Notes: generated from the letters alone by a model not told the origin. Shown: positions 1 to 64,000, numbered from the stretch's first letter. The stretch is DNA of 64,000 nt from an uncultured delta proteobacterium (GCA_963711835.1 CAVQFQ010000010.1:128001-192000), one strand, 5' to 3'. Program-made: numbers and translations.

Positions 1-2
1 GA

Positions 3-365
3 AGCCGTCTAACCGGAGACACTCGAATGATCCAGCGCCTGCTCTCCAATCTTCTGGACAATGCCATCAAATATACCCCTTCAGGGGGATCCGTAACCGT
101 TTCCCTGGAGGAAAAGGGGGAACACCTGGTGATCTCTGTAAAGGACACCGGGATCGGTATTTCTCCAGGCGATCTTCCCCACATTTTTGAACGGTTCTAT
201 CGTTGCGACCAAAGCCGGTCCCAGGTGGGCACCGGGTTGGGCTTAAGCTTGGCCCGGGCTATTGCCCAGGCCCACCAGGGAGACCTAACCGCCCAAAGCC
301 TGACGAATCAAGGAAGCACTTTCAGGGTCACCCTCCCCAAATCCCTGCCTTCCCGATCCCGATAA
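3..365 (+). CDS. Sensor histidine kinase, C-terminal HATPase domain (5' truncated by window edge)
   Basis: N-box LLSNLLDNAIKY, G1 DTGIG, F-box IFERFYR, G2 GTGLGL; frame is open to the window start. Confidence 0.9.
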   Translation, partial: SRLTGDTRMIQRLLSNLLDNAIKYTPSGGSVTVSLEEKGEHLVISVKDTGIGISPGDLPHIFERFYRCDQSRSQVGTGLGLSLARAIAQAHQGDLTAQSLTNQGSTFRVTLPKSLPSRSR

Positions 366-379
366 CCCTTACTCCCAAC

Positions 380-425
380 ATGACCAACTTGTAATCTTCC
401 GGTCAGCTTCCGGTCAGCTTCCGGG
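380..425 (+). promoter_or_regulatory. Putative OmpR-family regulator binding sites upstream of degP
   Basis: ATGACCAACTTGTAAT (380-395) resembles CusR/CopR-type boxes; followed by the 11-bp direct repeat CTTCCGGTCAG twice plus a partial third copy. Confidence 0.4.
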
Positions 426-493
426 TTTACCATTCAGTCAAGAAAAAAGGCTGAAACGGCCGAAAATCCATCATCCAAAATGAGGAGGAAAAA

Positions 494-1957
494 ATGGAAC
501 AGAAAAAACGTTTTAAAACAATTTTTATCGCCCTGATCCTATTCGGGGCCATGCTGGGGGTAGGGCTTGGAGTAGCCGCTGCCGTCAGACATTCCGAGAC
601 AGCGGGGTCGGCCGGCCCTGTCCTTTCCGAGGCCCCCATGGTCCCGGCAAACTTCAGTGAACTGGCGGAAAAGGTTCGCCCCGGGGTGGTCAATCTCCAG
701 GTGGTCAAAAAAATAAGGAACGTCGGCTTGGGATTCCCCAATTTTCCCGGCCATCCCTTTGGGGACCGGAACCCCTTCGGTGATTTCTTCGGGCCTAATT
801 CTCAGGGGAACCCGCCGGGGGGTTTTGAACAGCGGGGTGTAGGGTCCGGGTTTGTCATAAGCCGAGACGGGTATATCCTTACCAATAACCACGTGGTTGA
901 AGAGGCCGACCAGATCAAAGTGAAGCTCAGCAATGGCCGAGAGTATAGCGGTAAGGTCGCCGGACGGGACCCCAAGACCGACCTGGCCCTCCTCAAGATT
1001 GAAGGGGCCTCAGATCTTCACCCCCTCAAGCTGGGTAATTCCGAGGAAATGAAGGTGGGCAGCTGGGTAGTGGCCGTCGGGAGTCCTTTCGGACTGGAAC
1101 AGACCGTTACGGCGGGCATTATCAGCGCCAAGGGAAGAATGATCGGCTCCGGGCCCTATGATAACTTTATTCAGACGGACGCTTCCATCAATCCCGGGAA
1201 CAGCGGTGGCCCCCTCATCAACATGAGGGGCGAAGTGGTCGGCATCAACACGGCCATTATGGCCGAAGGCCAGGGGATCGGTTTTGCCGTGCCGATTAAC
1301 ATGGCCAAAGAGATTTCCGCTCAGCTCCAGGACAAGGGCCATGTCACCCGAGGCTGGCTGGGCGTGAGCATCCAGGAGGTGACCCCGGAACTGGCCAAAT
1401 CGTTTGGTCTCAAGGAGAAAAAGGGGGCCCTGGTTGCCCAGGTGGTCTCGGGCAGCCCGGCGGAGAAGGCCGGGATCGAGCAGGGGGACGTCATCCTTGA
1501 ATTCGACGGCAAAGCGGTTTCGGACTCGAAAGACCTGCCCCGGATCGTGGCCTCGACCCCGGTGGGCAAAATGGTCACGGTGAAGCTGTCGCGGGAAGGA
1601 AAAGGCCTGGACCGGTCGTTGAAAGTGGGAGAAATGGACGAAAAGGTCGAAGGGGCTGAGGCCCCCTCTTCCCATAAATCCCTCGGTATTACGGTCCAGG
1701 ATCTCACGCCTGAAATTGCCCAGGGGTTGGGTTTAAAGAAAGCGACGGGTGTGGTGGTGACCCGGGTTGAACCCGGGAGCCCGGCCGCCGAGGCGGGCCT
1801 TCGGACAGGGGATGTCATTCGAGAGGTCAACCGGAAACCGGTCAAGAGGACGGATGATTTTGTACAGAAACTGGAGAAGGCCAGGGGGCAGGACACCGTC
1901 CTGCTTTTCATCCAGAGAGGAGAGAACCATCTGTTTGCCGCTGTAACCCTGAAGTAA
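494..1957 (+). CDS. degP: DegP/HtrA (Do) serine protease with two PDZ domains
   Basis: TNNHVV, DLALLK and GNSGGPL catalytic triad motifs; N-terminal signal/anchor; RBS GAGGAGG. Confidence 0.93.
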   Translation: MEQKKRFKTIFIALILFGAMLGVGLGVAAAVRHSETAGSAGPVLSEAPMVPANFSELAEKVRPGVVNLQVVKKIRNVGLGFPNFPGHPFGDRNPFGDFFGPNSQGNPPGGFEQRGVGSGFVISRDGYILTNNHVVEEADQIKVKLSNGREYSGKVAGRDPKTDLALLKIEGASDLHPLKLGNSEEMKVGSWVVAVGSPFGLEQTVTAGIISAKGRMIGSGPYDNFIQTDASINPGNSGGPLINMRGEVVGINTAIMAEGQGIGFAVPINMAKEISAQLQDKGHVTRGWLGVSIQEVTPELAKSFGLKEKKGALVAQVVSGSPAEKAGIEQGDVILEFDGKAVSDSKDLPRIVASTPVGKMVTVKLSREGKGLDRSLKVGEMDEKVEGAEAPSSHKSLGITVQDLTPEIAQGLGLKKATGVVVTRVEPGSPAAEAGLRTGDVIREVNRKPVKRTDDFVQKLEKARGQDTVLLFIQRGENHLFAAVTLK

Positions 1958-1966
1958 ACGGAGGCG

Positions 1967-2016
1967 CACCCGATCGGGGAAGATGTAAAAACCTCCTCGA
2001 TCGGGTGGCCTTTCTT
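1967..2016 (+). terminator. Probable intrinsic terminator after degP
   Basis: CACCCGATCG...CGATCGGGTG inverted repeat followed by a T-rich tract. Confidence 0.6.
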
Positions 2017-2286
2017 ATTCCGTGGATGACCCGGAGAATTCAAGAGCGGAAAGGGCCAAAATCAGTATAAGGTCATAGAGTAAGGTCATTTTCGTCCGTG
2101 CTTTTCTTTGGAGTCCTGCCGCGAACCGTTTTCGTACCCGACCGGCCAGGTTAATACTGTGACTGAAAATCCTGAATGAGTCAATGGGGTTATTGCTGTA
2201 ATTCCGATGGAGGGATGCGGTATTTCCTGTGTTGTTTTTATCCTTGCCCCTGTTCCCCTGACTATTTATACTGGTGATGATGTTCT

Positions 2287-3291
2287 TTGCAGGTTCATCC
2301 TAATCCTTCTCAAACATTTCCTAATGGAGAAACACCCTTGAATGTGGCACCGGTTGATAGGCCCCTGTCAGCCCACTTCCAATTGAAACATTTTTTGGCC
2401 CTATCCCGAACTCCCCATGGATTGTTGGATATGGCTACCCCGGCTCTGGCGGCCCTTTTATGCTACGGCGCCTTCCCGCCGCTGCGGGTGATCCTCCTGG
2501 GTCTAATGACGGCCTTTGCCGGGTACACTGCCGTTTATGCCCTTAACGATTTGTTGGATTTTCGGGGAGACAAAGAAAAATTGGAGCAAGGCGGTTTTCG
2601 GAACACGGAGAATTACCTGGATGCCGTCCTGGTGCGCCACCCCATGGCTTACGGATTGCTGGGTTTCAAGGAAGCCCTGATCTGGGCCATCGCCTGGGCC
2701 TTGCTGGCGCTGATCGGTGCCACCCTGCTAAACCCGTGGTGTGCGGTTTTCTTCCTGAGCGGTTGCGCCCTGGAAACCGTCTATTGCCTTATGTGGAGGA
2801 CCAGTCACCTTCGGACGATGGTAAGCGGGGCTGTAAAGACAGCAGGGGGGATGGCCGCGGCCTTCGCCGTGGATCCCAGCCCTTCCCTTCCCTTTCTCCT
2901 GGTCCTTTTTTTGTGGCTTTTCTTCTGGGAGATCGGGGGGCAAAACATTCCTGCCGATTGGACCGATATTGAGGAAGACCGGATGCTGAAGGCCAAAACG
3001 ATCCCGATCCGATTTGGACCGGATTGGTCCACGGTGCTGATCCTGTCCTCCCTCATCCTGGCGGTCGTGCTCAACGGCACCCTTTTCGCTTTTTCCCAAT
3101 TGGGATCCAAAATCCCTCCTCTGACCGCCTCGCTGTTTGCGGGGCTCTACCTCCTGCTTACCCCCGCCTACCAGCTCTACCGGACCAGGGAAAAACTTCA
3201 GGCCTCCCTCCTTTTCAACCGGGCCAGCTACTATCCCCTCTCCTTGCTCGCGGTGGTCAGCCTCAACCTCATGCTCTTAGATCTCAAGTGA
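2287..3291 (+). CDS. UbiA-family prenyltransferase (start uncertain)
   Basis: Multi-TM protein with aspartate-rich motifs NDLLD and DWTDIEED. Confidence 0.85.
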   Translation: MQVHPNPSQTFPNGETPLNVAPVDRPLSAHFQLKHFLALSRTPHGLLDMATPALAALLCYGAFPPLRVILLGLMTAFAGYTAVYALNDLLDFRGDKEKLEQGGFRNTENYLDAVLVRHPMAYGLLGFKEALIWAIAWALLALIGATLLNPWCAVFFLSGCALETVYCLMWRTSHLRTMVSGAVKTAGGMAAAFAVDPSPSLPFLLVLFLWLFFWEIGGQNIPADWTDIEEDRMLKAKTIPIRFGPDWSTVLILSSLILAVVLNGTLFAFSQLGSKIPPLTASLFAGLYLLLTPAYQLYRTREKLQASLLFNRASYYPLSLLAVVSLNLMLLDLK

Positions 3292-3303
3292 AAAGACGGG
3301 TGA

Positions 3304-4017
3304 ATGAAAGAGATTGATTCCCGGGAATTGTCAGAAGGCAACGGGCAAGATGGAAAGCCGGTCTATATTGCCCACCAGGGCAAAGTATTCGACGTGAGCG
3401 AAAGTAAATTGTGGAAAAGCGGCCTGCACATGAAGCGCCACCGGGCCGGAAAGGATCTTTCCACCGAGCTTCAGGCGGCGCCCCATGGAACCGAGGTCCT
3501 GGAGCGATATCCTCAGGTGGCCGTCCTGAAAAAGGAGGTGTTTCCCAAAAGGGAAATACCAAAGGCCCTGTCCCGGCTCCTTCTGCGGGTGCCCATGCTC
3601 CGGCGGCATCCCCATCCCATGACCATTCACTTCCCCATCGTCTTTATGTTCGCGGTTCCCCTGTTCACTCTTTTTTATCTTTTTACCGGGAACCGGGCCT
3701 TTGAGCTGACCGCCTTTCATTGCCTGGGGGTCGGGATTTTCTTCACCCCGGTGGCCATTGGGACCGGTTACTATACCTGGTGGCTGAACTACCTGGCAAA
3801 ACCCATCCGTCCCGTATCGATTAAAAAGAAGGTCTCGGTAACCCTGCTGATGATAGAAATCGCCGCTTTTCTCTGGAGAATAAAGGTGCCGGGAGTCCTG
3901 GAGAGCGTCAGTCTTTCCAGCCTGATCTACCTGGTGCTCATTTTCTCCCTCTTTCCCCTGGTCACCGTCATCGGCTGGTTCGGCGCCCGGTTGACCTTTC
4001 CCATCGAAAGAGATTAA
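3304..4017 (+). CDS. Cytochrome b5-like heme/steroid-binding domain fused to a DUF2231-like membrane domain
   Basis: YIAHQGKVFDVS, HMKRHRAG, APHG; then HPMTIHFP and about four TM helices. Confidence 0.8.
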   Translation: MKEIDSRELSEGNGQDGKPVYIAHQGKVFDVSESKLWKSGLHMKRHRAGKDLSTELQAAPHGTEVLERYPQVAVLKKEVFPKREIPKALSRLLLRVPMLRRHPHPMTIHFPIVFMFAVPLFTLFYLFTGNRAFELTAFHCLGVGIFFTPVAIGTGYYTWWLNYLAKPIRPVSIKKKVSVTLLMIEIAAFLWRIKVPGVLESVSLSSLIYLVLIFSLFPLVTVIGWFGARLTFPIERD

Positions 4018-4208
4018 CAGGCTGCTGAAAAACGCTCATCTTTCCCGCGCCTCGCGGGATTGTCCTCGTCCTTCGTCAGTCCGGCGTACTTCTATGGTCG
4101 CCTCCTTCCTCAGGATTTGTTCGCGTCAACGGCAACGCTCACACCCACCCCTTTGGGGCGGGACCCGGTTTCGGACGCCTTGAATTGTATCATTTTTGAG
4201 CAGCCTGT
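4017..4208. mobile_element. MITE-like element with 16-bp terminal inverted repeats
   Basis: ACAGGCTGCTGAAAAA ... TTTTTGAGCAGCCTGT (1 mismatch); about 190 bp, no ORF, between convergent genes. Confidence 0.55.
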
Positions 4209-4278
4209 GAAGATTTGGTTTATGACCCTTTGAATCCTGGATCATCGACAACCAATCTGGAAATGATCCAAGATTAGT

Positions 4279-4875
4279 TTATCCTTCCTTGACGGCGACA
4301 CCCAGCAGGGCGAAGCGCTTCAGTTCCAGGGCCTTTTTAAGGGGGAGACCGGCCTGCTTCAGCTCCTCTCGCAAGTCGTGGCTTAAAAAACGGTCTTTCG
4401 GAGGGTGGAAGAAGATCTTCCGGGCAATGAAATTCTGGTAAAGGGCCGGGTAGAGTTCCTCGATATAATAGGCACCGTCCGGCTTCAGGACCCGGGCGAT
4501 TTCCCCCAGAGCGGCGCGCCAATCCACTACGTGATGGAGGACGCCGAAACCGAAAACCGCATCCACGCTCCCCGGATCCAGGGGCAGGCAGGAGACATCC
4601 CCCACAAAAAGGCGGGCCTCTCTTTCTTTCCGAACGGCCGGACCCCGGTGGGCCATCCGGACCATCCGGATATCCAGGTCCATGGCATAAAGCCTCGAGA
4701 GCTGAAACTCTCTGACGAGTATGGCAGCTCCGGCGCCCCGGCCGCAGCCCACCTCAAGGGCGGTAGAACCCGGCTTGAGAGACATCATTGCCTTGAGCTT
4801 CCGGATCTCGATCCGTTGCTCCCAAACCCGGAAGGGATTATTCACCGCGCAGCGTTCAGCCCAGTTCAGTTTCAC
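4279..4875 (-). CDS. Class I SAM-dependent methyltransferase
   Basis: LEVGCGRG motif I, DAVFGFGVLHH, RVLKPDG. Confidence 0.88.
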   Translation of the reverse strand: MKLNWAERCAVNNPFRVWEQRIEIRKLKAMMSLKPGSTALEVGCGRGAGAAILVREFQLSRLYAMDLDIRMVRMAHRGPAVRKEREARLFVGDVSCLPLDPGSVDAVFGFGVLHHVVDWRAALGEIARVLKPDGAYYIEELYPALYQNFIARKIFFHPPKDRFLSHDLREELKQAGLPLKKALELKRFALLGVAVKEG

Positions 4876-4934
4876 CGTAACGGCCTCGCTTCAATCTCAC
4901 CCAAGACTTAACAAAATTGGTGCAGCCGGTCTTT

Positions 4935-5750
4935 TCAGGATTCATCTTTGAGGCCCAGATGGATGGCCGCAATACCGTTGGTCAGTTTCCGGTAGGTGAC
5001 TTGGGAGAAACCGATCTCCTCCAGAATGGTGCTCAGTTTCTGCGGAGAAGGAAACATCCTGATCGACTCGGGCAGATACGTATAGGCCTGCCGCGACCCC
5101 ACGAGGAGAAGCCCTAAAAAGGGCATAATGCGGAAGGAATAGAAATCGTAAAGCTGGCGAAAGAGAGGTGCGGTCGGTTTCGAGAACTCGAGACACATGA
5201 ACCTTCCCCCGGGTTTCAGGACGCGGTACATCTCTCTGAACCCTTCCTCCAGGTGCGTCAAGTTCCGGATCCCAAAACCCACCATGGCGCCGTCAAACTC
5301 CTGAGATCCAAAGGAGATTTTTTCGGCATCGCCCTGGACATAGAGGATTTTCTCCCGGGAAGCCCTGTTGCTGGACTTGCCTTTCCCGGTTTCCATCATC
5401 TTGCGGTTAATATCATATAAAACCACCTTTCCGGAAGGATGGACCTTTTTCACGGCCAGGATGGATAGATCGCCGGTTCCCCCGCAGACGTCGATAACCC
5501 GGTCACCCGGCCTCAAGCCCAAGAACCCGATGGCCTTTCTTTTCCAGAGGTAATGAATCCCGAAGCTCAAGACGGTGTTCATTACGTCGTACTTCCGGGC
5601 GACCGTATCAAAATGTTCTCGTACCCACTTGACCTTTTCCGGGGCCGGAATTTTTCGGAATCCGAAATGAGCCGTCTCCCCTTCCGTCTCAACCGGAGCG
5701 ACGGACTCCGGTTTGCCGGTTTCAGGGTTGGAAGGGGTAAAAAGGTTCAT
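4935..5750 (-). CDS. ubiE: UbiE/MenG quinone C-methyltransferase (start uncertain, could extend to 5795)
   Basis: KYDVMNTVLSFGIH, DVCGGTGD, FGIRN, RVLKPGG, LEFS, YTYLPESI signature motifs. Confidence 0.9.
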   Translation of the reverse strand: MNLFTPSNPETGKPESVAPVETEGETAHFGFRKIPAPEKVKWVREHFDTVARKYDVMNTVLSFGIHYLWKRKAIGFLGLRPGDRVIDVCGGTGDLSILAVKKVHPSGKVVLYDINRKMMETGKGKSSNRASREKILYVQGDAEKISFGSQEFDGAMVGFGIRNLTHLEEGFREMYRVLKPGGRFMCLEFSKPTAPLFRQLYDFYSFRIMPFLGLLLVGSRQAYTYLPESIRMFPSPQKLSTILEEIGFSQVTYRKLTNGIAAIHLGLKDES

Positions 5751-5938
5751 CGTTTCGTTTAATTGGTTTTTTGCGGGGGTATCCAGACTGACCAAAAGAT
5801 AACGGGACGGCCGGAGACTGTCAAGAGGTTTTGCGGTCTAAGCCCGGCTTCTTGACTTTGCGGCAAGGAATCTTAATTTAAGATTAGTTTTTTTCTTAAC
5901 TTTTTTTTGAGGGAATGAAAATTCCCGGGAGGAGACCG

Positions 5939-6190
5939 ATGAAGAAAATAGCGATTTTGTTTCTGATAGGGGTCCTTTCGTTCGCTGCTTCCTGTGTGGC
6001 GGTACCCTATTATTATCCGGGTGAGTATTATTATCCTGCGCCATACCTCTGGTACTGGGACGGCTATGACCACTACCGGAATTCCCCTTATCCTTACGGC
6101 TATCGTTACCCGCAGCGGCCTTATTACCGGGACGGCCAGGAAAGGTACGAGCATGGTGGCCGGGATTATCGCGGCCGGGGCCGGGATTAA
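5939..6190 (+). CDS. Small Tyr/Pro/Gly/Arg-rich lipoprotein
   Basis: RBS GGAGGAG; MKK plus hydrophobic stretch and lipobox AASC. Confidence 0.65.
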   Translation: MKKIAILFLIGVLSFAASCVAVPYYYPGEYYYPAPYLWYWDGYDHYRNSPYPYGYRYPQRPYYRDGQERYEHGGRDYRGRGRD

Positions 6191-6312
6191 TCTCTCTTTT
6201 TCCCCTTGACCGTCCTGTGTGTGCTATCCTATATTGGGTTTGTTGGCCAGGAAGGATCGTGTCAATCCTCCCGTATGTTTGACCGGCTCCCCATCCCAAG
6301 GAGGTGACCAAG

Positions 6313-6552
6313 GTGAAAGACGGAAAGTGTCCCAAGTGCGGTTCGGAAAAGGTTTTTCACGGGGCGGAAATCCCCGCCAAATTCGGCCCCTTCGGAAGCA
6401 ACAGCATCCCCATTACCCTGCTTTCCATCGCCGCCCTCGACAATTATGTCTGCGCCGAATGCGGATATCTGGAGAGCTACATCGCTGAAGCAACAAAGCT
6501 GAAAGAGATCTCCAAAAAGTGGCCGAGGGTAAAGGAAGCGAAGGCCGCCTAA
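6313..6552 (+). CDS. Small zinc-ribbon protein
   Basis: RBS AGGAGG then GTG; CPKC and CAEC pairs. Confidence 0.7.
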   Translation: MKDGKCPKCGSEKVFHGAEIPAKFGPFGSNSIPITLLSIAALDNYVCAECGYLESYIAEATKLKEISKKWPRVKEAKAA

Positions 6553-6612
6553 GACAAGCCCGTTGCTCCTTTTTTTCCCAGAGCTGTACCATCCTCAGAG
6601 GAGGGAACGCGG

Positions 6613-8301
6613 TTGAAGGTTTTTAGGAGACTCACCGTCATCACGAGGGTGATGATCAAACACGGCCTGGGGGATGTGCTGGAACGTCTCATCGGCCGCC
6701 AAGGGAAGAAAGAAAAAGGGGGCAAGGATAAAGATCTCTTTTTTAGATCAGGATTTCCTTCGCCCAAACGCATCCGCCTGGCCCTGGAAGAATTGGGTCC
6801 CAGCTTCATCAAGCTGGGGCAGCTCATGAGCACCCGGGCGGATATGTTCCCGCCTGAATACATCGAGGAATTCATAAAACTTCAAGACCGTGTGCCCCCC
6901 GTTCCCTTCCCGGAGATCAAAAAGGTCATCGAGGACGAACTGAAAGGCCCCCTCGCGGGAATTTTTAAGGAATTCCATTCGGAACCGATCGCCGCAGCCT
7001 CGGTGGCCCAGGTCCACCTGGCTGAACTTCCGACCGGGGAGCGGGTGGCTGTCAAGGTGATCCGCCCGGGGATCGACAAGAAGATCCGCCAGGACATCCG
7101 TCTGATGGTTTACCTGGCCGAAAAGATCGAAAAAAATTTCGAGATGGGCCGGATCCTGGGGGTGACCAACCTGGTCCAGGAGTTTGAACGAATCATTTTT
7201 AGAGAACTCGACATGTTCATTGAAGCCGGGAGCATGGAGAAGTTTGCGCTGAACTTCAAGGAAGTCGAGGAAATCCATATCCCCAAGGTTTACTGGAACT
7301 TTACTACCCGGTCGGTCCTGGTTATGGAACACATCGACGGGTTCAAAATGGACCAGGTGGAGGCCATCAAGGCCCGGGGCATCGATCCCAAGGAAATCGC
7401 CAACATCGGCCTCCGTTCCTTTTCCCGGCAGTTGATGGAATTCGGCTTTTTCCATGCCGACCCGCATCCCGGCAATACCATCGTCATGCTTGACGGCCGG
7501 GTGGCCCTGGTGGATTTCGGTATCACCGGGTACCTGGACGAACAGATGATGCACCAGATCGCCAATATCTTCCTGGGCTATGCCGAACACGATTACGACC
7601 TGGTCCTGGAAGCCCTCCGGGAGGCCGGGATCATCGACGAACAGACCAGGGACCTTAAGAGTTTCCAGATCGATCTCAAGGACATCAGCGAGCCTTTTTA
7701 CGGCCGCTCCCTGCAGACCATTTCGGTCAGGGATGTCTATGATCAGGTGATGCACCTGGTCTTTAAATACCGCCTTCGGCTCCCCCGAAACCTTTTGCTT
7801 CTTTTGAAAACATTCATTCAAACCGAGGCCCTGGGAAAAATCCTGGGCAGTAACGCCAGCCTTCTCGAAGCCGTCCGACCGTACGCCCAGAAACTGGTTG
7901 AGCGCAGCACCGAAACCGGAGAACTGGTCGGGCGCCTGGTCAAGGATGTCCGCCGCCTGGGAGGCTACCTGGAAGCCATGCCCAAGTTTTTCCACGACAT
8001 CCTCAAACAGACCGCCGAGGGGAAACAGCGCTGGGAAATCCAGCACAGCGGCTTTAAAAACCTGGACGCCCAGTTTGCCAAGGGGGTAAACCGGCTGACC
8101 GTGGGATTGATTATTTCCGCCTCCATCATCGCCGCCGCCATGATCTTGAATTCCAGCCAGAAGGTTTTCGAGGTGACCTTTAACCTCTTTGGCTTGAAGA
8201 CCATTTCCGTTACCGCCCTTTTCGGCCTGGCCGGCTATATTATCGCCACTATCCTGGGCCTTTGGCTTATCTTCTCCATCCTGCGGTCCGGAAAACTCTG
8301 A
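6613..8301 (+). CDS. ubiB: UbiB/AarF/ABC1-family atypical kinase
   Basis: LGPSFIKLGQ, AAASVAQVH, VAVKV, FFHADPHPGN, DFG; C-terminal TM helices. Confidence 0.9.
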   Translation: MKVFRRLTVITRVMIKHGLGDVLERLIGRQGKKEKGGKDKDLFFRSGFPSPKRIRLALEELGPSFIKLGQLMSTRADMFPPEYIEEFIKLQDRVPPVPFPEIKKVIEDELKGPLAGIFKEFHSEPIAAASVAQVHLAELPTGERVAVKVIRPGIDKKIRQDIRLMVYLAEKIEKNFEMGRILGVTNLVQEFERIIFRELDMFIEAGSMEKFALNFKEVEEIHIPKVYWNFTTRSVLVMEHIDGFKMDQVEAIKARGIDPKEIANIGLRSFSRQLMEFGFFHADPHPGNTIVMLDGRVALVDFGITGYLDEQMMHQIANIFLGYAEHDYDLVLEALREAGIIDEQTRDLKSFQIDLKDISEPFYGRSLQTISVRDVYDQVMHLVFKYRLRLPRNLLLLLKTFIQTEALGKILGSNASLLEAVRPYAQKLVERSTETGELVGRLVKDVRRLGGYLEAMPKFFHDILKQTAEGKQRWEIQHSGFKNLDAQFAKGVNRLTVGLIISASIIAAAMILNSSQKVFEVTFNLFGLKTISVTALFGLAGYIIATILGLWLIFSILRSGKL

Positions 8302-8617
8302 CACCGGACTTACACTTTTTTCCCAAAACCAAATTCATCATCGGCCTCTATCTGCTGCAGTTTTTTATCGGCCTGAAGATCTTCCTTTGAAATGGTTTCT
8401 GCGACAGCAGATCTTGTCCCGCCGGACAGGCCCGTTGGAAAGAGAACGGAGCCGGTGGGACAAGAATTCCATAGGTTTTTATAGGATTCCTAAAAAATTA
8501 TTTTCTGGATTGTCCAGGATTTAGGATATAGTATTTAACTTGATCGGTTGAGAATAATCCCCACTAATAAGGATGGGTTAGAGCCACCCATTCCTTCGGT
8601 TTGACGAACGAGGCGCC

Positions 8618-10036
8618 ATGGACGAACAAAAATATGAGATCGGTCTTATCGGCCTGGGTGAGATGGGCCGTAATCTGGCCTTAAATATTGCCGACCATGG
8701 AATTCCCATTGCGGTTTATAACCGGACGGCTGAAAAGACCCGCCGATTCATGGAAGAAGAAGCCGCCGGACGAGTGATCGAAGCGGCTTACGGCCTGCCG
8801 GAATTCATCGGAAGGCTTCGCCAACCCCGGGCCGTTTTAATGCTGGTCTCCGCCGGCCAGGCTGTGGACGAGCTGATCCGGGAGCTTCTCCCCCTGTTGG
8901 AACCAAAAGATGTACTTATCGACGGCGGCAATTCCTTTTTTGAGGACACCGATCGCCGGCAGCGGGAATTGGCGGATAAGGGGATTCTTTATCTGGGACT
9001 AGGGATCTCCGGAGGCGGCTCAGGGGCCCGTTACGGCCCCAGTCTAATGCCCGGCGGCACCCTGGAGGCCTATGAGCGGGTACGTCCGGTCCTGGAGACC
9101 ATTGCCGCCAGGGTCAACGGCCTTCCCTGTGTGACCTACCTGGGAACGGGGTCAGCAGGCCACTATGTCAAGATGGTCCATAACGGGATTGAATACGGTC
9201 TGATGCAATTGATCGCTGAAGCCTATCACCTCCTCAAACAGGGACTGGGCCTGAATAACAACGATTTGCACCTGGTGTTTAATCGCTGGAATCAAACCGA
9301 ACTCAGAGGCTACCTGGTAGAAATTACAGGCCGGATCTTTCTCCAGGAGGAAGAAAGAAGTGAAGACCGGCTGATCGATCGGATCCTGGATCAAGCCGGA
9401 CAAAAAGGAACAGGCCTCTGGACTTCCAGAAACGCCCTGGAATTGCAGGTTCCGGTGCCGACCATCGATCTGGCGGTGATGATGCGGGACCTGTCCGCAT
9501 CGAAAGAGGAGCGCCGGGCCATCAATCGGGTTCATGGGAGTCTCGTTCTTCCTCTTGAGGGTGACCGGGAAGGTTGGATTGCCGATATCGGTCAGGCCCT
9601 TTTAGGCGGCCTGATTTTAACCTACGGCCAAGGCCTGTCCTTGCTCCGCAAGGCCTCCGGGGTGTATCATTACGGAATATCCCTGGGAGAGGTGGCCCGC
9701 ATCTGGCGCGGCGGCTGTATTATCCGGGCTGTCTTACTGGAAAAAATTTGGGCCGCCTACCGGGTGCAGCCGGACCTGGTTCATCTGCTACTGGATCCTG
9801 ACCTGGCTGAAGATATGAAGTCCTGCCAGGAGCCCCTGCGACGGATCAGCAAAACGGCTGTGGAGCTGGGCATCCCTGCCCCGGGACTGACAGCCTCCCT
9901 GGCTTATTACGACGGCTTACGGAGCCCTTGGCTGCCGGCCAATCTCATTTCCGCCCAACGCGATTATTTCGGCGCCCACAGGTATGAAAGGGTGGATAGT
10001 CCGGGTTTTTTCCACACGGATTGGAAAACGGATTGA
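8618..10036 (+). CDS. gndA: 6-phosphogluconate dehydrogenase, decarboxylating (NADP-type)
   Basis: [34 protein letters not shown]. Confidence 0.95.
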
Positions 10037-10047
10037 GGAGAACAACT

Positions 10048-11610
10048 ATGGCGACTGATCCCCATCCCCGGTCAACCGTTTTTGTCATTCTGGGTATAGG
10101 CGGAGATCTGGCCTGGCGCAAGCTGATCCCGGCCCTCTATGACCTCTTTCTGGAAAACCGGCTGCCCGAAAAATACCTGATCATCGGCCTGGGCCATAAA
10201 TCCCTGGAGGACGAGGCCTTTAGCGAACACCTGCGCCAGGGTGTGAAGCAATTCTCCCGGCACAAAGAAACGGACGGCCAGGGCTGGAAGACCTTTCTCT
10301 CCCATTTCATCGTCCAAAACGCCGACTTCGGGGACCCTCAGGTCTATGCCCAATTGGCCAGGCAGCTTTCCGGCCTGGATAAGGAATGGGAGACCAAGGC
10401 CATCCGAATTTTTTATCTGGCCGTGCCGCCCAAAGCCATTGCAACCATTGTGGAACAGATCGGCAGGGCCCGGATCGCCAGGGAACGGGAACGGACTCGG
10501 GTTGTAATCGAAAAACCCTTCGGCCATGATCTGGCTTCGGCCAGATCACTCAATAAAATCCTAAATCAGGTCTTCGAGGAATCCCAGATTTATCGGATTG
10601 ATCACTACCTGGGAAAGGAAACCGTCCAGAATATCCTGGCCTTCCGTTTTGCCAACGCCCTCTTTGAACCGGTCTGGAACCGGCGTTACATCGATCACGT
10701 ACAGATTACCGTGGCCGAGCAGGTCGGCGTGGAACACCGCGGCCATTACTATGACCAGGCCGGGGCCCTGCGGGACATGATTCAGAATCACCTCATTCAG
10801 ATCCTGTGTTTGATCGCCATGGAGCCGATGATCTCTTTTGAAGACAACGAGATCCGAAACAAAAAAGTGGATGTCCTCCACGCCATCCGCCTGATCCCGG
10901 CGGATGAAATCCATAAGGTTGTGGTTCGAGGCCAATACGATGCCGGATGGATCGAAGGAGAACACGCCCCGGCCTATCGCAGCGAAGTGAATGTTTCCCC
11001 CGAATCCTCCACCGAGACCTACGCGGCCGTCAAACTCTTCCTGGACAACTGGCGCTGGCAGGATGTACCTTTTTATCTGCGTACCGGAAAACGGCTGCCG
11101 GCCAAGGTTTCCGAAATCAATATCCAGTTTCGGCCGGTTCCCCATCAGATCTTCCCCTCCTCGACGGTTTTGGATTGGAGGCCCAACCGCCTGCTCATTT
11201 CCATCCAACCTCTGGAGGGAATTTTGCTTCGCTTCCAGGCCAAACACCCCGGGGAGACGATGCGCTTAAGCCCGGCGGATATCCAGTTCTATTACCAGGA
11301 GGCCTTTAAGGTCCCCCTGCCCGAGGCCTACGAAACCCTGCTTCTGGATATGATGCTGGGGAATGCCGCCCTCTTCATGCGCGCCGATGAGGCGGAGGCG
11401 GCCTGGGCCGCCATTTCTCCGATCATGGAAGCCTGGGAAGCGGTCGTCCCGGCCAATTTTCCCAATTACCAGGCCGGCACCTGGGGCCCGGAGGCGGCTG
11501 AATATTTGATAGCCCGGGACGGGCGGAGTTGGATCATGCCCAGCCTGCGCCGCTACCAAGAAGTCCTGCTCCGCTGCCAGGTCCCGGAGGGAAAACGCCC
11601 GGAGATTTAA
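10048..11610 (+). CDS. zwf: Glucose-6-phosphate 1-dehydrogenase
   Basis: [34 protein letters not shown]; RBS GAGGAG before ATG 10048. Confidence 0.95.
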
Positions 11611-11647
11611 GCGGCCGAGGCGACTCGATAAAAGGAGGAGGGGATCT

Positions 11648-13480
11648 ATGGAGCTCATAGAAAAATTAGAGAAGATAGCCAGGCTGATCCGTTACTACTC
11701 CCTGGTTTCGACTACGACAGCCGGCTCCGGTCATCCCACTTCCTCCCTGTCGGCCGCAGATCTGATGACCGCATTACTTTTTGGCGGCATTTTTCGTTAT
11801 GATCCGGATCACCCGGATTTTCCCAACAACGACCGCCTCCTCTTCTCCAAAGGTCATGCCTCCCCTCTCTTTTATGCCCTTTGGGCGGCCGGCGGAGAAG
11901 TGAGCCAAGAGGAGATGATGTCCTTGAGAAAATTCGGCAGTCCTCTGGAGGGTCATCCGACGGCGGCCTTTCGCTACACCGAGGCGGCCACCGGCTCCCT
12001 GGGACAAGGGCTCCCCATTGGACTGGGGATGGCCCTCAATGCCAAATATCTGGATCGGCTTCCCTACCGGACCTATATCCTTCTGGGAGACAGCGAGATG
12101 GCCGAAGGCTCCCAGTGGGAGGCCATGGAGATCGCCGCCCATTATAAATTGAACAACCTGATCGGGGTGATTGATGTTAATCGACTCGGCCAACGCGGAG
12201 AAACCCTCTTCGGCCACGATCTGAAGGCCTACCAAAAACGGGTTAATGCCTTCGGCTGGAAGACCATCCTGATTGACGGCCATGACTTTGAACAAATCCT
12301 GACGGCCTATCAAAAAGCCCTGGCTTCAAAAAACAGGCCGGTCATGATCATCGCCAGGACCATCAAAGGCAAGGGCGTCCCTTTTATTGAGGATAAAAAC
12401 GGCTGGCATGGGAAGGCCCTTAATCAGGAAGAACTCAAGCGGGCGCTTTCCGGGCTGGGAGAGGTGGATAAGACCATCCGAGGGGAATTCGCCAAACCGG
12501 AAGCGCGGTGGCCGGAGAAACGGGCTGTCGGGAAAAGGGAAGAACCCTTTTACGAAGCGGGCAAGCCGGTGGCCACCCGGAAGGCTTACGGCCAGGCCCT
12601 GAAAAGGATCTTTCCCCAGTATCCGGAAATGGCCGTGCTCGATGCCGAGGTGAGCAATTCAACCTATTCCGAGATCTTTCAACAGGCCTATCCCGACCGG
12701 TTCTTTGAGATGTATATCGCCGAACAGAACATGGTCGGTACGGCCCTGGGCCTTTCCAGCCGGGGGAAAATCCCCTTCGTGTCCACTTTTGCCGCCTTCT
12801 TCAGCCGGGCCTTTGACCAGATCCGGATGAGCCAGTATTCAGCCGCGAATATCAAATTTTGCGGTTCCCATGCCGGGGTTTCGATCGGGGAGGACGGCCC
12901 TTCGCAAATGGGACTGGAAGATATCGCCCAATTTCGGACCGTTTCAGGCTGCGCCGTCCTGTATCCCTCCGACGCCTACTCGACCGAACGGCTGGTGGAA
13001 GAGGCCGCCGCCAACCAGGGGATGGTTTATCTCCGGACCACCCGGATGGCCACCCCGATCCTCTATTCCCCGGAAGACCGTTTTTTTATCGGCGGATCGA
13101 AGGTCTTGAGGGAATCGGCCCGGGATGCCCTTACCGTCGTGGCCGCTGGCATCACCCTTTTCGAAGCCCTTCAGGCCTATGAGGATTTGAAAGCCGAGGG
13201 CCTTTACCTGCGCATCATCGACCTCTACAGCATCAAACCGCTGGATGAGACCACCCTGAAACAGGCGGCCGGAGAAACCCGGGTGCTGATAACCGTGGAG
13301 GACCATCATCCGGAAGGCGGGCTGGGAGAGGCGGTCCGGAGCGCCCTGGCCGGACTAGCGGTTCCCATTTATTCCCTGGCGGTACGAAGAATCCCGGGAA
13401 GCGGAAAGCCGGTGGAGCTTCTGGCCTACGAAGAAATTTCCAAGGGCGCGATCATCAAAAAGGTTAAGGAGGTGTTATGA
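11648..13480 (+). CDS. tkt: Transketolase (single chain, 610 aa)
   Basis: SGHPTSS, SKGHA, TGSLGQG, GDSEMAEG ThDP motif, IAEQNM, GEDGPSQM. Confidence 0.93.
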   Translation: MELIEKLEKIARLIRYYSLVSTTTAGSGHPTSSLSAADLMTALLFGGIFRYDPDHPDFPNNDRLLFSKGHASPLFYALWAAGGEVSQEEMMSLRKFGSPLEGHPTAAFRYTEAATGSLGQGLPIGLGMALNAKYLDRLPYRTYILLGDSEMAEGSQWEAMEIAAHYKLNNLIGVIDVNRLGQRGETLFGHDLKAYQKRVNAFGWKTILIDGHDFEQILTAYQKALASKNRPVMIIARTIKGKGVPFIEDKNGWHGKALNQEELKRALSGLGEVDKTIRGEFAKPEARWPEKRAVGKREEPFYEAGKPVATRKAYGQALKRIFPQYPEMAVLDAEVSNSTYSEIFQQAYPDRFFEMYIAEQNMVGTALGLSSRGKIPFVSTFAAFFSRAFDQIRMSQYSAANIKFCGSHAGVSIGEDGPSQMGLEDIAQFRTVSGCAVLYPSDAYSTERLVEEAAANQGMVYLRTTRMATPILYSPEDRFFIGGSKVLRESARDALTVVAAGITLFEALQAYEDLKAEGLYLRIIDLYSIKPLDETTLKQAAGETRVLITVEDHHPEGGLGEAVRSALAGLAVPIYSLAVRRIPGSGKPVELLAYEEISKGAIIKKVKEVL

Positions 13481-14340
13481 AACCGGAAAACCTCAAGACC
13501 CGGATTTTCCTCGATGGCGGAAACCCGGAAGAGACCAGGGAGATAATCAGCCGCCTGGGGTTTCTCGACGGCCAGACCACCAATCCCACCCTCATTTCCA
13601 AGAACCCTGAAGTCCGCCGGCGCTTGGAGAAGGGAGGCAAATTTAGCGAAGAGGAGGTCACTCATTTCTACCGGCAGGTGGTCGAAGAGATTTCCAGGCT
13701 GATTCCCCAGGGGTCCATATCCATTGAAGTCTATGCCGACCCGACCACCACGGCGGAAAGAATGTTGGAGCAGGGCCAGGAAATGTTTTTCTGGATCCCC
13801 AATGGCCACATCAAATTTCCCTCCTCCTGGGAAGGATTGACTGCCGCCGAACTGGCCGTCCGAAAAGGGCTGCGGGTCAATATGACCCTCTGCTTCTCCC
13901 AGGAGCAGGCAGCGGCCGTTTACGCCGCCACCAGGGGGGCCAAAAAGGGGGAGGTCTTTGTCTCGCCCTTCATCGGCCGTTTGGATGATCGGGGAGAAAA
14001 TGGAATGGACCTGATCGCCCATATCCTCCGGATGTATGGGAAAGGGGACGGCCATGTGGAAGTCCTGACCGCCAGTGTCAGAAACATGGATCATCTGCTT
14101 TATGCCTTGAAGCTGGGATCGGATATCATCACCGCACCCGCGGCCATCTTGAAGCAATGGGGGGAACAGGGCCTCCCCCTTCCCGATGCGGAGTATGGCT
14201 ACGCTTCGCGGGGCTTAAAAGCGATCCCTTATCGGGAGATCGACCTCAACAAAAAATGGCAGGAATTTGACCCTACCCACGAGTTGACGATCCAGGGTAT
14301 GGAAGGATTTTCCAAGGACTGGAATGCCTTGATACAATAG
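13477..14340 (+). CDS. tal: Transaldolase-family protein
   Basis: FLD, TTNPTL, IKFP (Schiff-base Lys), VNMTLCFS, SPFIGRLDD, ASVR; ATGA overlap with tkt. Confidence 0.88.
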   Translation: MKPENLKTRIFLDGGNPEETREIISRLGFLDGQTTNPTLISKNPEVRRRLEKGGKFSEEEVTHFYRQVVEEISRLIPQGSISIEVYADPTTTAERMLEQGQEMFFWIPNGHIKFPSSWEGLTAAELAVRKGLRVNMTLCFSQEQAAAVYAATRGAKKGEVFVSPFIGRLDDRGENGMDLIAHILRMYGKGDGHVEVLTASVRNMDHLLYALKLGSDIITAPAAILKQWGEQGLPLPDAEYGYASRGLKAIPYREIDLNKKWQEFDPTHELTIQGMEGFSKDWNALIQ

Positions 14341-14382
14341 GGTTCGAGGTGCCAAAGGGTCAAGGATTCAAAGGAAAAACTG

Positions 14383-14853
14383 ATGAAAAACGCCGAAGGT
14401 TTACTTGGACCCTCATTGAGAGTCGGCCTGGAGCCCTTCAATGTCAGCGGCAGCTTATCTCCCTGGGAAGCGGGTCTCCCGGCCCTTTTCCTATACGGCC
14501 TGATGATCCTGGTTTTAATGGTCCTCCTTCTTTTCCTTTCTTCCTGGCTCGGAGAAAAGAAAATCACTGCGAATAAAGAGCTGCCCTTTGAATGCGGTAT
14601 TATTCCGACCGGACCGGCGCAGATCAACTATCCCGTTCCTTTTTACCGGGCGGCTGTTTTTTTCCTTATTTTCGACGTAGAGGTGGTCTTCATCTTTGCC
14701 TGGGCCGTGGCCATCCTGGAGTTGGGATGGTCCGGTTGGCTCCAGATTTCTTTTTTCATTGTGCTCCTGCTGGCCGGCCTTTTTTATATCTGGAAGAAAC
14801 AGGGATTGGAGTGGGTACAAGGTCTTGAAAACCTTCGATCAGCTCAAAAATAA
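14383..14853 (+). CDS. nuoA: NADH-quinone oxidoreductase subunit A
   Basis: PFECG loop, FLIFDVE, three TM helices. Confidence 0.92.
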
Positions 14854-17282
14854 GGCCCTGGACCGAATGGACCTGCTGGTCAACTGGTCGCGGAAGTACA
14901 GCCTCTGGCCCGCCTTTTTCGGACTATCCTGCTGCTTTATCGAAGAGTCGACGGCCCTGACCCCCCGCTATGATATGGCCCGTTTTGGGGCCGAGGTCCT
15001 GCGCGGTTCGCCCCGCCAGTCCGATCTCCTGATCACCTCGGGAACCATTTTTAAGAAAGTGGCCCCGGCCATTTTGCGGTTTTATGAACAGATGGCCGAG
15101 CCCAAGTGGGTCATCTCCATGGGCTCCTGCAGCAACTGCGGCGGGATGTATGACGGCTACAGTGTGGTCCAGGGCATTGATCAGATCTTGCCCGTAGATG
15201 TCTATATCCCGGGCTGTCCGCCGCGGCCCGAGGCCATGCTGGAGGGCTTGATTCTGCTTCAGAAAAAGATCGCATCGGAAAAGCCAAGCCGTTCCATCCT
15301 CCACCTACCCGGCGGCAGTCAAGGATCCCAAAAACCCCTTTTGGTTGACGGCCTGACCAAATCCAGGGATACCCGAGGTCCGGGCTATGAAGGCCTTCCC
15401 TTCCGAGGCACCTCCGTCACCCCCCCTCGATTTTGGGATAGCCGTTCCGACTTGATGTGGACGCCGCCGCCCCGCAGGATTGAACTGACGGCCCGGGACC
15501 GCTCCCTGGCCTCGGTGCTTAAGGAAAAGTTCGGCGAGGCCCTCAGTCAACCCCCCCAAACCTCAGATATGGTAACCTTTGAGGTAGCCGAGGGCCGGAT
15601 TAAAGAGGTCCTCCGTTTCCTGAAGACCGAATCCATCCCCAGATTCCTGCGCCTGGATGATCTGACCGCGGTGGATGAATCGGCCCGTCGGGGCAAGGGA
15701 AATTATGAGATCTATGATGGTACGGTGGGGAAAGAAATAGTCCGGGATAAGCCCCCCAGCCCGGATCTGCAAAAATACTCCGCGTATACTCTGGTCTATC
15801 ATTTACTTTCCTTCGAACCGGCCGGGCGCCTTCGTCTGAAGGTTCCTTTAACTGATAAAAACCCGGTAACCCCAACCATCACCGATATCTGGCCCTCGGC
15901 CAACTGGTACGAGCGGGAAGTCTTTGACCTCTTTGGGATCCGCTTTCAAGGACATCCGGATCTGCGCCGGATCCTCCTCCCCCACGACTGGGAAGGCCAT
16001 CCTTTACGAAAGGATTATCCGGGCCGGGCAACCGAGATGGCTCCCTACACCAAGGCCGAGGCTGAAAAATACCAGCCCCAGGACGCCGGGATCATCGTCC
16101 GGAAGGCCGGAGAAGAGGGCCAGGAAATGGTCTTGAACGTAGGCCCTCATCACCCGGGCTCGCACGGCCTGATCCGTTTTATCCTTTCCCTGGAGGGCGA
16201 AAGGATCTCCGACATCACCATGGACATCGGGTATCACCACCGTTCGGTGGAAAAGATCGGCGAGCACCAGTCCTGGCACCAATTCATTCCCTACACCGAC
16301 CGGGTGGATTATCTTTCCGGCGTTTACAATAACCTGGCCTACCTGAATTCGGTAGAAATCTTGACCGGGATCCAGGTCCCTGAACGGGCGCAATACATCC
16401 GGGTGCTGCTCGGTGAATTTTTCCGCCTGAGTAATCACCTGGTCTGGTTCGGCACCTTTCTGCAGGACCTGGGCGCCATCGGCCCGGTCTTTTACACCTT
16501 TCGGGACCGCGAAAAGATTATGGATATTATCGAGCTCATCACCGGGGGCCGGCTCCATCCCGCTTGGTTCCGAATCGGCGGGGTGGCCGACGACCTGCCC
16601 GAAGGCTGGAAAGAACCGATAGATGAGTTTGTAAAAATGTTTCCCGTCCCGTATCAAGGACTATGAGGCCCTGGCCACCCGGAACCCTATCTTCGAGGCC
16701 CGGACCAGGGGTATCGGGACACTGTCCCTGGAGCAGGCCATGGAATGGGGGGTAACCGGTCCCAACTTGCGGGCCTGCGGTCTCAATTGGGATTTACGTA
16801 AACAATTTCCCTATTCCTCCTATGAGCGGTTTGATTTTGACGTCCCCTATGAAAAGGAAGGGGACTGCTTTGCCCGCTACCGGATACGGGTCGAAGAAAT
16901 GCGCCAGAGCCTTCGGATCATCGAACAGGCCGCAAACAAGATGCCGGCCGGCCGTTATATCACCGACGATTACCGCTATGCCGTTCCCCGGAAAACCGAT
17001 ACCCTGAGGGATATCGAAAGCCTCATTCATCATTTTATTAATGTTACCCGGGGGCCGAAAATCCCCAGGGGCGAGGCCTATGCCGCGGTTGAGGCCCCCC
17101 GCGGAGAACAGGGCTATTATGTGGTCAGTGACGGTCTGCCCAGGGCTTACCGGATGCGGATCCGGGCCCCGGGGTTTGCCAACATCCAGGCTATGCCCCT
17201 GATGGCCCGGGGCGGTCTGGTGGCCGATCTGCTTTCCATTATCGGTTCTCTTGACTATATCATGCCGGATATCGATCGGTAG
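14825..17282 (+). CDS. nuoBCD: Fused NuoB-C-D subunit, interrupted by a single extra base near 16643-16646 (start uncertain; ATG 14867 is an alternative)
   Basis: NuoB GLSCC, SMGSC, PGCPP; Nuo[17 protein letters not shown]; Nuo[20 protein letters not shown]; removing one C joins the frame to ...EAPRGE...DIDR ending 17282. Confidence 0.85.
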
Positions 17283-17293
17283 GAGGTCCAGAG

Positions 17294-17788
17294 GTGTTGT
17301 CTCAAGAAACCTTGGCTGTCCTCCGGCAAAAGATGACCGAGACCGATCATCCCCGTGAACTGGCCGTGGAGGTAATGTTCGCCATGCAGAAAGAGTACGG
17401 CTATCTCAGTGACGAGGCCCTTCAGGAAGGGGCTGGTCTCCTGGGCTTGACCCCCCTGGAATTGGAGGAAATCGCCACCTTCTACGATTTTATCTACCGG
17501 GAGCCGGTAGGAAAATACGTCATCCACGCCTGTGATGGAGTCGTCTGCTGGATGTTTGGGGAGGAATCCGTCGTGGCCTACCTTTGCCGGAAGTTGGGCG
17601 TTCGGGTGGGAGAAATCACCCCCGACGCCCTGTTCACCATACTGCCTTCGGCCTGCATTGGGTACTGTGATCATGCCCCGGCCATGCTGGTTAACGGGGT
17701 GCCTTACGGTCCGCTGACCCCCGATACAATTGATCAGATTCTGGAAAAACTTAAAGCCGGCCAGGAGACCCCGGTCCCGGATCGATAA
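17294..17788 (+). CDS. nuoE: NADH-quinone oxidoreductase subunit E
   Basis: ATFY; CDGVVC...CIGYC [2Fe-2S] motif. Confidence 0.92.
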   Translation: MLSQETLAVLRQKMTETDHPRELAVEVMFAMQKEYGYLSDEALQEGAGLLGLTPLELEEIATFYDFIYREPVGKYVIHACDGVVCWMFGEESVVAYLCRKLGVRVGEITPDALFTILPSACIGYCDHAPAMLVNGVPYGPLTPDTIDQILEKLKAGQETPVPDR

Positions 17789-17793
17789 TCGAT

Positions 17794-19065
17794 ATGTCCG
17801 AACAGGTGCTCCTGAAAAATGATCAACCCGGTCAACCGATCCGATTGGCGGCCTATCGTCAGAGCGGCGGTTATCAGGCCTTAGCGGACGCCCTCGGCAA
17901 GCATACTCCCCAGGAGGTCAAACAGATCGTCCTTAGTTCCGGTCTGCGGGGCCGCGGCGGGGCGGGTTTTCCCACCGGACGCAAATGGTCTCTGGTGGCC
18001 GATGATGCGCTTTTCCCGAGATATATCGTTTCCAACATGGATGAGATGGAGCCCGGGACCTTCAAGGATAGAACCCTGGTATCGGTCAATCCGCATAGCG
18101 TCCTCGAGGGGATGATCATCGCCTCCTATGCGGCTTCCGCGGAAAGAGGCTTTTTCTTTATCCGCCCTGCCTACGAAAGCGTGGCCGGGATATTCGAGAC
18201 GGCCCTGGAGGAGGCCAGGGGAGCGGGCCTTTTAGGCAAGAACATCCTGGGGAGCAACCATTCCTTTCATATCGTTCCCCATCGAAGTGCTGGCCGATAT
18301 ATTTGCGGAGAGACCAAAGGCCTTATTCATGCCCTGGAAGGAAAAAGACCTCATCCCAATATAGAAGGACACCTCACCTCGGAAGGACTTTGGGGCCGGC
18401 CCACCTTGGTCAACAATGCCGAAACCCTGGCCTACGTGCCCTATATCCTGAAGAACGGCCCCGAGTGGTTTCGAAACCTGGCCCGGACCAAGACCGCCGC
18501 CGGCAACAAGATCTACACCGTCAGCGGCCGGGTCACCCATCCCGGTTGTTTTGAACTGCCCTTCGGGACCCCTTTATCTGAAATCATCGAAGAACAGGCC
18601 GGAGGAATGCAACCCGGATATGAATACAAAACCTGCTTGCCGGGGGGGGCCTCGACCCGGTATGTGCCTAAAGAATTTTACGATATTGAGATGGATTTTG
18701 ATTCGTTTAAAAAAATGGGTCCGGGCCATCGCTTGGGAACCGGGGCCATTGTGGTCTTCGATCATAAAACCTGCCTGGTGGGGGCCACCTTGAACCTGAT
18801 ACAATTTTTTGCCCGGGAATCCTGCGGCTTTTGTACCCCCTGCCGCGAAGGACTGCCCTACTTAGAGGATCTGCTCCGGCGCCTTGAAGAAGGAGAGGGA
18901 AAGGAAGAATTTATCCCCAGCCTGCTGCGGATGAGCGAACACCTGTCCAAGTCTTACTGTGCCTTTGCCCCCGGGGCGGCAACGCCGGTCAGGGGGCTGG
19001 TGGATGACTTTGTCGAGGAAATTCACGAACACATTTCCCAAAAGAAGTGCCCCTTTAAAACGTAA
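17794..19065 (+). CDS. nuoF: NAD(P)H-quinone oxidoreductase subunit F (FMN, cluster N3)
   Basis: GRGGAGFPTG, DEMEPGTFKDR, ESCGFCTPCREG...C. Confidence 0.93.
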   Translation: MSEQVLLKNDQPGQPIRLAAYRQSGGYQALADALGKHTPQEVKQIVLSSGLRGRGGAGFPTGRKWSLVADDALFPRYIVSNMDEMEPGTFKDRTLVSVNPHSVLEGMIIASYAASAERGFFFIRPAYESVAGIFETALEEARGAGLLGKNILGSNHSFHIVPHRSAGRYICGETKGLIHALEGKRPHPNIEGHLTSEGLWGRPTLVNNAETLAYVPYILKNGPEWFRNLARTKTAAGNKIYTVSGRVTHPGCFELPFGTPLSEIIEEQAGGMQPGYEYKTCLPGGASTRYVPKEFYDIEMDFDSFKKMGPGHRLGTGAIVVFDHKTCLVGATLNLIQFFARESCGFCTPCREGLPYLEDLLRRLEEGEGKEEFIPSLLRMSEHLSKSYCAFAPGAATPVRGLVDDFVEEIHEHISQKKCPFKT

Positions 19066-19120
19066 AGGGTAACAGGCCTTTAATCCTGATCCACTAAAGG
19101 CTTTCAGGTAATCAACGGAA

Positions 19121-21619
19121 ATGCCCAAATTGATCATCGATAATCTGGAGATCGAAGTCCCTAAAGGGACCAAGGTCATTGAAGCGGCTGAAGAGCTGGG
19201 CATCATCATCCCCCGGTTCTGTTATCATCCGGCCCTGGGATCGCTGGGGGCCTGCCGGATGTGTGCCGTAAAGTTCTTGGAGGGGCCGATCAAAGGGGTG
19301 GAGATGAGTTGCATGGAAGAAGCCCGGGACGGCATGGTGGTCTCCACCACGGACGATGAAGCGGTTGATTTCCGCCGGCAGATCATCGAGTGGCTCATGA
19401 TGAACCACCCCCATGACTGCCCGGTTTGTGATGAAGGAGGCCACTGCCTGCTGCAGGACCTGACCGTAGCCGGCGGCCACGGGACCAGACGTTTTCCGGG
19501 AAAGAAGCGGACTTATCATGATCAGGACCTGGGTCCTTTTATCCAGCATGAAATGAACCGCTGCATCCACTGTTACCGCTGTCGTAGATTCTACCAGGAG
19601 AAGGCCGGCTACCGGGATTTTGGGGCCTTGCAGATAGGGAGCCGGATGTATTTCGGCCGGTTCAGCAATGGTCCCCTGGAAAGTCCCTTTTCGGGCAATA
19701 TCATTGACCTCTGTCCAACCGGGGTTCTGACCGATAAACCGTCCCGTTATAAAGGGCGGCGCTGGGATTATGAACGAAGTCCTTCCCTCTGTATTCACTG
19801 CTCACTGGGCTGTCGGATCGTCGCCAGTGCCCGGTATCGGGAAGTGGTTCGAATGGAAGCCGGCTTCAGCGACACCGTCAACGGCTATTTTATCTGCGAC
19901 CGGGGCCGATACGGATTTGGCTATGCCAACCACCCCCTGCGGCCGCGACGGGCGAGGATCGGCCGGGAGGAAGTACCTTTCGATCAAGCCCTCCGGGCCG
20001 CTGCCAAAAGGCTTTCCGATATTTCCCAATCCAGGGGACCCCAGGCCGTGGTCTGCCAGGGTTCGGGCCGAAGCAGCCTGGAAACCTTGGGCTTGTTAAA
20101 ATGCCTCAGCCGGATGCAAGGCTGGCCGGACCCCGGGTATCTGATCGATTCCTTTAAAGAAGCGAAGGCCAAAAAGGCCGTTTCAAGATTAGAGGCACGG
20201 CTGGCGGTTTCTTTAAGGCAGGTCGAGCAGGCGGATTTTATCCTGGTTGTCGGGGCCGACCCGGTGAATGAAGCCCCTATGGCTACCCTGGCTGTCAGAC
20301 AGGCCTTCCTCAAAGGGGCCCCCGTGGTGGTGATCGATCCCCGGCCGGTTTCCCTCCCTCTGGCCTTTGAACACTTGTCTCTGGCACCCGATGATCTGGA
20401 TCGTTGTTTGGTCCGTTTGATCAAAGGGACCGCTTCCTTCCAGGCGGCCAAAGAATCGGGAGTCGAGGCCCTTCATTTTTATGAGGCCCTACCCGAGGTT
20501 CCATTGGAACCTGCCATCGAAGGCCGTCTCGGGGAAGTGGCCCGAAAGATGAAGGCCAGTCAGCGGCCGGTCATCATCTGCGGCACGGATGTCGTCCGGG
20601 AGCAAACCCCCGCCCTGGCCGCCGATCTGGTCCTTTATCTTCAAGCCATGGGACAGCAGGCCGGCCTTTTTTACTTCTTGGATGAGGCCAACTCATTTGG
20701 CGCGGCCCTTCTTTCTTCTTCGGAAAACCCTTTCTTGAAGATTTTGGAGGCCATTGAAAAAGGTTCTCTGGCCGGTCTGGTCATTATTGAGAGCGATCCC
20801 TTCCGGCTTTTCCCGGACCGGTTCAGATTGGAGCAGGCCTTAAGGAAGCTCGAATTTCTCATGGTCATGGATTTTCTGCCTTCTCGACCGGTCCGGCAGG
20901 CGGATATCTTCCTGCCTACCCAGACCCTCTATGAAGCAGGCGGCTCATTCATCAATCAGGAGGGACGGATCCAAAGGGTCAAGCCGGTTCATAGCGGCGG
21001 CATCCCTCTGGAACAGATCGGTGGCGGAGGCCATCCGCCCCGTCTTTTCCGGAAGGATATTCCCGGAGGTGAGCCGAGACCGGCCTGGCAGGTTTTAGCG
21101 GAACTGGGCCGCCTCCTTTCTTCGGGACCGGGCCTTTCCCTCGTGACCCTGTGGGATTTTCTGGGCCGGGAAAATCCGGCCTGGGCCGGCCTTAAGAATT
21201 TAAATGATCAACCGGCCGAGATTCAAATCCTCTCTATACAGGGGAGGGAGAAGCCTTTTTCCCTGGAGAGTCTGAAGGATCTGGGAAAAAAAGAGGAACC
21301 CGGCGATTCCCTGGAACTGCTCCTGGTCGATTGGACCTTCGGCACGGAGGAACTATCCAACTATTCCGATTTTGTCCGGAAACAGGGGAAAGGACCCTGC
21401 CTCACCCTGCCGGCCGAAGCGGGAACCCGGTGGGGGCTTCAAAAAGGAGACCGGATCAGGATTTCTCTTGATTCAGGATCATTGGAGGTAACGGTGGACC
21501 TTGCGGAAAATATGGCTGCCGGGGTGATGGTCCTGCCGCGCCACGAACAACTGGACTGGCAAAAAACGGCTGCCTATCCGGGAAGGGTGTCCCTGGATAG
21601 AATCAAAAAAGCGTTATGA
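19121..21619 (+). CDS. nuoG: NADH-quinone oxidoreductase subunit G (long form with N7 motif)
   Basis: PRFCYH..GACRMC, HPHDCPVCDEGGHC, CIHCYRC, CIHCSLGC...C. Confidence 0.93.
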   Translation: MPKLIIDNLEIEVPKGTKVIEAAEELGIIIPRFCYHPALGSLGACRMCAVKFLEGPIKGVEMSCMEEARDGMVVSTTDDEAVDFRRQIIEWLMMNHPHDCPVCDEGGHCLLQDLTVAGGHGTRRFPGKKRTYHDQDLGPFIQHEMNRCIHCYRCRRFYQEKAGYRDFGALQIGSRMYFGRFSNGPLESPFSGNIIDLCPTGVLTDKPSRYKGRRWDYERSPSLCIHCSLGCRIVASARYREVVRMEAGFSDTVNGYFICDRGRYGFGYANHPLRPRRARIGREEVPFDQALRAAAKRLSDISQSRGPQAVVCQGSGRSSLETLGLLKCLSRMQGWPDPGYLIDSFKEAKAKKAVSRLEARLAVSLRQVEQADFILVVGADPVNEAPMATLAVRQAFLKGAPVVVIDPRPVSLPLAFEHLSLAPDDLDRCLVRLIKGTASFQAAKESGVEALHFYEALPEVPLEPAIEGRLGEVARKMKASQRPVIICGTDVVREQTPALAADLVLYLQAMGQQAGLFYFLDEANSFGAALLSSSENPFLKILEAIEKGSLAGLVIIESDPFRLFPDRFRLEQALRKLEFLMVMDFLPSRPVRQADIFLPTQTLYEAGGSFINQEGRIQRVKPVHSGGIPLEQIGGGGHPPRLFRKDIPGGEPRPAWQVLAELGRLLSSGPGLSLVTLWDFLGRENPAWAGLKNLNDQPAEIQILSIQGREKPFSLESLKDLGKKEEPGDSLELLLVDWTFGTEELSNYSDFVRKQGKGPCLTLPAEAGTRWGLQKGDRIRISLDSGSLEVTVDLAENMAAGVMVLPRHEQLDWQKTAAYPGRVSLDRIKKAL

Positions 21620-22614
21620 CTATGGACTGGATTTCAGCCTTCCTCTTTCTCTTTTTCAAGCTGAGCCTGGTGTTGGTTGCCCTGCTCCTGATGGCCGCCT
21701 ATCTGAGCCTGGCTGAACGCAAGCTCCTGGGGAGGATGCAGGTCCGTTTCGGCCCCAACCGGGCCGGCCGGTTCGGACTTCTTCAGCCCCTGGCCGATAT
21801 CATTAAGCTCCTGACTAAGGAAGACACGATTCCTCAAGGGGCGGACCGCATCCTCTTTCTTTTGGCCCCGGCGGTGGTGGCTGCCATGGCCCTTCTCATT
21901 TTCGCCGTTATCCCTTTCGGAAGGGGCTGGACTTTTTGGGGCAGGACCATTCCCCAGGTTATCAGCGATCTCAATATCGGTCTTCTTTATGTTTTAGCCC
22001 TGTCCTCGATCAGTATCTATGGAGTAGCCCTGGGAGGCTGGTCTTCCAATTCCAAGTACAGCCTCCTGGGAGGACTCCGGGCCGTGGCCCAAATGATCAG
22101 TTACGAACTCTCTCTGGGGCTTTCGCTGGTCCCGGTGGTTATGCTGGCAGGCTCCTTCAGCCTGGTGGATATCATCGAAGCCCAGGCCGGTTATCCCTTT
22201 ATTATCGTGCAGCCGGTGGCCCTGATCATCTTCTTCATCAGCGCCGTGGCTGAAAGCAAACGGATCCCCTTTGATCTGCCGGAGGCCGAGGGCGAACTCG
22301 TTGCCGGGTATCACCTGGAATACAGCGGCATGCGCTTTGGCCTTTATTTTTTGGGTGAATACATTAGCCTGATCGTCTTGGGAGGATTGGTGGCCGCCTT
22401 TTTCCTGGGCGGCTGGCATGGACCGTTACTGCCGCCTTTCCTCTGGTTTCTGATTAAAGTGCTGGCCGTGGTTTTTTCCCTGATCTGGATGCGGACCACC
22501 TTACCCCGCTTCCGGTACGATCAACTGATGAACCTGGGTTGGAAGGTCCTCATCCCTGCGGCCCTGCTCAATATCCTGGCCACCGGGGGGATTATTTTGT
22601 GGATCAGGGGTTAG
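21616..22614 (+). CDS. nuoH: NADH-quinone oxidoreductase subunit H
   Basis: ERKLLGRMQ.R.GPN, AQMISYE, PFDLPEAE.ELV.G. Confidence 0.95.
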   Translation: MTMDWISAFLFLFFKLSLVLVALLLMAAYLSLAERKLLGRMQVRFGPNRAGRFGLLQPLADIIKLLTKEDTIPQGADRILFLLAPAVVAAMALLIFAVIPFGRGWTFWGRTIPQVISDLNIGLLYVLALSSISIYGVALGGWSSNSKYSLLGGLRAVAQMISYELSLGLSLVPVVMLAGSFSLVDIIEAQAGYPFIIVQPVALIIFFISAVAESKRIPFDLPEAEGELVAGYHLEYSGMRFGLYFLGEYISLIVLGGLVAAFFLGGWHGPLLPPFLWFLIKVLAVVFSLIWMRTTLPRFRYDQLMNLGWKVLIPAALLNILATGGIILWIRG

Positions 22615-22725
22615 TTTCTTTCTCCGCGTTCATTTGCCCGCCGGACCCCGTATTAATAGCTACGCGGCAGGCTATTCGCCGGGCAAAAAACAGCCGTCGC
22701 TGGCGCGAGAAAAAGCGGTCTGTAG
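22615..22725. repeat. Structured intergenic element between nuoH and nuoI
   Basis: Nested inverted repeats TTTGCCCG/CGGGCAAA and imperfect TTTCTCCGCG/CGCGAGAAA. Confidence 0.4.
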
Positions 22726-22764
22726 CAAAAAAAGATCTTTTCCGAATTTTTGGGTTTAGAGTGA

Positions 22765-23349
22765 ATGGCAATGAAGGTTAAGAATTCCGAGGATAGGGAA
22801 AGTTACTCCAGGGCACTCAAGATCTGGTCCGAGGCCCTCCCGGGATTGGGCCGGGCCTTTTGGACTGTTCTGAAGCATCTTTTCCGAAAACCGGTTACCG
22901 AGCCCTATCCGGAATATAAGCGGTCGTTACCCGACCGTTCCCGGGCCCGGATCATCCTTACCCGGGATCCGGACGGCGAAGAACGCTGTGTCGCCTGTTA
23001 TCTCTGTTCGGCCGTCTGCCCGGTAAGCTGCATCTCCATGCAAGCGGCGGAACGGGAGGACGGCCGGCGCTGGGCCCCCTGGTTTCGCATCAATTTTGCA
23101 CGGTGCATTTACTGAGGATTGTGTGAGGAGGCGTGTCCTACTCTGGCTATCCAACTGACCCCGTACTTTGAATTTTGCGGCTATGATGTCTTAACCCTGC
23201 TGGCGGAAAAAGAAGATCTTCTGGTGGATCACGGGGGAAAAAATAAGGAGTATAATTTTTATCGCCATGCCGGTATTACCGTAGCCGGGGGCAAGGGCGG
23301 GCATATCAATGAGGAGAAACCGGTGAATCTGAGGAGTAATCTTCCTTGA
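22765..23349 (+). CDS. nuoI: NADH-quinone oxidoreductase subunit I with in-frame UGA at codon 117 (candidate selenocysteine)
   Basis: ORFs 22765-23115 and 23119-23349 share a frame; read-through gives [12 protein letters not shown] and [12 protein letters not shown], 194 aa in total. Confidence 0.88.
23116..23152 (+). promoter_or_regulatory. Putative bacterial SECIS element
   Basis: Directly 3' of the UGA: GGAT/ATCC lower stem, GAG/CTC and AGG/CCT upper stem, apical loop CGUGU starting 16 nt after the UGA. Confidence 0.6.
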
Positions 23350-23456
23350 AAAGTCAAGGTTTCAAGGAAGAGGTGCCGCAGTTTTTTGTTGATATTTACT
23401 TGAGGGTTTAATTTTTCTTTGTCATCCTTCGAAATGTTAGAATTTGGACGGAAACC

Positions 23457-23975
23457 ATGAACCTTTATGCCATTTGTTTTTATCTTTCCGCGGCCATTAT
23501 TCTGGCAGCAACGGCATTGGCCATTACCCGACGGCATCCCGTCCATGCGGTGGTTTATTTGATTCTGTCCTTTCTGGGCAGCGCCATGCTTTTCTACCTG
23601 CTCGGGGCGCCCTTTTTGGCCGCCCTGGAGATCATTATTTACGCCGGGGCGATCATGGTCTTGTTTCTGTTCGTGATCATGATGCTCAAAGTGGAAGTGG
23701 CTGAGGATAAGGGTTTTGTCCTGCGGCAATGGGCCCCGGCGCTGCTACTGGGGCTGGCCTTTTTCTCGGTGGCCGTGCTTCTGGTCTTCACCGACCCCCG
23801 GAGCCGGGTCCCTCTCCAACGGGCTATGGCAACGCCGAAGGCCTTCGGCCGTTTCGTCTTTGAGCGCTACTGGTTTTCAGTAGAGATGGTCTCTCTCCTC
23901 CTGCTCGTCGGACTGATGGCCGCCGTCCATCTGGGCAAGGGTCGAGGGGAAAGCGAGGAGGAGGAAAAGCCGTGA
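23457..23975 (+). CDS. nuoJ: NADH-quinone oxidoreductase subunit J
   Basis: HPVHAVVYL, IYAGAIMVLFLFVIMML. Confidence 0.93.
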   Translation: MNLYAICFYLSAAIILAATALAITRRHPVHAVVYLILSFLGSAMLFYLLGAPFLAALEIIIYAGAIMVLFLFVIMMLKVEVAEDKGFVLRQWAPALLLGLAFFSVAVLLVFTDPRSRVPLQRAMATPKAFGRFVFERYWFSVEMVSLLLLVGLMAAVHLGKGRGESEEEEKP

Positions 23976-24277
23976 TCGTTCCTTTCAGCCATGTCTTCAT
24001 CTTGGCGGCCCTTATTTTTTTACTGGGTCTGATCTGTCTGATTGCCCGACGCAACCTGATCATGACCCTGGTGGGTGTGGAGGTCATGATGAACGCCGGG
24101 GCCATTCTTTTCCTGGCCTCCTCTCTGCGCTGGCAGCAGCTTGAAGGACAGGCCTTTGTCCTTTTCATCATCGCCGTGGCTGCCGCCGAGGTCTCCGTGG
24201 GTCTGGCCCTGATTGTCGGGGCCTACCTGCGCAGCGGCACGGTGGATCCGGACAAATACGATATCTTGAAATGGTAG
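23972..24277 (+). CDS. nuoK: NADH-quinone oxidoreductase subunit K
   Basis: RRNLI, VEVMMN, AAAEVSVGLA. Confidence 0.93.
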   Translation: MIVPFSHVFILAALIFLLGLICLIARRNLIMTLVGVEVMMNAGAILFLASSLRWQQLEGQAFVLFIIAVAAAEVSVGLALIVGAYLRSGTVDPDKYDILKW

Positions 24278-24296
24278 GAGAATTATTTTGGGTCTC

Positions 24297-24450
24297 AAAT
24301 CCGAAATCCGAATACCAAAATCGACTCGGCCGAGCTCGTCGCGGGCCGAAACAAATCCAAATGACCAAACATAAACAATTCGAAACTTTTTGTTTGGATA
24401 ATTTGAATTTTGAGAATTTGTGCTTGTTTCGTTTTTCGTGCTTTGGGTCC
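24297..24450. repeat. AT-rich short-repeat hairpin element between nuoK and nuoL
   Basis: AAATCCG-type units on the left arm, complementary TTTG-type units on the right (CGAAACAA 24347 / TTGTTTCG 24424); nested palindrome CTCGGCCGAG. Confidence 0.55.
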
Positions 24451-24498
24451 CGAGGTTTAAACCGAAATTGCCAAATTGCCTCAGGCAAAAATCCGTGA

Positions 24499-26385
24499 AT
24501 GGGTAACAAAATGATCCTGGAGTTGTTTAAAGATTGGACCCTGCTGGCTGCCCTTTTGGCGGTCAGCCTCCCCTTCCTGGCTTTTGCCCTGATTATGGTT
24601 TTTACCCGCCCTTTTCCCAGGACCTCTGCTGTCCTTTCCATCGGGGCGGTTACGGTCTCCCTGGTCAACGCCCTTTTCCTTCTTCTGACCAACTGGCGAC
24701 AGGATCATCCAATCCAGGTTGCCGGCCAGTGGCTGGTGGCCGGGAATATTTCCATTTCCTTTGGTTTTTTACTGGATCCGACCAGTTTGCTCATGCTGGT
24801 CGTTGTAGCTGGGATCAGCTTCCTGATCCAGGTCTATTCCCTGGGCTATATGGCCGGAGATCCGGGATTTGGCCGTTATTTTGCCTTCCAATCCCTTTTT
24901 GCCTGGGCCATGCTGTCTCTTAGCCTTTCCTCCGACCTGCTGCAACTCTACGTCTTCTGGGAATTGGTGGGTTTATGTTCCTACCTGTTGATCGGGTTCT
25001 GGTATGAAAAATTCAGCGCCACCCAGGCCGGGAAAAAGGCCTTTGTCATGACCCGTCTCGGTGATGTGTCCTTTTTCCTCGGTCTTCTCCTTCTGCTGCT
25101 GAACCTGGGCCATCTAAGCATCCTGGAAATGAACCGTCCTGAGGCAACCGCCGGCATTTCTTCCGGGCTCCTTACCCTTTCGGCCTTATTGATTTTCGGA
25201 GGGGTTGTGGGCAAGAGCGCCCAGTTTCCTCTAATGACCTGGCTTCCGGATGCCATGGAAGGTCCCACTCCGGTGAGCGCCCTGCTCCATTCGGCTACCA
25301 TGGTGGCGGCCGGGGTTTATCTGCTGGTGCGCCTTTTTCCTTTTTTCAGCCACTCCCGGGCAGCCATGACCTTTTTCCTGGCCGTCGGTACCCTCAGCAT
25401 GCTGATGGGCTCCACCATGGCCCTGGTGGATCGGGACATCAAAAAAATCTGGGCCTACTCCACCATAAGCCAACTGGGGTATATGATCATGGCCTTAGGC
25501 GCTGGAGGAACCTTTGCAGGTTTCTTTCATTTGACAACCCATGCCGCTTTCAAGGCCCTGCTCTTTCTCTGTTCCGGGGTCTGGATCCATTATTTTCAAA
25601 CGAATGACATTTACGAAATTGGCCGGCGAAACGCCAGGGGCTTGAAAATACCCCTGGTTTGTCTCATCCTGGCCGGGGCCAGCCTGTCCGGGGTTCCTCC
25701 CTTAGCCGGTTTCTTCAGCAAGGAGGCCATCCTGGGCACCCTGGCGAACCTGAATAATCCCCTCTGGCTCATAGCCGGAATGATGGGCGTCTTTCTGACC
25801 CCTTATTATGCCTTCCGACCCGTCTTCCTCATCCTTTTCCCAAGGGAAACGGACCGGACCGGCACAAGTGAAATTCCAGAGGGAGATTCCTCTTACCGGG
25901 CCATGGCCTGGCCGCTTGTTATCCTGGCCGCCGTGATTCTTATCCTGGGATTCCTTGAAACCCCTTTGAGGGATTTCCTGATGGGTCAAACGAAGGTGGA
26001 AGGGAATAGGTCTTGGACCCTTTATGGTTCCCTGGCCCTGGTCTTCTCGGCCCTGGCCCTGGTCTGGGCTGAATTCGGCCGAAAAGGTTCCCCACAGATC
26101 GGTTTTGTGGAGCGCCTGGCGCCCATCCGGAAGCTTTTTGCCGAGCGCTGGTACCTGGATCATTTTTACCGGATCTTTCTCGAGAAGGTCATTTACCGGA
26201 TTTTTGCAAATCTCTTAACCCGGAATGACCAACAGGTGATTGACGGCAGCATCGATGGATTGTGTCAATTCACCGTAAGGTGCGGAAGGGTCATCTCTTA
26301 TCTTCAGTCCGGCCGGCTCCGCTACAACTTGATGGTGACCTTCGCGGTCTTGATACTGGTAGCCCTCTATTTTTTCTTTTCGTAG
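24499..26385 (+). CDS. nuoL: NADH-quinone oxidoreductase subunit L
   Basis: FWELVGLCSYLLIGFW, GKSAQFPL..WLPDAMEGPTPVSALLH. Confidence 0.95.
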   Translation: MGNKMILELFKDWTLLAALLAVSLPFLAFALIMVFTRPFPRTSAVLSIGAVTVSLVNALFLLLTNWRQDHPIQVAGQWLVAGNISISFGFLLDPTSLLMLVVVAGISFLIQVYSLGYMAGDPGFGRYFAFQSLFAWAMLSLSLSSDLLQLYVFWELVGLCSYLLIGFWYEKFSATQAGKKAFVMTRLGDVSFFLGLLLLLLNLGHLSILEMNRPEATAGISSGLLTLSALLIFGGVVGKSAQFPLMTWLPDAMEGPTPVSALLHSATMVAAGVYLLVRLFPFFSHSRAAMTFFLAVGTLSMLMGSTMALVDRDIKKIWAYSTISQLGYMIMALGAGGTFAGFFHLTTHAAFKALLFLCSGVWIHYFQTNDIYEIGRRNARGLKIPLVCLILAGASLSGVPPLAGFFSKEAILGTLANLNNPLWLIAGMMGVFLTPYYAFRPVFLILFPRETDRTGTSEIPEGDSSYRAMAWPLVILAAVILILGFLETPLRDFLMGQTKVEGNRSWTLYGSLALVFSALALVWAEFGRKGSPQIGFVERLAPIRKLFAERWYLDHFYRIFLEKVIYRIFANLLTRNDQQVIDGSIDGLCQFTVRCGRVISYLQSGRLRYNLMVTFAVLILVALYFFFS

Positions 26386-26461
26386 AGTGAGAAAAAGGAT
26401 TCGATCTTCATGATCATAGCCAGTGGAAAAATCAGGTTACATGCTGAATGGGTAGAAATGG

Positions 26462-26518
26462 GTAGGGAGGCGTTAGCCTCCCGGTTTATGGGCGCCTGAA
26501 GGCGCCCCGACCCTATAC
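26462..26518. repeat. GTAG-type REP-like palindromic element
   Basis: GTAG then GGGAGGC/GCCTCCC and GGGCGCC/GGCGCCC hairpins, closing CCCTAT. Confidence 0.5.
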
Positions 26519-26580
26519 GAATACCTATGGCTGAAAAATCCTGTCTAAGAAAGAATTCGAGTCCTGCCTAGAGAAAACGT

Positions 26581-28062
26581 ATGCTCACGGAATTCGCCCG
26601 ATTTCCTTTTCTGACCGCTCTCCTGCTCAGTGGCCTGCTGGGTCTCCTGGTGATTCTTTTCATCCCCGAAGAACGAAAGACCCTGATTAAATGGGTGAGT
26701 GCGGTCTTTTCCGGAATCGCCCTTTTGATCTCCGTCTATCTCTTCATGGCCTATGACCGGTCCCAGGGAGGCCTCCAGTTTGTGGAAAAGGTCCTCTGGG
26801 TTAAGTCACTGGGGATATTCTATTTCAACGGGGCAGACGGTTTCAATCTGCCCCTGCTCCTTTTGACCGGCATTGTTCACTTTACCGGGGTCTTAACCAT
26901 GTGGGAGCTTAGAGAAAGGGTCAAGGAATTCTTCGCTCTTTACTTCCTGCTGGTGACCGGGGTTTTCGGCTTCTTCATGAGCCTGGATCTCTTTTTCATT
27001 TTTGTCTGGTATGATGTCTCCCTCTTTCCCATGTATCCCCTCATCCTGATCTGGGGCACCACCCGGAAGGAATACGGAGCCATGAAGCTTTTTTTATATC
27101 TTCTGGCGGGGAGCGCCCTAGTCCTGCCGGCCCTGATTTTCCTTTTTGTCAAATCCGGAATGAATACCTTTGACCTGACCAGCCTGATGCATTCCGGTAC
27201 CTTTTCGCCCTGGCAACAAAAATTCGCCTTCCTCCTCCTCTACCTGGGTTTCGGCATCCTGGCCGGCGTCTGGCCTTTTCACACCTGGTCGCCTACGGGC
27301 CATGTGGCCGCCCCTACCTCGGTGAGCATGCTCCATGCCGGGGTGTTGATGAAGCTGGGGGCCTTCGGGGTTTTACGGGTGGCTATCTTTCTCTGTCCCC
27401 TGGGCTGGCAGTTCTGGGCGGAGGCCATGGCGGTTCTGGCTACTATTGGGATTGTCTATGGGGTTTTTGTAGGGCTGACGCAGACCGACCTCAAATTCGT
27501 GGTGGCCTACTCCAGTGTCTCCCACATGGGGATCGTCGGGCTGGGCCTGGCTACGGTCAGCGCGGCCGGGTTAAGCGGCGCCGTCTTCCAGATGTTTGCC
27601 CACGGGATCATGACGGCCCTGCTCTTTTCGTCGGTGGGTTATTTTCATGACCGAACCGGAACCAAGCTGATACCGGAACTGGGCGGAATGAGCAGGATCA
27701 TGCCCGTGGCTTCCGCCTATTTCATCCTGGGCGCCCTGGCAGGCATGGGGGTGCCGGGGTTCGCCAATTTCTGGGCTGAGTTTGCGGTCTTCGTCTCTTC
27801 CCTTAAGACGTATCCTATTCTGGGGGTGCTGGCCCTGACCTCCTTGGTGGTGAGTGCCCTTTTCATGCTGCGCGTGGTCCAAAAGGCCTTTTATGGTAGA
27901 GGGAACGAGCGATTTGCCCATTTGCCTGACGTCTCTTTCGGTCTGGGCCTTCCCCGGCTGATCCTGGTGGGAGTGTTGGTCCTGTTCGGTCTTTTTCCTT
28001 CCCTGATGCTCGACCTGATTCAAACCAGCGTGGTTCCCTTTATGAAAGTCCTGCCCCGATGA
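26581..28062 (+). CDS. nuoM: NADH-quinone oxidoreductase subunit M
   Basis: HTWSPTGHVAAPT.VSMLHAGVLMKLG, AYSSVSHMG. Confidence 0.93.
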   Translation: MLTEFARFPFLTALLLSGLLGLLVILFIPEERKTLIKWVSAVFSGIALLISVYLFMAYDRSQGGLQFVEKVLWVKSLGIFYFNGADGFNLPLLLLTGIVHFTGVLTMWELRERVKEFFALYFLLVTGVFGFFMSLDLFFIFVWYDVSLFPMYPLILIWGTTRKEYGAMKLFLYLLAGSALVLPALIFLFVKSGMNTFDLTSLMHSGTFSPWQQKFAFLLLYLGFGILAGVWPFHTWSPTGHVAAPTSVSMLHAGVLMKLGAFGVLRVAIFLCPLGWQFWAEAMAVLATIGIVYGVFVGLTQTDLKFVVAYSSVSHMGIVGLGLATVSAAGLSGAVFQMFAHGIMTALLFSSVGYFHDRTGTKLIPELGGMSRIMPVASAYFILGALAGMGVPGFANFWAEFAVFVSSLKTYPILGVLALTSLVVSALFMLRVVQKAFYGRGNERFAHLPDVSFGLGLPRLILVGVLVLFGLFPSLMLDLIQTSVVPFMKVLPR

Positions 28063-29486
28063 ATGGACTGCTCCTTATCCCTGAGGCCTATTTCTTCCTG
28101 GTAGCCGGCGTTTTTTTCATTTTTTCCATGTTCTTTCCCTCCAACCCCCGCCGGGACTTCCGGACCGCCTTTTTCCTGACGGCGGGAGGGCTGGTGGTCA
28201 GCCTTGGGGCTGTACGATTCGAAGGCTCTCTTTTTTCTCAGGTCATTCGGGTGGATTTTTTTTCCCAAGTTTTTAAAGTCATGCTGGCCGGTGGGGTCTT
28301 CCTGATCGTCTGCCTTAGCTCCGAATTGAACGGCATTGAAAGGCGGCGTCATTCTGAATTTTATTTTCTCCTCAGCCTCTGTACCTTGGCCCTGATGCTG
28401 CTGGTGAGCAGCGTCGAGCTGCTCACCATCTATCTCGCCCTGGAGCTGGCCAGCTATTGCCTCTATCTGCTGGTTCCCTTAAGGAAGGGATATGGCATTC
28501 ATTTCGAAGCGGGCCTGAAATATTTCCTGATCGGGGCGGCGACTTCGGCGGTCACGATTTTCGGACTGGCTTCGCTCTACGGCGCCACGGGGACCACCTA
28601 TGTGCCGGACCTCCGTCGGGTGCTTCCCGGCCTGATGGGGTCACCCCTGGCCTTCATCGGCCTGATTTTTACCCTAAGCGGCTTTTTTTTCAAGCTGGCC
28701 CTCTTTCCTTTCCATGTCTGGGCGCCGGGTGTTTATCAGGGGGCGGCCAACCAGGTGACGGCTTACATCGCCACTGCGAGCAAAGTGGCGGCAATAGCCA
28801 TCCTGCTGCGCATGGTCTCCTTGAGCGGGGGCGGCAGCAGGCCGCTGGTCCACATCCTGGCCGTGCTGGCCATTGCCTCCATGACCCTGGGCAATCTGGT
28901 GGCCATGGTTCAAAAGGACCTCAAGAGGCTGCTGGGATATTCAGCCATTGCCCAGGCCGGGTATGTGCTGATCGGCATCCTCAGCTTTAATGAGAGCGGC
29001 TATGCCGGGGCCATCTTTTATGCCCTGGCCTATCTGGTGATGAACTTTCTCTGTTTTCTGGTGGTGGTAAAGGTGGCCCCCGATGGCAGCAATCTGCAGA
29101 TTGCCCAGTTGGCGGGATTGCATCGCCGATCGCCTCTTTTGGCCATGGCGCTGATGCTCGGGGTTTTCAGCCTCGGAGGAATCCCCCCCACCATCGGCTT
29201 CACCGGCAAATTCCTGGTCTTTACCGCGGCCATGAAAAATGGTTATTTCTATCTGGTGTTGATCGGCATGATTAACGTGGCCGTTTCTTTGTATTACTAT
29301 GCCCTGATAGTGAAGGCGGCCTATTTCCTTGAGCCCGATGAAGATCTGCCCCGGATTTCCTTATCCTTGGCGACCCAACTGCTCACATCGGCCCTGATCG
29401 TTATCGTAGTCGGCGGAGGACTTTTCCCCGGTTATCTCTATGAACTCGCCGGAGCGGCCGCCCGTTACCTGATACCCGGCAACTGA
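28059..29486 (+). CDS. nuoN: NADH-quinone oxidoreductase subunit N
   Basis: EAGLKYF, FKLALFPFHVWAP.VYQGA, KRLLGYS, GIPPTIGF.GK. Confidence 0.93.
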   Translation: MNGLLLIPEAYFFLVAGVFFIFSMFFPSNPRRDFRTAFFLTAGGLVVSLGAVRFEGSLFSQVIRVDFFSQVFKVMLAGGVFLIVCLSSELNGIERRRHSEFYFLLSLCTLALMLLVSSVELLTIYLALELASYCLYLLVPLRKGYGIHFEAGLKYFLIGAATSAVTIFGLASLYGATGTTYVPDLRRVLPGLMGSPLAFIGLIFTLSGFFFKLALFPFHVWAPGVYQGAANQVTAYIATASKVAAIAILLRMVSLSGGGSRPLVHILAVLAIASMTLGNLVAMVQKDLKRLLGYSAIAQAGYVLIGILSFNESGYAGAIFYALAYLVMNFLCFLVVVKVAPDGSNLQIAQLAGLHRRSPLLAMALMLGVFSLGGIPPTIGFTGKFLVFTAAMKNGYFYLVLIGMINVAVSLYYYALIVKAAYFLEPDEDLPRISLSLATQLLTSALIVIVVGGGLFPGYLYELAGAAARYLIPGN

Positions 29487-29642
29487 GGAAAGGGAATTGA
29501 TTCATTCGAGCCTGTTCCAGCAAACCTTTGCAAAAAAGCGAGGAGATTAGCCGGGTTGCGGGTTAAGACCAGCCTCCCATCCACGACCATCAAAAAGGTA
29601 TACGAAGGAGGGCGCCAGAGATCAAAAAACGGGCCAGAAGAA

Positions 29643-29816
29643 ATGGAAAAAGAAAAAGTGGAAGCTTTATGCCGGGAGTGCGGACATGGATTCAAGGTGT
29701 TCGTGGATCGGGTCGTCGGGAAGGATGATCAAAAGAGTGCCCTGGCTGAAACGATCCCCTGCCCGGTCTGCGGTTGTGGAAGCTGGTGCGTAATCCAAAA
29801 CCCGATCGGTTCTTAA
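29643..29816 (+). CDS. Small Cys-rich (zinc-ribbon-like) protein
   Basis: CREC and CPVCGCGSWC motifs. Confidence 0.55.
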   Translation: MEKEKVEALCRECGHGFKVFVDRVVGKDDQKSALAETIPCPVCGCGSWCVIQNPIGS

Positions 29817-29885
29817 CCGGCGGCTTAAAAAGGGTGGAATGGACCGCTTTATGAAGCCTTAATCCTTATCCGATTAGGAGGATGA

Positions 29886-30227
29886 ATGATGTTCGAACTC
29901 ATACGAAAGAGTTTCCTGGCGAGCCTCGGGGCCGCGGCGGTGACCAGGGAAAAGGTTGAATCCGTCACCAAGAGGTTGGTGGATGAGAATAAGCTCTCCC
30001 GGGAAGAAGCGGAACGATTGGCCAATGAATTGGTTGACAGCGGCCAAAAACAATGGGATGAATTTCAATCGAAGATTTCCGAGACGATCAGGAAAGGACT
30101 GGAAAGTCTGGATCTGATCACCCGGCCTGAATTTGAGAAACTAACCAGGCAGGTCAAAGAGATGGAGGCACGGCTCGCGGCATTGGAGTGCAAGACATCC
30201 CCTGCACCGGAAACACCCGCCACTTAA
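29886..30227 (+). CDS. Phasin-like coiled-coil protein
   Basis: RKSFLASLGAAAVTREK..LV..LS.EEA pattern; RBS AGGAGG. Confidence 0.7.
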   Translation: MMFELIRKSFLASLGAAAVTREKVESVTKRLVDENKLSREEAERLANELVDSGQKQWDEFQSKISETIRKGLESLDLITRPEFEKLTRQVKEMEARLAALECKTSPAPETPAT

Positions 30228-30274
30228 ACCGAACGGAAGGAAGGGAGGGAGCGTGGCAAACCCTTCCTCTTAAA

Positions 30275-30868
30275 TCAAAGGAAATTCCCAAGCTCTTCCT
30301 TCAATCCTTCCGGATCCCGGAAAAGGATGGTCCTCCACCCTTTTGAGGAGGCCCTTTTTATATTCTCGGAATTGTCGTCAACAAATAGAATCTCTTCCGG
30401 GTCGATACCCAGGATCTTGGAGACATCAAGGAAAAGGGAAGGGTCATTTTTCCCTTTATGAAGGCGAAAAGAATTGAAGACCGGATCGAAGTATCGCAAA
30501 AAATGATATTTTTGGTCCAGTTCCTCCAGCCAATCGGTCTGGTCGCTCAGGATCCCTACAACGAAGCCTCTCTTTCTCAGGTCCTGAACCATTGCGATCA
30601 GTTCAGGCCGCAAAATGAAGCGATCCAGTATTTCCTGGCGTAATTCGGCATCCTCCGTCTCAAAACCGGCTTCCTCCCTCAAAGCTTTCCAGTAGGCCCT
30701 TTCATCCGCCTGACCGGTAACATAGCCGGTCGAATAAACCAGGTCCCGGGCCAGGGCAAAAAAATGATCGGGATCGAGCCCCTGTCTTCGGGCGATGGCC
30801 TGGAGTCCGTTCTTGAAACCTTCCTCGGCCAGGACCCCTCCAAAATCAAAAAGTATCGCCTTTATCAT
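30275..30868 (-). CDS. HAD-superfamily phosphatase
   Basis: FDFGGVL, LSD, K, FVDD motifs. Confidence 0.9.
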   Translation of the reverse strand: MIKAILFDFGGVLAEEGFKNGLQAIARRQGLDPDHFFALARDLVYSTGYVTGQADERAYWKALREEAGFETEDAELRQEILDRFILRPELIAMVQDLRKRGFVVGILSDQTDWLEELDQKYHFLRYFDPVFNSFRLHKGKNDPSLFLDVSKILGIDPEEILFVDDNSENIKRASSKGWRTILFRDPEGLKEELGNFL

Positions 30869-31041
30869 TAGGCCCTCGCAGCCTACTTAAATAATTTCTA
30901 ATGATAGGATTCATCTTATCTTAATCCATCTCTAAAATACAGACTTCCTCTAAATATACAGGATAACCCTTATTTACTTATTCCGCCTCTCAGGTAAAAA
31001 TTAAGCCCTAATTTAAATTTCATCAAGAAGGAGAATAGGCC

Positions 31042-31215
31042 ATGGCCAAGCCGTTAAACCCGATCCCGGAAGGCTACCATACCCTGACCCCCTATTTGAC
31101 CATCCATGACGGCGCCGGATCGATAGATTTCTATAAAAAGGCCTTCGGGGCCTCGGGAAACCATGGAAGCTGTCAAGAAGGCGGAAGTAACCTGAGCCGC
31201 AGGGGAACCCTTTAG
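31042..31215 (+). pseudogene. Truncated VOC/PhnB-type glyoxalase family gene
   Basis: RBS AGGAG; MAKPLNPIPEGYHTLTPYL...IDFYKKAFGA matches the family N-terminus, then similarity ends and a stop follows at 57 codons. Confidence 0.7.
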
Positions 31216-31245
31216 GTAACGGCTATTGAGTTCAACAATTTCCAC

Positions 31246-31289
31246 AACCCCCCCGCCCCCCTTTTCAAAGCGAGGCAGGGGGGATTTTT
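31246..31289. repeat. C-rich/G-rich palindromic REP-like element
   Basis: CCCCCCCGCCCCCCTTTTCAAAGCGAGGCAGGGGGGATTTT imperfect hairpin. Confidence 0.45.
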
Positions 31290-31460
31290 AAGATCCTCTG
31301 TTTTTACCAGGTCCGGCGAGTTCAACCGACTCTCTGTCACAATAAGTCGTGAGCTGCATAATTTCCTCCTTAAATTATTTGATAAATGCCCCGAAAAATG
31401 ATCTAATCTCTCCTAATTTTAAATCGGCAAAGAGGATTCTGATTTATCCTGGACTGATCC

Positions 31461-34424
31461 ATGTTTGAGCTCAAACGCCGCGACTTTTTGAAGATAATAG
31501 GTTTGGCCGGAACAGGCAGCGTCCTGGGCTGTTCTCCGGAAACCCCTAAGACCCTCATTCCTTACATCATCCCTCCCGAAGACATTATCCCGGGCGAGGC
31601 TACCTGGTATGCCAGCACTTGCCGGGAGTGCCCGGCCGGCTGCGGCCTTCTGGCCAAGAACCGGGATGGACGGGTAATCAAAGTTGAGGGAAATCCCCTC
31701 CATCCGGTCAGCGGAGGAAAACTCTGTGCCCGCGGACAGGCCTCCCTCCAGGGACTCTATAATCCCGATCGATTCCGGGGTCCTTTGAGGCAGGAAGGGA
31801 AGGGGAAATGGGGGCCTGTCTCCTGGAAACGGGGTGAAGAAATCCTGGTTCAAGCCCTTAATGATCTGGTCCGTAAGGGGAAGGGGGAAAGGATCGTTTT
31901 CATCAGCGAGCTGATGAACGGAAGCCTAAAGTATTTGGCCGCCCACTGGCTTTCGGAAATGGGATCCCCGGGACCTCTGCTCTATGAATCGTACGCCTAT
32001 GAGCCTCTGCGGGAGGCCAATCGGATCGTCTTCCAATTTGACGGCCTTCCCCACTACCGGATCGATCAGGCCGATTTTCTTATTTCCTTCGGGGCCGGTT
32101 TCTTAGAGACCTGGATTTCCAATGTAGATTTTGCCCGCCAATTCGCCGCCTTTCACACCCTGAAAAAGGAAGGCAAAAATCCCTTCGTCTTCGTGGGGCC
32201 GAGGCTTTCCCTGACGGCCAACAATGCCGACCAATGGATCCCGGTCCCTCCCGGAGCGGAGTACCTGGTCGGTCTCGGCCTGCTCCGGGTCATTTTGGAT
32301 GAGGGATTATCCCGGCATCTGCCTGCCGGTCTAAAGACGGCCCTGGGCAAGGTCCTTCAAGCCTTTCCCCTGGAGAAGATTGTCCAGAAGACCGGGGTCC
32401 GGAGGGAGGTGATCCAAGATCTGGCCCGAAGGTTCATCAGGGCCGAAAGACCCCTGGCCCTGGCTGAAGGGTTGGGGCTCTCCGGCCCACATTCGACCGA
32501 GGCCGCCCTTGCGGCTAATCTCCTCTGCCTGATGAAGCCGGAGACCCAACTGGCGATCGATTTCAACAGCAAATCTGCCTACGGCCAGGCCGCACCTTTG
32601 GCCAGGATGAAAGAACTTTCAGAGAAAATGAAAAGGGGAGAGGTCGATCTTTTACTGATCAATCAGGCTAACCCGGTCTTCTCCCTTCCCTTTTCAAAGG
32701 ACTTCCAGCAGGGTCTTGAAAAGGTTCGCCTGATAGTCAGTTTCTCCAGCTTTCGGGACGAGACCAGCAGCTTGGCCCACCTGATCCTCCCCAGTCATAC
32801 CTTCCTTGAATCCTGGGGAGACTATTCCCCCCGTGAAGGGGTCTGGGGGCTGATGCAGCCGGTCATGGGCCCGGTTTTCCAGACCCGACATTTAGGGGAT
32901 GTGCTTCTTGCCACCGGGAACAGGATCATGGGTCCGGATAAATTCCCCTGGAAGGATTTTTACCAGGTCCTGCGGGAGGCCTGGGCCCAAAGGGGAAAAG
33001 CCTCTGAACCGGATCAACCCCCGGAAACCTTCTGGCAGAAGGCCATGGAAAAGGGAGGGGACTGGAAAAACCCGAAGCCTGGATCACCTCTTTCTTCTTT
33101 GAGGGATCTGTCTTTTTCCTTTCCTGATCCTGAATCCCAACCAAAGGCAGGCGGGAGGCTGACCTTGACGGTATATCCCACAATCCAGTTCTTCGACGGC
33201 CGGGAGGCCAACCGGCCCTGGATCCAGGAACTGCCGGATCCCCTGACCCAGATCACCTGGGACGGCTGGGCGGAGATCCACCCGGAAACAGCCAGGGCCA
33301 TGGATATCAAAAAGGGGGATGTCCTTATCGTTCGATCCCCTTATGCCGGTCTGGAGGTGCCGGTCTATCCCATTTACACCGTTCCTCCCGGGACATTGGC
33401 CATGCCCATCGGTCAGGGGCACTGGAATTACGGCAGGTATGCCGACGGGCGGCCGGCCAACCCTTTTTCCCTGTTTCCTCCTGAAGTCGATCCATCCTCG
33501 GGAGGATTTTCCAGGCCGGCCATCGAGGTCAGCCTTCAAAAGTCAGGCAGGCAGATCCCCCTGGCCCATGTGGATGGGAGTTTCTTCCAGCACGGCCGGC
33601 AGCTGATGCGGGTCATAACCCTGAAGGACTATCAGGATTCCTTCAAATCCGGAGCCCCTCCGCCCATCGATCTGCCTTTGGCCCAAGGTTTCGACCCCAA
33701 GAAGGATTTCTATCCGCCGCACCATCACAAGGACTACCGCTGGGGCATGGTCGTGGACCTGGACCGCTGCATCGGCTGTTCGGCCTGCGTAGTCGCCTGT
33801 TATGCCGAAAACAACGTGGCGGTCGTGGAAAAGAAACAGGTCCTCAAAGGCCGGGAGATGTCCTGGCTCCGAATCCAGCGCTACTTTGATGAAAAAGAAG
33901 CCATAGCCCGCTGGCTGCCCATGCTCTGCCAGCACTGCGACTATGCCCCGTGCGAATCGGTCTGTCCGGTTTTTGCGCCCTTTCACAATCCGGAAGGGCT
34001 TAACACCCAGGTTTACAACCGTTGCATCGGCACCCGTTTTTGTTTGCAAAACGACCCTTACAAGGTCCGCCGTTTCAATTGGTTCAATTATACCCGGGCC
34101 AAGCCCCTGGACTGGCAGCTTAATCCCGATGTAACGGTCCGGCAGAAAGGGGTCATGGAGAAGTGCTCTTTCTGCGTCCAGCGGATCATCGCAGCCAAGC
34201 TCCGGGCCAGGGAAGAAGGGCGAAAGGTCCGAGACGGGGAATTTACCACGGCCTGCGCCCAGACCTGTCCGACCGATACCCTGATTTTCGGAAACCTGCT
34301 CGACCCGACCAGCCGCGTTTCCCGGTTGATCCAGGATACTCGGCGGTACCAGGTCCTGGGCCACCTGAATACCAAGCCGGCGGTTATTTACCTGAAGCGG
34401 GTAACCCAAACCTTGGAAGCCTGA
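31461..34424 (+). CDS. actB: Alternative complex III subunit B (molybdopterin-oxidoreductase-like domain plus four-cluster Fe-S domain)
   Basis: Tat motif KRRDFLK with lipobox VLGC; CRECPAGC; CIGCSACVVAC, CQHC..APC..VCP, CIGTRFC, CSFC..CAQTCP. Confidence 0.88.
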   Translation: MFELKRRDFLKIIGLAGTGSVLGCSPETPKTLIPYIIPPEDIIPGEATWYASTCRECPAGCGLLAKNRDGRVIKVEGNPLHPVSGGKLCARGQASLQGLYNPDRFRGPLRQEGKGKWGPVSWKRGEEILVQALNDLVRKGKGERIVFISELMNGSLKYLAAHWLSEMGSPGPLLYESYAYEPLREANRIVFQFDGLPHYRIDQADFLISFGAGFLETWISNVDFARQFAAFHTLKKEGKNPFVFVGPRLSLTANNADQWIPVPPGAEYLVGLGLLRVILDEGLSRHLPAGLKTALGKVLQAFPLEKIVQKTGVRREVIQDLARRFIRAERPLALAEGLGLSGPHSTEAALAANLLCLMKPETQLAIDFNSKSAYGQAAPLARMKELSEKMKRGEVDLLLINQANPVFSLPFSKDFQQGLEKVRLIVSFSSFRDETSSLAHLILPSHTFLESWGDYSPREGVWGLMQPVMGPVFQTRHLGDVLLATGNRIMGPDKFPWKDFYQVLREAWAQRGKASEPDQPPETFWQKAMEKGGDWKNPKPGSPLSSLRDLSFSFPDPESQPKAGGRLTLTVYPTIQFFDGREANRPWIQELPDPLTQITWDGWAEIHPETARAMDIKKGDVLIVRSPYAGLEVPVYPIYTVPPGTLAMPIGQGHWNYGRYADGRPANPFSLFPPEVDPSSGGFSRPAIEVSLQKSGRQIPLAHVDGSFFQHGRQLMRVITLKDYQDSFKSGAPPPIDLPLAQGFDPKKDFYPPHHHKDYRWGMVVDLDRCIGCSACVVACYAENNVAVVEKKQVLKGREMSWLRIQRYFDEKEAIARWLPMLCQHCDYAPCESVCPVFAPFHNPEGLNTQVYNRCIGTRFCLQNDPYKVRRFNWFNYTRAKPLDWQLNPDVTVRQKGVMEKCSFCVQRIIAAKLRAREEGRKVRDGEFTTACAQTCPTDTLIFGNLLDPTSRVSRLIQDTRRYQVLGHLNTKPAVIYLKRVTQTLEA

Positions 34425-34498
34425 TAAAGATCGTGGTGCCCATCTTGTAGCGGCACCATGAGGTATGGAAATCGGTTTCGCTGAATGGTTTTTTCTTT

Positions 34499-35827
34499 AT
34501 GAAAGATCTTAATTACAGCACGGTCAACCAGGAAATCATCCGGGCCATGTCCCCGCCGGGAAGGCTCTATCCCTTCATCATAGCCTTCTGGTTTATGGGC
34601 ATACTGGTGGGGGCTTCCTGCTGGACCTATCAGATTTTCATGGGCTTGGGTGTCGAAGGACCAAATCATCCCATCGCCTGGGGCACCTACCTGGTCAACT
34701 TCGTCTTCTTTGTCGGGATTGCCCATTCGGGCACCCTGATCTCGGCCATCCTCTACTTATTCCGGGCCCGCTGGCGGACGGCCATATCCCGGAGCGCCGA
34801 GGCCATGACCGTTTTCGCCGTTATGGTGGCCGGCCTTTTCCCTTTTATTCACCTGGGCCGGCTCTGGGTGGTTTACTGGATCCTGCCCTATCCCAACCAG
34901 CGCAATCTCTGGCCCGATTTCCAATCCCCCCTGGTTTTTGATGTGATCGCCATTTCCACCTATCTTATGGTCAGCACCCTTTTCTGGTTTACCGGCCTCA
35001 TCCCCGATCTGGCAACCATACGCGACCAGTCCCAGGGTCTCCGGCGCAAACTCTACGGCTTTTTCTCGTTAAACTGGACCGGCACTCACCAGCAATGGCG
35101 TCATCACGGCGGGACGGTCCTCCTCCTGGCCGCCCTGGCCACCCCCCTGGTCATCTCCGTCCACAGCGTGGTCTCCTGGGATTTCGCCCTGTCCATTTTA
35201 CCGGGCTGGCACAGCACCATCTTCGCTCCCTATTTTGTGGCCGGGGCCATCCATTCCGGCCTGGCCATGGTGCTTATCCTTTTGATCCCTCTGCGGCGCC
35301 TTTATAGATTCGAGAACATCATCACCCTGGACACCCTGGAAAATATCGCCAAGACCATCATCCTGACCGGCCTGATCATGAGCTATTCCTATCTGACCGA
35401 ACATTTCATCGCCTGGTACAGCGGCAATATTACCGAACGGGACACCTTTTACTGGCGCATGGTCGGATATTACAAAGAGTGGTTCTGGCTGATGATCTTC
35501 TGCAATTCAGTGGCCCCGCTTTTCTACTTTTTTAAAAAAGTTCGCACCCACACCAAGGCCTTGTACCTGATCGCCGTCCTGATCGTCATCGGCATGTGGT
35601 ACGAACGGTATGTCATCATCATCGGTTCACCGGCCCATGCCTATGATCCCTATATCTGGAGGCTCTACCAGGGTCCGACCTGGGTGGAATACGGGATCCT
35701 CTTCGGGGCCTTCAGTATCTTTTTTTTCTTTTTCTTTTTGTTTTCCAAGTTTCTCCCGACCGTATCCATCGCCGACCTGAAGGAAGAGATCGGCCCTCCC
35801 CTCCGAGGCGGGAAGAGCGGTCCATAA
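34499..35827 (+). CDS. actC: Alternative complex III subunit C (NrfD/PsrC family)
   Basis: NFVFFVGIAHSGTLISA, R.AEAMT, HLGR, SPLVFD, SVHSVVSWDFA, GWHSTIF. Confidence 0.92.
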   Translation: MKDLNYSTVNQEIIRAMSPPGRLYPFIIAFWFMGILVGASCWTYQIFMGLGVEGPNHPIAWGTYLVNFVFFVGIAHSGTLISAILYLFRARWRTAISRSAEAMTVFAVMVAGLFPFIHLGRLWVVYWILPYPNQRNLWPDFQSPLVFDVIAISTYLMVSTLFWFTGLIPDLATIRDQSQGLRRKLYGFFSLNWTGTHQQWRHHGGTVLLLAALATPLVISVHSVVSWDFALSILPGWHSTIFAPYFVAGAIHSGLAMVLILLIPLRRLYRFENIITLDTLENIAKTIILTGLIMSYSYLTEHFIAWYSGNITERDTFYWRMVGYYKEWFWLMIFCNSVAPLFYFFKKVRTHTKALYLIAVLIVIGMWYERYVIIIGSPAHAYDPYIWRLYQGPTWVEYGILFGAFSIFFFFFFLFSKFLPTVSIADLKEEIGPPLRGGKSGP

Positions 35828-35842
35828 GGCGGAGAAGAGGCT

Positions 35843-36349
35843 ATGACCCGACAATCCCTAATGGGAATATTTATCTATCTGGATGATCTCTTGACGGCTT
35901 TGAAGGCCCTGAAAGACCTTGGTCTGGATGTTACCGTTTTTGCCCCCTCAGCCAGCCGGGAGATCAGGGAAGCCCTGAAAGAGAAGCCCAGCCCGGTCCG
36001 ATATTTTACCCTTGGCGGAGGACTCCTCGGCCTGGTCTCCGGGTTTGCCCTGGCCGTCTACACGGCCGTCCAGTGGAAGTTGGTCGTCAGCGGTAAGCCG
36101 GTTACGGCCTGGATCCCCTTTGCGATCATCGGGTTTGAATTTCTGATCCTGTTCGGGGTTCTCTTCTCTTTCGCCGGGCTGCTCATCCATAGCCGGCTGC
36201 CGCGAATGGGGCTGCCCGCCCATTATGATCCGCGTTTTTCCAATGACCGTTTCGGCCTCCTGGTCTATTCCGACCCGGAAGAAAGAGAAAAGATCGGAAG
36301 GCTTCTCAGGGAGGCCGGGGCCGAGGAGATCCATGAATCCGCGGGATGA
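35843..36349 (+). CDS. actD: Alternative complex III subunit D (DUF3341)
   Basis: Two TM helices, VSGKP, FEFLILF, YDPRFSNDRF, GAEEI. Confidence 0.85.
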   Translation: MTRQSLMGIFIYLDDLLTALKALKDLGLDVTVFAPSASREIREALKEKPSPVRYFTLGGGLLGLVSGFALAVYTAVQWKLVVSGKPVTAWIPFAIIGFEFLILFGVLFSFAGLLIHSRLPRMGLPAHYDPRFSNDRFGLLVYSDPEEREKIGRLLREAGAEEIHESAG

Positions 36350-37652
36350 GATCTTCCAGAAAGTAAAAACCATGGGCCCAGCCAGTGTCTCTCGATGGTG
36401 GTCCATTCTTTTTCTGCTGCTGATCCTGATCGGCGCGGCCGCCTTTTGGTTCGGGATTTCCGGGCCAAGGGCTGTCAGGACCTGGCAGGTTTTCCTGATC
36501 AATTATCTCTTCTGGTCCGGCCTGGCTTTCGGCTCGGTGCTTATCTCGGCGGCTTTGGTCATCACCAAGGCCCGTTGGGGAAGGCCCGTAAAACGCCTGG
36601 CCGAGGCCCCGGCAGCCTTTCTACCCCTGTCCTTCCTGCTTTTTTGGGTCCTTTTCCCGGGCCGGGACATTCTCTTTCCCTGGATCCATGAGCCGCTGCC
36701 GGAAAAAACGGCCTGGTTGAATCCGGGATTTCTTTTTGCCCGGGACGGTTTTTCCCTTCTTCTGCTCACCTCCCTTTCGATCGCCCTGGTTTTTTTCTCC
36801 GTCCGCGGGGAGAGGTCCATCATCTCCGGGGGAGGTGAGGCCTGGCCGGCAGAGCGAAAGACGGGAGAGGAAAATCTGCGCAAACAGGCCATCCTCTCCC
36901 CGATTGTGGCCATCCTTTACGGGGTGGTCCTCAGCCTGATCGGTTTTGATCTGGTCATGTCCCTGGACCCTCACTGGTACAGCACCCTTTTCGGGATGTA
37001 TTTTTTCACCGGCAGTTTTTATACCGCCTTAGCCGCCCTGATGCTTCTATCCATCCTCTCGGTGAAAAAATGGGGCTTGGACGGGTTCATCCAAAAAAGG
37101 CAGTTCCATGACCTGGGGAAGCTGCTTCTGGGTTTCTGCCTGATAAACGGGGACTTTTTCTACTCCCAGTTCCTGGTCATCTGGTATGGAAACCTGCCGG
37201 AAGAGACCCGTTATGTGATTGCCCGGGTCAGCTTTCCTCCCTGGAACTCCCTGGCCTGGACCGTACTGGTCGTCTGTTTCGCCCTGCCTTTTGCCGTCCT
37301 CTTGAGCCGGAAGGCGAAGACGAGGTACTGGCAGATGCTGATTTTAAGCGGAATTATTTTGATCGGGATGTGGCTGGAACGGTTTCTCCTGGTTGCTCCC
37401 TCTCTCTGGAAAGGAAAGGATCTCCCCCTGGGCCTTTCGGAAGTCCTTATCAGCCTTGGCTTTCTGGGGCTGATGGCCTTGAGTATTCTCTGGTTTCTGA
37501 GGAGGTTCCCGATACTCCCCCTTTCAGACCCCCTTTTCCAGGAAAGCCTGGAAGGCCTGGCAACGTATTTTAATCCCAAAACCCCCTTCCCCTCTCTGGG
37601 AGAGGGTTGGGTTGAGGGTGAAGATAAAGGGTCAGGAGGAAGACCCGGATAA
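36333..37652 (+). CDS. actF: Alternative complex III subunit F
   Basis: DLVMSLDPHWYSTLFG, HDLGKLL, SQFLVIWYGNLPEE; RBS GAGGAG before ATG 36333. Confidence 0.85.
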   Translation: MNPRDEIFQKVKTMGPASVSRWWSILFLLLILIGAAAFWFGISGPRAVRTWQVFLINYLFWSGLAFGSVLISAALVITKARWGRPVKRLAEAPAAFLPLSFLLFWVLFPGRDILFPWIHEPLPEKTAWLNPGFLFARDGFSLLLLTSLSIALVFFSVRGERSIISGGGEAWPAERKTGEENLRKQAILSPIVAILYGVVLSLIGFDLVMSLDPHWYSTLFGMYFFTGSFYTALAALMLLSILSVKKWGLDGFIQKRQFHDLGKLLLGFCLINGDFFYSQFLVIWYGNLPEETRYVIARVSFPPWNSLAWTVLVVCFALPFAVLLSRKAKTRYWQMLILSGIILIGMWLERFLLVAPSLWKGKDLPLGLSEVLISLGFLGLMALSILWFLRRFPILPLSDPLFQESLEGLATYFNPKTPFPSLGEGWVEGEDKGSGGRPG

Positions 37653-37656
37653 GCCT

Positions 37657-38196
37657 ATGGCTCACCTTAACGAAAGAAGGTCAACCCAGTGGGGCAGGTG
37701 GGCGGTCTGGTTTTTGGCGGCGGTCCTGCTGGCGGGGGGGATGGTCTATTTTTATTACGGTTATCCCCGGAAAGGGATCGGGCCCCAGCAGCCCATTTCC
37801 TTCAGCCATCGGGTCCATGCCGGGGTCAAGGCCATCAACTGCCGGTTCTGCCACCCTTATGTGGAGCGGTCCGAACATGCCGGCCTGCCGGTCATGGAAA
37901 AATGCTTTTTCTGCCATAAATACATCATCCCCACCCATCCTGAGATCATCAAGGAGAAGGAGCATTACGAAACCTGGAATCCGGTCCCCTGGGTGCGGGT
38001 TTTTTACGTCCCTGATTTTGTCAAGTTCAGGCACCGGCCCCATATGCTCTTTGGAAAGCTGGACTGCAGTGCCTGCCACGGCCAGGTGGAGAGGATGGAT
38101 CGATTGCAGAAGACGCTCTTTAAAATGAAATTCTGCATTGACTGTCACAAGGAGAAAAAGGCCCAAACGGATTGCTGGCTGGCCTGCCATCATTAA
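37657..38196 (+). CDS. actA: Membrane-anchored multiheme cytochrome c (ActA/QrcA-like)
   Basis: One TM helix, QPISFSH..H; four CxxCH plus terminal CWLACH. Confidence 0.85.
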   Translation: MAHLNERRSTQWGRWAVWFLAAVLLAGGMVYFYYGYPRKGIGPQQPISFSHRVHAGVKAINCRFCHPYVERSEHAGLPVMEKCFFCHKYIIPTHPEIIKEKEHYETWNPVPWVRVFYVPDFVKFRHRPHMLFGKLDCSACHGQVERMDRLQKTLFKMKFCIDCHKEKKAQTDCWLACHH

Positions 38197-38299
38197 AGGC
38201 CGCAAGGCGTGAGGGGGGTGAGGAAATAAGGCCGTTCGGAGTCGGGGGTTCGGAGAAAAAAGATAAGGCCATAGGAAGCAGGGAGGAGGAGATGAGGGA

Positions 38300-39694
38300 G
38301 TGAATCTGTTTAGAGAAGAAAACTACGGGACGGTCAAGGCTTATTTTTTAAGCTCGGCCTTCTGGTTTGTCATCGGCACCTCCATCGGGTTCATCGATGC
38401 CACCCATCTGGTAGCCCCGGACCTCCTGGGAAACATCTCCTGGCTGGTCTTCGGCAGGACCCGTCCGATGCACACCAATATCGTCATCTTCGGCTTTATC
38501 GGCACCGCCTTGCTGGGATCGGCCTTTTATATGCTTCCCACCCTTTTACAGGCGTCCCTTTATAGCGAGCGACTGGGAAAGCTTTCCCTCTGGATCCTGA
38601 ATCTAAGCATAGCCTCGGGGACTATCACCCTCGCCCTGGGGTATTCCCAGGGCCGGGAATATGCGGAATGGATCTGGCCGGTCGATATGGGGATTCTTCT
38701 GACCTTCACCTTGATTTTCTATAACCTTTTTCGGACGGCCGGAAATCGTCGGGAAAAGACCCTCTATGTGTCCAACTGGTATATCTTTGCCGGCCTGATT
38801 TACATCTTTCTGATCTATTTCTTTGGAAACGCCGTCTGGCACCCCTCCACTGGGGCCATCACCGGCATGCCCGACGCCGTACTGGCCTGGTTTTACGGCC
38901 ACGGCGTGGTCGGCTTATTCCTGACCCCCCTGGCTGTGGCCCTTTCTTATTATATGATCCCGATCGTCTGCCGCACACCTCTTTACAGCCACTCCCTGTC
39001 CCTGGTCGGTTTCTGGACCATCCTGGTCCTTTACACCCACATCGGCGCCCATCATCTCCTGCAGACCCCGGTACCCACCTGGTTGAAAGTGGTGGCCATT
39101 ACCGGCAGCCTGGGTATGTTCATCCCGGTGATGACCGTCTTGATCAATCTCTGGCTGACCATGCGCGGCCGCCTGGGTTTGATCCATTCCGATATAGGCG
39201 GAAAGTTCGTCATGGCCGGCCTGGTCTGGTATCTCTTTGTCTGCATTCAGGGTCCCCTGCAATCGTTGCCTGTTATTCAAAGGGTTACCCATCTCAATAA
39301 CTGGGTCATCGCCCATGCCCACATGGGCGTCCTGGGCTTTTCCGGCACCATCGCCCTGGGCGGCATTTATTTTATCCTGCCCCGAATAACCGGCCGGCCC
39401 CTGTATAACCCCCGCTGGGCCGACATCCAGTACTGGCTGGTGCTGATCGGCATGGCCGGATTTCTCATGGTCTTGACTGCGGCCGGCCTGATCCAAGGCA
39501 ATGCCTGGCTGAGCGGCCAGGCGGTCTATAAGGTGTTGCCTGAGATCCATGTTTACATGGTCCTTCGGGCCGCCATAGGCCTTCTGATCGTCAGTGGGGC
39601 CGTCTTAGGTCTTGTTAATATTTTCAAGACTATTCACGGGCCTTCCCGGGTGGAGGGTCCCCCGGCCTCTGGTGGAGAGGGGATGAACCCATGA
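38300..39694 (+). CDS. ccoN: cbb3-type (C-family) heme-copper oxidase subunit I
   Basis: FGRTRPMHTN, REYAE, WFYGH, Y...GAHH, HAH ligand motifs. Confidence 0.85.
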   Translation: MNLFREENYGTVKAYFLSSAFWFVIGTSIGFIDATHLVAPDLLGNISWLVFGRTRPMHTNIVIFGFIGTALLGSAFYMLPTLLQASLYSERLGKLSLWILNLSIASGTITLALGYSQGREYAEWIWPVDMGILLTFTLIFYNLFRTAGNRREKTLYVSNWYIFAGLIYIFLIYFFGNAVWHPSTGAITGMPDAVLAWFYGHGVVGLFLTPLAVALSYYMIPIVCRTPLYSHSLSLVGFWTILVLYTHIGAHHLLQTPVPTWLKVVAITGSLGMFIPVMTVLINLWLTMRGRLGLIHSDIGGKFVMAGLVWYLFVCIQGPLQSLPVIQRVTHLNNWVIAHAHMGVLGFSGTIALGGIYFILPRITGRPLYNPRWADIQYWLVLIGMAGFLMVLTAAGLIQGNAWLSGQAVYKVLPEIHVYMVLRAAIGLLIVSGAVLGLVNIFKTIHGPSRVEGPPASGGEGMNP

Positions 39695-40671
39695 AAATGA
39701 CCCCGAGCCTGATCATTTTCGGGGGCCTGATCATCTTTGCTTCCGTATTGTTCGTGGCCGTCATTTTGCCTTGGACCACCATAAGCGAACAGCCTTCGGC
39801 CATCTTTCGCGCCCGGACCTCCCTGGAGGCCCGGGGACGGGAGGTCTATGTCCGGAACGGCTGTACCTATTGCCACACCCAGTTTGTGCGTGATATCGAT
39901 TGGGATCTGGGTGCTGAAAGGATCGCCCTCTCCGGCGACTATGTCCAGGATCAGCCCCACCTGGTGGGGACGGAACGGACGGGTCCCGACCTCTCCCAGG
40001 AGGGCGGTGAGCACCCGGATGACTGGCACCTGGCCCATTTTATCAACCCCAGGTTTGTCAGACCGGAATCGATCATGCCTTCCTGGCAGTTTCTGGGGGA
40101 GAAAAAGATTAAGGCCCTGATTGCCTATAAACAAAGCCTGGGATATCGGATGGCGGACTTCCGGGTCCAGCGGCAGAAGTATTGGAAAGAGAGGGCCGTT
40201 AAGGCCTACGAGTCCGGGCCTGACGAGAATATCAACTGGCTGCACCAAATGATCCCCGAGCCCTGGAGAAAGCTGCCCAACCCCTATCCGACCACCGAAG
40301 CTGGACTGCAACGGGGGCACAAAATTTATCAGAGTTTTTGTATCGGCTGTCACGGCCCGATCGGCGACGGCATGGGGCCGGCCGAGCCCTACCTCTATCC
40401 CCCGCCGCTTAATTTTACCCTTCTGGCGAACAGGGAGATCTCAGGGGGGATCCTCTATTACCAGATCATGAACGGGATTACCGGAACGGCCATGCCTTAT
40501 TTTAAAAAGGAGCTGGAATCAGCCAAGATTTGGGAGGTTGGCGATTATGTGGCGGTTTATTTCATAGGCCGGAGCGACGCCAATAAGGAGCCCAGAGGGA
40601 TCGACGCCTCCTATGAACCGCCCGGGAATGAAACCTTTTCCAAGGCCCCGGTCCGGGAGAAGGGGAAATAG
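39691..40671 (+). CDS. ccoO: cbb3 oxidase subunit II fused to a second c-heme domain
   Basis: GC.YCHTQ.VR, RTGPDL, S.MP; second CIGCH with GTAMP. Confidence 0.85.
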   Translation: MKMTPSLIIFGGLIIFASVLFVAVILPWTTISEQPSAIFRARTSLEARGREVYVRNGCTYCHTQFVRDIDWDLGAERIALSGDYVQDQPHLVGTERTGPDLSQEGGEHPDDWHLAHFINPRFVRPESIMPSWQFLGEKKIKALIAYKQSLGYRMADFRVQRQKYWKERAVKAYESGPDENINWLHQMIPEPWRKLPNPYPTTEAGLQRGHKIYQSFCIGCHGPIGDGMGPAEPYLYPPPLNFTLLANREISGGILYYQIMNGITGTAMPYFKKELESAKIWEVGDYVAVYFIGRSDANKEPRGIDASYEPPGNETFSKAPVREKGK

Positions 40672-40674
40672 ACC

Positions 40675-40929
40675 ATGTATCTTTTAGGTTGGATTATTCT
40701 GGTCAGCCTAAGCCTCTGGGTCAGCCTGGCGGCTTTTCTCTGGGGGCTGCAGAGCGGCCAGTTTTCAGACCAGGAAAGAGCCCGCTATCTGCCCCTGCGC
40801 GATCAATTTCCCAGGCCGGCGGTTAAGGATCCGGCCAGGTGGACTATCGAGGTTTATGTCCTGCTGTCCATCGGAGTGGTGGTGCTGGGGGGCATGGCGG
40901 TTTCAGTATTTCTGAGTTTCTTCAGGTAA
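40675..40929 (+). CDS. ccoS: cbb3 oxidase assembly protein CcoS-like
   Basis: FLWGLQSGQFSD.ERARY motif after a TM helix. Confidence 0.75.
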   Translation: MYLLGWIILVSLSLWVSLAAFLWGLQSGQFSDQERARYLPLRDQFPRPAVKDPARWTIEVYVLLSIGVVVLGGMAVSVFLSFFR

Positions 40930-40946
40930 AAAAGAAAGGCCGGGTT

Positions 40947-41228
40947 ATGCAATTTTTCCCTCTGTTGACCTTTCAGGAAATGGCCCTGGCCTTTTTTCTG
41001 GGTCTGGGTACGGTCCTCCTTATTTATCTGGCCTGGGGGAGTTATCCTAAACGCCGGTTGGAGGATACCTGCCGGGAGGAAAGGGAGGAAGGCCATGAGC
41101 CTGAAAGCGGACCCGAGGCGCCCGATCATCCCGTTCCTCCTTTTCTCATTTTCGTGTATATCGGTGTTGCGGTCTGGATCCTGGCCTACCTGATTTTTAT
41201 CGGTCTGAGGGTCAAGGCTATTGGATGA
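40947..41228 (+). CDS. Small two-TM hypothetical protein in the oxidase operon
   Basis: Two hydrophobic segments around an acidic loop; tight gene packing. Confidence 0.65.
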   Translation: MQFFPLLTFQEMALAFFLGLGTVLLIYLAWGSYPKRRLEDTCREEREEGHEPESGPEAPDHPVPPFLIFVYIGVAVWILAYLIFIGLRVKAIG

Positions 41229-41231
41229 TTT

Positions 41232-41546
41232 GTGATCAAGGAGGCGATTCTAAAAGCCGTGAGGATTAAGGAAAGCAAAGAAGAATCGACAGTCCGAAGC
41301 TGGGTCATTGTCCTGTCCATAGCTGTTTCCTTTCTGATTTGGGGACTGGTCATTTTCTATGCAGTCGGGACAAGCTGGCCCCCACCCTGGCGTTACGGGA
41401 CTGTGGCCGATGTGCCGGGCCAATCCATCTATTCGGTTGGTGAGGCGGAAAAGCCGGCCGGGACGGCTCTGAAGGAAAAGGAGAAAATCCGGGAACAGCA
41501 CGTCAGGGGTTCCCGGGAAGGATCCGGAGGATCCCTGGCCAAATGA
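41232..41546 (+). CDS. Small single-TM hypothetical protein
   Basis: One TM helix then PPPWRYGTVADVPGQS; ATGA overlap with the next gene. Confidence 0.6.
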   Translation: MIKEAILKAVRIKESKEESTVRSWVIVLSIAVSFLIWGLVIFYAVGTSWPPPWRYGTVADVPGQSIYSVGEAEKPAGTALKEKEKIREQHVRGSREGSGGSLAK

Positions 41547-42076
41547 AGATCCTCAATTTATTTTGGAGAAAAAAATTTTTATTCCTGGGTATTTTCCTGG
41601 GCCTGTCAGCCGGACTGCTTTTATTACTTTCAATCGTATACAGTTTCCGGTTCTTCCGGATGTGGGATGACGAGGCCCTGAATACCTTCCAGGTTTCCCT
41701 GCCGGTCATGCCCCGGGGCACCATCCCGGTCGGTGGAGGGATAGCCCTTTTGAGAAATGCAGGTCCGAAACAGCTGATCAACCCGTTGCCCATTTCCCCG
41801 GCGGTCATAGAGCGGGGAAGGATAAGTTATAAGTACTATTGCATCCATTGCCATGGGACCGGATTCGACGGCCAGGCCACGGTGGGACAAAGCTTTTATC
41901 CCTTACCGACCTATCTCCTGGGCCCAAAGGTGATGGACCAGAGCGATGGAGAGCTTTTTTATAAAATCAGCCTGGGCTATAAGAGGGAACCGCCTTTGTA
42001 TGACACCGTGGCGGTCCATGACCGCTGGGCCGTCATCAACTATCTGCGGACTCTGGCTAAGAGGAGCAGCCGATGA
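41543..42076 (+). CDS. Monoheme cytochrome c, ActE-like
   Basis: MP.GTIP, NPLP, CIHCHG, SDGELF..I..G, DRWAVINYLR. Confidence 0.75.
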   Translation: MKILNLFWRKKFLFLGIFLGLSAGLLLLLSIVYSFRFFRMWDDEALNTFQVSLPVMPRGTIPVGGGIALLRNAGPKQLINPLPISPAVIERGRISYKYYCIHCHGTGFDGQATVGQSFYPLPTYLLGPKVMDQSDGELFYKISLGYKREPPLYDTVAVHDRWAVINYLRTLAKRSSR

Positions 42077-42771
42077 CCTTGGAACTTCTGGCCCCTTTCC
42101 TGATCGGACTTTTCGGAAGCCTCCACTGCCTGGGGATGTGCGGTCCTCTGGTCATAGCCTACTCCCTGCACATCAAAACCCCTGAACCTCGGGCCATAGT
42201 CCTTAATCCGTCTCCCTGGGCCAGGGGATTTTCTCATCACCTGGCCTATCATTTCGGAAGGCTCACGACCTACGGGATTTTGGGCGCTTTGGCCGCTGGT
42301 CTTGTTAATATCGCCGGCTTTAATTTATTTCTGAATTTCCGCGGCGGGGCCATCCTGGTCGGCGGTCTCCTGATCATCCTGATGGGACTGATGTTCCTCA
42401 AGGTGATCCCTTTATCCGGTGCATTGGCCCGGTTCTCCCTGGCCCCTTCATCCCTGTGGGACCGTTGGCTTCCTCCTCTGTTTCAATCCCCCGGTCCCAT
42501 TTCCAAGATAGGCCTGGGACTGGCCGGCGGGCTCCTGCCCTGCTGCCTCTCCGGTTCCATGCTCATCAAAGCGGCGACCACTGAAAATATGGCGCAAGGA
42601 TTTATGACCATGGCGGCCTTCGGCCTGGGCACCGTGCCCGCCCTCCTGGCCGCAGGCATCTCCGCCTCCCTGTTAACCCTGCGGACGAAGATCATCGGAG
42701 AAAGGATAGCCGCCCTTTCGGTGATAGCCATGGGGTTGATGCTGATCTTCCAGGGTGCGAAGCTCCTCTAA
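42073..42771 (+). CDS. DsbD_2 / TauE-SafE-like membrane protein (cbb3 maturation)
   Basis: GSLHCLGMCGP, GLLPC, FGLGTVP. Confidence 0.85.
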   Translation: MTLELLAPFLIGLFGSLHCLGMCGPLVIAYSLHIKTPEPRAIVLNPSPWARGFSHHLAYHFGRLTTYGILGALAAGLVNIAGFNLFLNFRGGAILVGGLLIILMGLMFLKVIPLSGALARFSLAPSSLWDRWLPPLFQSPGPISKIGLGLAGGLLPCCLSGSMLIKAATTENMAQGFMTMAAFGLGTVPALLAAGISASLLTLRTKIIGERIAALSVIAMGLMLIFQGAKLL

Positions 42772-42830
42772 CAGGTTGAATGGGTGAGGTAGTGCTGAAG
42801 TGCTAAGCTGCTGCCGTGCAGAAGAACTAC

Positions 42831-42872
42831 AGTTTTGAGTTTTCAGCTATGAGCTGTGAGCTACCAGTTATG
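42831..42872 (+). repeat. Six imperfect heptamer tandem repeats
   Basis: AGTTTTG AGTTTTC AGCTATG AGCTGTG AGCTACC AGTTATG. Confidence 0.6.
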
Positions 42873-42883
42873 AGACAATTGCT

Positions 42884-45487
42884 ATGAGCTTTTTGGAATG
42901 CAAACTTTGCGGTTTGCCTGTTGGTCGTTCGGGAGTACAGGAAAAGCGAGGGGAAAAAGTTTTCCATTTCTGCTGTTTCGGCTGCCAACAGGTGTTCCGT
43001 ATCCTTTCCAGCCTTCCCGGAGGTCCGCCGTCCGACTTTAAAAACTCGGACCTTTATCGCCTCTGTGCGGCCTCTGAGCTGATCGGCAGGAAGGATGAAG
43101 ACCAGGAAAGAAGCATGGCTCAAGGTAAGGAAGCAGGTCCGACAGCCCTGAAAGCCTCCGGCCTGGAAGAAGCTCTGGCCAAAGAATTGATCCTAAAACT
43201 TGAGGGGATGTGGTGTAGTGCCTGTTCCTGGTTGATTGAAAGTGTATTGAGCCGGACTCGGGGGGTATTGGAGGTAAAGGCTCTGTTCGCCTCCGATCTG
43301 GTCCGGATTAAATACCTTCCTCATCAGGTGACGATAGAGGAAATCCAGGACCGGATTTCCAACCTGGGATATCGGCCTTCCTCCTTTCAGGATCCAGCGG
43401 ATGCTTCAGCGGAAAGAAAAAAAGTACAATTGCGTCTTGGTATTTCCTCTATTCTGACGGTCCAAGTTATGATGATCTCCTTAGCCCTTTACGGCGGCTT
43501 TTTTCAGGATCTGGGGAACGAGGCCATTCTCTATCTCTCCTATCCCCTGTGGATCCTGACTACCCCGGTCCTTATTTATGGAGGATTCCCCATTTTTAAA
43601 AAAGCCCTGGCCGGATTGCGCTATGGAAATCCATCCATGGAAGTCCTTATTTCCATCGGCGCCCTGTCGGCCTATTTTTACAGCCTCATCCAGATGAGTC
43701 GAGGCAGTCTGCACCTTTATTTCGATACGGCCGCTATGCTGATCGTCTTGGTCCTCCTGGGAAAGTATCTGGAGGCCCAGGCCAAGGAAAGGATTTCCCA
43801 AGGTATTATGGAACTCTATCAACTGGCCAATCAAAAAGTGCGAATCTTGACGGAAAGAGGGGAGGAATGGCGAGCGGCCGAGGAGGTGCAACCCGGGGAC
43901 GAATTACAGGTCTTGGCTGGGGAAAGGGTCCCCGTAGACGGCCGGATCCTTTTCGGACGGGCCAATATGGATGAATCCTATTTGACCGGGGAGTCGCGTC
44001 CGATAAAAAAAGGGCCCAAGGACGAGGTCCGAGCAGGCGCTTTGCTTCTCGACAACCAGCTGAATATCCGGGCCACCCGCGTGGGGGCTGAGAGTTCTAT
44101 TGGTCAGATCATTACTTTGATGCAGGAGGGCCTGTCCAGGAAGACCGCTGTCGAACTTTTTGCCGATCGGCTGACCCGCTGGGTCGTACCTTCACTCTTA
44201 GGCTTAGCCACCGGAACCGCGTTGGTTCTGGCCTATCACGGCCATTCGTTGGAGGAGAGTCTGCTGCGGGCCTTAACGATACTGGTCATTTCCTGCCCCT
44301 GTGCCCTGGGGATTGCCACCCCTCTGGCCAAGGTGGCGTCCATCGGCGTCGGTCGAACAAAAGGAATCCTCATCCGGGATCCGGCGGCCCTGGAAAAAAT
44401 AAGAAAGTTGGACGTCTTGATCTTCGATAAGACCGGGACCTTGACCGAAGGCCGTTTTTCCTTACGTGAAATGGTTTGCCTCGAAGGCTCCAGGGAAGAG
44501 GCCTTGCAAAGAATTGCTTCGGTTGAGTCCTTTTCCGATCACTTCCTGGCCCGGGAGATTCAAACCCAGGCCCGAGAGTTTTCCTTGAGCTTAGGGGAAG
44601 TGAAAGACTTCGAGATCCTGACTGGTTTGGGGGTCAACGGAGTAGTTGCAGGCATTGAGGTGGTCGTCGGGAATCGAAACCTGATGCAGTCTCGGGGGCT
44701 GAAACTTCCACTGACTTTTGAGTCTCAGGCAAGGGTCCTATCGAACGGGGGAGCGACTATCGTCTTTTTCGGCTGGGAGGGGCAGGTTCAGGGATTCCTG
44801 GCCTTTGGGGATGCGCTAAAGGAAACGGCCCGTGAGGCCGTTTCGGGCCTTCAAGAAAAAGGTTTTCAGATCTGGATGGTTTCCGGAGACTCCATAGAGA
44901 CTACCGGGGCCATCGCCCGGGAACTGGAAGTGGGACCTTCTATCGGGCAGGCCCTGGCCCAGGACAAGGTCCGCATCATTAAAGATCTCCAGCAGAAAGG
45001 ACATCGGGTGGGCATGATTGGGGACGGGCTTAACGACGCAGCGGCCCTGGCCCAGGCGGATGTGGGCTTTGCTCTGGGGACCAGGGCCGGAATTCTTTCG
45101 GAGGCCTCGGATATCACTCTATTAACCGATGATCCCCTAAAGATCCGGGATGTGCTACACCTTTCCACTCTGAGTTTTACGATTATTCGACAAAACCTCC
45201 TTTTTGCTTTTTTTTATAATATACTTGGAATTCCTCTGGCCATGACCGGTATGTTAAACCCTTTGATTGCGGTTCTGGCCATGTTTGCCAGCAGCCTGAC
45301 CGTGGTCGGGAACACTCTGAGAATTTATAAAGGTTCAGGTGAAAAGATTGGGAAAACCCATTCAATCGACCCGGCAGTTCAACACGTCGGGCAAGAGGGA
45401 CCCAAGATGGCAGCGGTACTGCCAACAGTCCGGCCCGCGGAATGCTTGAATCCGGAGACCGGGATCCAGTCTGGAACGCTCCTGTAG
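42884..45487 (+). CDS. ccoI: CcoI/FixI-type copper P1B ATPase
   Basis: C..CG...FCC.GC N-terminus, HMA motif CSAC, TGES, CPC, DKTGT, GDGLND; located in the cco cluster. Confidence 0.88.
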   Translation: MSFLECKLCGLPVGRSGVQEKRGEKVFHFCCFGCQQVFRILSSLPGGPPSDFKNSDLYRLCAASELIGRKDEDQERSMAQGKEAGPTALKASGLEEALAKELILKLEGMWCSACSWLIESVLSRTRGVLEVKALFASDLVRIKYLPHQVTIEEIQDRISNLGYRPSSFQDPADASAERKKVQLRLGISSILTVQVMMISLALYGGFFQDLGNEAILYLSYPLWILTTPVLIYGGFPIFKKALAGLRYGNPSMEVLISIGALSAYFYSLIQMSRGSLHLYFDTAAMLIVLVLLGKYLEAQAKERISQGIMELYQLANQKVRILTERGEEWRAAEEVQPGDELQVLAGERVPVDGRILFGRANMDESYLTGESRPIKKGPKDEVRAGALLLDNQLNIRATRVGAESSIGQIITLMQEGLSRKTAVELFADRLTRWVVPSLLGLATGTALVLAYHGHSLEESLLRALTILVISCPCALGIATPLAKVASIGVGRTKGILIRDPAALEKIRKLDVLIFDKTGTLTEGRFSLREMVCLEGSREEALQRIASVESFSDHFLAREIQTQAREFSLSLGEVKDFEILTGLGVNGVVAGIEVVVGNRNLMQSRGLKLPLTFESQARVLSNGGATIVFFGWEGQVQGFLAFGDALKETAREAVSGLQEKGFQIWMVSGDSIETTGAIARELEVGPSIGQALAQDKVRIIKDLQQKGHRVGMIGDGLNDAAALAQADVGFALGTRAGILSEASDITLLTDDPLKIRDVLHLSTLSFTIIRQNLLFAFFYNILGIPLAMTGMLNPLIAVLAMFASSLTVVGNTLRIYKGSGEKIGKTHSIDPAVQHVGQEGPKMAAVLPTVRPAECLNPETGIQSGTLL

Positions 45488-45601
45488 GCGCAACTTGAAA
45501 TCTATTCAATATCCGATGCTGGCCTATTCCTTATCGCTTCCGGCTGGTCCCATTTTTCAAAGATCTTCGATCCGGTCTCCGGAAAACGGTGGTTTAAATT
45601 T

Positions 45602-46453
45602 ATGAAAAGGCAATTTATTCCCTCGGCCGATCCTCCGATTGAACAAAAAGAGCCGGCCTGGTGGTTTATATTTTATAAGCACAAGCTGCTCGTTTCTCCC
45701 GAGGGCCACGAGCCGACCATCCCCTTTATCCATAGCCCGATTGATCTTGGACTCCACTCCCTTGGAGAAACCTATCTGGGAACCCTGGAAGGAAAACATT
45801 GTTATGCCGCGACCCTTTCCGATTCAGCGACGGCTCCGACTGATATGTTTTTCCAGGACCTGCGACAACTTTACGGCCGACTGAACCAGGAATTGATCCT
45901 TCTTTCCTTTCGTGCCCTTCATCTTCTCAACTGGTCTCAAAAGACCCGATTCTGCAAGCAATGCGGGATGGAAATGAAAAACAAGGCCGGTCAGCAGGCC
46001 AGAGAATGTCCAAACTGCGGATACTTGAGCTTTCCCCGGATCTCACCGGCGGTGATCGTTCTGGTTGAACGGGGAGAGAAATGTTTACTGGCCCGCTCCC
46101 TCCGTTTCCAGGATGGGTTTTACAGCGTCCTGGCCGGTTTTGCCGAACCGGGAGAAACGCTGGAAGAGACGGTTGAGCGTGAAGTGAGGGAAGAGACCGG
46201 CATCGCGGTCCAGGATATCCGCTATTTCGGGAGCCAGCCTTGGCCTTTCCCGGACTCTCTGATGATCGCTTTCACCGCCCGGTATGCTGGTGGTGAGATC
46301 CGGGTGGACGGCACGGAGATCCTGGATGCCCAATGGTTTACCTGTGACCAACTGCCCAAAATTCCGGGCAAGATCAGTATAGCCAGAAATTTGATCGACT
46401 GGTTTATAATCAAACAGCAAAGAAAGTGGAACGGCTTTTGTAAGGAGGGATGA
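45602..46453 (+). CDS. nudC: NAD(H) diphosphatase NudC
   Basis: FCKQCG/CPNCG zinc finger, Nudix box, SQPWPFP. Confidence 0.92.
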   Translation: MKRQFIPSADPPIEQKEPAWWFIFYKHKLLVSPEGHEPTIPFIHSPIDLGLHSLGETYLGTLEGKHCYAATLSDSATAPTDMFFQDLRQLYGRLNQELILLSFRALHLLNWSQKTRFCKQCGMEMKNKAGQQARECPNCGYLSFPRISPAVIVLVERGEKCLLARSLRFQDGFYSVLAGFAEPGETLEETVEREVREETGIAVQDIRYFGSQPWPFPDSLMIAFTARYAGGEIRVDGTEILDAQWFTCDQLPKIPGKISIARNLIDWFIIKQQRKWNGFCKEG

Positions 46454-46527
46454 GCGTGCACCGGCCGTACGGAGAAGCCGCGGTCCTGACCTTAAAAATT
46501 ATCGTCAACTAAAAGGAGGGTAACACC

Positions 46528-46779
46528 ATGTATGACAAGAAAGAATTGTGTGATCGGATTAAATCCCTTTATCCTGAAATGGGAGAATGCGGCATCGATG
46601 TCAAGGTAGACTTTGATGAGGCCAAAAAGGTCTGGACAGTGGAGTTAGATAAGGAGGCCCATCATCTTAAAACCTATCTGGAACCGATGGATGCGGAGAC
46701 CTGCATGGAAGGCAAGCAGTGTGTCAGTTTGGGGCTCCAGATTGCCCAGTTAGTAGCCAATATCAAAACCGCTGGGTGA
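46528..46779 (+). CDS. Small hypothetical protein with four Cys
   Basis: RBS AGGAGG; 83 aa; C..GKQC motif. Confidence 0.7.
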   Translation: MYDKKELCDRIKSLYPEMGECGIDVKVDFDEAKKVWTVELDKEAHHLKTYLEPMDAETCMEGKQCVSLGLQIAQLVANIKTAG

Positions 46780-46889
46780 CCGGACCCCTTACCGCCCCGC
46801 CCGAAAGGGATTGGCGGCTGAAGCGTCAGATAGTTGCGGCCATGAGGACCCATCCGCTTCAGAGGAGTAAAACGGATGAGACCCAGGTC

Positions 46890-46982
46890 AAGGAGTGGTT
46901 AAAAAACCAGATTGTCGAAAACACCACCTAAGCCTACGAGCAAGGCATTGATACCCCTGAATTCACCAACTGGAAATAGCCG
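46890..46982 (+). pseudogene. Probable phosphoketolase (xfp) C-terminal remnant
   Basis: KEWLKNQIVENTT*AYEQGIDTPEFTNWK*P resembles the Xfp C-terminus, with two nonsense codons. Confidence 0.5.
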
Positions 46983-47145
46983 GGTGGGGTTAAGGCCGGG
47001 GCTCGGTAACTGTTCGTTCGTTGAAGTCAAGCGGGGCCGCTCCCCCTTATCGGTGATCCAATAACCGGTTGTCTAAAATTTAGAAATCACATTATTTCAC
47101 CAGGAAGGCCACAAGTGAAAGCAATTTTGACGGAGGGGAAGAATT

Positions 47146-48510
47146 ATGAAAAGCTATGACGTTATTGTCATCGGTGCGGGAGATGTCGGTTTAGGAATTG
47201 TTTTTAAAGCCGTCGCCCAAGGCCAAAAAGTGGCTCTGGTCGATAAGGGGCAGGTGGGCGGGACCTGTCTTAATTATGGCTGTGTGCCTTCGAAAACGCT
47301 GATCTATACGGCCGATAGAATTATGGAGATCCGGGGAGCGGCAAAATTTGGGATCCAGTCACCCATCATAGATATCGACTTCAAAGCCATCATGGCTCGG
47401 ATGAGGAAAGCCGTCACCGGCGGCAAAAACGGGATTGGAACGGCCATAGAGGAATCTGAAAATCTTGATTTTCTAAACAGCGAAGGTCATTTTATTGATG
47501 AACGGTTCCTCCAAGTGGGGGATAAAAAAATACGCGGAAAAAAAATATTTATTGCCAGCGGCGCACGCCCCTCGATTCCTTTGATCAAAGGACTGGAATC
47601 GATTCAGTTTCTGACCAATGAAAATGTGCTGGAATTGGAGAAAAGGCCGGAGAGCATGATCTTTATCGGCGGTGGATATGTCGGCCTGGAATACGCCCAT
47701 TTCTTTTCGGTCTTGGGCACCAAGGTCGCCATCCTGCACAGGCATTCGACCTTCCTGCCTTTTGAAGAGCCGGAAATATCCGAATTGCTAAAGAAGGAAA
47801 TGGAAAAATCTATCGAACTGCATTTGGGGGTCGAAACCCAAGAAGTAAGACAGACCGACAAGGGGTATATGGTGCTCGCCAAGGACATCCGTACCGGGGA
47901 AGAAAGGGAAATTTCTGCGGAAGCGCTCTTTGTGTCGGCCGGCAGAAAATCCAACGCCGATCTTTTAAAGGTTGAAAATGCCGGAATCGAGACCGACCCC
48001 CACCATTTTATCAAAGCGGATGACACCCTTCAGACCAACAAGAAACACATCTGGGCCCTGGGGGATGCTATCGGAAGGGCGATGTTTACCCATGCAGGAG
48101 ACAAAGAAGCGGAATTGGCCTGGCACAATGCCACCCACAGGAAAAAGATCAGGATGGATTTCGAAAACGTCCCCCATGCGGTTTTTACCAATCCTCAAAT
48201 TGCTTCTATCGGACTGACAGAGGCGCGGGCTCGAAGAGACCACGAAATCCTCGTGGGCCGGGCCAAATACTCCGATACCGTCATGGGAGAGGCTATGGAG
48301 GAACAGGAAGGATTTGCAAAGGCGATCGTCGAAAAGGGTACGGGAAGGATTCTGGGTTTTCATATCATTGGTCCTCAGGCGGCCATGCTCATCCAGGAAG
48401 TGGTCAATTCGGTGATCAACAAGAAGGACGTAAAATCGATCACCGATTGTATGCACATATTCCCCGCCCTTTCCAACCTGATACCGGAAACATTAACCAA
48501 TCTCGAATAA
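47146..48510 (+). CDS. Pyridine nucleotide-disulfide oxidoreductase (dihydrolipoamide dehydrogenase-like)
   Basis: VIGAG, GGTCLNYGCVPSK, GGGYVGLE, GD, HIFP. Confidence 0.88.
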   Translation: MKSYDVIVIGAGDVGLGIVFKAVAQGQKVALVDKGQVGGTCLNYGCVPSKTLIYTADRIMEIRGAAKFGIQSPIIDIDFKAIMARMRKAVTGGKNGIGTAIEESENLDFLNSEGHFIDERFLQVGDKKIRGKKIFIASGARPSIPLIKGLESIQFLTNENVLELEKRPESMIFIGGGYVGLEYAHFFSVLGTKVAILHRHSTFLPFEEPEISELLKKEMEKSIELHLGVETQEVRQTDKGYMVLAKDIRTGEEREISAEALFVSAGRKSNADLLKVENAGIETDPHHFIKADDTLQTNKKHIWALGDAIGRAMFTHAGDKEAELAWHNATHRKKIRMDFENVPHAVFTNPQIASIGLTEARARRDHEILVGRAKYSDTVMGEAMEEQEGFAKAIVEKGTGRILGFHIIGPQAAMLIQEVVNSVINKKDVKSITDCMHIFPALSNLIPETLTNLE

Positions 48511-48667
48511 CGCCCCGGAAAGGAAACTTTCCATTTGAACACAACACCGTCCAGGATGGACCCGCAGGCCCCCAGCCGTAGCTCGCGGAACTGTTAAAGG
48601 GAGAGCATGACCAAGCAGGTAGCCGAGCCAGAGGGACCGGATCAAGCAAAGTGGAGGGAGAGAACTC

Positions 48668-51214
48668 ATGGACAAGCCCAAAAGGGTTAGTAGCCCTATT
48701 TATACTTTTTTCCCCACCGAAGTCGAGGGATTCGATTCCCTGGCCGAGCTGGCGCTGGATATGCACTTGTATTGGAATCATTCGGCCGATGAAGTATGGA
48801 GGCAGCTTGATCCTGCTCTGTGGGAGCTCACTTATAACCCCTGGGTCGTCCTGCAAACGATCTCACGGGACGGACTCACTCGTGCCTTAGCTGATCCGGT
48901 TTTCCGTAAGAAGGTAGATGAACTCTTACGAGACAAGCGCCATGAGGAAGAGACTCCCGCCTGGTTTCAACAAAACTATTCGCAGACACCGCTGACCTGT
49001 GTGGCCTATTTCAGTATGGAGTTCATGTTGAGCGAAGCCCTGCCCATCTATTCGGGCGGGCTTGGCAATGTGGCCGGCGATCAGCTCAAAACCGCCAGTG
49101 ATCTGGGGGTGCCGGTGGTCGGCGTGGGGCTGCTTTACCAGCAAGGCTATTTTCGCCAAGTCATAGACAAGGACGGAGCACAGCAGGCCCTCTTTCCGTA
49201 CAACGACCCCGGCCAATTACCGATAACGCCTTTGCGCGAACCGAACGGGGAGTGGCTGCGGCTGGAACTCACGTTGCCCGGTTACTCGGTCTGGCTGCGG
49301 GCCTGGCAGGTCCAGGTCGGCCGGGTGAAGCTGTATTTGCTCGACAGCAACGACCCGGCCAACTTCCCGGCTCGTCGAGGGATTACCAGCGAGCTGTATG
49401 GTGGCGGCCCGGAGTTACGTCTCAATCAAGAGCTGGTACTCGGGATCGGCGGATGGCGCCTACTGGGCGCACTGGGTCTTAAACCCGAAGTCTGCCATCT
49501 GAATGAAGGGCATGCGGCCTTGGCCGTGTTGGAACGGGCGCGAACTTTTATGGAAGAGACCGGACAACCCTTCGAAGTCGCCCTGGCCGTCACAAGAGCG
49601 GGCAACCTCTTTACTACCCATACGCCGGTGGCCGCCGGTTTTGATTGTTTTGCTCCTGTTCTCATCGAACACTATCTCGGTTGGTACGCCCAGAACAAGC
49701 TGGGCATCTCGCTCCACGATCTGCTGGCCCTTGGCCGCCGGAACCCGAACGATTCATTGGAACCCTTCAATATGGCTTACCTGGCCGTACGAGGCAGCAG
49801 GGCGGTCAACGGGGTAAGCCGCTTGCACGGGCAGGTGAGTCGGCGTATCTTTCAGATTCTTTTTCCGGGCTGGCCGGAGGACGAAGTGCCGGTGGGACAT
49901 GTGACCAACGGGGTCCATATGGCAAGCTGGGATTCGGAAGAGACCGACGCCCTGTGGACAGGATCATGCGGAAAGGACCGCTGGATTGGAACCTTGGAGA
50001 CCCTGGAAGAAGACATACGCGGCCTTCCCGACTACCGGCTCTGGGAATGCCGTGCTTCAGCTCGCCAGTCGCTCATTGAATATGTACGGGAACGGCTTTC
50101 CAGACAACTGGAAGCCGCCGGCGCATCACCCGAGGAGGTTGAGGGTGCGAAGCATCTGTTTGACCCCAACGCCTTGACGCTGGGTTTTGCCCGCCGCTTT
50201 ACTACCTATAAGAGACCTAACCTGCTGTTGCACGATCCGGAGAGGCTCCTGCGTATCCTTACCGATCCCCGGCACCCCGTGCAACTCATTATTGCCGGAA
50301 AGGCCCATCCGGCCGACCTTGCCGGGCAGGCCATGATTCAGGAGTGGACGGATTTCATCCGGCGGGACAAGGCCCGTAATCAGGTGATCTTTCTGAGCGA
50401 CTACGACATGCTTTTGACCGGGCAATTGGTGCAGGGGGTGGATGTCTGGATCAACACACCCAGGCGACCCTGGGAGGCCTGCGGGACAAGCGGCATGAAG
50501 GTGCTCGTCAATGGAGGCCTCAATCTTTCCGAGCTGGATGGCTGGTGGGCGGAAGCCTACCGACCGGAAGTGGGGTGGTCGTTGGGGGACGGCAGGGAGC
50601 ATGAAGACGAGCCGGCTTGGGATGCTGCCGAAGCCGAGGCCCTTTACGATCTGCTCGAACAGGAGGTTATCCCCGAATTCTATACCCGCGATGAGAACGG
50701 CATCCCCACGGCCTGGGTGGCACGCGTTCGGGAGAGCATGGCGCAGTTGACGCCGCGATTCTCCGCCAACCGCACGGTGCGCGAATACACCGAGCAACAC
50801 TACCTCCCGGCTGCGGCCGCCTACCGTGAGCGCGCTGCCGATAAAGGCACGGTGGGCAGGCAGGTGGTCGATTGGCAGCAGGCCCTGGAACAGAGATGGG
50901 CCACGCTGCGCTTCGGAGAAGTGAAGGTGGAATCCGACGGGGAACAGCACGTCTTTGAAGTTCAAATATATCTCGATGACCTCGATCCGAAGGCCGTGCA
51001 AGTCGAGCTTTATGCCGAAGACGCCAACGGCGACGGCCCGGTGCGGCAGGAGATGAAGCGCCTTCGCCGGCTGACGGGCGCATCGGGCGGTTATGTTTAC
51101 AGCGCATCGGTACCTGCGGCCCGCCCGGCCAATGATTATACGGCGCGGGTGATACCGCGCTTCCCAAGCGTTCGGGTGCCTCTCGAAGCTGCTCGAATCC
51201 TATGGCAAAAGTGA
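48668..51214 (+). CDS. glgP: Alpha-glucan (glycogen) phosphorylase
   Basis: YSGGLG, HLNEGH, FARRF..YKR, EACGTSGMK (PLP lysine). Confidence 0.93.
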   Translation: MDKPKRVSSPIYTFFPTEVEGFDSLAELALDMHLYWNHSADEVWRQLDPALWELTYNPWVVLQTISRDGLTRALADPVFRKKVDELLRDKRHEEETPAWFQQNYSQTPLTCVAYFSMEFMLSEALPIYSGGLGNVAGDQLKTASDLGVPVVGVGLLYQQGYFRQVIDKDGAQQALFPYNDPGQLPITPLREPNGEWLRLELTLPGYSVWLRAWQVQVGRVKLYLLDSNDPANFPARRGITSELYGGGPELRLNQELVLGIGGWRLLGALGLKPEVCHLNEGHAALAVLERARTFMEETGQPFEVALAVTRAGNLFTTHTPVAAGFDCFAPVLIEHYLGWYAQNKLGISLHDLLALGRRNPNDSLEPFNMAYLAVRGSRAVNGVSRLHGQVSRRIFQILFPGWPEDEVPVGHVTNGVHMASWDSEETDALWTGSCGKDRWIGTLETLEEDIRGLPDYRLWECRASARQSLIEYVRERLSRQLEAAGASPEEVEGAKHLFDPNALTLGFARRFTTYKRPNLLLHDPERLLRILTDPRHPVQLIIAGKAHPADLAGQAMIQEWTDFIRRDKARNQVIFLSDYDMLLTGQLVQGVDVWINTPRRPWEACGTSGMKVLVNGGLNLSELDGWWAEAYRPEVGWSLGDGREHEDEPAWDAAEAEALYDLLEQEVIPEFYTRDENGIPTAWVARVRESMAQLTPRFSANRTVREYTEQHYLPAAAAYRERAADKGTVGRQVVDWQQALEQRWATLRFGEVKVESDGEQHVFEVQIYLDDLDPKAVQVELYAEDANGDGPVRQEMKRLRRLTGASGGYVYSASVPAARPANDYTARVIPRFPSVRVPLEAARILWQK

Positions 51215-51399
51215 TTCGATGGCCATAATTACTTAGAAATACTATATAGGGGCAGGGGCCTCTTCTTGGTGCCTCGAACCCCATTTCCTTTATCACTAGG
51301 TTACCATCAATCGAAGGACGGGAGTTCTTGAAAAGGCCGCTCCCCAAGAATACCCGATATCAGAAGACGGCCTGATACCCCGTTGATCCGTAGAACCCG

Positions 51400-52002
51400 A
51401 TGCCCATAATAACCGGCTTAGAACATTTTCATTATCTGGGGCTTTTCATCCTCCTTCTTTTAGGGGGGATCGGATTACCTTTTCCGGAAGATGCTACACT
51501 AATTCTTTGCGGATTTTTAATCTCTACCCAGGTCGTAAAACCCATTCCGGCTTTGCTGACCGTCTATGTCGGTCTTTTGACAGCCGATATGATTCTCCAT
51601 TTCATAGGAAGAAAATACGGGAGGCAAATCGTTACCCACCCTCGATTTCAAAAACTGCTTTCTCCGGAAAGGCTTTCTTACCTGGAGGAGAAGTTCAATC
51701 AAAGAGGGGTCCTTTTTATCCTTTTGGGAAGGCATCTCGTCGGTCTTCGAGCCCAAATTTTTCTGGTCTCCGGTGTCATGAGGATGCCCGCTTTCAAATT
51801 TTTATTGGCTGACGGGTTTTCCTCTATTTTTTCCATAGCGCTGATGACCGGGGCAGGCTATCTGGGAGGAAACAGCCTCAACGCCTTGAGGAAGGATATA
51901 AGCAGAGTGGAACACCTGGGGATAGTGATCCTGGTATCAGCCCTGGCCGTCTATCTGATATTCAGATATGTTAAGCCCAGGAAAAAAGGAAGCCCGCCAT
52001 GA
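51400..52002 (+). CDS. DedA-family membrane protein
   Basis: GLPFPED, GR.YG, GRHLVGLR. Confidence 0.85.
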   Translation: MPIITGLEHFHYLGLFILLLLGGIGLPFPEDATLILCGFLISTQVVKPIPALLTVYVGLLTADMILHFIGRKYGRQIVTHPRFQKLLSPERLSYLEEKFNQRGVLFILLGRHLVGLRAQIFLVSGVMRMPAFKFLLADGFSSIFSIALMTGAGYLGGNSLNALRKDISRVEHLGIVILVSALAVYLIFRYVKPRKKGSPP

Positions 52003-54521
52003 TTCAACCGCCAATCGTCTTTTGGAGCCTTCCTGCCGATCAATTACTGCAGCAGCTTGAGACTACCCCGGAGGGCTTAACGGAGGCCGAAGCCCGGCAG
52101 CGGCTGCAGCGCTACGGGCCTAACCTCCTTAAACCGGCAAGAAGATCCGATGCCCTGACCCTTTTCTTCGGTCAATTCAAGAGCCCCATCATCCTGATCC
52201 TGATCTTTGCCGCCGGGTTATCTTTCGTACTTCAGGACCCGGTCGATGCCCTGATTATCCTGGGCATTGTTCTGGTCAGCGGCCTCTTGGGCTATTGGCA
52301 GGAACGGGGGGCAGCCGATGCGATCAAGAAATTATTGGCAGTGGTGCAAATCAAGGCGACGGTCCGGCGCGATGGCGTCCCCAAGGAACTCCCGGTAGAA
52401 GAGATCGTTCCCGGGGATGTCATTCAACTTACTGCCGGGGATGTCATACCCGGCGATGGGTTGCTTCTTAAATCCAAAGATCTCTTTGTGGATGAGGCCA
52501 CCTTGACCGGAGAGACCTATCCGGTTGAAAAAATGGCCGCGGTGCTGGCACTTGAAACCCCACTGGCTCAAAGGACCAACACCCTTTTTATGGGAACCCA
52601 TGTGGTCAGCGGCAGCGCCCAGGCCCTGGTAGTCCAAACCGGAATCGAAACCGAATTCGGACGGGTTTCCGAAAGGCTGAAACTCAGGCCTCCCGAGACC
52701 GAGTTTGAACGCGGAGTCAGGCGCTTCGGCTACCTGCTCATGGAAGTTACCTTGATCCTGGTGATGGCCATCTTTGCCATCAATGTCTATTTGGCCCGGC
52801 CGGTGCTGGAATCGTTTCTTTTTTCCCTGGCTTTGGCTGTTGGATTAACCCCTCAGCTTTTACCCGCGATTATCAGCATCAACCTGGCTCATGGCGCCAA
52901 AAAAATGGCCCAGGAAAAGGTGATTGTTAAGCGCTTATCCTCGATTGAAAATTTCGGCAGCATGAACGTCCTTTGTTCCGACAAGACCGGGACGCTGACC
53001 GAGGGGTTGGTCAAGGTCCACTCGGCCCTGGATTGGGAGGGCCGGGAAAACGAAAAGGTTCTGCGCTACGCCTATCTGAATGCTTATTATGAGACCGGTT
53101 TTACCAACCCCATCGACCAGGCCATCCGGACCTTCCGCACCTTTGACCTGTCCGGCTTCGGGAAGCTCGACGAGGTCCCTTATGATTTTATTCGGAAACG
53201 ATTGAGTATCCTGGTTACCCAAGGAGATAAACATCTTATCATTACCAAGGGTGCTCTGGCCAATGTCCTGGCGGTCTGCTCCCGGGCGGAAACATCCACT
53301 GGGACCCTTTTGGAACTGAGCCAGGTTCGGGAGCAGATCGACCACCACTTTAAAGAGTTTAGCCGGCAAGGCTTCCGCATGCTCGGGGTGGCCTATCGGG
53401 AATGGGAAGCCAACCTGGCCCTGACCAAAGACTCGGAGAGCGGGTTGATATTTTTAGGGTTCCTGGTCCTCTTTGACCCACCCAAGGGCGGTATTGTGGA
53501 GACCATTCGTCACCTCAAGAGTATGGGTGTTTCACTCAAGATCATTACCGGGGATAACCGTCTGGTGGCGGCTACGATCGGCCAAGAGATGGGGCTTTCA
53601 AGTCTAAAAATAATCACCGGCCCCGAACTTCAAAAGACCAGCAACAGGGCCTTGTTACAAAAAGTCAATGAGGTGGATATCTTTGCGGAGGTCGAACCCA
53701 ACCAGAAAGAGCGTGTTATCCTGGCCCTGAGAAAAGCGGGGAATGTCGTCGGCTACATGGGGGATGGGATTAATGATGTCTCGGCCCTCCATGCGGCCGA
53801 TGTGGCCATTTCGGTAGACCAGGCCGTGGATGTGGCCAAAGAGGCGGCTGATATTGTCCTTCTTGAAAAGGATTTAAAGGTTCTGGCCCAGGGTATCGGC
53901 GAAGGACGACGCACCTTTGCCAATACCCTTAAGTATGTCTTCATGGCCACCAGCGCCAATTTCGGGAATATGTTCAGCATGGCCGGGGCCTCACTCTTTT
54001 TGCCCTTTCTGCCTCTGCTCCCCAAACAGATCCTGCTGACCAATTTGCTGACTGATTTTCCTGAGTTGACCATTGCCACCGACCGCATCGACCCGGAAAT
54101 GGTCGAAAAACCGCGCCGCTGGAATATCCGCTTCATACGCAATTTTATGATAACCTTCGGTTTGATCAGTTCGATCTTCGACTATTTAACTTTTGGAGTT
54201 CTCATTTTTCTCCTGAAGGCCCAGCCCGAACAGTTCCGGAGCGGCTGGTTTATTGAATCGGTCATTTCGGCCTCCATGATCGTGCTGGTAATACGCACCC
54301 GACAGCCCTTTTTTAAAAGCAAACCCAGTAAATATCTAACGCTGGCCACCCTGATCGTAACCGGGGTAACCCTGATATTTCCCTTTACCCCCCTGGGGGA
54401 GCTGTTTGGTTTTAAAGCCCTCCCTTTCTATTTTCTTTTCTTATTGACCGTCATTTTGGGGATGTATATTGTTACCGCGGAGGTGGCGAAAAAGATCTTT
54501 TATCAAAAAATGAGGAGGTAA
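51999..54521 (+). CDS. mgtA: Magnesium-translocating P-type ATPase
   Basis: LAVGLTPQLLP, DKTGT, GDGIND, SANFGNMFS. Confidence 0.9.
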   Translation: MIQPPIVFWSLPADQLLQQLETTPEGLTEAEARQRLQRYGPNLLKPARRSDALTLFFGQFKSPIILILIFAAGLSFVLQDPVDALIILGIVLVSGLLGYWQERGAADAIKKLLAVVQIKATVRRDGVPKELPVEEIVPGDVIQLTAGDVIPGDGLLLKSKDLFVDEATLTGETYPVEKMAAVLALETPLAQRTNTLFMGTHVVSGSAQALVVQTGIETEFGRVSERLKLRPPETEFERGVRRFGYLLMEVTLILVMAIFAINVYLARPVLESFLFSLALAVGLTPQLLPAIISINLAHGAKKMAQEKVIVKRLSSIENFGSMNVLCSDKTGTLTEGLVKVHSALDWEGRENEKVLRYAYLNAYYETGFTNPIDQAIRTFRTFDLSGFGKLDEVPYDFIRKRLSILVTQGDKHLIITKGALANVLAVCSRAETSTGTLLELSQVREQIDHHFKEFSRQGFRMLGVAYREWEANLALTKDSESGLIFLGFLVLFDPPKGGIVETIRHLKSMGVSLKIITGDNRLVAATIGQEMGLSSLKIITGPELQKTSNRALLQKVNEVDIFAEVEPNQKERVILALRKAGNVVGYMGDGINDVSALHAADVAISVDQAVDVAKEAADIVLLEKDLKVLAQGIGEGRRTFANTLKYVFMATSANFGNMFSMAGASLFLPFLPLLPKQILLTNLLTDFPELTIATDRIDPEMVEKPRRWNIRFIRNFMITFGLISSIFDYLTFGVLIFLLKAQPEQFRSGWFIESVISASMIVLVIRTRQPFFKSKPSKYLTLATLIVTGVTLIFPFTPLGELFGFKALPFYFLFLLTVILGMYIVTAEVAKKIFYQKMRR

Positions 54522-54591
54522 AATGAGGAGGAAGGATTGAGAATTATCATACGCACACAGGATACGGCTTCATTTTTGGAGGATAGTTATC

Positions 54592-55017
54592 ATGGCAAAA
54601 GGATCAGAAAATAAAAAATTAAGCAAGATTGCGAACCGCCGCGTTCATATGGCCAATGAAAGGACATTCCTCGCTTGGATCAGGACCAGCATCGGGATCA
54701 TGGCCTTCGGGTTTGTCGTTGAGAAATTCGCCCTGTTTCTAAAACAAGTCTCTTTTTTTTTAGGGAAAGTGGGCCCTCCCCACCCGGAATCTCTTCCTCC
54801 CCATTTGACCCCTCCCGGGTGGTCCTCCATTTTTGGGATCTTCCTGGTGGGGTTGGGGGCCCTGATGGGGGTCCTGGCCTTCATTCGCTACAAGAAAACA
54901 GAAAAACAGATTGACCAGGATACCTGGCACCCTTCGTTGCTGTTGGATATTCTGTTGACCATGGCGATTGCCGCTATAGGCGTTTTTTTGATCATCTATC
55001 TGGTTCATAGTTTATAA
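54592..55017 (+). CDS. DUF202/YidH-family membrane protein
   Basis: ANERTFLAWIRT motif, three TM helices. Confidence 0.88.
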   Translation: MAKGSENKKLSKIANRRVHMANERTFLAWIRTSIGIMAFGFVVEKFALFLKQVSFFLGKVGPPHPESLPPHLTPPGWSSIFGIFLVGLGALMGVLAFIRYKKTEKQIDQDTWHPSLLLDILLTMAIAAIGVFLIIYLVHSL

Positions 55018-55088
55018 AATCAAAAAGACCCTATCTCCAATCACTGAGAAAATGGTTAAATCAACAAAAATTTCAAAGGGCGTCAGAA

Positions 55089-56315
55089 ATGGATAATAGC
55101 TCGAGAGGGGTCCTGGCGGTAATCGGAAGCTCCCTGGCCATCTTCTGGCCGGGGGCCTTTATCTTCGGGTATCCGGGCGTCATGGGCCCATACTGGCAGA
55201 AAATGTTCGGGGTCGGAAGAGGTCCCATCGGCAACAGCCTCTTTTTTGTCCTGGCGGCCGTAGGCATTTTTATGTTTTTTGTCGGGCGCTGGCAGGAGAA
55301 GTTGGGCACCCGGAAAATGATTTCGATCGGGGCTTTTCTCTGCGGGACAAATACCCTTTTTGCGGCCTATGTTACCAACCTCTTCCTGCTCTATCTCTGG
55401 GCCTTCCTTAATGGGCTGGCCTCCTGCTTCATCTACCTCCCGGCCTTAACCACGGTACAACGCTGGTATCCTCACAAAAAAGGGTTGGTCTCGGGTGTCG
55501 TCAATCTGGCCTTTGGGATTTCAGCGGCCGTTATGGCCCCTCTTTTCGGCTGGCTGTTCCATTGGTTAGGCTATGTCTCCATGAATCAGGTTCTGGCTGT
55601 GGCTGCTCTGGTCATCGGTGTACTGGCTGCTCAATTCACCGAGGTCCCGGAACAAATTATAGGATCCAATGCCGGCGACAAGGCCAGGCCGGCAAGCCTT
55701 GCGGTTCAAGCCGGTACTGCCCTGACGGTAAGGGAAAGTCTCCGAACCAAAAACTTTTGGTTCCTCTGGCTAACCTGGGCCCTGCAGGGGTCCGCCGGTA
55801 TCGCTATGGTGACCCTGTCGGTCAATTTTGGGCTTTCCAAAGGAATGGCCATGACCTCGGCCGTTTTAATTTTAACCGCCTTTAACGTCACTAACGGTCT
55901 GAGCCGTCTGGTGATGGGATACCTTTCGGATCGACTGCCGAGGAATAAGGCCATGGGTCTTACTTTTTTAGCCGCCGGCTGCTCTTTCCTCGTTTTGGGT
56001 TATCTGGATAATTTCATGGTGATCCTATTTCTTTCGGCCGTCATCGGCTTTGCCTTCGGTACCTTATTTGCCGTCTCGGCTCCACTGGTTTCGGATTGTT
56101 TCGGGCTGAAGCATTTCGGGGCCGTATTCGGCCTGGTCTTTACGGCCTATGGTTTTCTGGCCGGACCCTTAGGGCCTTCTTTAAGCGGCTATCTATTGGA
56201 TCTGACCGAGGGCAGCTTCCTGATTGTCTTCACCTATCTGGGCCTCTTTTGCCTGCTTTCAAGCATCCTGATCCGCCGGGTGGTTCCCTTCGGAGCAACT
56301 GATCCTTCTTCTTAA
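55089..56315 (+). CDS. MFS transporter, oxalate/formate antiporter-like
   Basis: About 12 TM helices; RWYP.KKGL, DCFGLKHFG..FG. Confidence 0.8.
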   Translation: MDNSSRGVLAVIGSSLAIFWPGAFIFGYPGVMGPYWQKMFGVGRGPIGNSLFFVLAAVGIFMFFVGRWQEKLGTRKMISIGAFLCGTNTLFAAYVTNLFLLYLWAFLNGLASCFIYLPALTTVQRWYPHKKGLVSGVVNLAFGISAAVMAPLFGWLFHWLGYVSMNQVLAVAALVIGVLAAQFTEVPEQIIGSNAGDKARPASLAVQAGTALTVRESLRTKNFWFLWLTWALQGSAGIAMVTLSVNFGLSKGMAMTSAVLILTAFNVTNGLSRLVMGYLSDRLPRNKAMGLTFLAAGCSFLVLGYLDNFMVILFLSAVIGFAFGTLFAVSAPLVSDCFGLKHFGAVFGLVFTAYGFLAGPLGPSLSGYLLDLTEGSFLIVFTYLGLFCLLSSILIRRVVPFGATDPSS

Positions 56316-56359
56316 GTCGCCTATCCTCCCCTTCCCCCGGCACCAGCACCCAACTAAAA

Positions 56360-56400
56360 TACATTAATGTAATTTATTTTAAAATAATTACATAATTGTT
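56360..56400. promoter_or_regulatory. Paired palindromic upstream activator sites
   Basis: TACATTAATGTA (56360) and TACATAATTGTT (56389); same motif recurs upstream of glnB. Confidence 0.55.
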
Positions 56401-56481
56401 TATTCTCTCCAGGTCTTGTCTCGACTCCAAACAACGCATAACAGTCTAAAATTATTTAGAAAAATAAAAAATTATCTCAAC

Positions 56482-56497
56482 TGGCACGGTTTCTGCT
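56482..56497 (+). promoter_or_regulatory. Sigma-54 -24/-12 promoter
   Basis: TGGCACGGTTTCTGCT, GG-N10-GC. Confidence 0.75.
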
Positions 56498-56585
56498 TCT
56501 TTTGATGGACCATACAGGATCCGGATCTATCATCTCAGAAGCCAGTGCGCTTACTATCAAAGAAGAAACCAGGAGGAAAAGAAAA

Positions 56586-57392
56586 ATGAAACTCAAAAAA
56601 TGTGCGGCCGTAATGACCCTAACCTTACTGTTAACCGGCGCTTCCGCAGCCGTTGTTTCTGCCGAAGAAAAAAAAGAAGACCCCAAGCCGTACTTCAGCG
56701 GTGCTGCGGCCGGATTGAGCCAGTATATCTGGCGCGGCTATGAGCTGAGCAAAGACAGCGTTGTCATTCAGCCTTCCCTGACCGTCGGCTACCGGGGATT
56801 TGAGGCCAATCTCTGGGGTAACCTGGACACCAATGATAAATACACCAGAGTCGATAAGACCAATTGGAACGAAACCGACTTGACCTTTTCCTATACCCAT
56901 GATCTGGGGCCGGTTAAACTAACCGGGGGGTATATTTACTATGCCCTCGAAGGGGCGGATGATTCGCAGGAATTATTTCTAAAGGTGGCGGGGAATATGC
57001 TCTTGTCCCCCACGCTGGCCGTCTACAGGGAAATTGCGAATTATCCCGGCTGGTATTTCAACCTTGGTATTGGTCATTCCATCAACTTGACCAAGGAGAT
57101 CACCCTCGATCTGGGGGCCGCCATCGGCTCTCAGATTTCCGATACCGATAAAATTGTAAAATACAATTCCAACGGGCAGCCGACCAGCGACAAATACAAT
57201 TCGCTGCATTTGCACGATGGCAATTTTTCGGTGGGGCTGACCATTCCCTTCGGCAAGTACTTTTCGGTCAAACCGGTGCTCTACTACTCGATGGCCCTGT
57301 CGGACGACGCCAAGAACCGCATCCGGGGAACCAGCCTGAGCGATAAAAACGACTTTCTATACGGCGGGATCACCCTGACCGCTTCTTTTTAG
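56586..57392 (+). CDS. Outer-membrane beta-barrel protein (TorF/TIGR02001-like)
   Basis: Signal peptide, SQYIWRG, NETD, C-terminal Phe; directly upstream of amtB. Confidence 0.7.
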   Translation: MKLKKCAAVMTLTLLLTGASAAVVSAEEKKEDPKPYFSGAAAGLSQYIWRGYELSKDSVVIQPSLTVGYRGFEANLWGNLDTNDKYTRVDKTNWNETDLTFSYTHDLGPVKLTGGYIYYALEGADDSQELFLKVAGNMLLSPTLAVYREIANYPGWYFNLGIGHSINLTKEITLDLGAAIGSQISDTDKIVKYNSNGQPTSDKYNSLHLHDGNFSVGLTIPFGKYFSVKPVLYYSMALSDDAKNRIRGTSLSDKNDFLYGGITLTASF

Positions 57393-57537
57393 CTTAGGTT
57401 AATAGTGTCAGACTAAAAACAACCCGCTTGCACAGGGGTTGCTCTTAGAAGAAGTCAGGTGACGATCCGGATGGGTTGTCAATCCAAAAATTCAAGATCC
57501 AATAATCTTGAGAATAAATATAAGGAGGAAATACATC

Positions 57538-59117
<1,580 letters not shown>

Positions 59118-59137
59118 CCCTGGAGCAATCGGCTCTT

Positions 59138-59200
59138 GGCGGTCAGCGGTCAGTAAAAGCACAAGGCCTTTGGAAGTCCACAAGCTGACTGCTGGTCGCC
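59138..59200. repeat. Heptamer-based hairpin after glnK
   Basis: GGCGGTCAGCGGTCAG pairs with CTGACTGCTGGTCGCC when G-U pairs are allowed. Confidence 0.45.
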
Positions 59201-59305
59201 GGCCGTTTTGGAGCGGAGTTGTTGATTATGTCAAAGACGGCCCGCCAAGTCTTTTCCTGTTACCTGAAGCTTCCGGAAAAGAAATAATTCCAGGAAAAAA
59301 ATTTT

Positions 59306-59349
59306 TACATTTTTGTATAAAATTAATTTAAAATGATTGCATAAATGTA
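59306..59349. promoter_or_regulatory. Paired palindromic upstream activator sites
   Basis: TACATTTTTGTA (59306) and TGCATAAATGTA (59338). Confidence 0.55.
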
Positions 59350-59423
59350 ACTTGCTTTTTATTGGGGAAAGCCATTTTTTATAAACAGACTGATATTATT
59401 GATTAATTGATGTTCAAAATCAA

Positions 59424-59439
59424 TGGCATAACGATTGCA
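59424..59439 (+). promoter_or_regulatory. Sigma-54 -24/-12 promoter
   Basis: TGGCATAACGATTGCA, GG-N10-GC. Confidence 0.8.
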
Positions 59440-59473
59440 GTTTTAGAAAATGTTCGCCCTCTAACCCTTTTAA

Positions 59474-59875
<402 letters not shown>

Positions 59876-60053
59876 TAAATCCGAGTTACTGGGTGCTGGT
59901 TTCTGGATAGGTGATAAAAGCAAGCACTGATGCTGAAACCGGGATAACCATCACGATGTAATGCTGGTGGCCTAAAAATACGCATCCGTGGTTTCAACAG
60001 GTTTCCTTATCGAGCAGCCAGTATCTAGAAACCGAGATCAGACCAGACCAATA

Positions 60054-62648
60054 ATGCAAGAGCCTCTCCATAAAAAATATCTTCTTGAACAACGCCAGAA
60101 GCTGAGGGAAACGCACGACCAGGGAGAGGCCGGTCTGACGGTCGCGGGCCGGCATGCCGCCTTTCTCGATGTCTTCATTATTTCGATCTTCAACAGTGTT
60201 GAAGTGCGGACCCTGCTGGGTCTCGAAGGAGCGGAACAAGCCTGTGTGGTTTTGGGACTCGGCGGGTATGGACGAAAGGAACTGGCTCCCTTTTCCGATA
60301 TCGACCTGCTCTTTTTATATTCGGAAAAAATTGAATCCCAGGTAGAAGAGGTCATCCGGAAGATCCTCTACCCCCTTTGGGATGTGGGCTATGAACTGGG
60401 TTATACCGTTCAAACACTGGAGCACTGCTTGGAGATGGCCCGTTCCGACCCCTCTTTCCTAACCGCCCTGCTGGATGCCCGGCGGGTTACCGGAAGCACC
60501 GCTCTGGCCCAGTCCCTTAGGGCCCGGATCAATGCCCTGCTCAAGGATGGCCAGGGTCAACTCTGGCAGGCCTGGATCCTGAAAGAAGGGGAAAAGCGCC
60601 ACCGGCGCTATGGGGATTCGGCTTTCTTCCTGGAGCCGCATCTGAAGGAAGGCTTAGGGGGATTGCGGGACATCCATCTCCTGCTCTGGATGGGAAAATC
60701 CCTTTTTGAGGCCCCGGATATGTCCTCCCTGGAAAAGGCGGGCCTTCTTTCCCGGGAAGACCGCAAGGTCCTGGCTCAGTCTCATAATGTGCTCCTCCGT
60801 CTGCGAAACCAGCTTCATTACCTGACGGGCCGGAAAAACGACCGGCTTTCCTTCGAATATCAGGAGGCCATGGCGGACTGGGCGAAAGTTAAAAGCCTGG
60901 GGGATATCCTGCCCGTCGAGGTCTTCATGCGGGATGTCTATCAACATCTGCAGGGGGTCCAAATCATCCGGGAGAACTTTTTTGAACGGTTGGCGGAACT
61001 GAGACAGAAGGGAGAAAAACAGCGGGAGATCCTCGAACCGGGGATCTACCTCGAAGGGGACCGGCTCTACCTGGAATCGGCCCGGGTTCTTTTAGATCAT
61101 CCGGCCCTCCTAATGAAACTCTTTTGGTATGCTTTGAAAAAAGAGGTCCGGCTCAGCCAGGAGACCATCCGATTAATCAAACAATGCCTTTTCCTGGTGG
61201 ATGAACCCTTCCAGCGTTCCCGGGAGGTCAGCCGGATCTTTTTGGAGATCATCAGCGATCTAAAAACCACGCGCCCATTGCTGGAGACCATGCTGCAAAC
61301 CGGGTTGCTGACCCGTTACCTGCCCGAGTTTGAAGCCACGGTTTGCAGAACCCAATTTGATACCTACCATGTCTACACGGTAGATATTCATCTGCTCCTG
61401 ACCCTTTTGGAATTAAAAAAAATCGGCCAGGGAATTTACCTCAAGGAGGAACCCCTGATTTACGGGATCTGGGGCGAGGTCGAGGATTTTACTTCCCTGT
61501 ATCTGGCCGCTTTATTTCATGACTTGGGAAAAGGCCAGGGAAAAAATCATGCCCGGCAAGGAGCCTTGATGATTCCGGCGATAGCCGAAAGGTTGGGGCT
61601 TTCTTCCTCGGAGTCCGAAAAGGTGGCCTTCCTGGTGAAAGATCACCTGCTCCTGGTCGATACGGCCTTGCGCCGTGATCTGAATGACGAGGATCTCATC
61701 GTTCGCAGCGCCCAGATGATTAAAGACGCCGAAACCTTAAAGATGCTCACCCTGTTAAGTTATGCTGATGCTTTGGCCACCGGCAGCCGGGCCTGGAATA
61801 ATTGGAAATCGATGTTGGTCAAGGAATTGTTCTTTAAACTCCTTCATATTCTGGAAAAAGGAGAGGTGGCTTCCGGAATGGCCCTGGAAACCCTGGCTTC
61901 GTTGCAGAGGGAGATTCTGGAGCAGGTGGAAAAGGAAATCCCCCCAAAAGAAGCCCGGATGCTTCTGGAGGGCATGCCGACGGGCTACTTGCTTTCCCTG
62001 CCGGCCGCCTCCATTGCCCGGCACTTGCGATTGCTGCGGCAGTTGGACGGAAAACCTTTTCTCTGGGCCGTTGAAAAAAAGGAGGAGATCTATGAACTGT
62101 TTATCTGCTGCCACGATCGCCCGGGCCTCTTTTCCAGGCTCACGGGAGTCCTGAGCTTAAACCATATCAATATTCTGGGGGCCCAGATTTTTACCCGTTC
62201 GGACCGGATTGCCCTGGATATTTTTCAGGTTCAGCCGCCCTTGGATCCCCTTTTTGAGGAAGAGACCTGGGAGAAGGTCCATGAGCAGCTCTTAAAGGCC
62301 ATTCAGGGCAAACTCTCTCTGGATTATCGCCTGGCTCAGAAAAAACCCGGTTTGCAACTTACCTCGGGGCCGAAAACGCAGGCTGAGAGCCAGGTGGTGA
62401 TTGATAATCAGGGTTCCGATTTTTATACCATCCTGGAGATCTATTCCCAGGACCGATTGGGATTGCTCTACACCATTACCAAGACCCTCTTCGAGATCGA
62501 ATTGAATATTCATTATGCCAAAATATCCACCAAGGTGGACCAGGTGGTGGATGTTTTTTATGTGGCCGACCTGGAAGGTCAAAAAATTTGGGATGAAGAA
62601 CGCATGGAAGAAGTTAAGAAAGCGATTCTATTTGCATTAAAATCATAA
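60054..62648 (+). CDS. glnD: PII uridylyltransferase/uridylyl-removing enzyme (start uncertain)
   Basis: GGYGR.EL.P.SDID, K.G.GGLRD, HVYTVD.H, FHDLGK, two ACT domains (DRPGL, DRLGL). Confidence 0.93.
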
Positions 62649-62665
62649 TTAAGGAGGAAAGACCA

Positions 62666-64000
62666 ATGACCCCGAAAGAAGTACTGGCATTTGCCCAGAA
62701 AAACAAGGCCAAGATGGTGGATGTAAAATTCCTGGATTTCCCGGGGATCTGGCAACACTTCAGCGTCCCTCTCCACGAATTGGATGAAGATTCCTTTGAG
62801 AGCGGCTACGGTTTTGACGGTTCCAGCATCCGCGGCTGGCAGCCTATTCATGCCAGTGACATGCTGGTGATCCCCGACCCGGACACGGCCGTTATGGATC
62901 CTTTCATGGCCATTCCGACCCTGAGCCTGATCTGCAATGTGGTGGATCCCATCACCAAAGAGGCCTACAGCCGGGACCCGCGGAATATCGCCCGGAAGTG
63001 CGAAAACTATTTAAAGTTCACCGGTCTGGCGGATACGGCCTATTTTGGACCGGAGGCCGAATTTTTTATCTTCGATGATATCCGCTACGACGGCGGGGCC
63101 CATTTTGCTTTTTACCAGATTGATTCGGTGGAAGGCGTTTGGAACAGCGGCCGGGATGAATCGCCCAACTTGGGCTATAAACCGCGGCATAAGGAAGGCT
63201 ATTTCCCGGTTTCCCCCACCGACAGCCAGCAGGATCTGCGAACCGAAATGGTGCTGGTTATGGAGCAGATCGGGATGGAAATCGAGTGCCAGCACCATGA
63301 GGTGGCCACCGCCGGCCAGGCTGAGATCGACATGAAGTTTCAACCCCTGGTCCGGATGGGGGACCAATTGATGTGGTTTAAATACATCATAAAAAATGTT
63401 GCCAAGAAGCATAATAAGACCGTCACTTTTATGCCCAAGCCCTTATTTGCCGACAACGGTTCGGGCATGCATACCCATGTCAGTCTTTGGAAGGGAGGCA
63501 AGCCCCTCTTTGCCGGCGACAAGTATGCCGGTCTCAGCCAGGAGGCCCTTTATGGCGCCGGCGGGATTTTGAAGCATGCCAAGGCCCTCTGTGCCTTTAC
63601 CAACCCGACCACCAATTCCTATAAGCGGCTGGTCCCCGGGTTCGAGGCCCCGGTAAACCTGGCCTATTCCAGCCGGAATCGGAGTGCCGCCATCCGGATA
63701 CCCATGTATTCGGCTTCTCCCAAGGCCAAGCGCCTGGAGTTCCGGACCCCGGATCCCTCCTGCAACGGCTACCTGGCCTTTTCGGCCATCCTGATGGCCG
63801 TCATTGACGGGATCGAGAACCGGATCGATCCGGGCGAACCTCTGGACAAGGATATTTACGGCCTCAGCCCTGAGGAACTGGCCCATGTCCCCTCGGCTCC
63901 GGGATCTCTGGAAGAAGCCTTAAATGCCCTGAAAGCGGATCACGAATTTCTGCTGCGGGGTGATGTCTTTACCCCGGATGTGCTCGAAAAATGGATTGAA
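62666..64000 (+). CDS. glnA: Glutamine synthetase type I (3' truncated by window edge; absent from the ORF track)
   Basis: RBS AAGGAGG; MTPKEVL..., [28 protein letters not shown], adenylylation site DKDIY. Confidence 0.95.

Follow-up and report, generated by a model that had tools for sequence, protein, structure and literature searches.

The window analysed here is a 64,000-nt stretch of DNA from an uncultured delta proteobacterium (GCA_963711835.1 CAVQFQ010000010.1:128001-192000; all positions refer to this whole stretch). Between positions 2287 and 51214 it holds an array of about 49 kb in which Pfam and NCBIfam profiles recognised quinone-type genes, gnd-zwf-tkt-tal, 14 nuo genes, six genes for alternative complex III (ACIII), a cbb3 oxidase, NudC and a glucan phosphorylase. 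An earlier note had described these gene classes as clustered and nearly all on one strand, and all of them are indeed present: only two methyltransferase genes and a HAD hydrolase gene lie on the minus strand, and every other gene given below is on the plus strand. The quinone-type genes, within 2287-8301, start with a UbiA-family prenyltransferase (2287..3291; PF01040, E 2.4e-28, NCBIfam matches weak) and a membrane protein (3304..4017; PF09990, PF00173) that combines DUF2231 with a cytochrome b5-like domain at its N-terminus; these two genes also occur together in f1, G070 and G381. The UbiA-family gene was considered as MenA and rejected, MenA being located on another contig (C7); it has more than 4000 metagenomic homologues, none of them with a tested function. 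There follow, on the minus strand, a class I SAM methyltransferase (4279..4875; PF08241, E 4.8e-20) and the UbiE/MenG quinone C-methyltransferase (4935..5795; PF01209, E 5e-77; TIGR01934, 256 bits, cut-off 158), of which tblastn found no second copy in the genome, and then the UbiB/ABC1 atypical kinase (6613..8301; PF03109, E 2.3e-78; TIGR01982, 430 bits, under the cut-off of 488).

The pentose phosphate genes (8618-14340) encode the 6-phosphogluconate dehydrogenase Gnd (8618..10036; PF00393, E 3e-110), the glucose-6-phosphate dehydrogenase Zwf (10021..11610; PF02781, E 1e-125), a transketolase, Tkt (11648..13480; NF004559, 887 bits, cut-off 488), and a protein of the transaldolase/fructose-6-phosphate aldolase family, Tal (13477..14340; PF00923, E 1.5e-44). 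Their packing is operon-like, with overlaps between gnd and zwf and between tkt and tal, and a gap of 43 nt from tal to nuoA. Zwf is the sole copy in the genome and falls in a separate clade, in which a position beside nuo is frequent. Inspection of Gnd revealed, after its first beta-alpha-beta unit, an NRT motif, which we take to be the mark of NADP-dependent enzymes, and Gnd looks NADP-type. This makes the hand-over of electrons to complex I uncertain; no transhydrogenase was recognised, and both points count against a single chain.

The genes for complex I extend from 14383 to 29486 and specify NuoA (14383..14853; PF00507), a fused NuoB-NuoC-NuoD (14696..17282; NF009808, 975 bits), NuoE (17294..17788; PF01257, E 4.6e-41), NuoF (17794..19065; PF01512; aligned to E. 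coli NuoF, 7AWT_F, with E 1.7e-116), NuoG (19121..21619; TIGR01973, 517 bits, cut-off 470), NuoH (21616..22614; PF00146, E 1.5e-124), NuoI (22765..23349), NuoJ and NuoK (23457..24277; PF00499, PF00420), and NuoL, NuoM and NuoN (24499..29486; PF00361 three times, PF00662). A small Cys-rich protein with weak zinc-ribbon matches only (29556..29816) lies between nuoN and actB and is kept in two related genomes, G001 and G004. Reading of the frames showed that the fused gene is broken in nuoD by a one-base frameshift, an extra T near 16647. MalQ and a TIGR00275 gene are split in this assembly too, which points to indel errors in it; nuoD is whole in G004, a metagenome contig from run X3 lacks the extra base, and the frameshift, though a point against a working chain, is probably an assembly error. 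NuoI carries an in-frame TGA (23113-23115) at the position of E. coli NuoI Cys102, an Fe-S cysteine, directly followed by a candidate SECIS hairpin (about 23116-23152). The TGA occupies the same cysteine codon in four of eight orthologues, from three genera, the 77 codons downstream of it are conserved, and Sec machinery is present; it probably encodes selenocysteine, which would be one Fe-S ligand of complex I.

As judged from its sequence, NuoF is without the glutamate by which NADH is preferred to NADPH: the motif GEETAL of E. coli NuoF is GETKGL here, and Thr, followed by Lys, aligns with Glu183 of the E. coli protein. A motif survey found the glutamate absent in 27 of 37 NuoF orthologues, so that its loss is a clade trait. 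It does not track adjacency to the pentose phosphate genes, as a distant genome with such adjacency (G401, see below) retains GEET, and this counts against the array working as one chain. In the accessible text of PMC10671435, replacement of the equivalent glutamate in FdsB yielded activity with NADP, and that of the same glutamate in E. coli complex I yielded a higher affinity for NADPH.

Downstream of nuo, the genes for ActB, C, D, F and A occupy 31461-38196. ActB (31461..34424) has a twin-arginine leader (KRRDFLK) and matches the ACIII B chains 6LOD, 6F0K, 8K9E and 6BTM with E from 1e-114 to 1e-130; it is followed by the NrfD-type ActC (34499..35827; PF03916, E 1.3e-25), ActD (35843..36349; PF11821, E 4.2e-38) and a second NrfD-like subunit (36225..37652), which matches PF03916 weakly (E 7e-5), stands where ActF does in at least 30 ACIII loci, and probably starts downstream of 36225. 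ActA (37612..38196; 8K9E_A, 9e-33; also 6F0K_A, 6LOD_A, 6BTM_A) is a pentaheme cytochrome c, with four CxxCH and one CxxxCH, whose gene comes after actF instead of first. The oxidase genes come next: CcoN, the catalytic subunit of a C-family (cbb3) oxidase (38300..39694; PF00115, E 6.6e-79), matches cbb3 structures at 4e-68 to 2e-57 as against about 1e-6 for other oxidase and NOR types, and CcoO (39691..40671; PF02433, PF13442) bears a C-terminal monoheme c domain and two CxxCH in all. Two small membrane proteins of 129 and 104 aa (40839..41546), for which profile searches returned no family match, keep their position in nine loci. ActE (41543..42076; 6LOD_E 1.3e-13, 6F0K_E 5.9e-13, 6BTM_E 6e-5), a cytochrome c with a single heme site (one CxxCH) and an anchor at its N-terminus, is displaced behind the oxidase genes; it matches the gene that precedes actF in 20 canonical loci. 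This interleaving of ACIII and cbb3 genes suggests one functional unit. As for the maturation genes announced earlier, a DsbD_2 family membrane protein (42073..42771; PF13386, E 9.7e-41) and a CcoI-like, copper-translocating P1B-type ATPase at the CcoI/FixI position (42884..45487; TIGR01511, 440 bits, cut-off 397) were recognised, and no others. The cbb3 enzyme is the only heme-copper oxidase found in the genome, where cytochrome bd was not found either. Two features count against a single chain: relatives keep a promoter-like motif at actB that is proper to the ACIII-cbb3 block, and no FNR-type site stood out clearly.

The array ends with NudC, the NAD(H) diphosphatase (45602..46453; NF001299, 279 bits against a cut-off of 158), a pyridine-nucleotide disulfide oxidoreductase (47146..48510; PF07992, PF02852) whose redox pair reads CLNYGC, and the alpha-glucan phosphorylase (48668..51214; TIGR02094, 795 bits against a cut-off of 192), a single copy in the genome. 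Phosphoglucomutase (Pgm) and 6-phosphogluconolactonase (Pgl), which the earlier note had not seen in the window, were found side by side on another contig (C5), next to MalQ, so that the module is not self-contained as had been stated; the genome also has two GlgA genes. Two points here again weigh against the one-chain reading: the phosphorylase adjoins the array only in G000, G001 and G004, and the tetranucleotide profile of C5 fits the bin, whose estimated contamination is 6.4%, less well (0.972 against 0.998).

The host, assigned earlier to a probable anaerobe lineage, comes from a lineage of sulfate reducers and is no ordinary aerobe: a contig (C21) with the same tetranucleotide signature as that of the window encodes DsrA and DsrB, and 17 of the 21 family genomes have DsrA and 13 AprA. 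Comparison with these relatives divides the array into two conserved blocks, gnd-zwf-tkt-tal-nuoA-N and the quinone genes with actBCDFA-ccoNO-x-x-actE-dsbD-ccoI. The full order is kept in G001 (with many broken genes) and in G004, and so across two genera, at 70-90% protein identity; as it recurs full-length in these two, and as blocks in six more contigs, chance alone does not account for the arrangement. That the blocks are linked in relatives, as expected earlier, holds in part: they are joined in 3/21 family genomes and co-occur in others, and in G032 they sit on separate large contigs, as also in G018 and G031, which speaks against a single chain. G032 keeps gnd-zwf-tkt-tal-nuoA-N, and G018 and G031 keep zwf-tkt-tal-nuoA-N with insertions. 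The order actBCDFA-ccoN-ccoO-x-x-actE is kept in nine loci, with ActB identity down to 55%, and most of them continue to dsbD/ccoI where the contig allows. CcoN occurs in 13/21 family genomes, among them all eight (of 21) with window-type complex I; the other five have ACIII-cbb3 without it. Beyond the family, the single-contig, DsrA-positive genome G401 has a cluster of nuoA-N, gnd, zwf, cytochrome c, SCO1, COX1, COX3, COX2-c, a UbiA-family gene and rpiA, followed by an orthologue (59% identity) of the window's disulfide oxidoreductase and cydAB; this joining of nuo-gnd-zwf with caa3 and bd oxidases is an independent second assembly. In G070 and G078, pentose phosphate and UbiA-like genes lie beside complex I of the same type, and in G381 only UbiA-like/DUF2231 genes do. 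No heme-copper oxidase was found in these three DsrA-positive genomes (97-100% complete), from which it follows that the pentose phosphate-complex I block also serves anaerobic electron flow and is not oxygen-specific.

The observed gene identities, order, conservation and co-occurrence, with the dsr genes of the host, make likely, though not certain, the full chain from glycogen to O2 that had been proposed, which falls into two separable blocks. In such a chain, the glucan phosphorylase and Pgm would yield glucose-6-phosphate, to be oxidised by Zwf, Pgl and Gnd, and recycling of pentoses by Tkt and Tal would make full oxidation of hexose phosphate possible. The NAD(P)H formed would be oxidised by the NuoEFG-bearing complex I, whose NuoF lacks the glutamate disfavouring NADPH; ACIII would then oxidise quinol and pass the electrons, through ActA and ActE, to the high-affinity cbb3 oxidase. 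The array itself, on this reading, arose by the joining of two older blocks, pentose phosphate-complex I and quinone genes-ACIII-cbb3. Our inferences concern the way in which electrons flow and are coupled, the nucleotide and the quinone that are used, and control by O2. That the conserved neighbourhood works as one chain from stored glucan to low O2 in this dsrAB-carrying Desulfobacterota genome has, in our judgement, somewhat better than even chances.

The same genes might serve O2 defence instead of growth respiration, ACIII-cbb3 scavenging O2 at oxic-anoxic boundaries while the oxidative pentose phosphate route mainly provides NADPH for thiol repair via the disulfide oxidoreductase, with energy conservation incidental. 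The high-affinity type of the sole oxidase found fits this, as do NudC and the CxxxxC oxidoreductase within the cluster, the recurrence of the latter beside the G401 oxidases, and the NADP-type look of Gnd. Sulfate reducers, moreover, use polyglucose reserves and have O2-reducing defences, according to the available portion of PMC4287179. However, for detoxification alone, ACIII together with a proton-pumping complex I of 14 subunits and an oxidase that pumps as well would be costly, the pentose phosphate genes are packed with nuo and not with the oxidoreductase, and G004 retains the cluster without either NudC or the oxidoreductase, which leaves O2 defence as the main role rather unlikely.

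The array might also have no common function, with units independent of each other (quinone biosynthesis, a biosynthetic pentose phosphate pathway, complex I for anaerobic respiration and an ACIII-cbb3 operon) lying side by side in this lineage; only the operon would then concern oxygen. The separation of the blocks in three relatives would be explained in this way, together with the pentose phosphate-nuo adjacency in genomes lacking heme-copper oxidases, the five family genomes with ACIII-cbb3 alone, the motif at actB and the single UbiE, which as sole copy is probably housekeeping. Such a juxtaposition is nevertheless improbable, given that cbb3 accompanies window-type complex I in 8/8 family genomes, that G401 independently assembled complex I and gnd-zwf with other oxidase types, and that the entire order persists across two genera. 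Finally, the extra base in nuoD and the TGA in nuoI, if inactivating, would make complex I a pseudogene cluster in a decaying module, in line with the broken genes of G001. The metagenome contig and the other split genes speak against this for nuoD, and the shared TGA, with conserved codons beyond it and Sec machinery at hand, for nuoI; the other 12 nuo genes are intact, and decay is very improbable.

The window shares ActA to ActF with the ACIII of Rhodothermus marinus (6F0K), Flavobacterium johnsoniae (6BTM) and Roseiflexus castenholzii (6LOD), whose matching chains are the best solved relatives of its subunits; a shared trait, too, is the oxidase operon directly downstream. It departs from known ACIII in its order (actB-C-D-F-A, ccoN-ccoO, two unknown genes and actE, against the canonical actABCDEF), in its partner, a cbb3 oxidase with CcoO fused to a c-type domain, and in a host that carries dsrAB; its ActB is only 30-37% identical to the Bacteroidota and Ignavibacteria forms. 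The Desulfovibrio gigas chain, from NADH through rubredoxin to the flavodiiron ROO, is soluble, whereas that of the window would be membrane-bound, with NuoEFG, and tied to the pentose phosphate route. Both organisms combine glucan reserves or genes with O2-reducing enzymes in a sulfate reducer, and the Nuo of Desulfovibrio lacks nuoEFG, as far as the text available from PMC4287179 goes. A precedent for the chain is the dsr-bearing, sulfate-reducing Acidobacterium MAG CO124 of Dyksma and Pester (2023; PMC10564751, accessible sections), which likewise combines complex I and ACIII with a cytochrome c oxidase; these react to oxic conditions, under which ACIII and caa3 transcripts are up. In those sections, however, CO124, from another phylum, uses caa3 and bd oxidases, and cbb3, the type encoded in the window, is said to be missing from it; they describe no pentose phosphate-nuo operon or supercluster.

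NuoF, NuoI and the C/D fusion of the window are closest to E. coli chains, its complex I differing in that NuoB is also fused and in the TGA at the NuoI Cys102 position. Morina et al. (2011, J Biol Chem 286:34627) reportedly engineered an E. coli complex I variant that uses NADPH, and the position changed in it appears to be naturally non-acidic (Thr-Lys) in the window. In cyanobacteria, the oxidative pentose phosphate pathway feeds dark respiration and respiratory protection, glycogen being led through glucose-6-phosphate and a membrane chain to an oxidase; their NDH-1 lacks NuoEFG, they are not known to have ACIII or dsr, nor are the genes known to be clustered as in the window. The likely route of the window would resemble theirs, leading from glycogen via glucose-6-phosphate and the oxidative pentose phosphate pathway to a membrane chain ending in an oxidase.

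Scanning of the six-frame ORFs of the window against Pfam and NCBIfam bore out all the gene classes that the earlier note had named in the array spanning positions 2287 to 51214, as well as its near-uniform strand, with only three genes lying on the minus strand. The array opens (2287-8301) with a gene for a prenyltransferase of the UbiA family and one for a membrane protein that combines a cytochrome b5-like head with DUF2231; two minus-strand methyltransferase genes and a UbiB/ABC1 kinase gene come next. The minus-strand gene at 4935-5795 encodes UbiE/MenG (256 bits on TIGR01934, whose cut-off is 158); on MpqE, the model for methyl-plastoquinone methyltransferase, the protein reaches 282 bits (cut-off 335), nearly matching its scores on the UbiE models. 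A minus-strand ORF at 5838-6335, of low complexity and matching no family, was dropped as probably non-coding. Between ubiB and gnd lies an inverted repeat of 14 nt with a 26-nt spacer (8412-8465), which could serve as terminator or operator; a search of five intergenic gaps returned this single pair 5' of gnd and no other. The genes gnd, zwf, tkt, tal and nuoA-N follow at 8618-29486 with almost no spacing: gnd overlaps zwf, tkt overlaps tal, and the tal-nuoA gap is 43 nt. All complex I subunits from NuoA to NuoN were found by Pfam and NCBIfam, including the NADH module NuoEFG; NuoB, C and D form one fused protein (NF009808, 975 bits), nuoD is read in two frames and nuoI requires read-through of a TGA. 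Between nuoN and actB lie one small, Cys-rich ORF, one phasin-like ORF and a HAD hydrolase gene; from there the order is actB, C, D, F and A, ccoN, a ccoO-cytochrome c fusion, two small membrane proteins that match no family, a monoheme cytochrome, a DsbD_2 protein and a copper P-type ATPase. The ATPase gene is followed by those for NudC, for a pyridine-nucleotide disulfide oxidoreductase with a CxxxxC motif and for an alpha-glucan phosphorylase (795 bits on TIGR02094). The tRNA scan of the window returned no tRNA. At the end of the window (57508-64000), amt, two PII genes of the glnB type, glnD and glnA form a cluster for nitrogen control, located 3' of genes for MgtA, a DUF202 protein, an MFS transporter and a porin-like protein.

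The assignment of the act genes to alternative complex III (ACIII) derives from matches to solved structures. The closest to ActB (molybdopterin-like plus 4Fe-4S), whose leader KRRDFLK is by sequence a Tat-type export signal, are B chains from four solved ACIII complexes (E 1e-114 to 1e-130), and the closest to ActA (194 aa, five heme motifs) are ACIII A chains. For ActE (177 aa, one heme motif), encoded 3' of the oxidase genes, the structural matches are E chains of ACIII (6LOD_E, 1.3e-13; 6F0K_E, 5.9e-13); the protein also matches the gene 5' of actF in 20 canonical ACIII loci from other phyla. ActC and ActD were recognized by PF03916 (1.3e-25) and PF11821 (4.2e-38), respectively, and ActF only weakly by PF03916 (7e-5), its position being conserved. 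Since ActB, ActA and ActE match the B, A and E chains, the ACIII set is complete as judged from these sequence matches, with its genes rearranged and interleaved with those of the oxidase. For CcoN, E-values are 4e-68 to 2e-57 with cbb3 structures and only about 1e-6 with oxidases of other types or NOR; its score on TIGR00780 is 280 bits, under the cut-off of 583. CcoO carries one fused monoheme domain and there is no separate diheme CcoP; the only cbb3 assembly genes recognized in the window scans are those for the CcoI-like copper ATPase and the DsbD_2 protein.

The best-supported reading of this gene set is a microaerobic chain from glucan to O2. In such a chain, glucan would be converted to glucose-6-phosphate, which would feed a cyclic oxidative pentose phosphate pathway (PPP) yielding NAD(P)H, and the electrons would then pass through complex I, quinone, ACIII and the cbb3 oxidase to O2. 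The window itself encodes neither phosphoglucomutase nor 6-phosphogluconolactonase, as had been noticed earlier, but the gap does not extend to the genome: on host contig C5, genes for Pgm (TIGR01132, 891 bits), Pgl (TIGR01198, 210 bits, cut-off 124), GpmA and MalQ lie adjacent to one another (extracted locus L119, G000:C5:328000-340000, G000 being the host genome). With Zwf and Gnd in the window and Pgl on C5, the oxidative PPP set is present; the tetranucleotide fit of C5 to the bin (0.972) is somewhat below that of other contigs. The host also has two GlgA genes. MenA is encoded on contig C7, and the UbiA-like gene of the window is therefore predicted to be an additional prenyltransferase; its product has thousands of uncharacterised metagenomic homologues. 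The futalosine marker PF02621 was not found in the host genome.

Whether the electrons reach complex I as NADH or NADPH bears on two proteins of the array. Gnd bears the NRT motif, which marks NADP-dependent enzymes. In NuoF, residues 172-177 (window 18307-18324) read GETKGL where aligned E. coli NuoF reads GEETAL, so that the second Glu of the GEE motif, which we take to be the discriminating Glu183 of the E. coli protein, has given way to Thr, with Lys at the next position. Among 37 NuoF orthologues surveyed in the phylum, this Glu is missing in 27 (T, A, V, G or S instead) and kept in 10, and the Lys after it is found in all six family members and in none of the 31 others. According to PMC10671435, replacing Glu259 of FdsB, a NuoF homologue, by R, G, H or Q brought a gain of NADP activity, and the same paper, citing Morina et al. 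2011, states that changing the similarly placed Glu of E. coli complex I to Gln or His raised the affinity for NADPH. That the loss of this Glu tracks PPP adjacency was ruled out because G401, a genome from outside the host family, retains GEET. On these alignments, the loss is a clade trait independent of that adjacency, and the acceptance of NADPH by the complex I of the window is therefore put forward as a hypothesis and not as a finding.

Two reading-frame anomalies interrupt the complex I genes. In nuoD, an extra T at 16647 (window 16640-16666) shifts the frame, and deleting it restores the sequence of the family relative G004. The T is absent from a short contig of sequencing run X3 (about 96% identical), and two genes on C5, malQ and one for a TIGR00275 flavoprotein, are likewise each split in two frames; the nuoD frameshift is therefore probably an assembly indel. 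The nuoI TGA (23113-23115) aligns with Cys102 of E. coli NuoI, presumably a ligand of cluster N6b in a ferredoxin-type fold. Eight family orthologues divide equally at this codon, with TGA in four genomes from three genera (the host, G001, G031 and G032) and TGC in the other four, and both states occur inside two genera. The 77 codons 3' of the TGA are conserved; the TGA forms share the downstream synonymous choices GCG and ACT, for which the TGC forms use others, and a 23-nt stretch near the TGA is identical in all four of them. Outside the family, matches were obtained in 42 genomes, and no stop was seen in any of them. The host encodes selenocysteine machinery, with tRNA-Sec on contig C1 and SelB (385 bits) and SelA (639 bits) both above cut-off. 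A candidate SECIS hairpin that the 23-nt stretch can form, with a CGUGU loop from 17 nt past the TGA, is weak (consensus -6.3 kcal/mol, none of 12 pairs compensated), and the hairpins at this site are no stabler than shuffled sequence (z-scores +0.5 to +1.3). A single contig from the sequencing runs (X5) covers the TGA, with 12 nt on one side, too short to bridge it. Taken together, the codon pattern suggests that the TGA probably encodes a selenocysteine ligating an Fe-S cluster of complex I.

The search for cluster synteny that the earlier note had proposed found the whole order (quinone genes, PPP, nuo, ACIII, cbb3, ATPase and phosphorylase) again in G001 and G004, which belong to another genus than the host and share 70-90% protein identity with it. 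The expectation that the blocks would be linked in relatives failed in G032, where gnd-zwf-tkt-tal-nuoA-N lies on a 0.86 Mb contig and the genes for the UbiA-like protein, DUF2231 and UbiE, together with ACIII-cbb3, on a separate 2.0 Mb contig. Similarly, zwf-tkt-tal-nuoA-N and ACIII-cbb3 are found on different contigs in two further relatives (G018 and G031), both of which have other DNA separating nuoH from nuoI. Of the 21 family genomes, 13 have a CcoN orthologue and 8 have window-type complex I (traced by NuoI), all 8 of these also carrying CcoN; window-type Zwf (at least 75% identity) is likewise present in 8 of the 21. The array would have formed by the union of two older blocks. It is possible that such a union is a neutral juxtaposition of independent units, as the separate contigs of G032, G018 and G031 would allow, set against an order that recurs whole in a second genus. 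The G004 array is without tkt, NudC and the oxidoreductase, and that of G001 has only a zwf remnant and many frame breaks. Decay of the module is an unlikely explanation: against the breaks in G001 stand the conserved codons past the nuoI TGA and the probable assembly origin of the nuoD frameshift.

The main rival to a microaerobic glucan-to-O2 chain is oxygen defence. The CcoN of the window is the sole heme-copper oxidase found in the host genome, and cytochrome bd was not found there. A sample of 401 genomes of the host phylum broadens the comparison: cbb3-type CcoN is present in 71 and window-type NuoI in 47, and a Zwf match (E at most 1e-80) in 137, with the clade of the window's own Zwf (at least 55% identity) in far fewer. 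In G070, G078, G272 and G401, each from a different additional family and each with DsrA, a zwf of this clade adjoins the nuo operon. PPP and UbiA-like genes stand beside nuo in G070 and G078, as do UbiA-like and DUF2231 genes in G381, and no heme-copper oxidase was found in these three genomes, whose completeness is 97-100%; the PPP/UbiA-nuo block is therefore not oxygen-specific. In G401, a single-contig genome, the cluster at G401:C1:1407001-1447000 (loci L155 and L152) comprises nuoA-N, gnd, zwf, a diheme cytochrome c, SCO1, COX1, COX3 and COX2-c (a caa3 oxidase), a UbiA-family gene and rpiA, and then an orthologue of the disulfide oxidoreductase (59% identity to that of the window) and cydAB. 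The theme was thus put together independently a second time, with oxidases of other types. Regulatory sequences gave no evidence on control by O2: the FNR/CRP-type box TTGATNNNNATCAA, allowing two mismatches, had 41 matches against 26 expected, nearly all of them coding and none common to the upstream regions of the blocks. A promoter and terminator scan of 28000-47500 returned counts equal to those of shuffled sequence. Upstream of actB, six related loci (L002, L017, L009, L010, L013 and L014) share a conserved promoter-like arrangement (TTTACT, about 17 nt, TAAAAT), from which the window differs because the phasin-like and HAD genes are inserted there. The 20 sequencing-run matches to the window are all DNA contigs (at most 0.24 of sampled words), with no RNA run among them. 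A glucan-to-O2 chain remains the reading that we favor over oxygen defence.

The host bin measures 3.9 Mb in 28 contigs (89% complete, 6.4% contamination), and the check for dsrAB was positive, with DsrA (609 bits, above cut-off) and DsrB on contig C21; the tetranucleotide correlation to the rest of the bin is 0.998 for both C21 and the contig of the window, C10. Among the 21 genomes of the family, 17 have DsrA and 13 have AprA above cut-off. The 89%-complete host bin gave no AprA match, nor did G001, and G004 has fragments only. These three genomes without an intact AprA match are exactly those with the joined supercluster, and the gap may reflect either missing parts of the bins or a true loss of sulfate activation. 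The MAGs that hold the related loci carry the label Thermodesulfobacteriota or Deltaproteobacteria. At G000:C8:59667-91551 the host has another operon resembling that of complex I; NuoEFG-like genes come after it, and a Qrc/ACIII-like paralogue lies beside it.

Models of sediment, peat and groundwater take sulfate reducers as strict anaerobes. If the favored reading is true, a conserved, proton-pumping route from a sugar store to O2 would explain the survival, and perhaps the energy gain, of some of them at oxic-anoxic boundaries. A more ambitious version, which we consider rather doubtful as a whole, joins a natural NADPH-accepting complex I, a selenocysteine-ligated Fe-S cluster and co-transcription in one operon with a cyclic oxidative PPP; under it, glucan would therefore be oxidized completely to CO2, with all electrons passing via complex I and ACIII-cbb3 to O2, and a complete aerobic sugar-burning machinery would lie concealed in a classical anaerobe guild. 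The comparative pattern makes the wiring of the PPP to complex I testable, the theme having been built twice with different oxidases, and the discriminating Glu missing from 27 of 37 NuoF orthologues does the same for NADPH use by a natural complex I. Whether selenocysteine can ligate an Fe-S cluster on the principal electron path of complex I is, in turn, a directly testable question. A literature search found no prior report of a selenocysteine NuoI, the terms "selenocysteine" and "NuoI" never occurring jointly in a title or abstract, and the text of a selenoproteome review (PMC13188914, 2026) contains no occurrence of "Nuo", "complex I" or "4Fe-4S". Likewise, the titles and abstracts searched described no PPP-complex I operon and no window-type ACIII-cbb3 layout in Desulfobacterota. 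In the canonical ACIII the order is actABCDEF, whereas in the window type actA comes after actF, and actE only after the oxidase genes, a deviation in gene layout and not in subunit make-up; this rearranged ACIII-cbb3 order is kept in nine related loci, with ActB identity as low as 55%.
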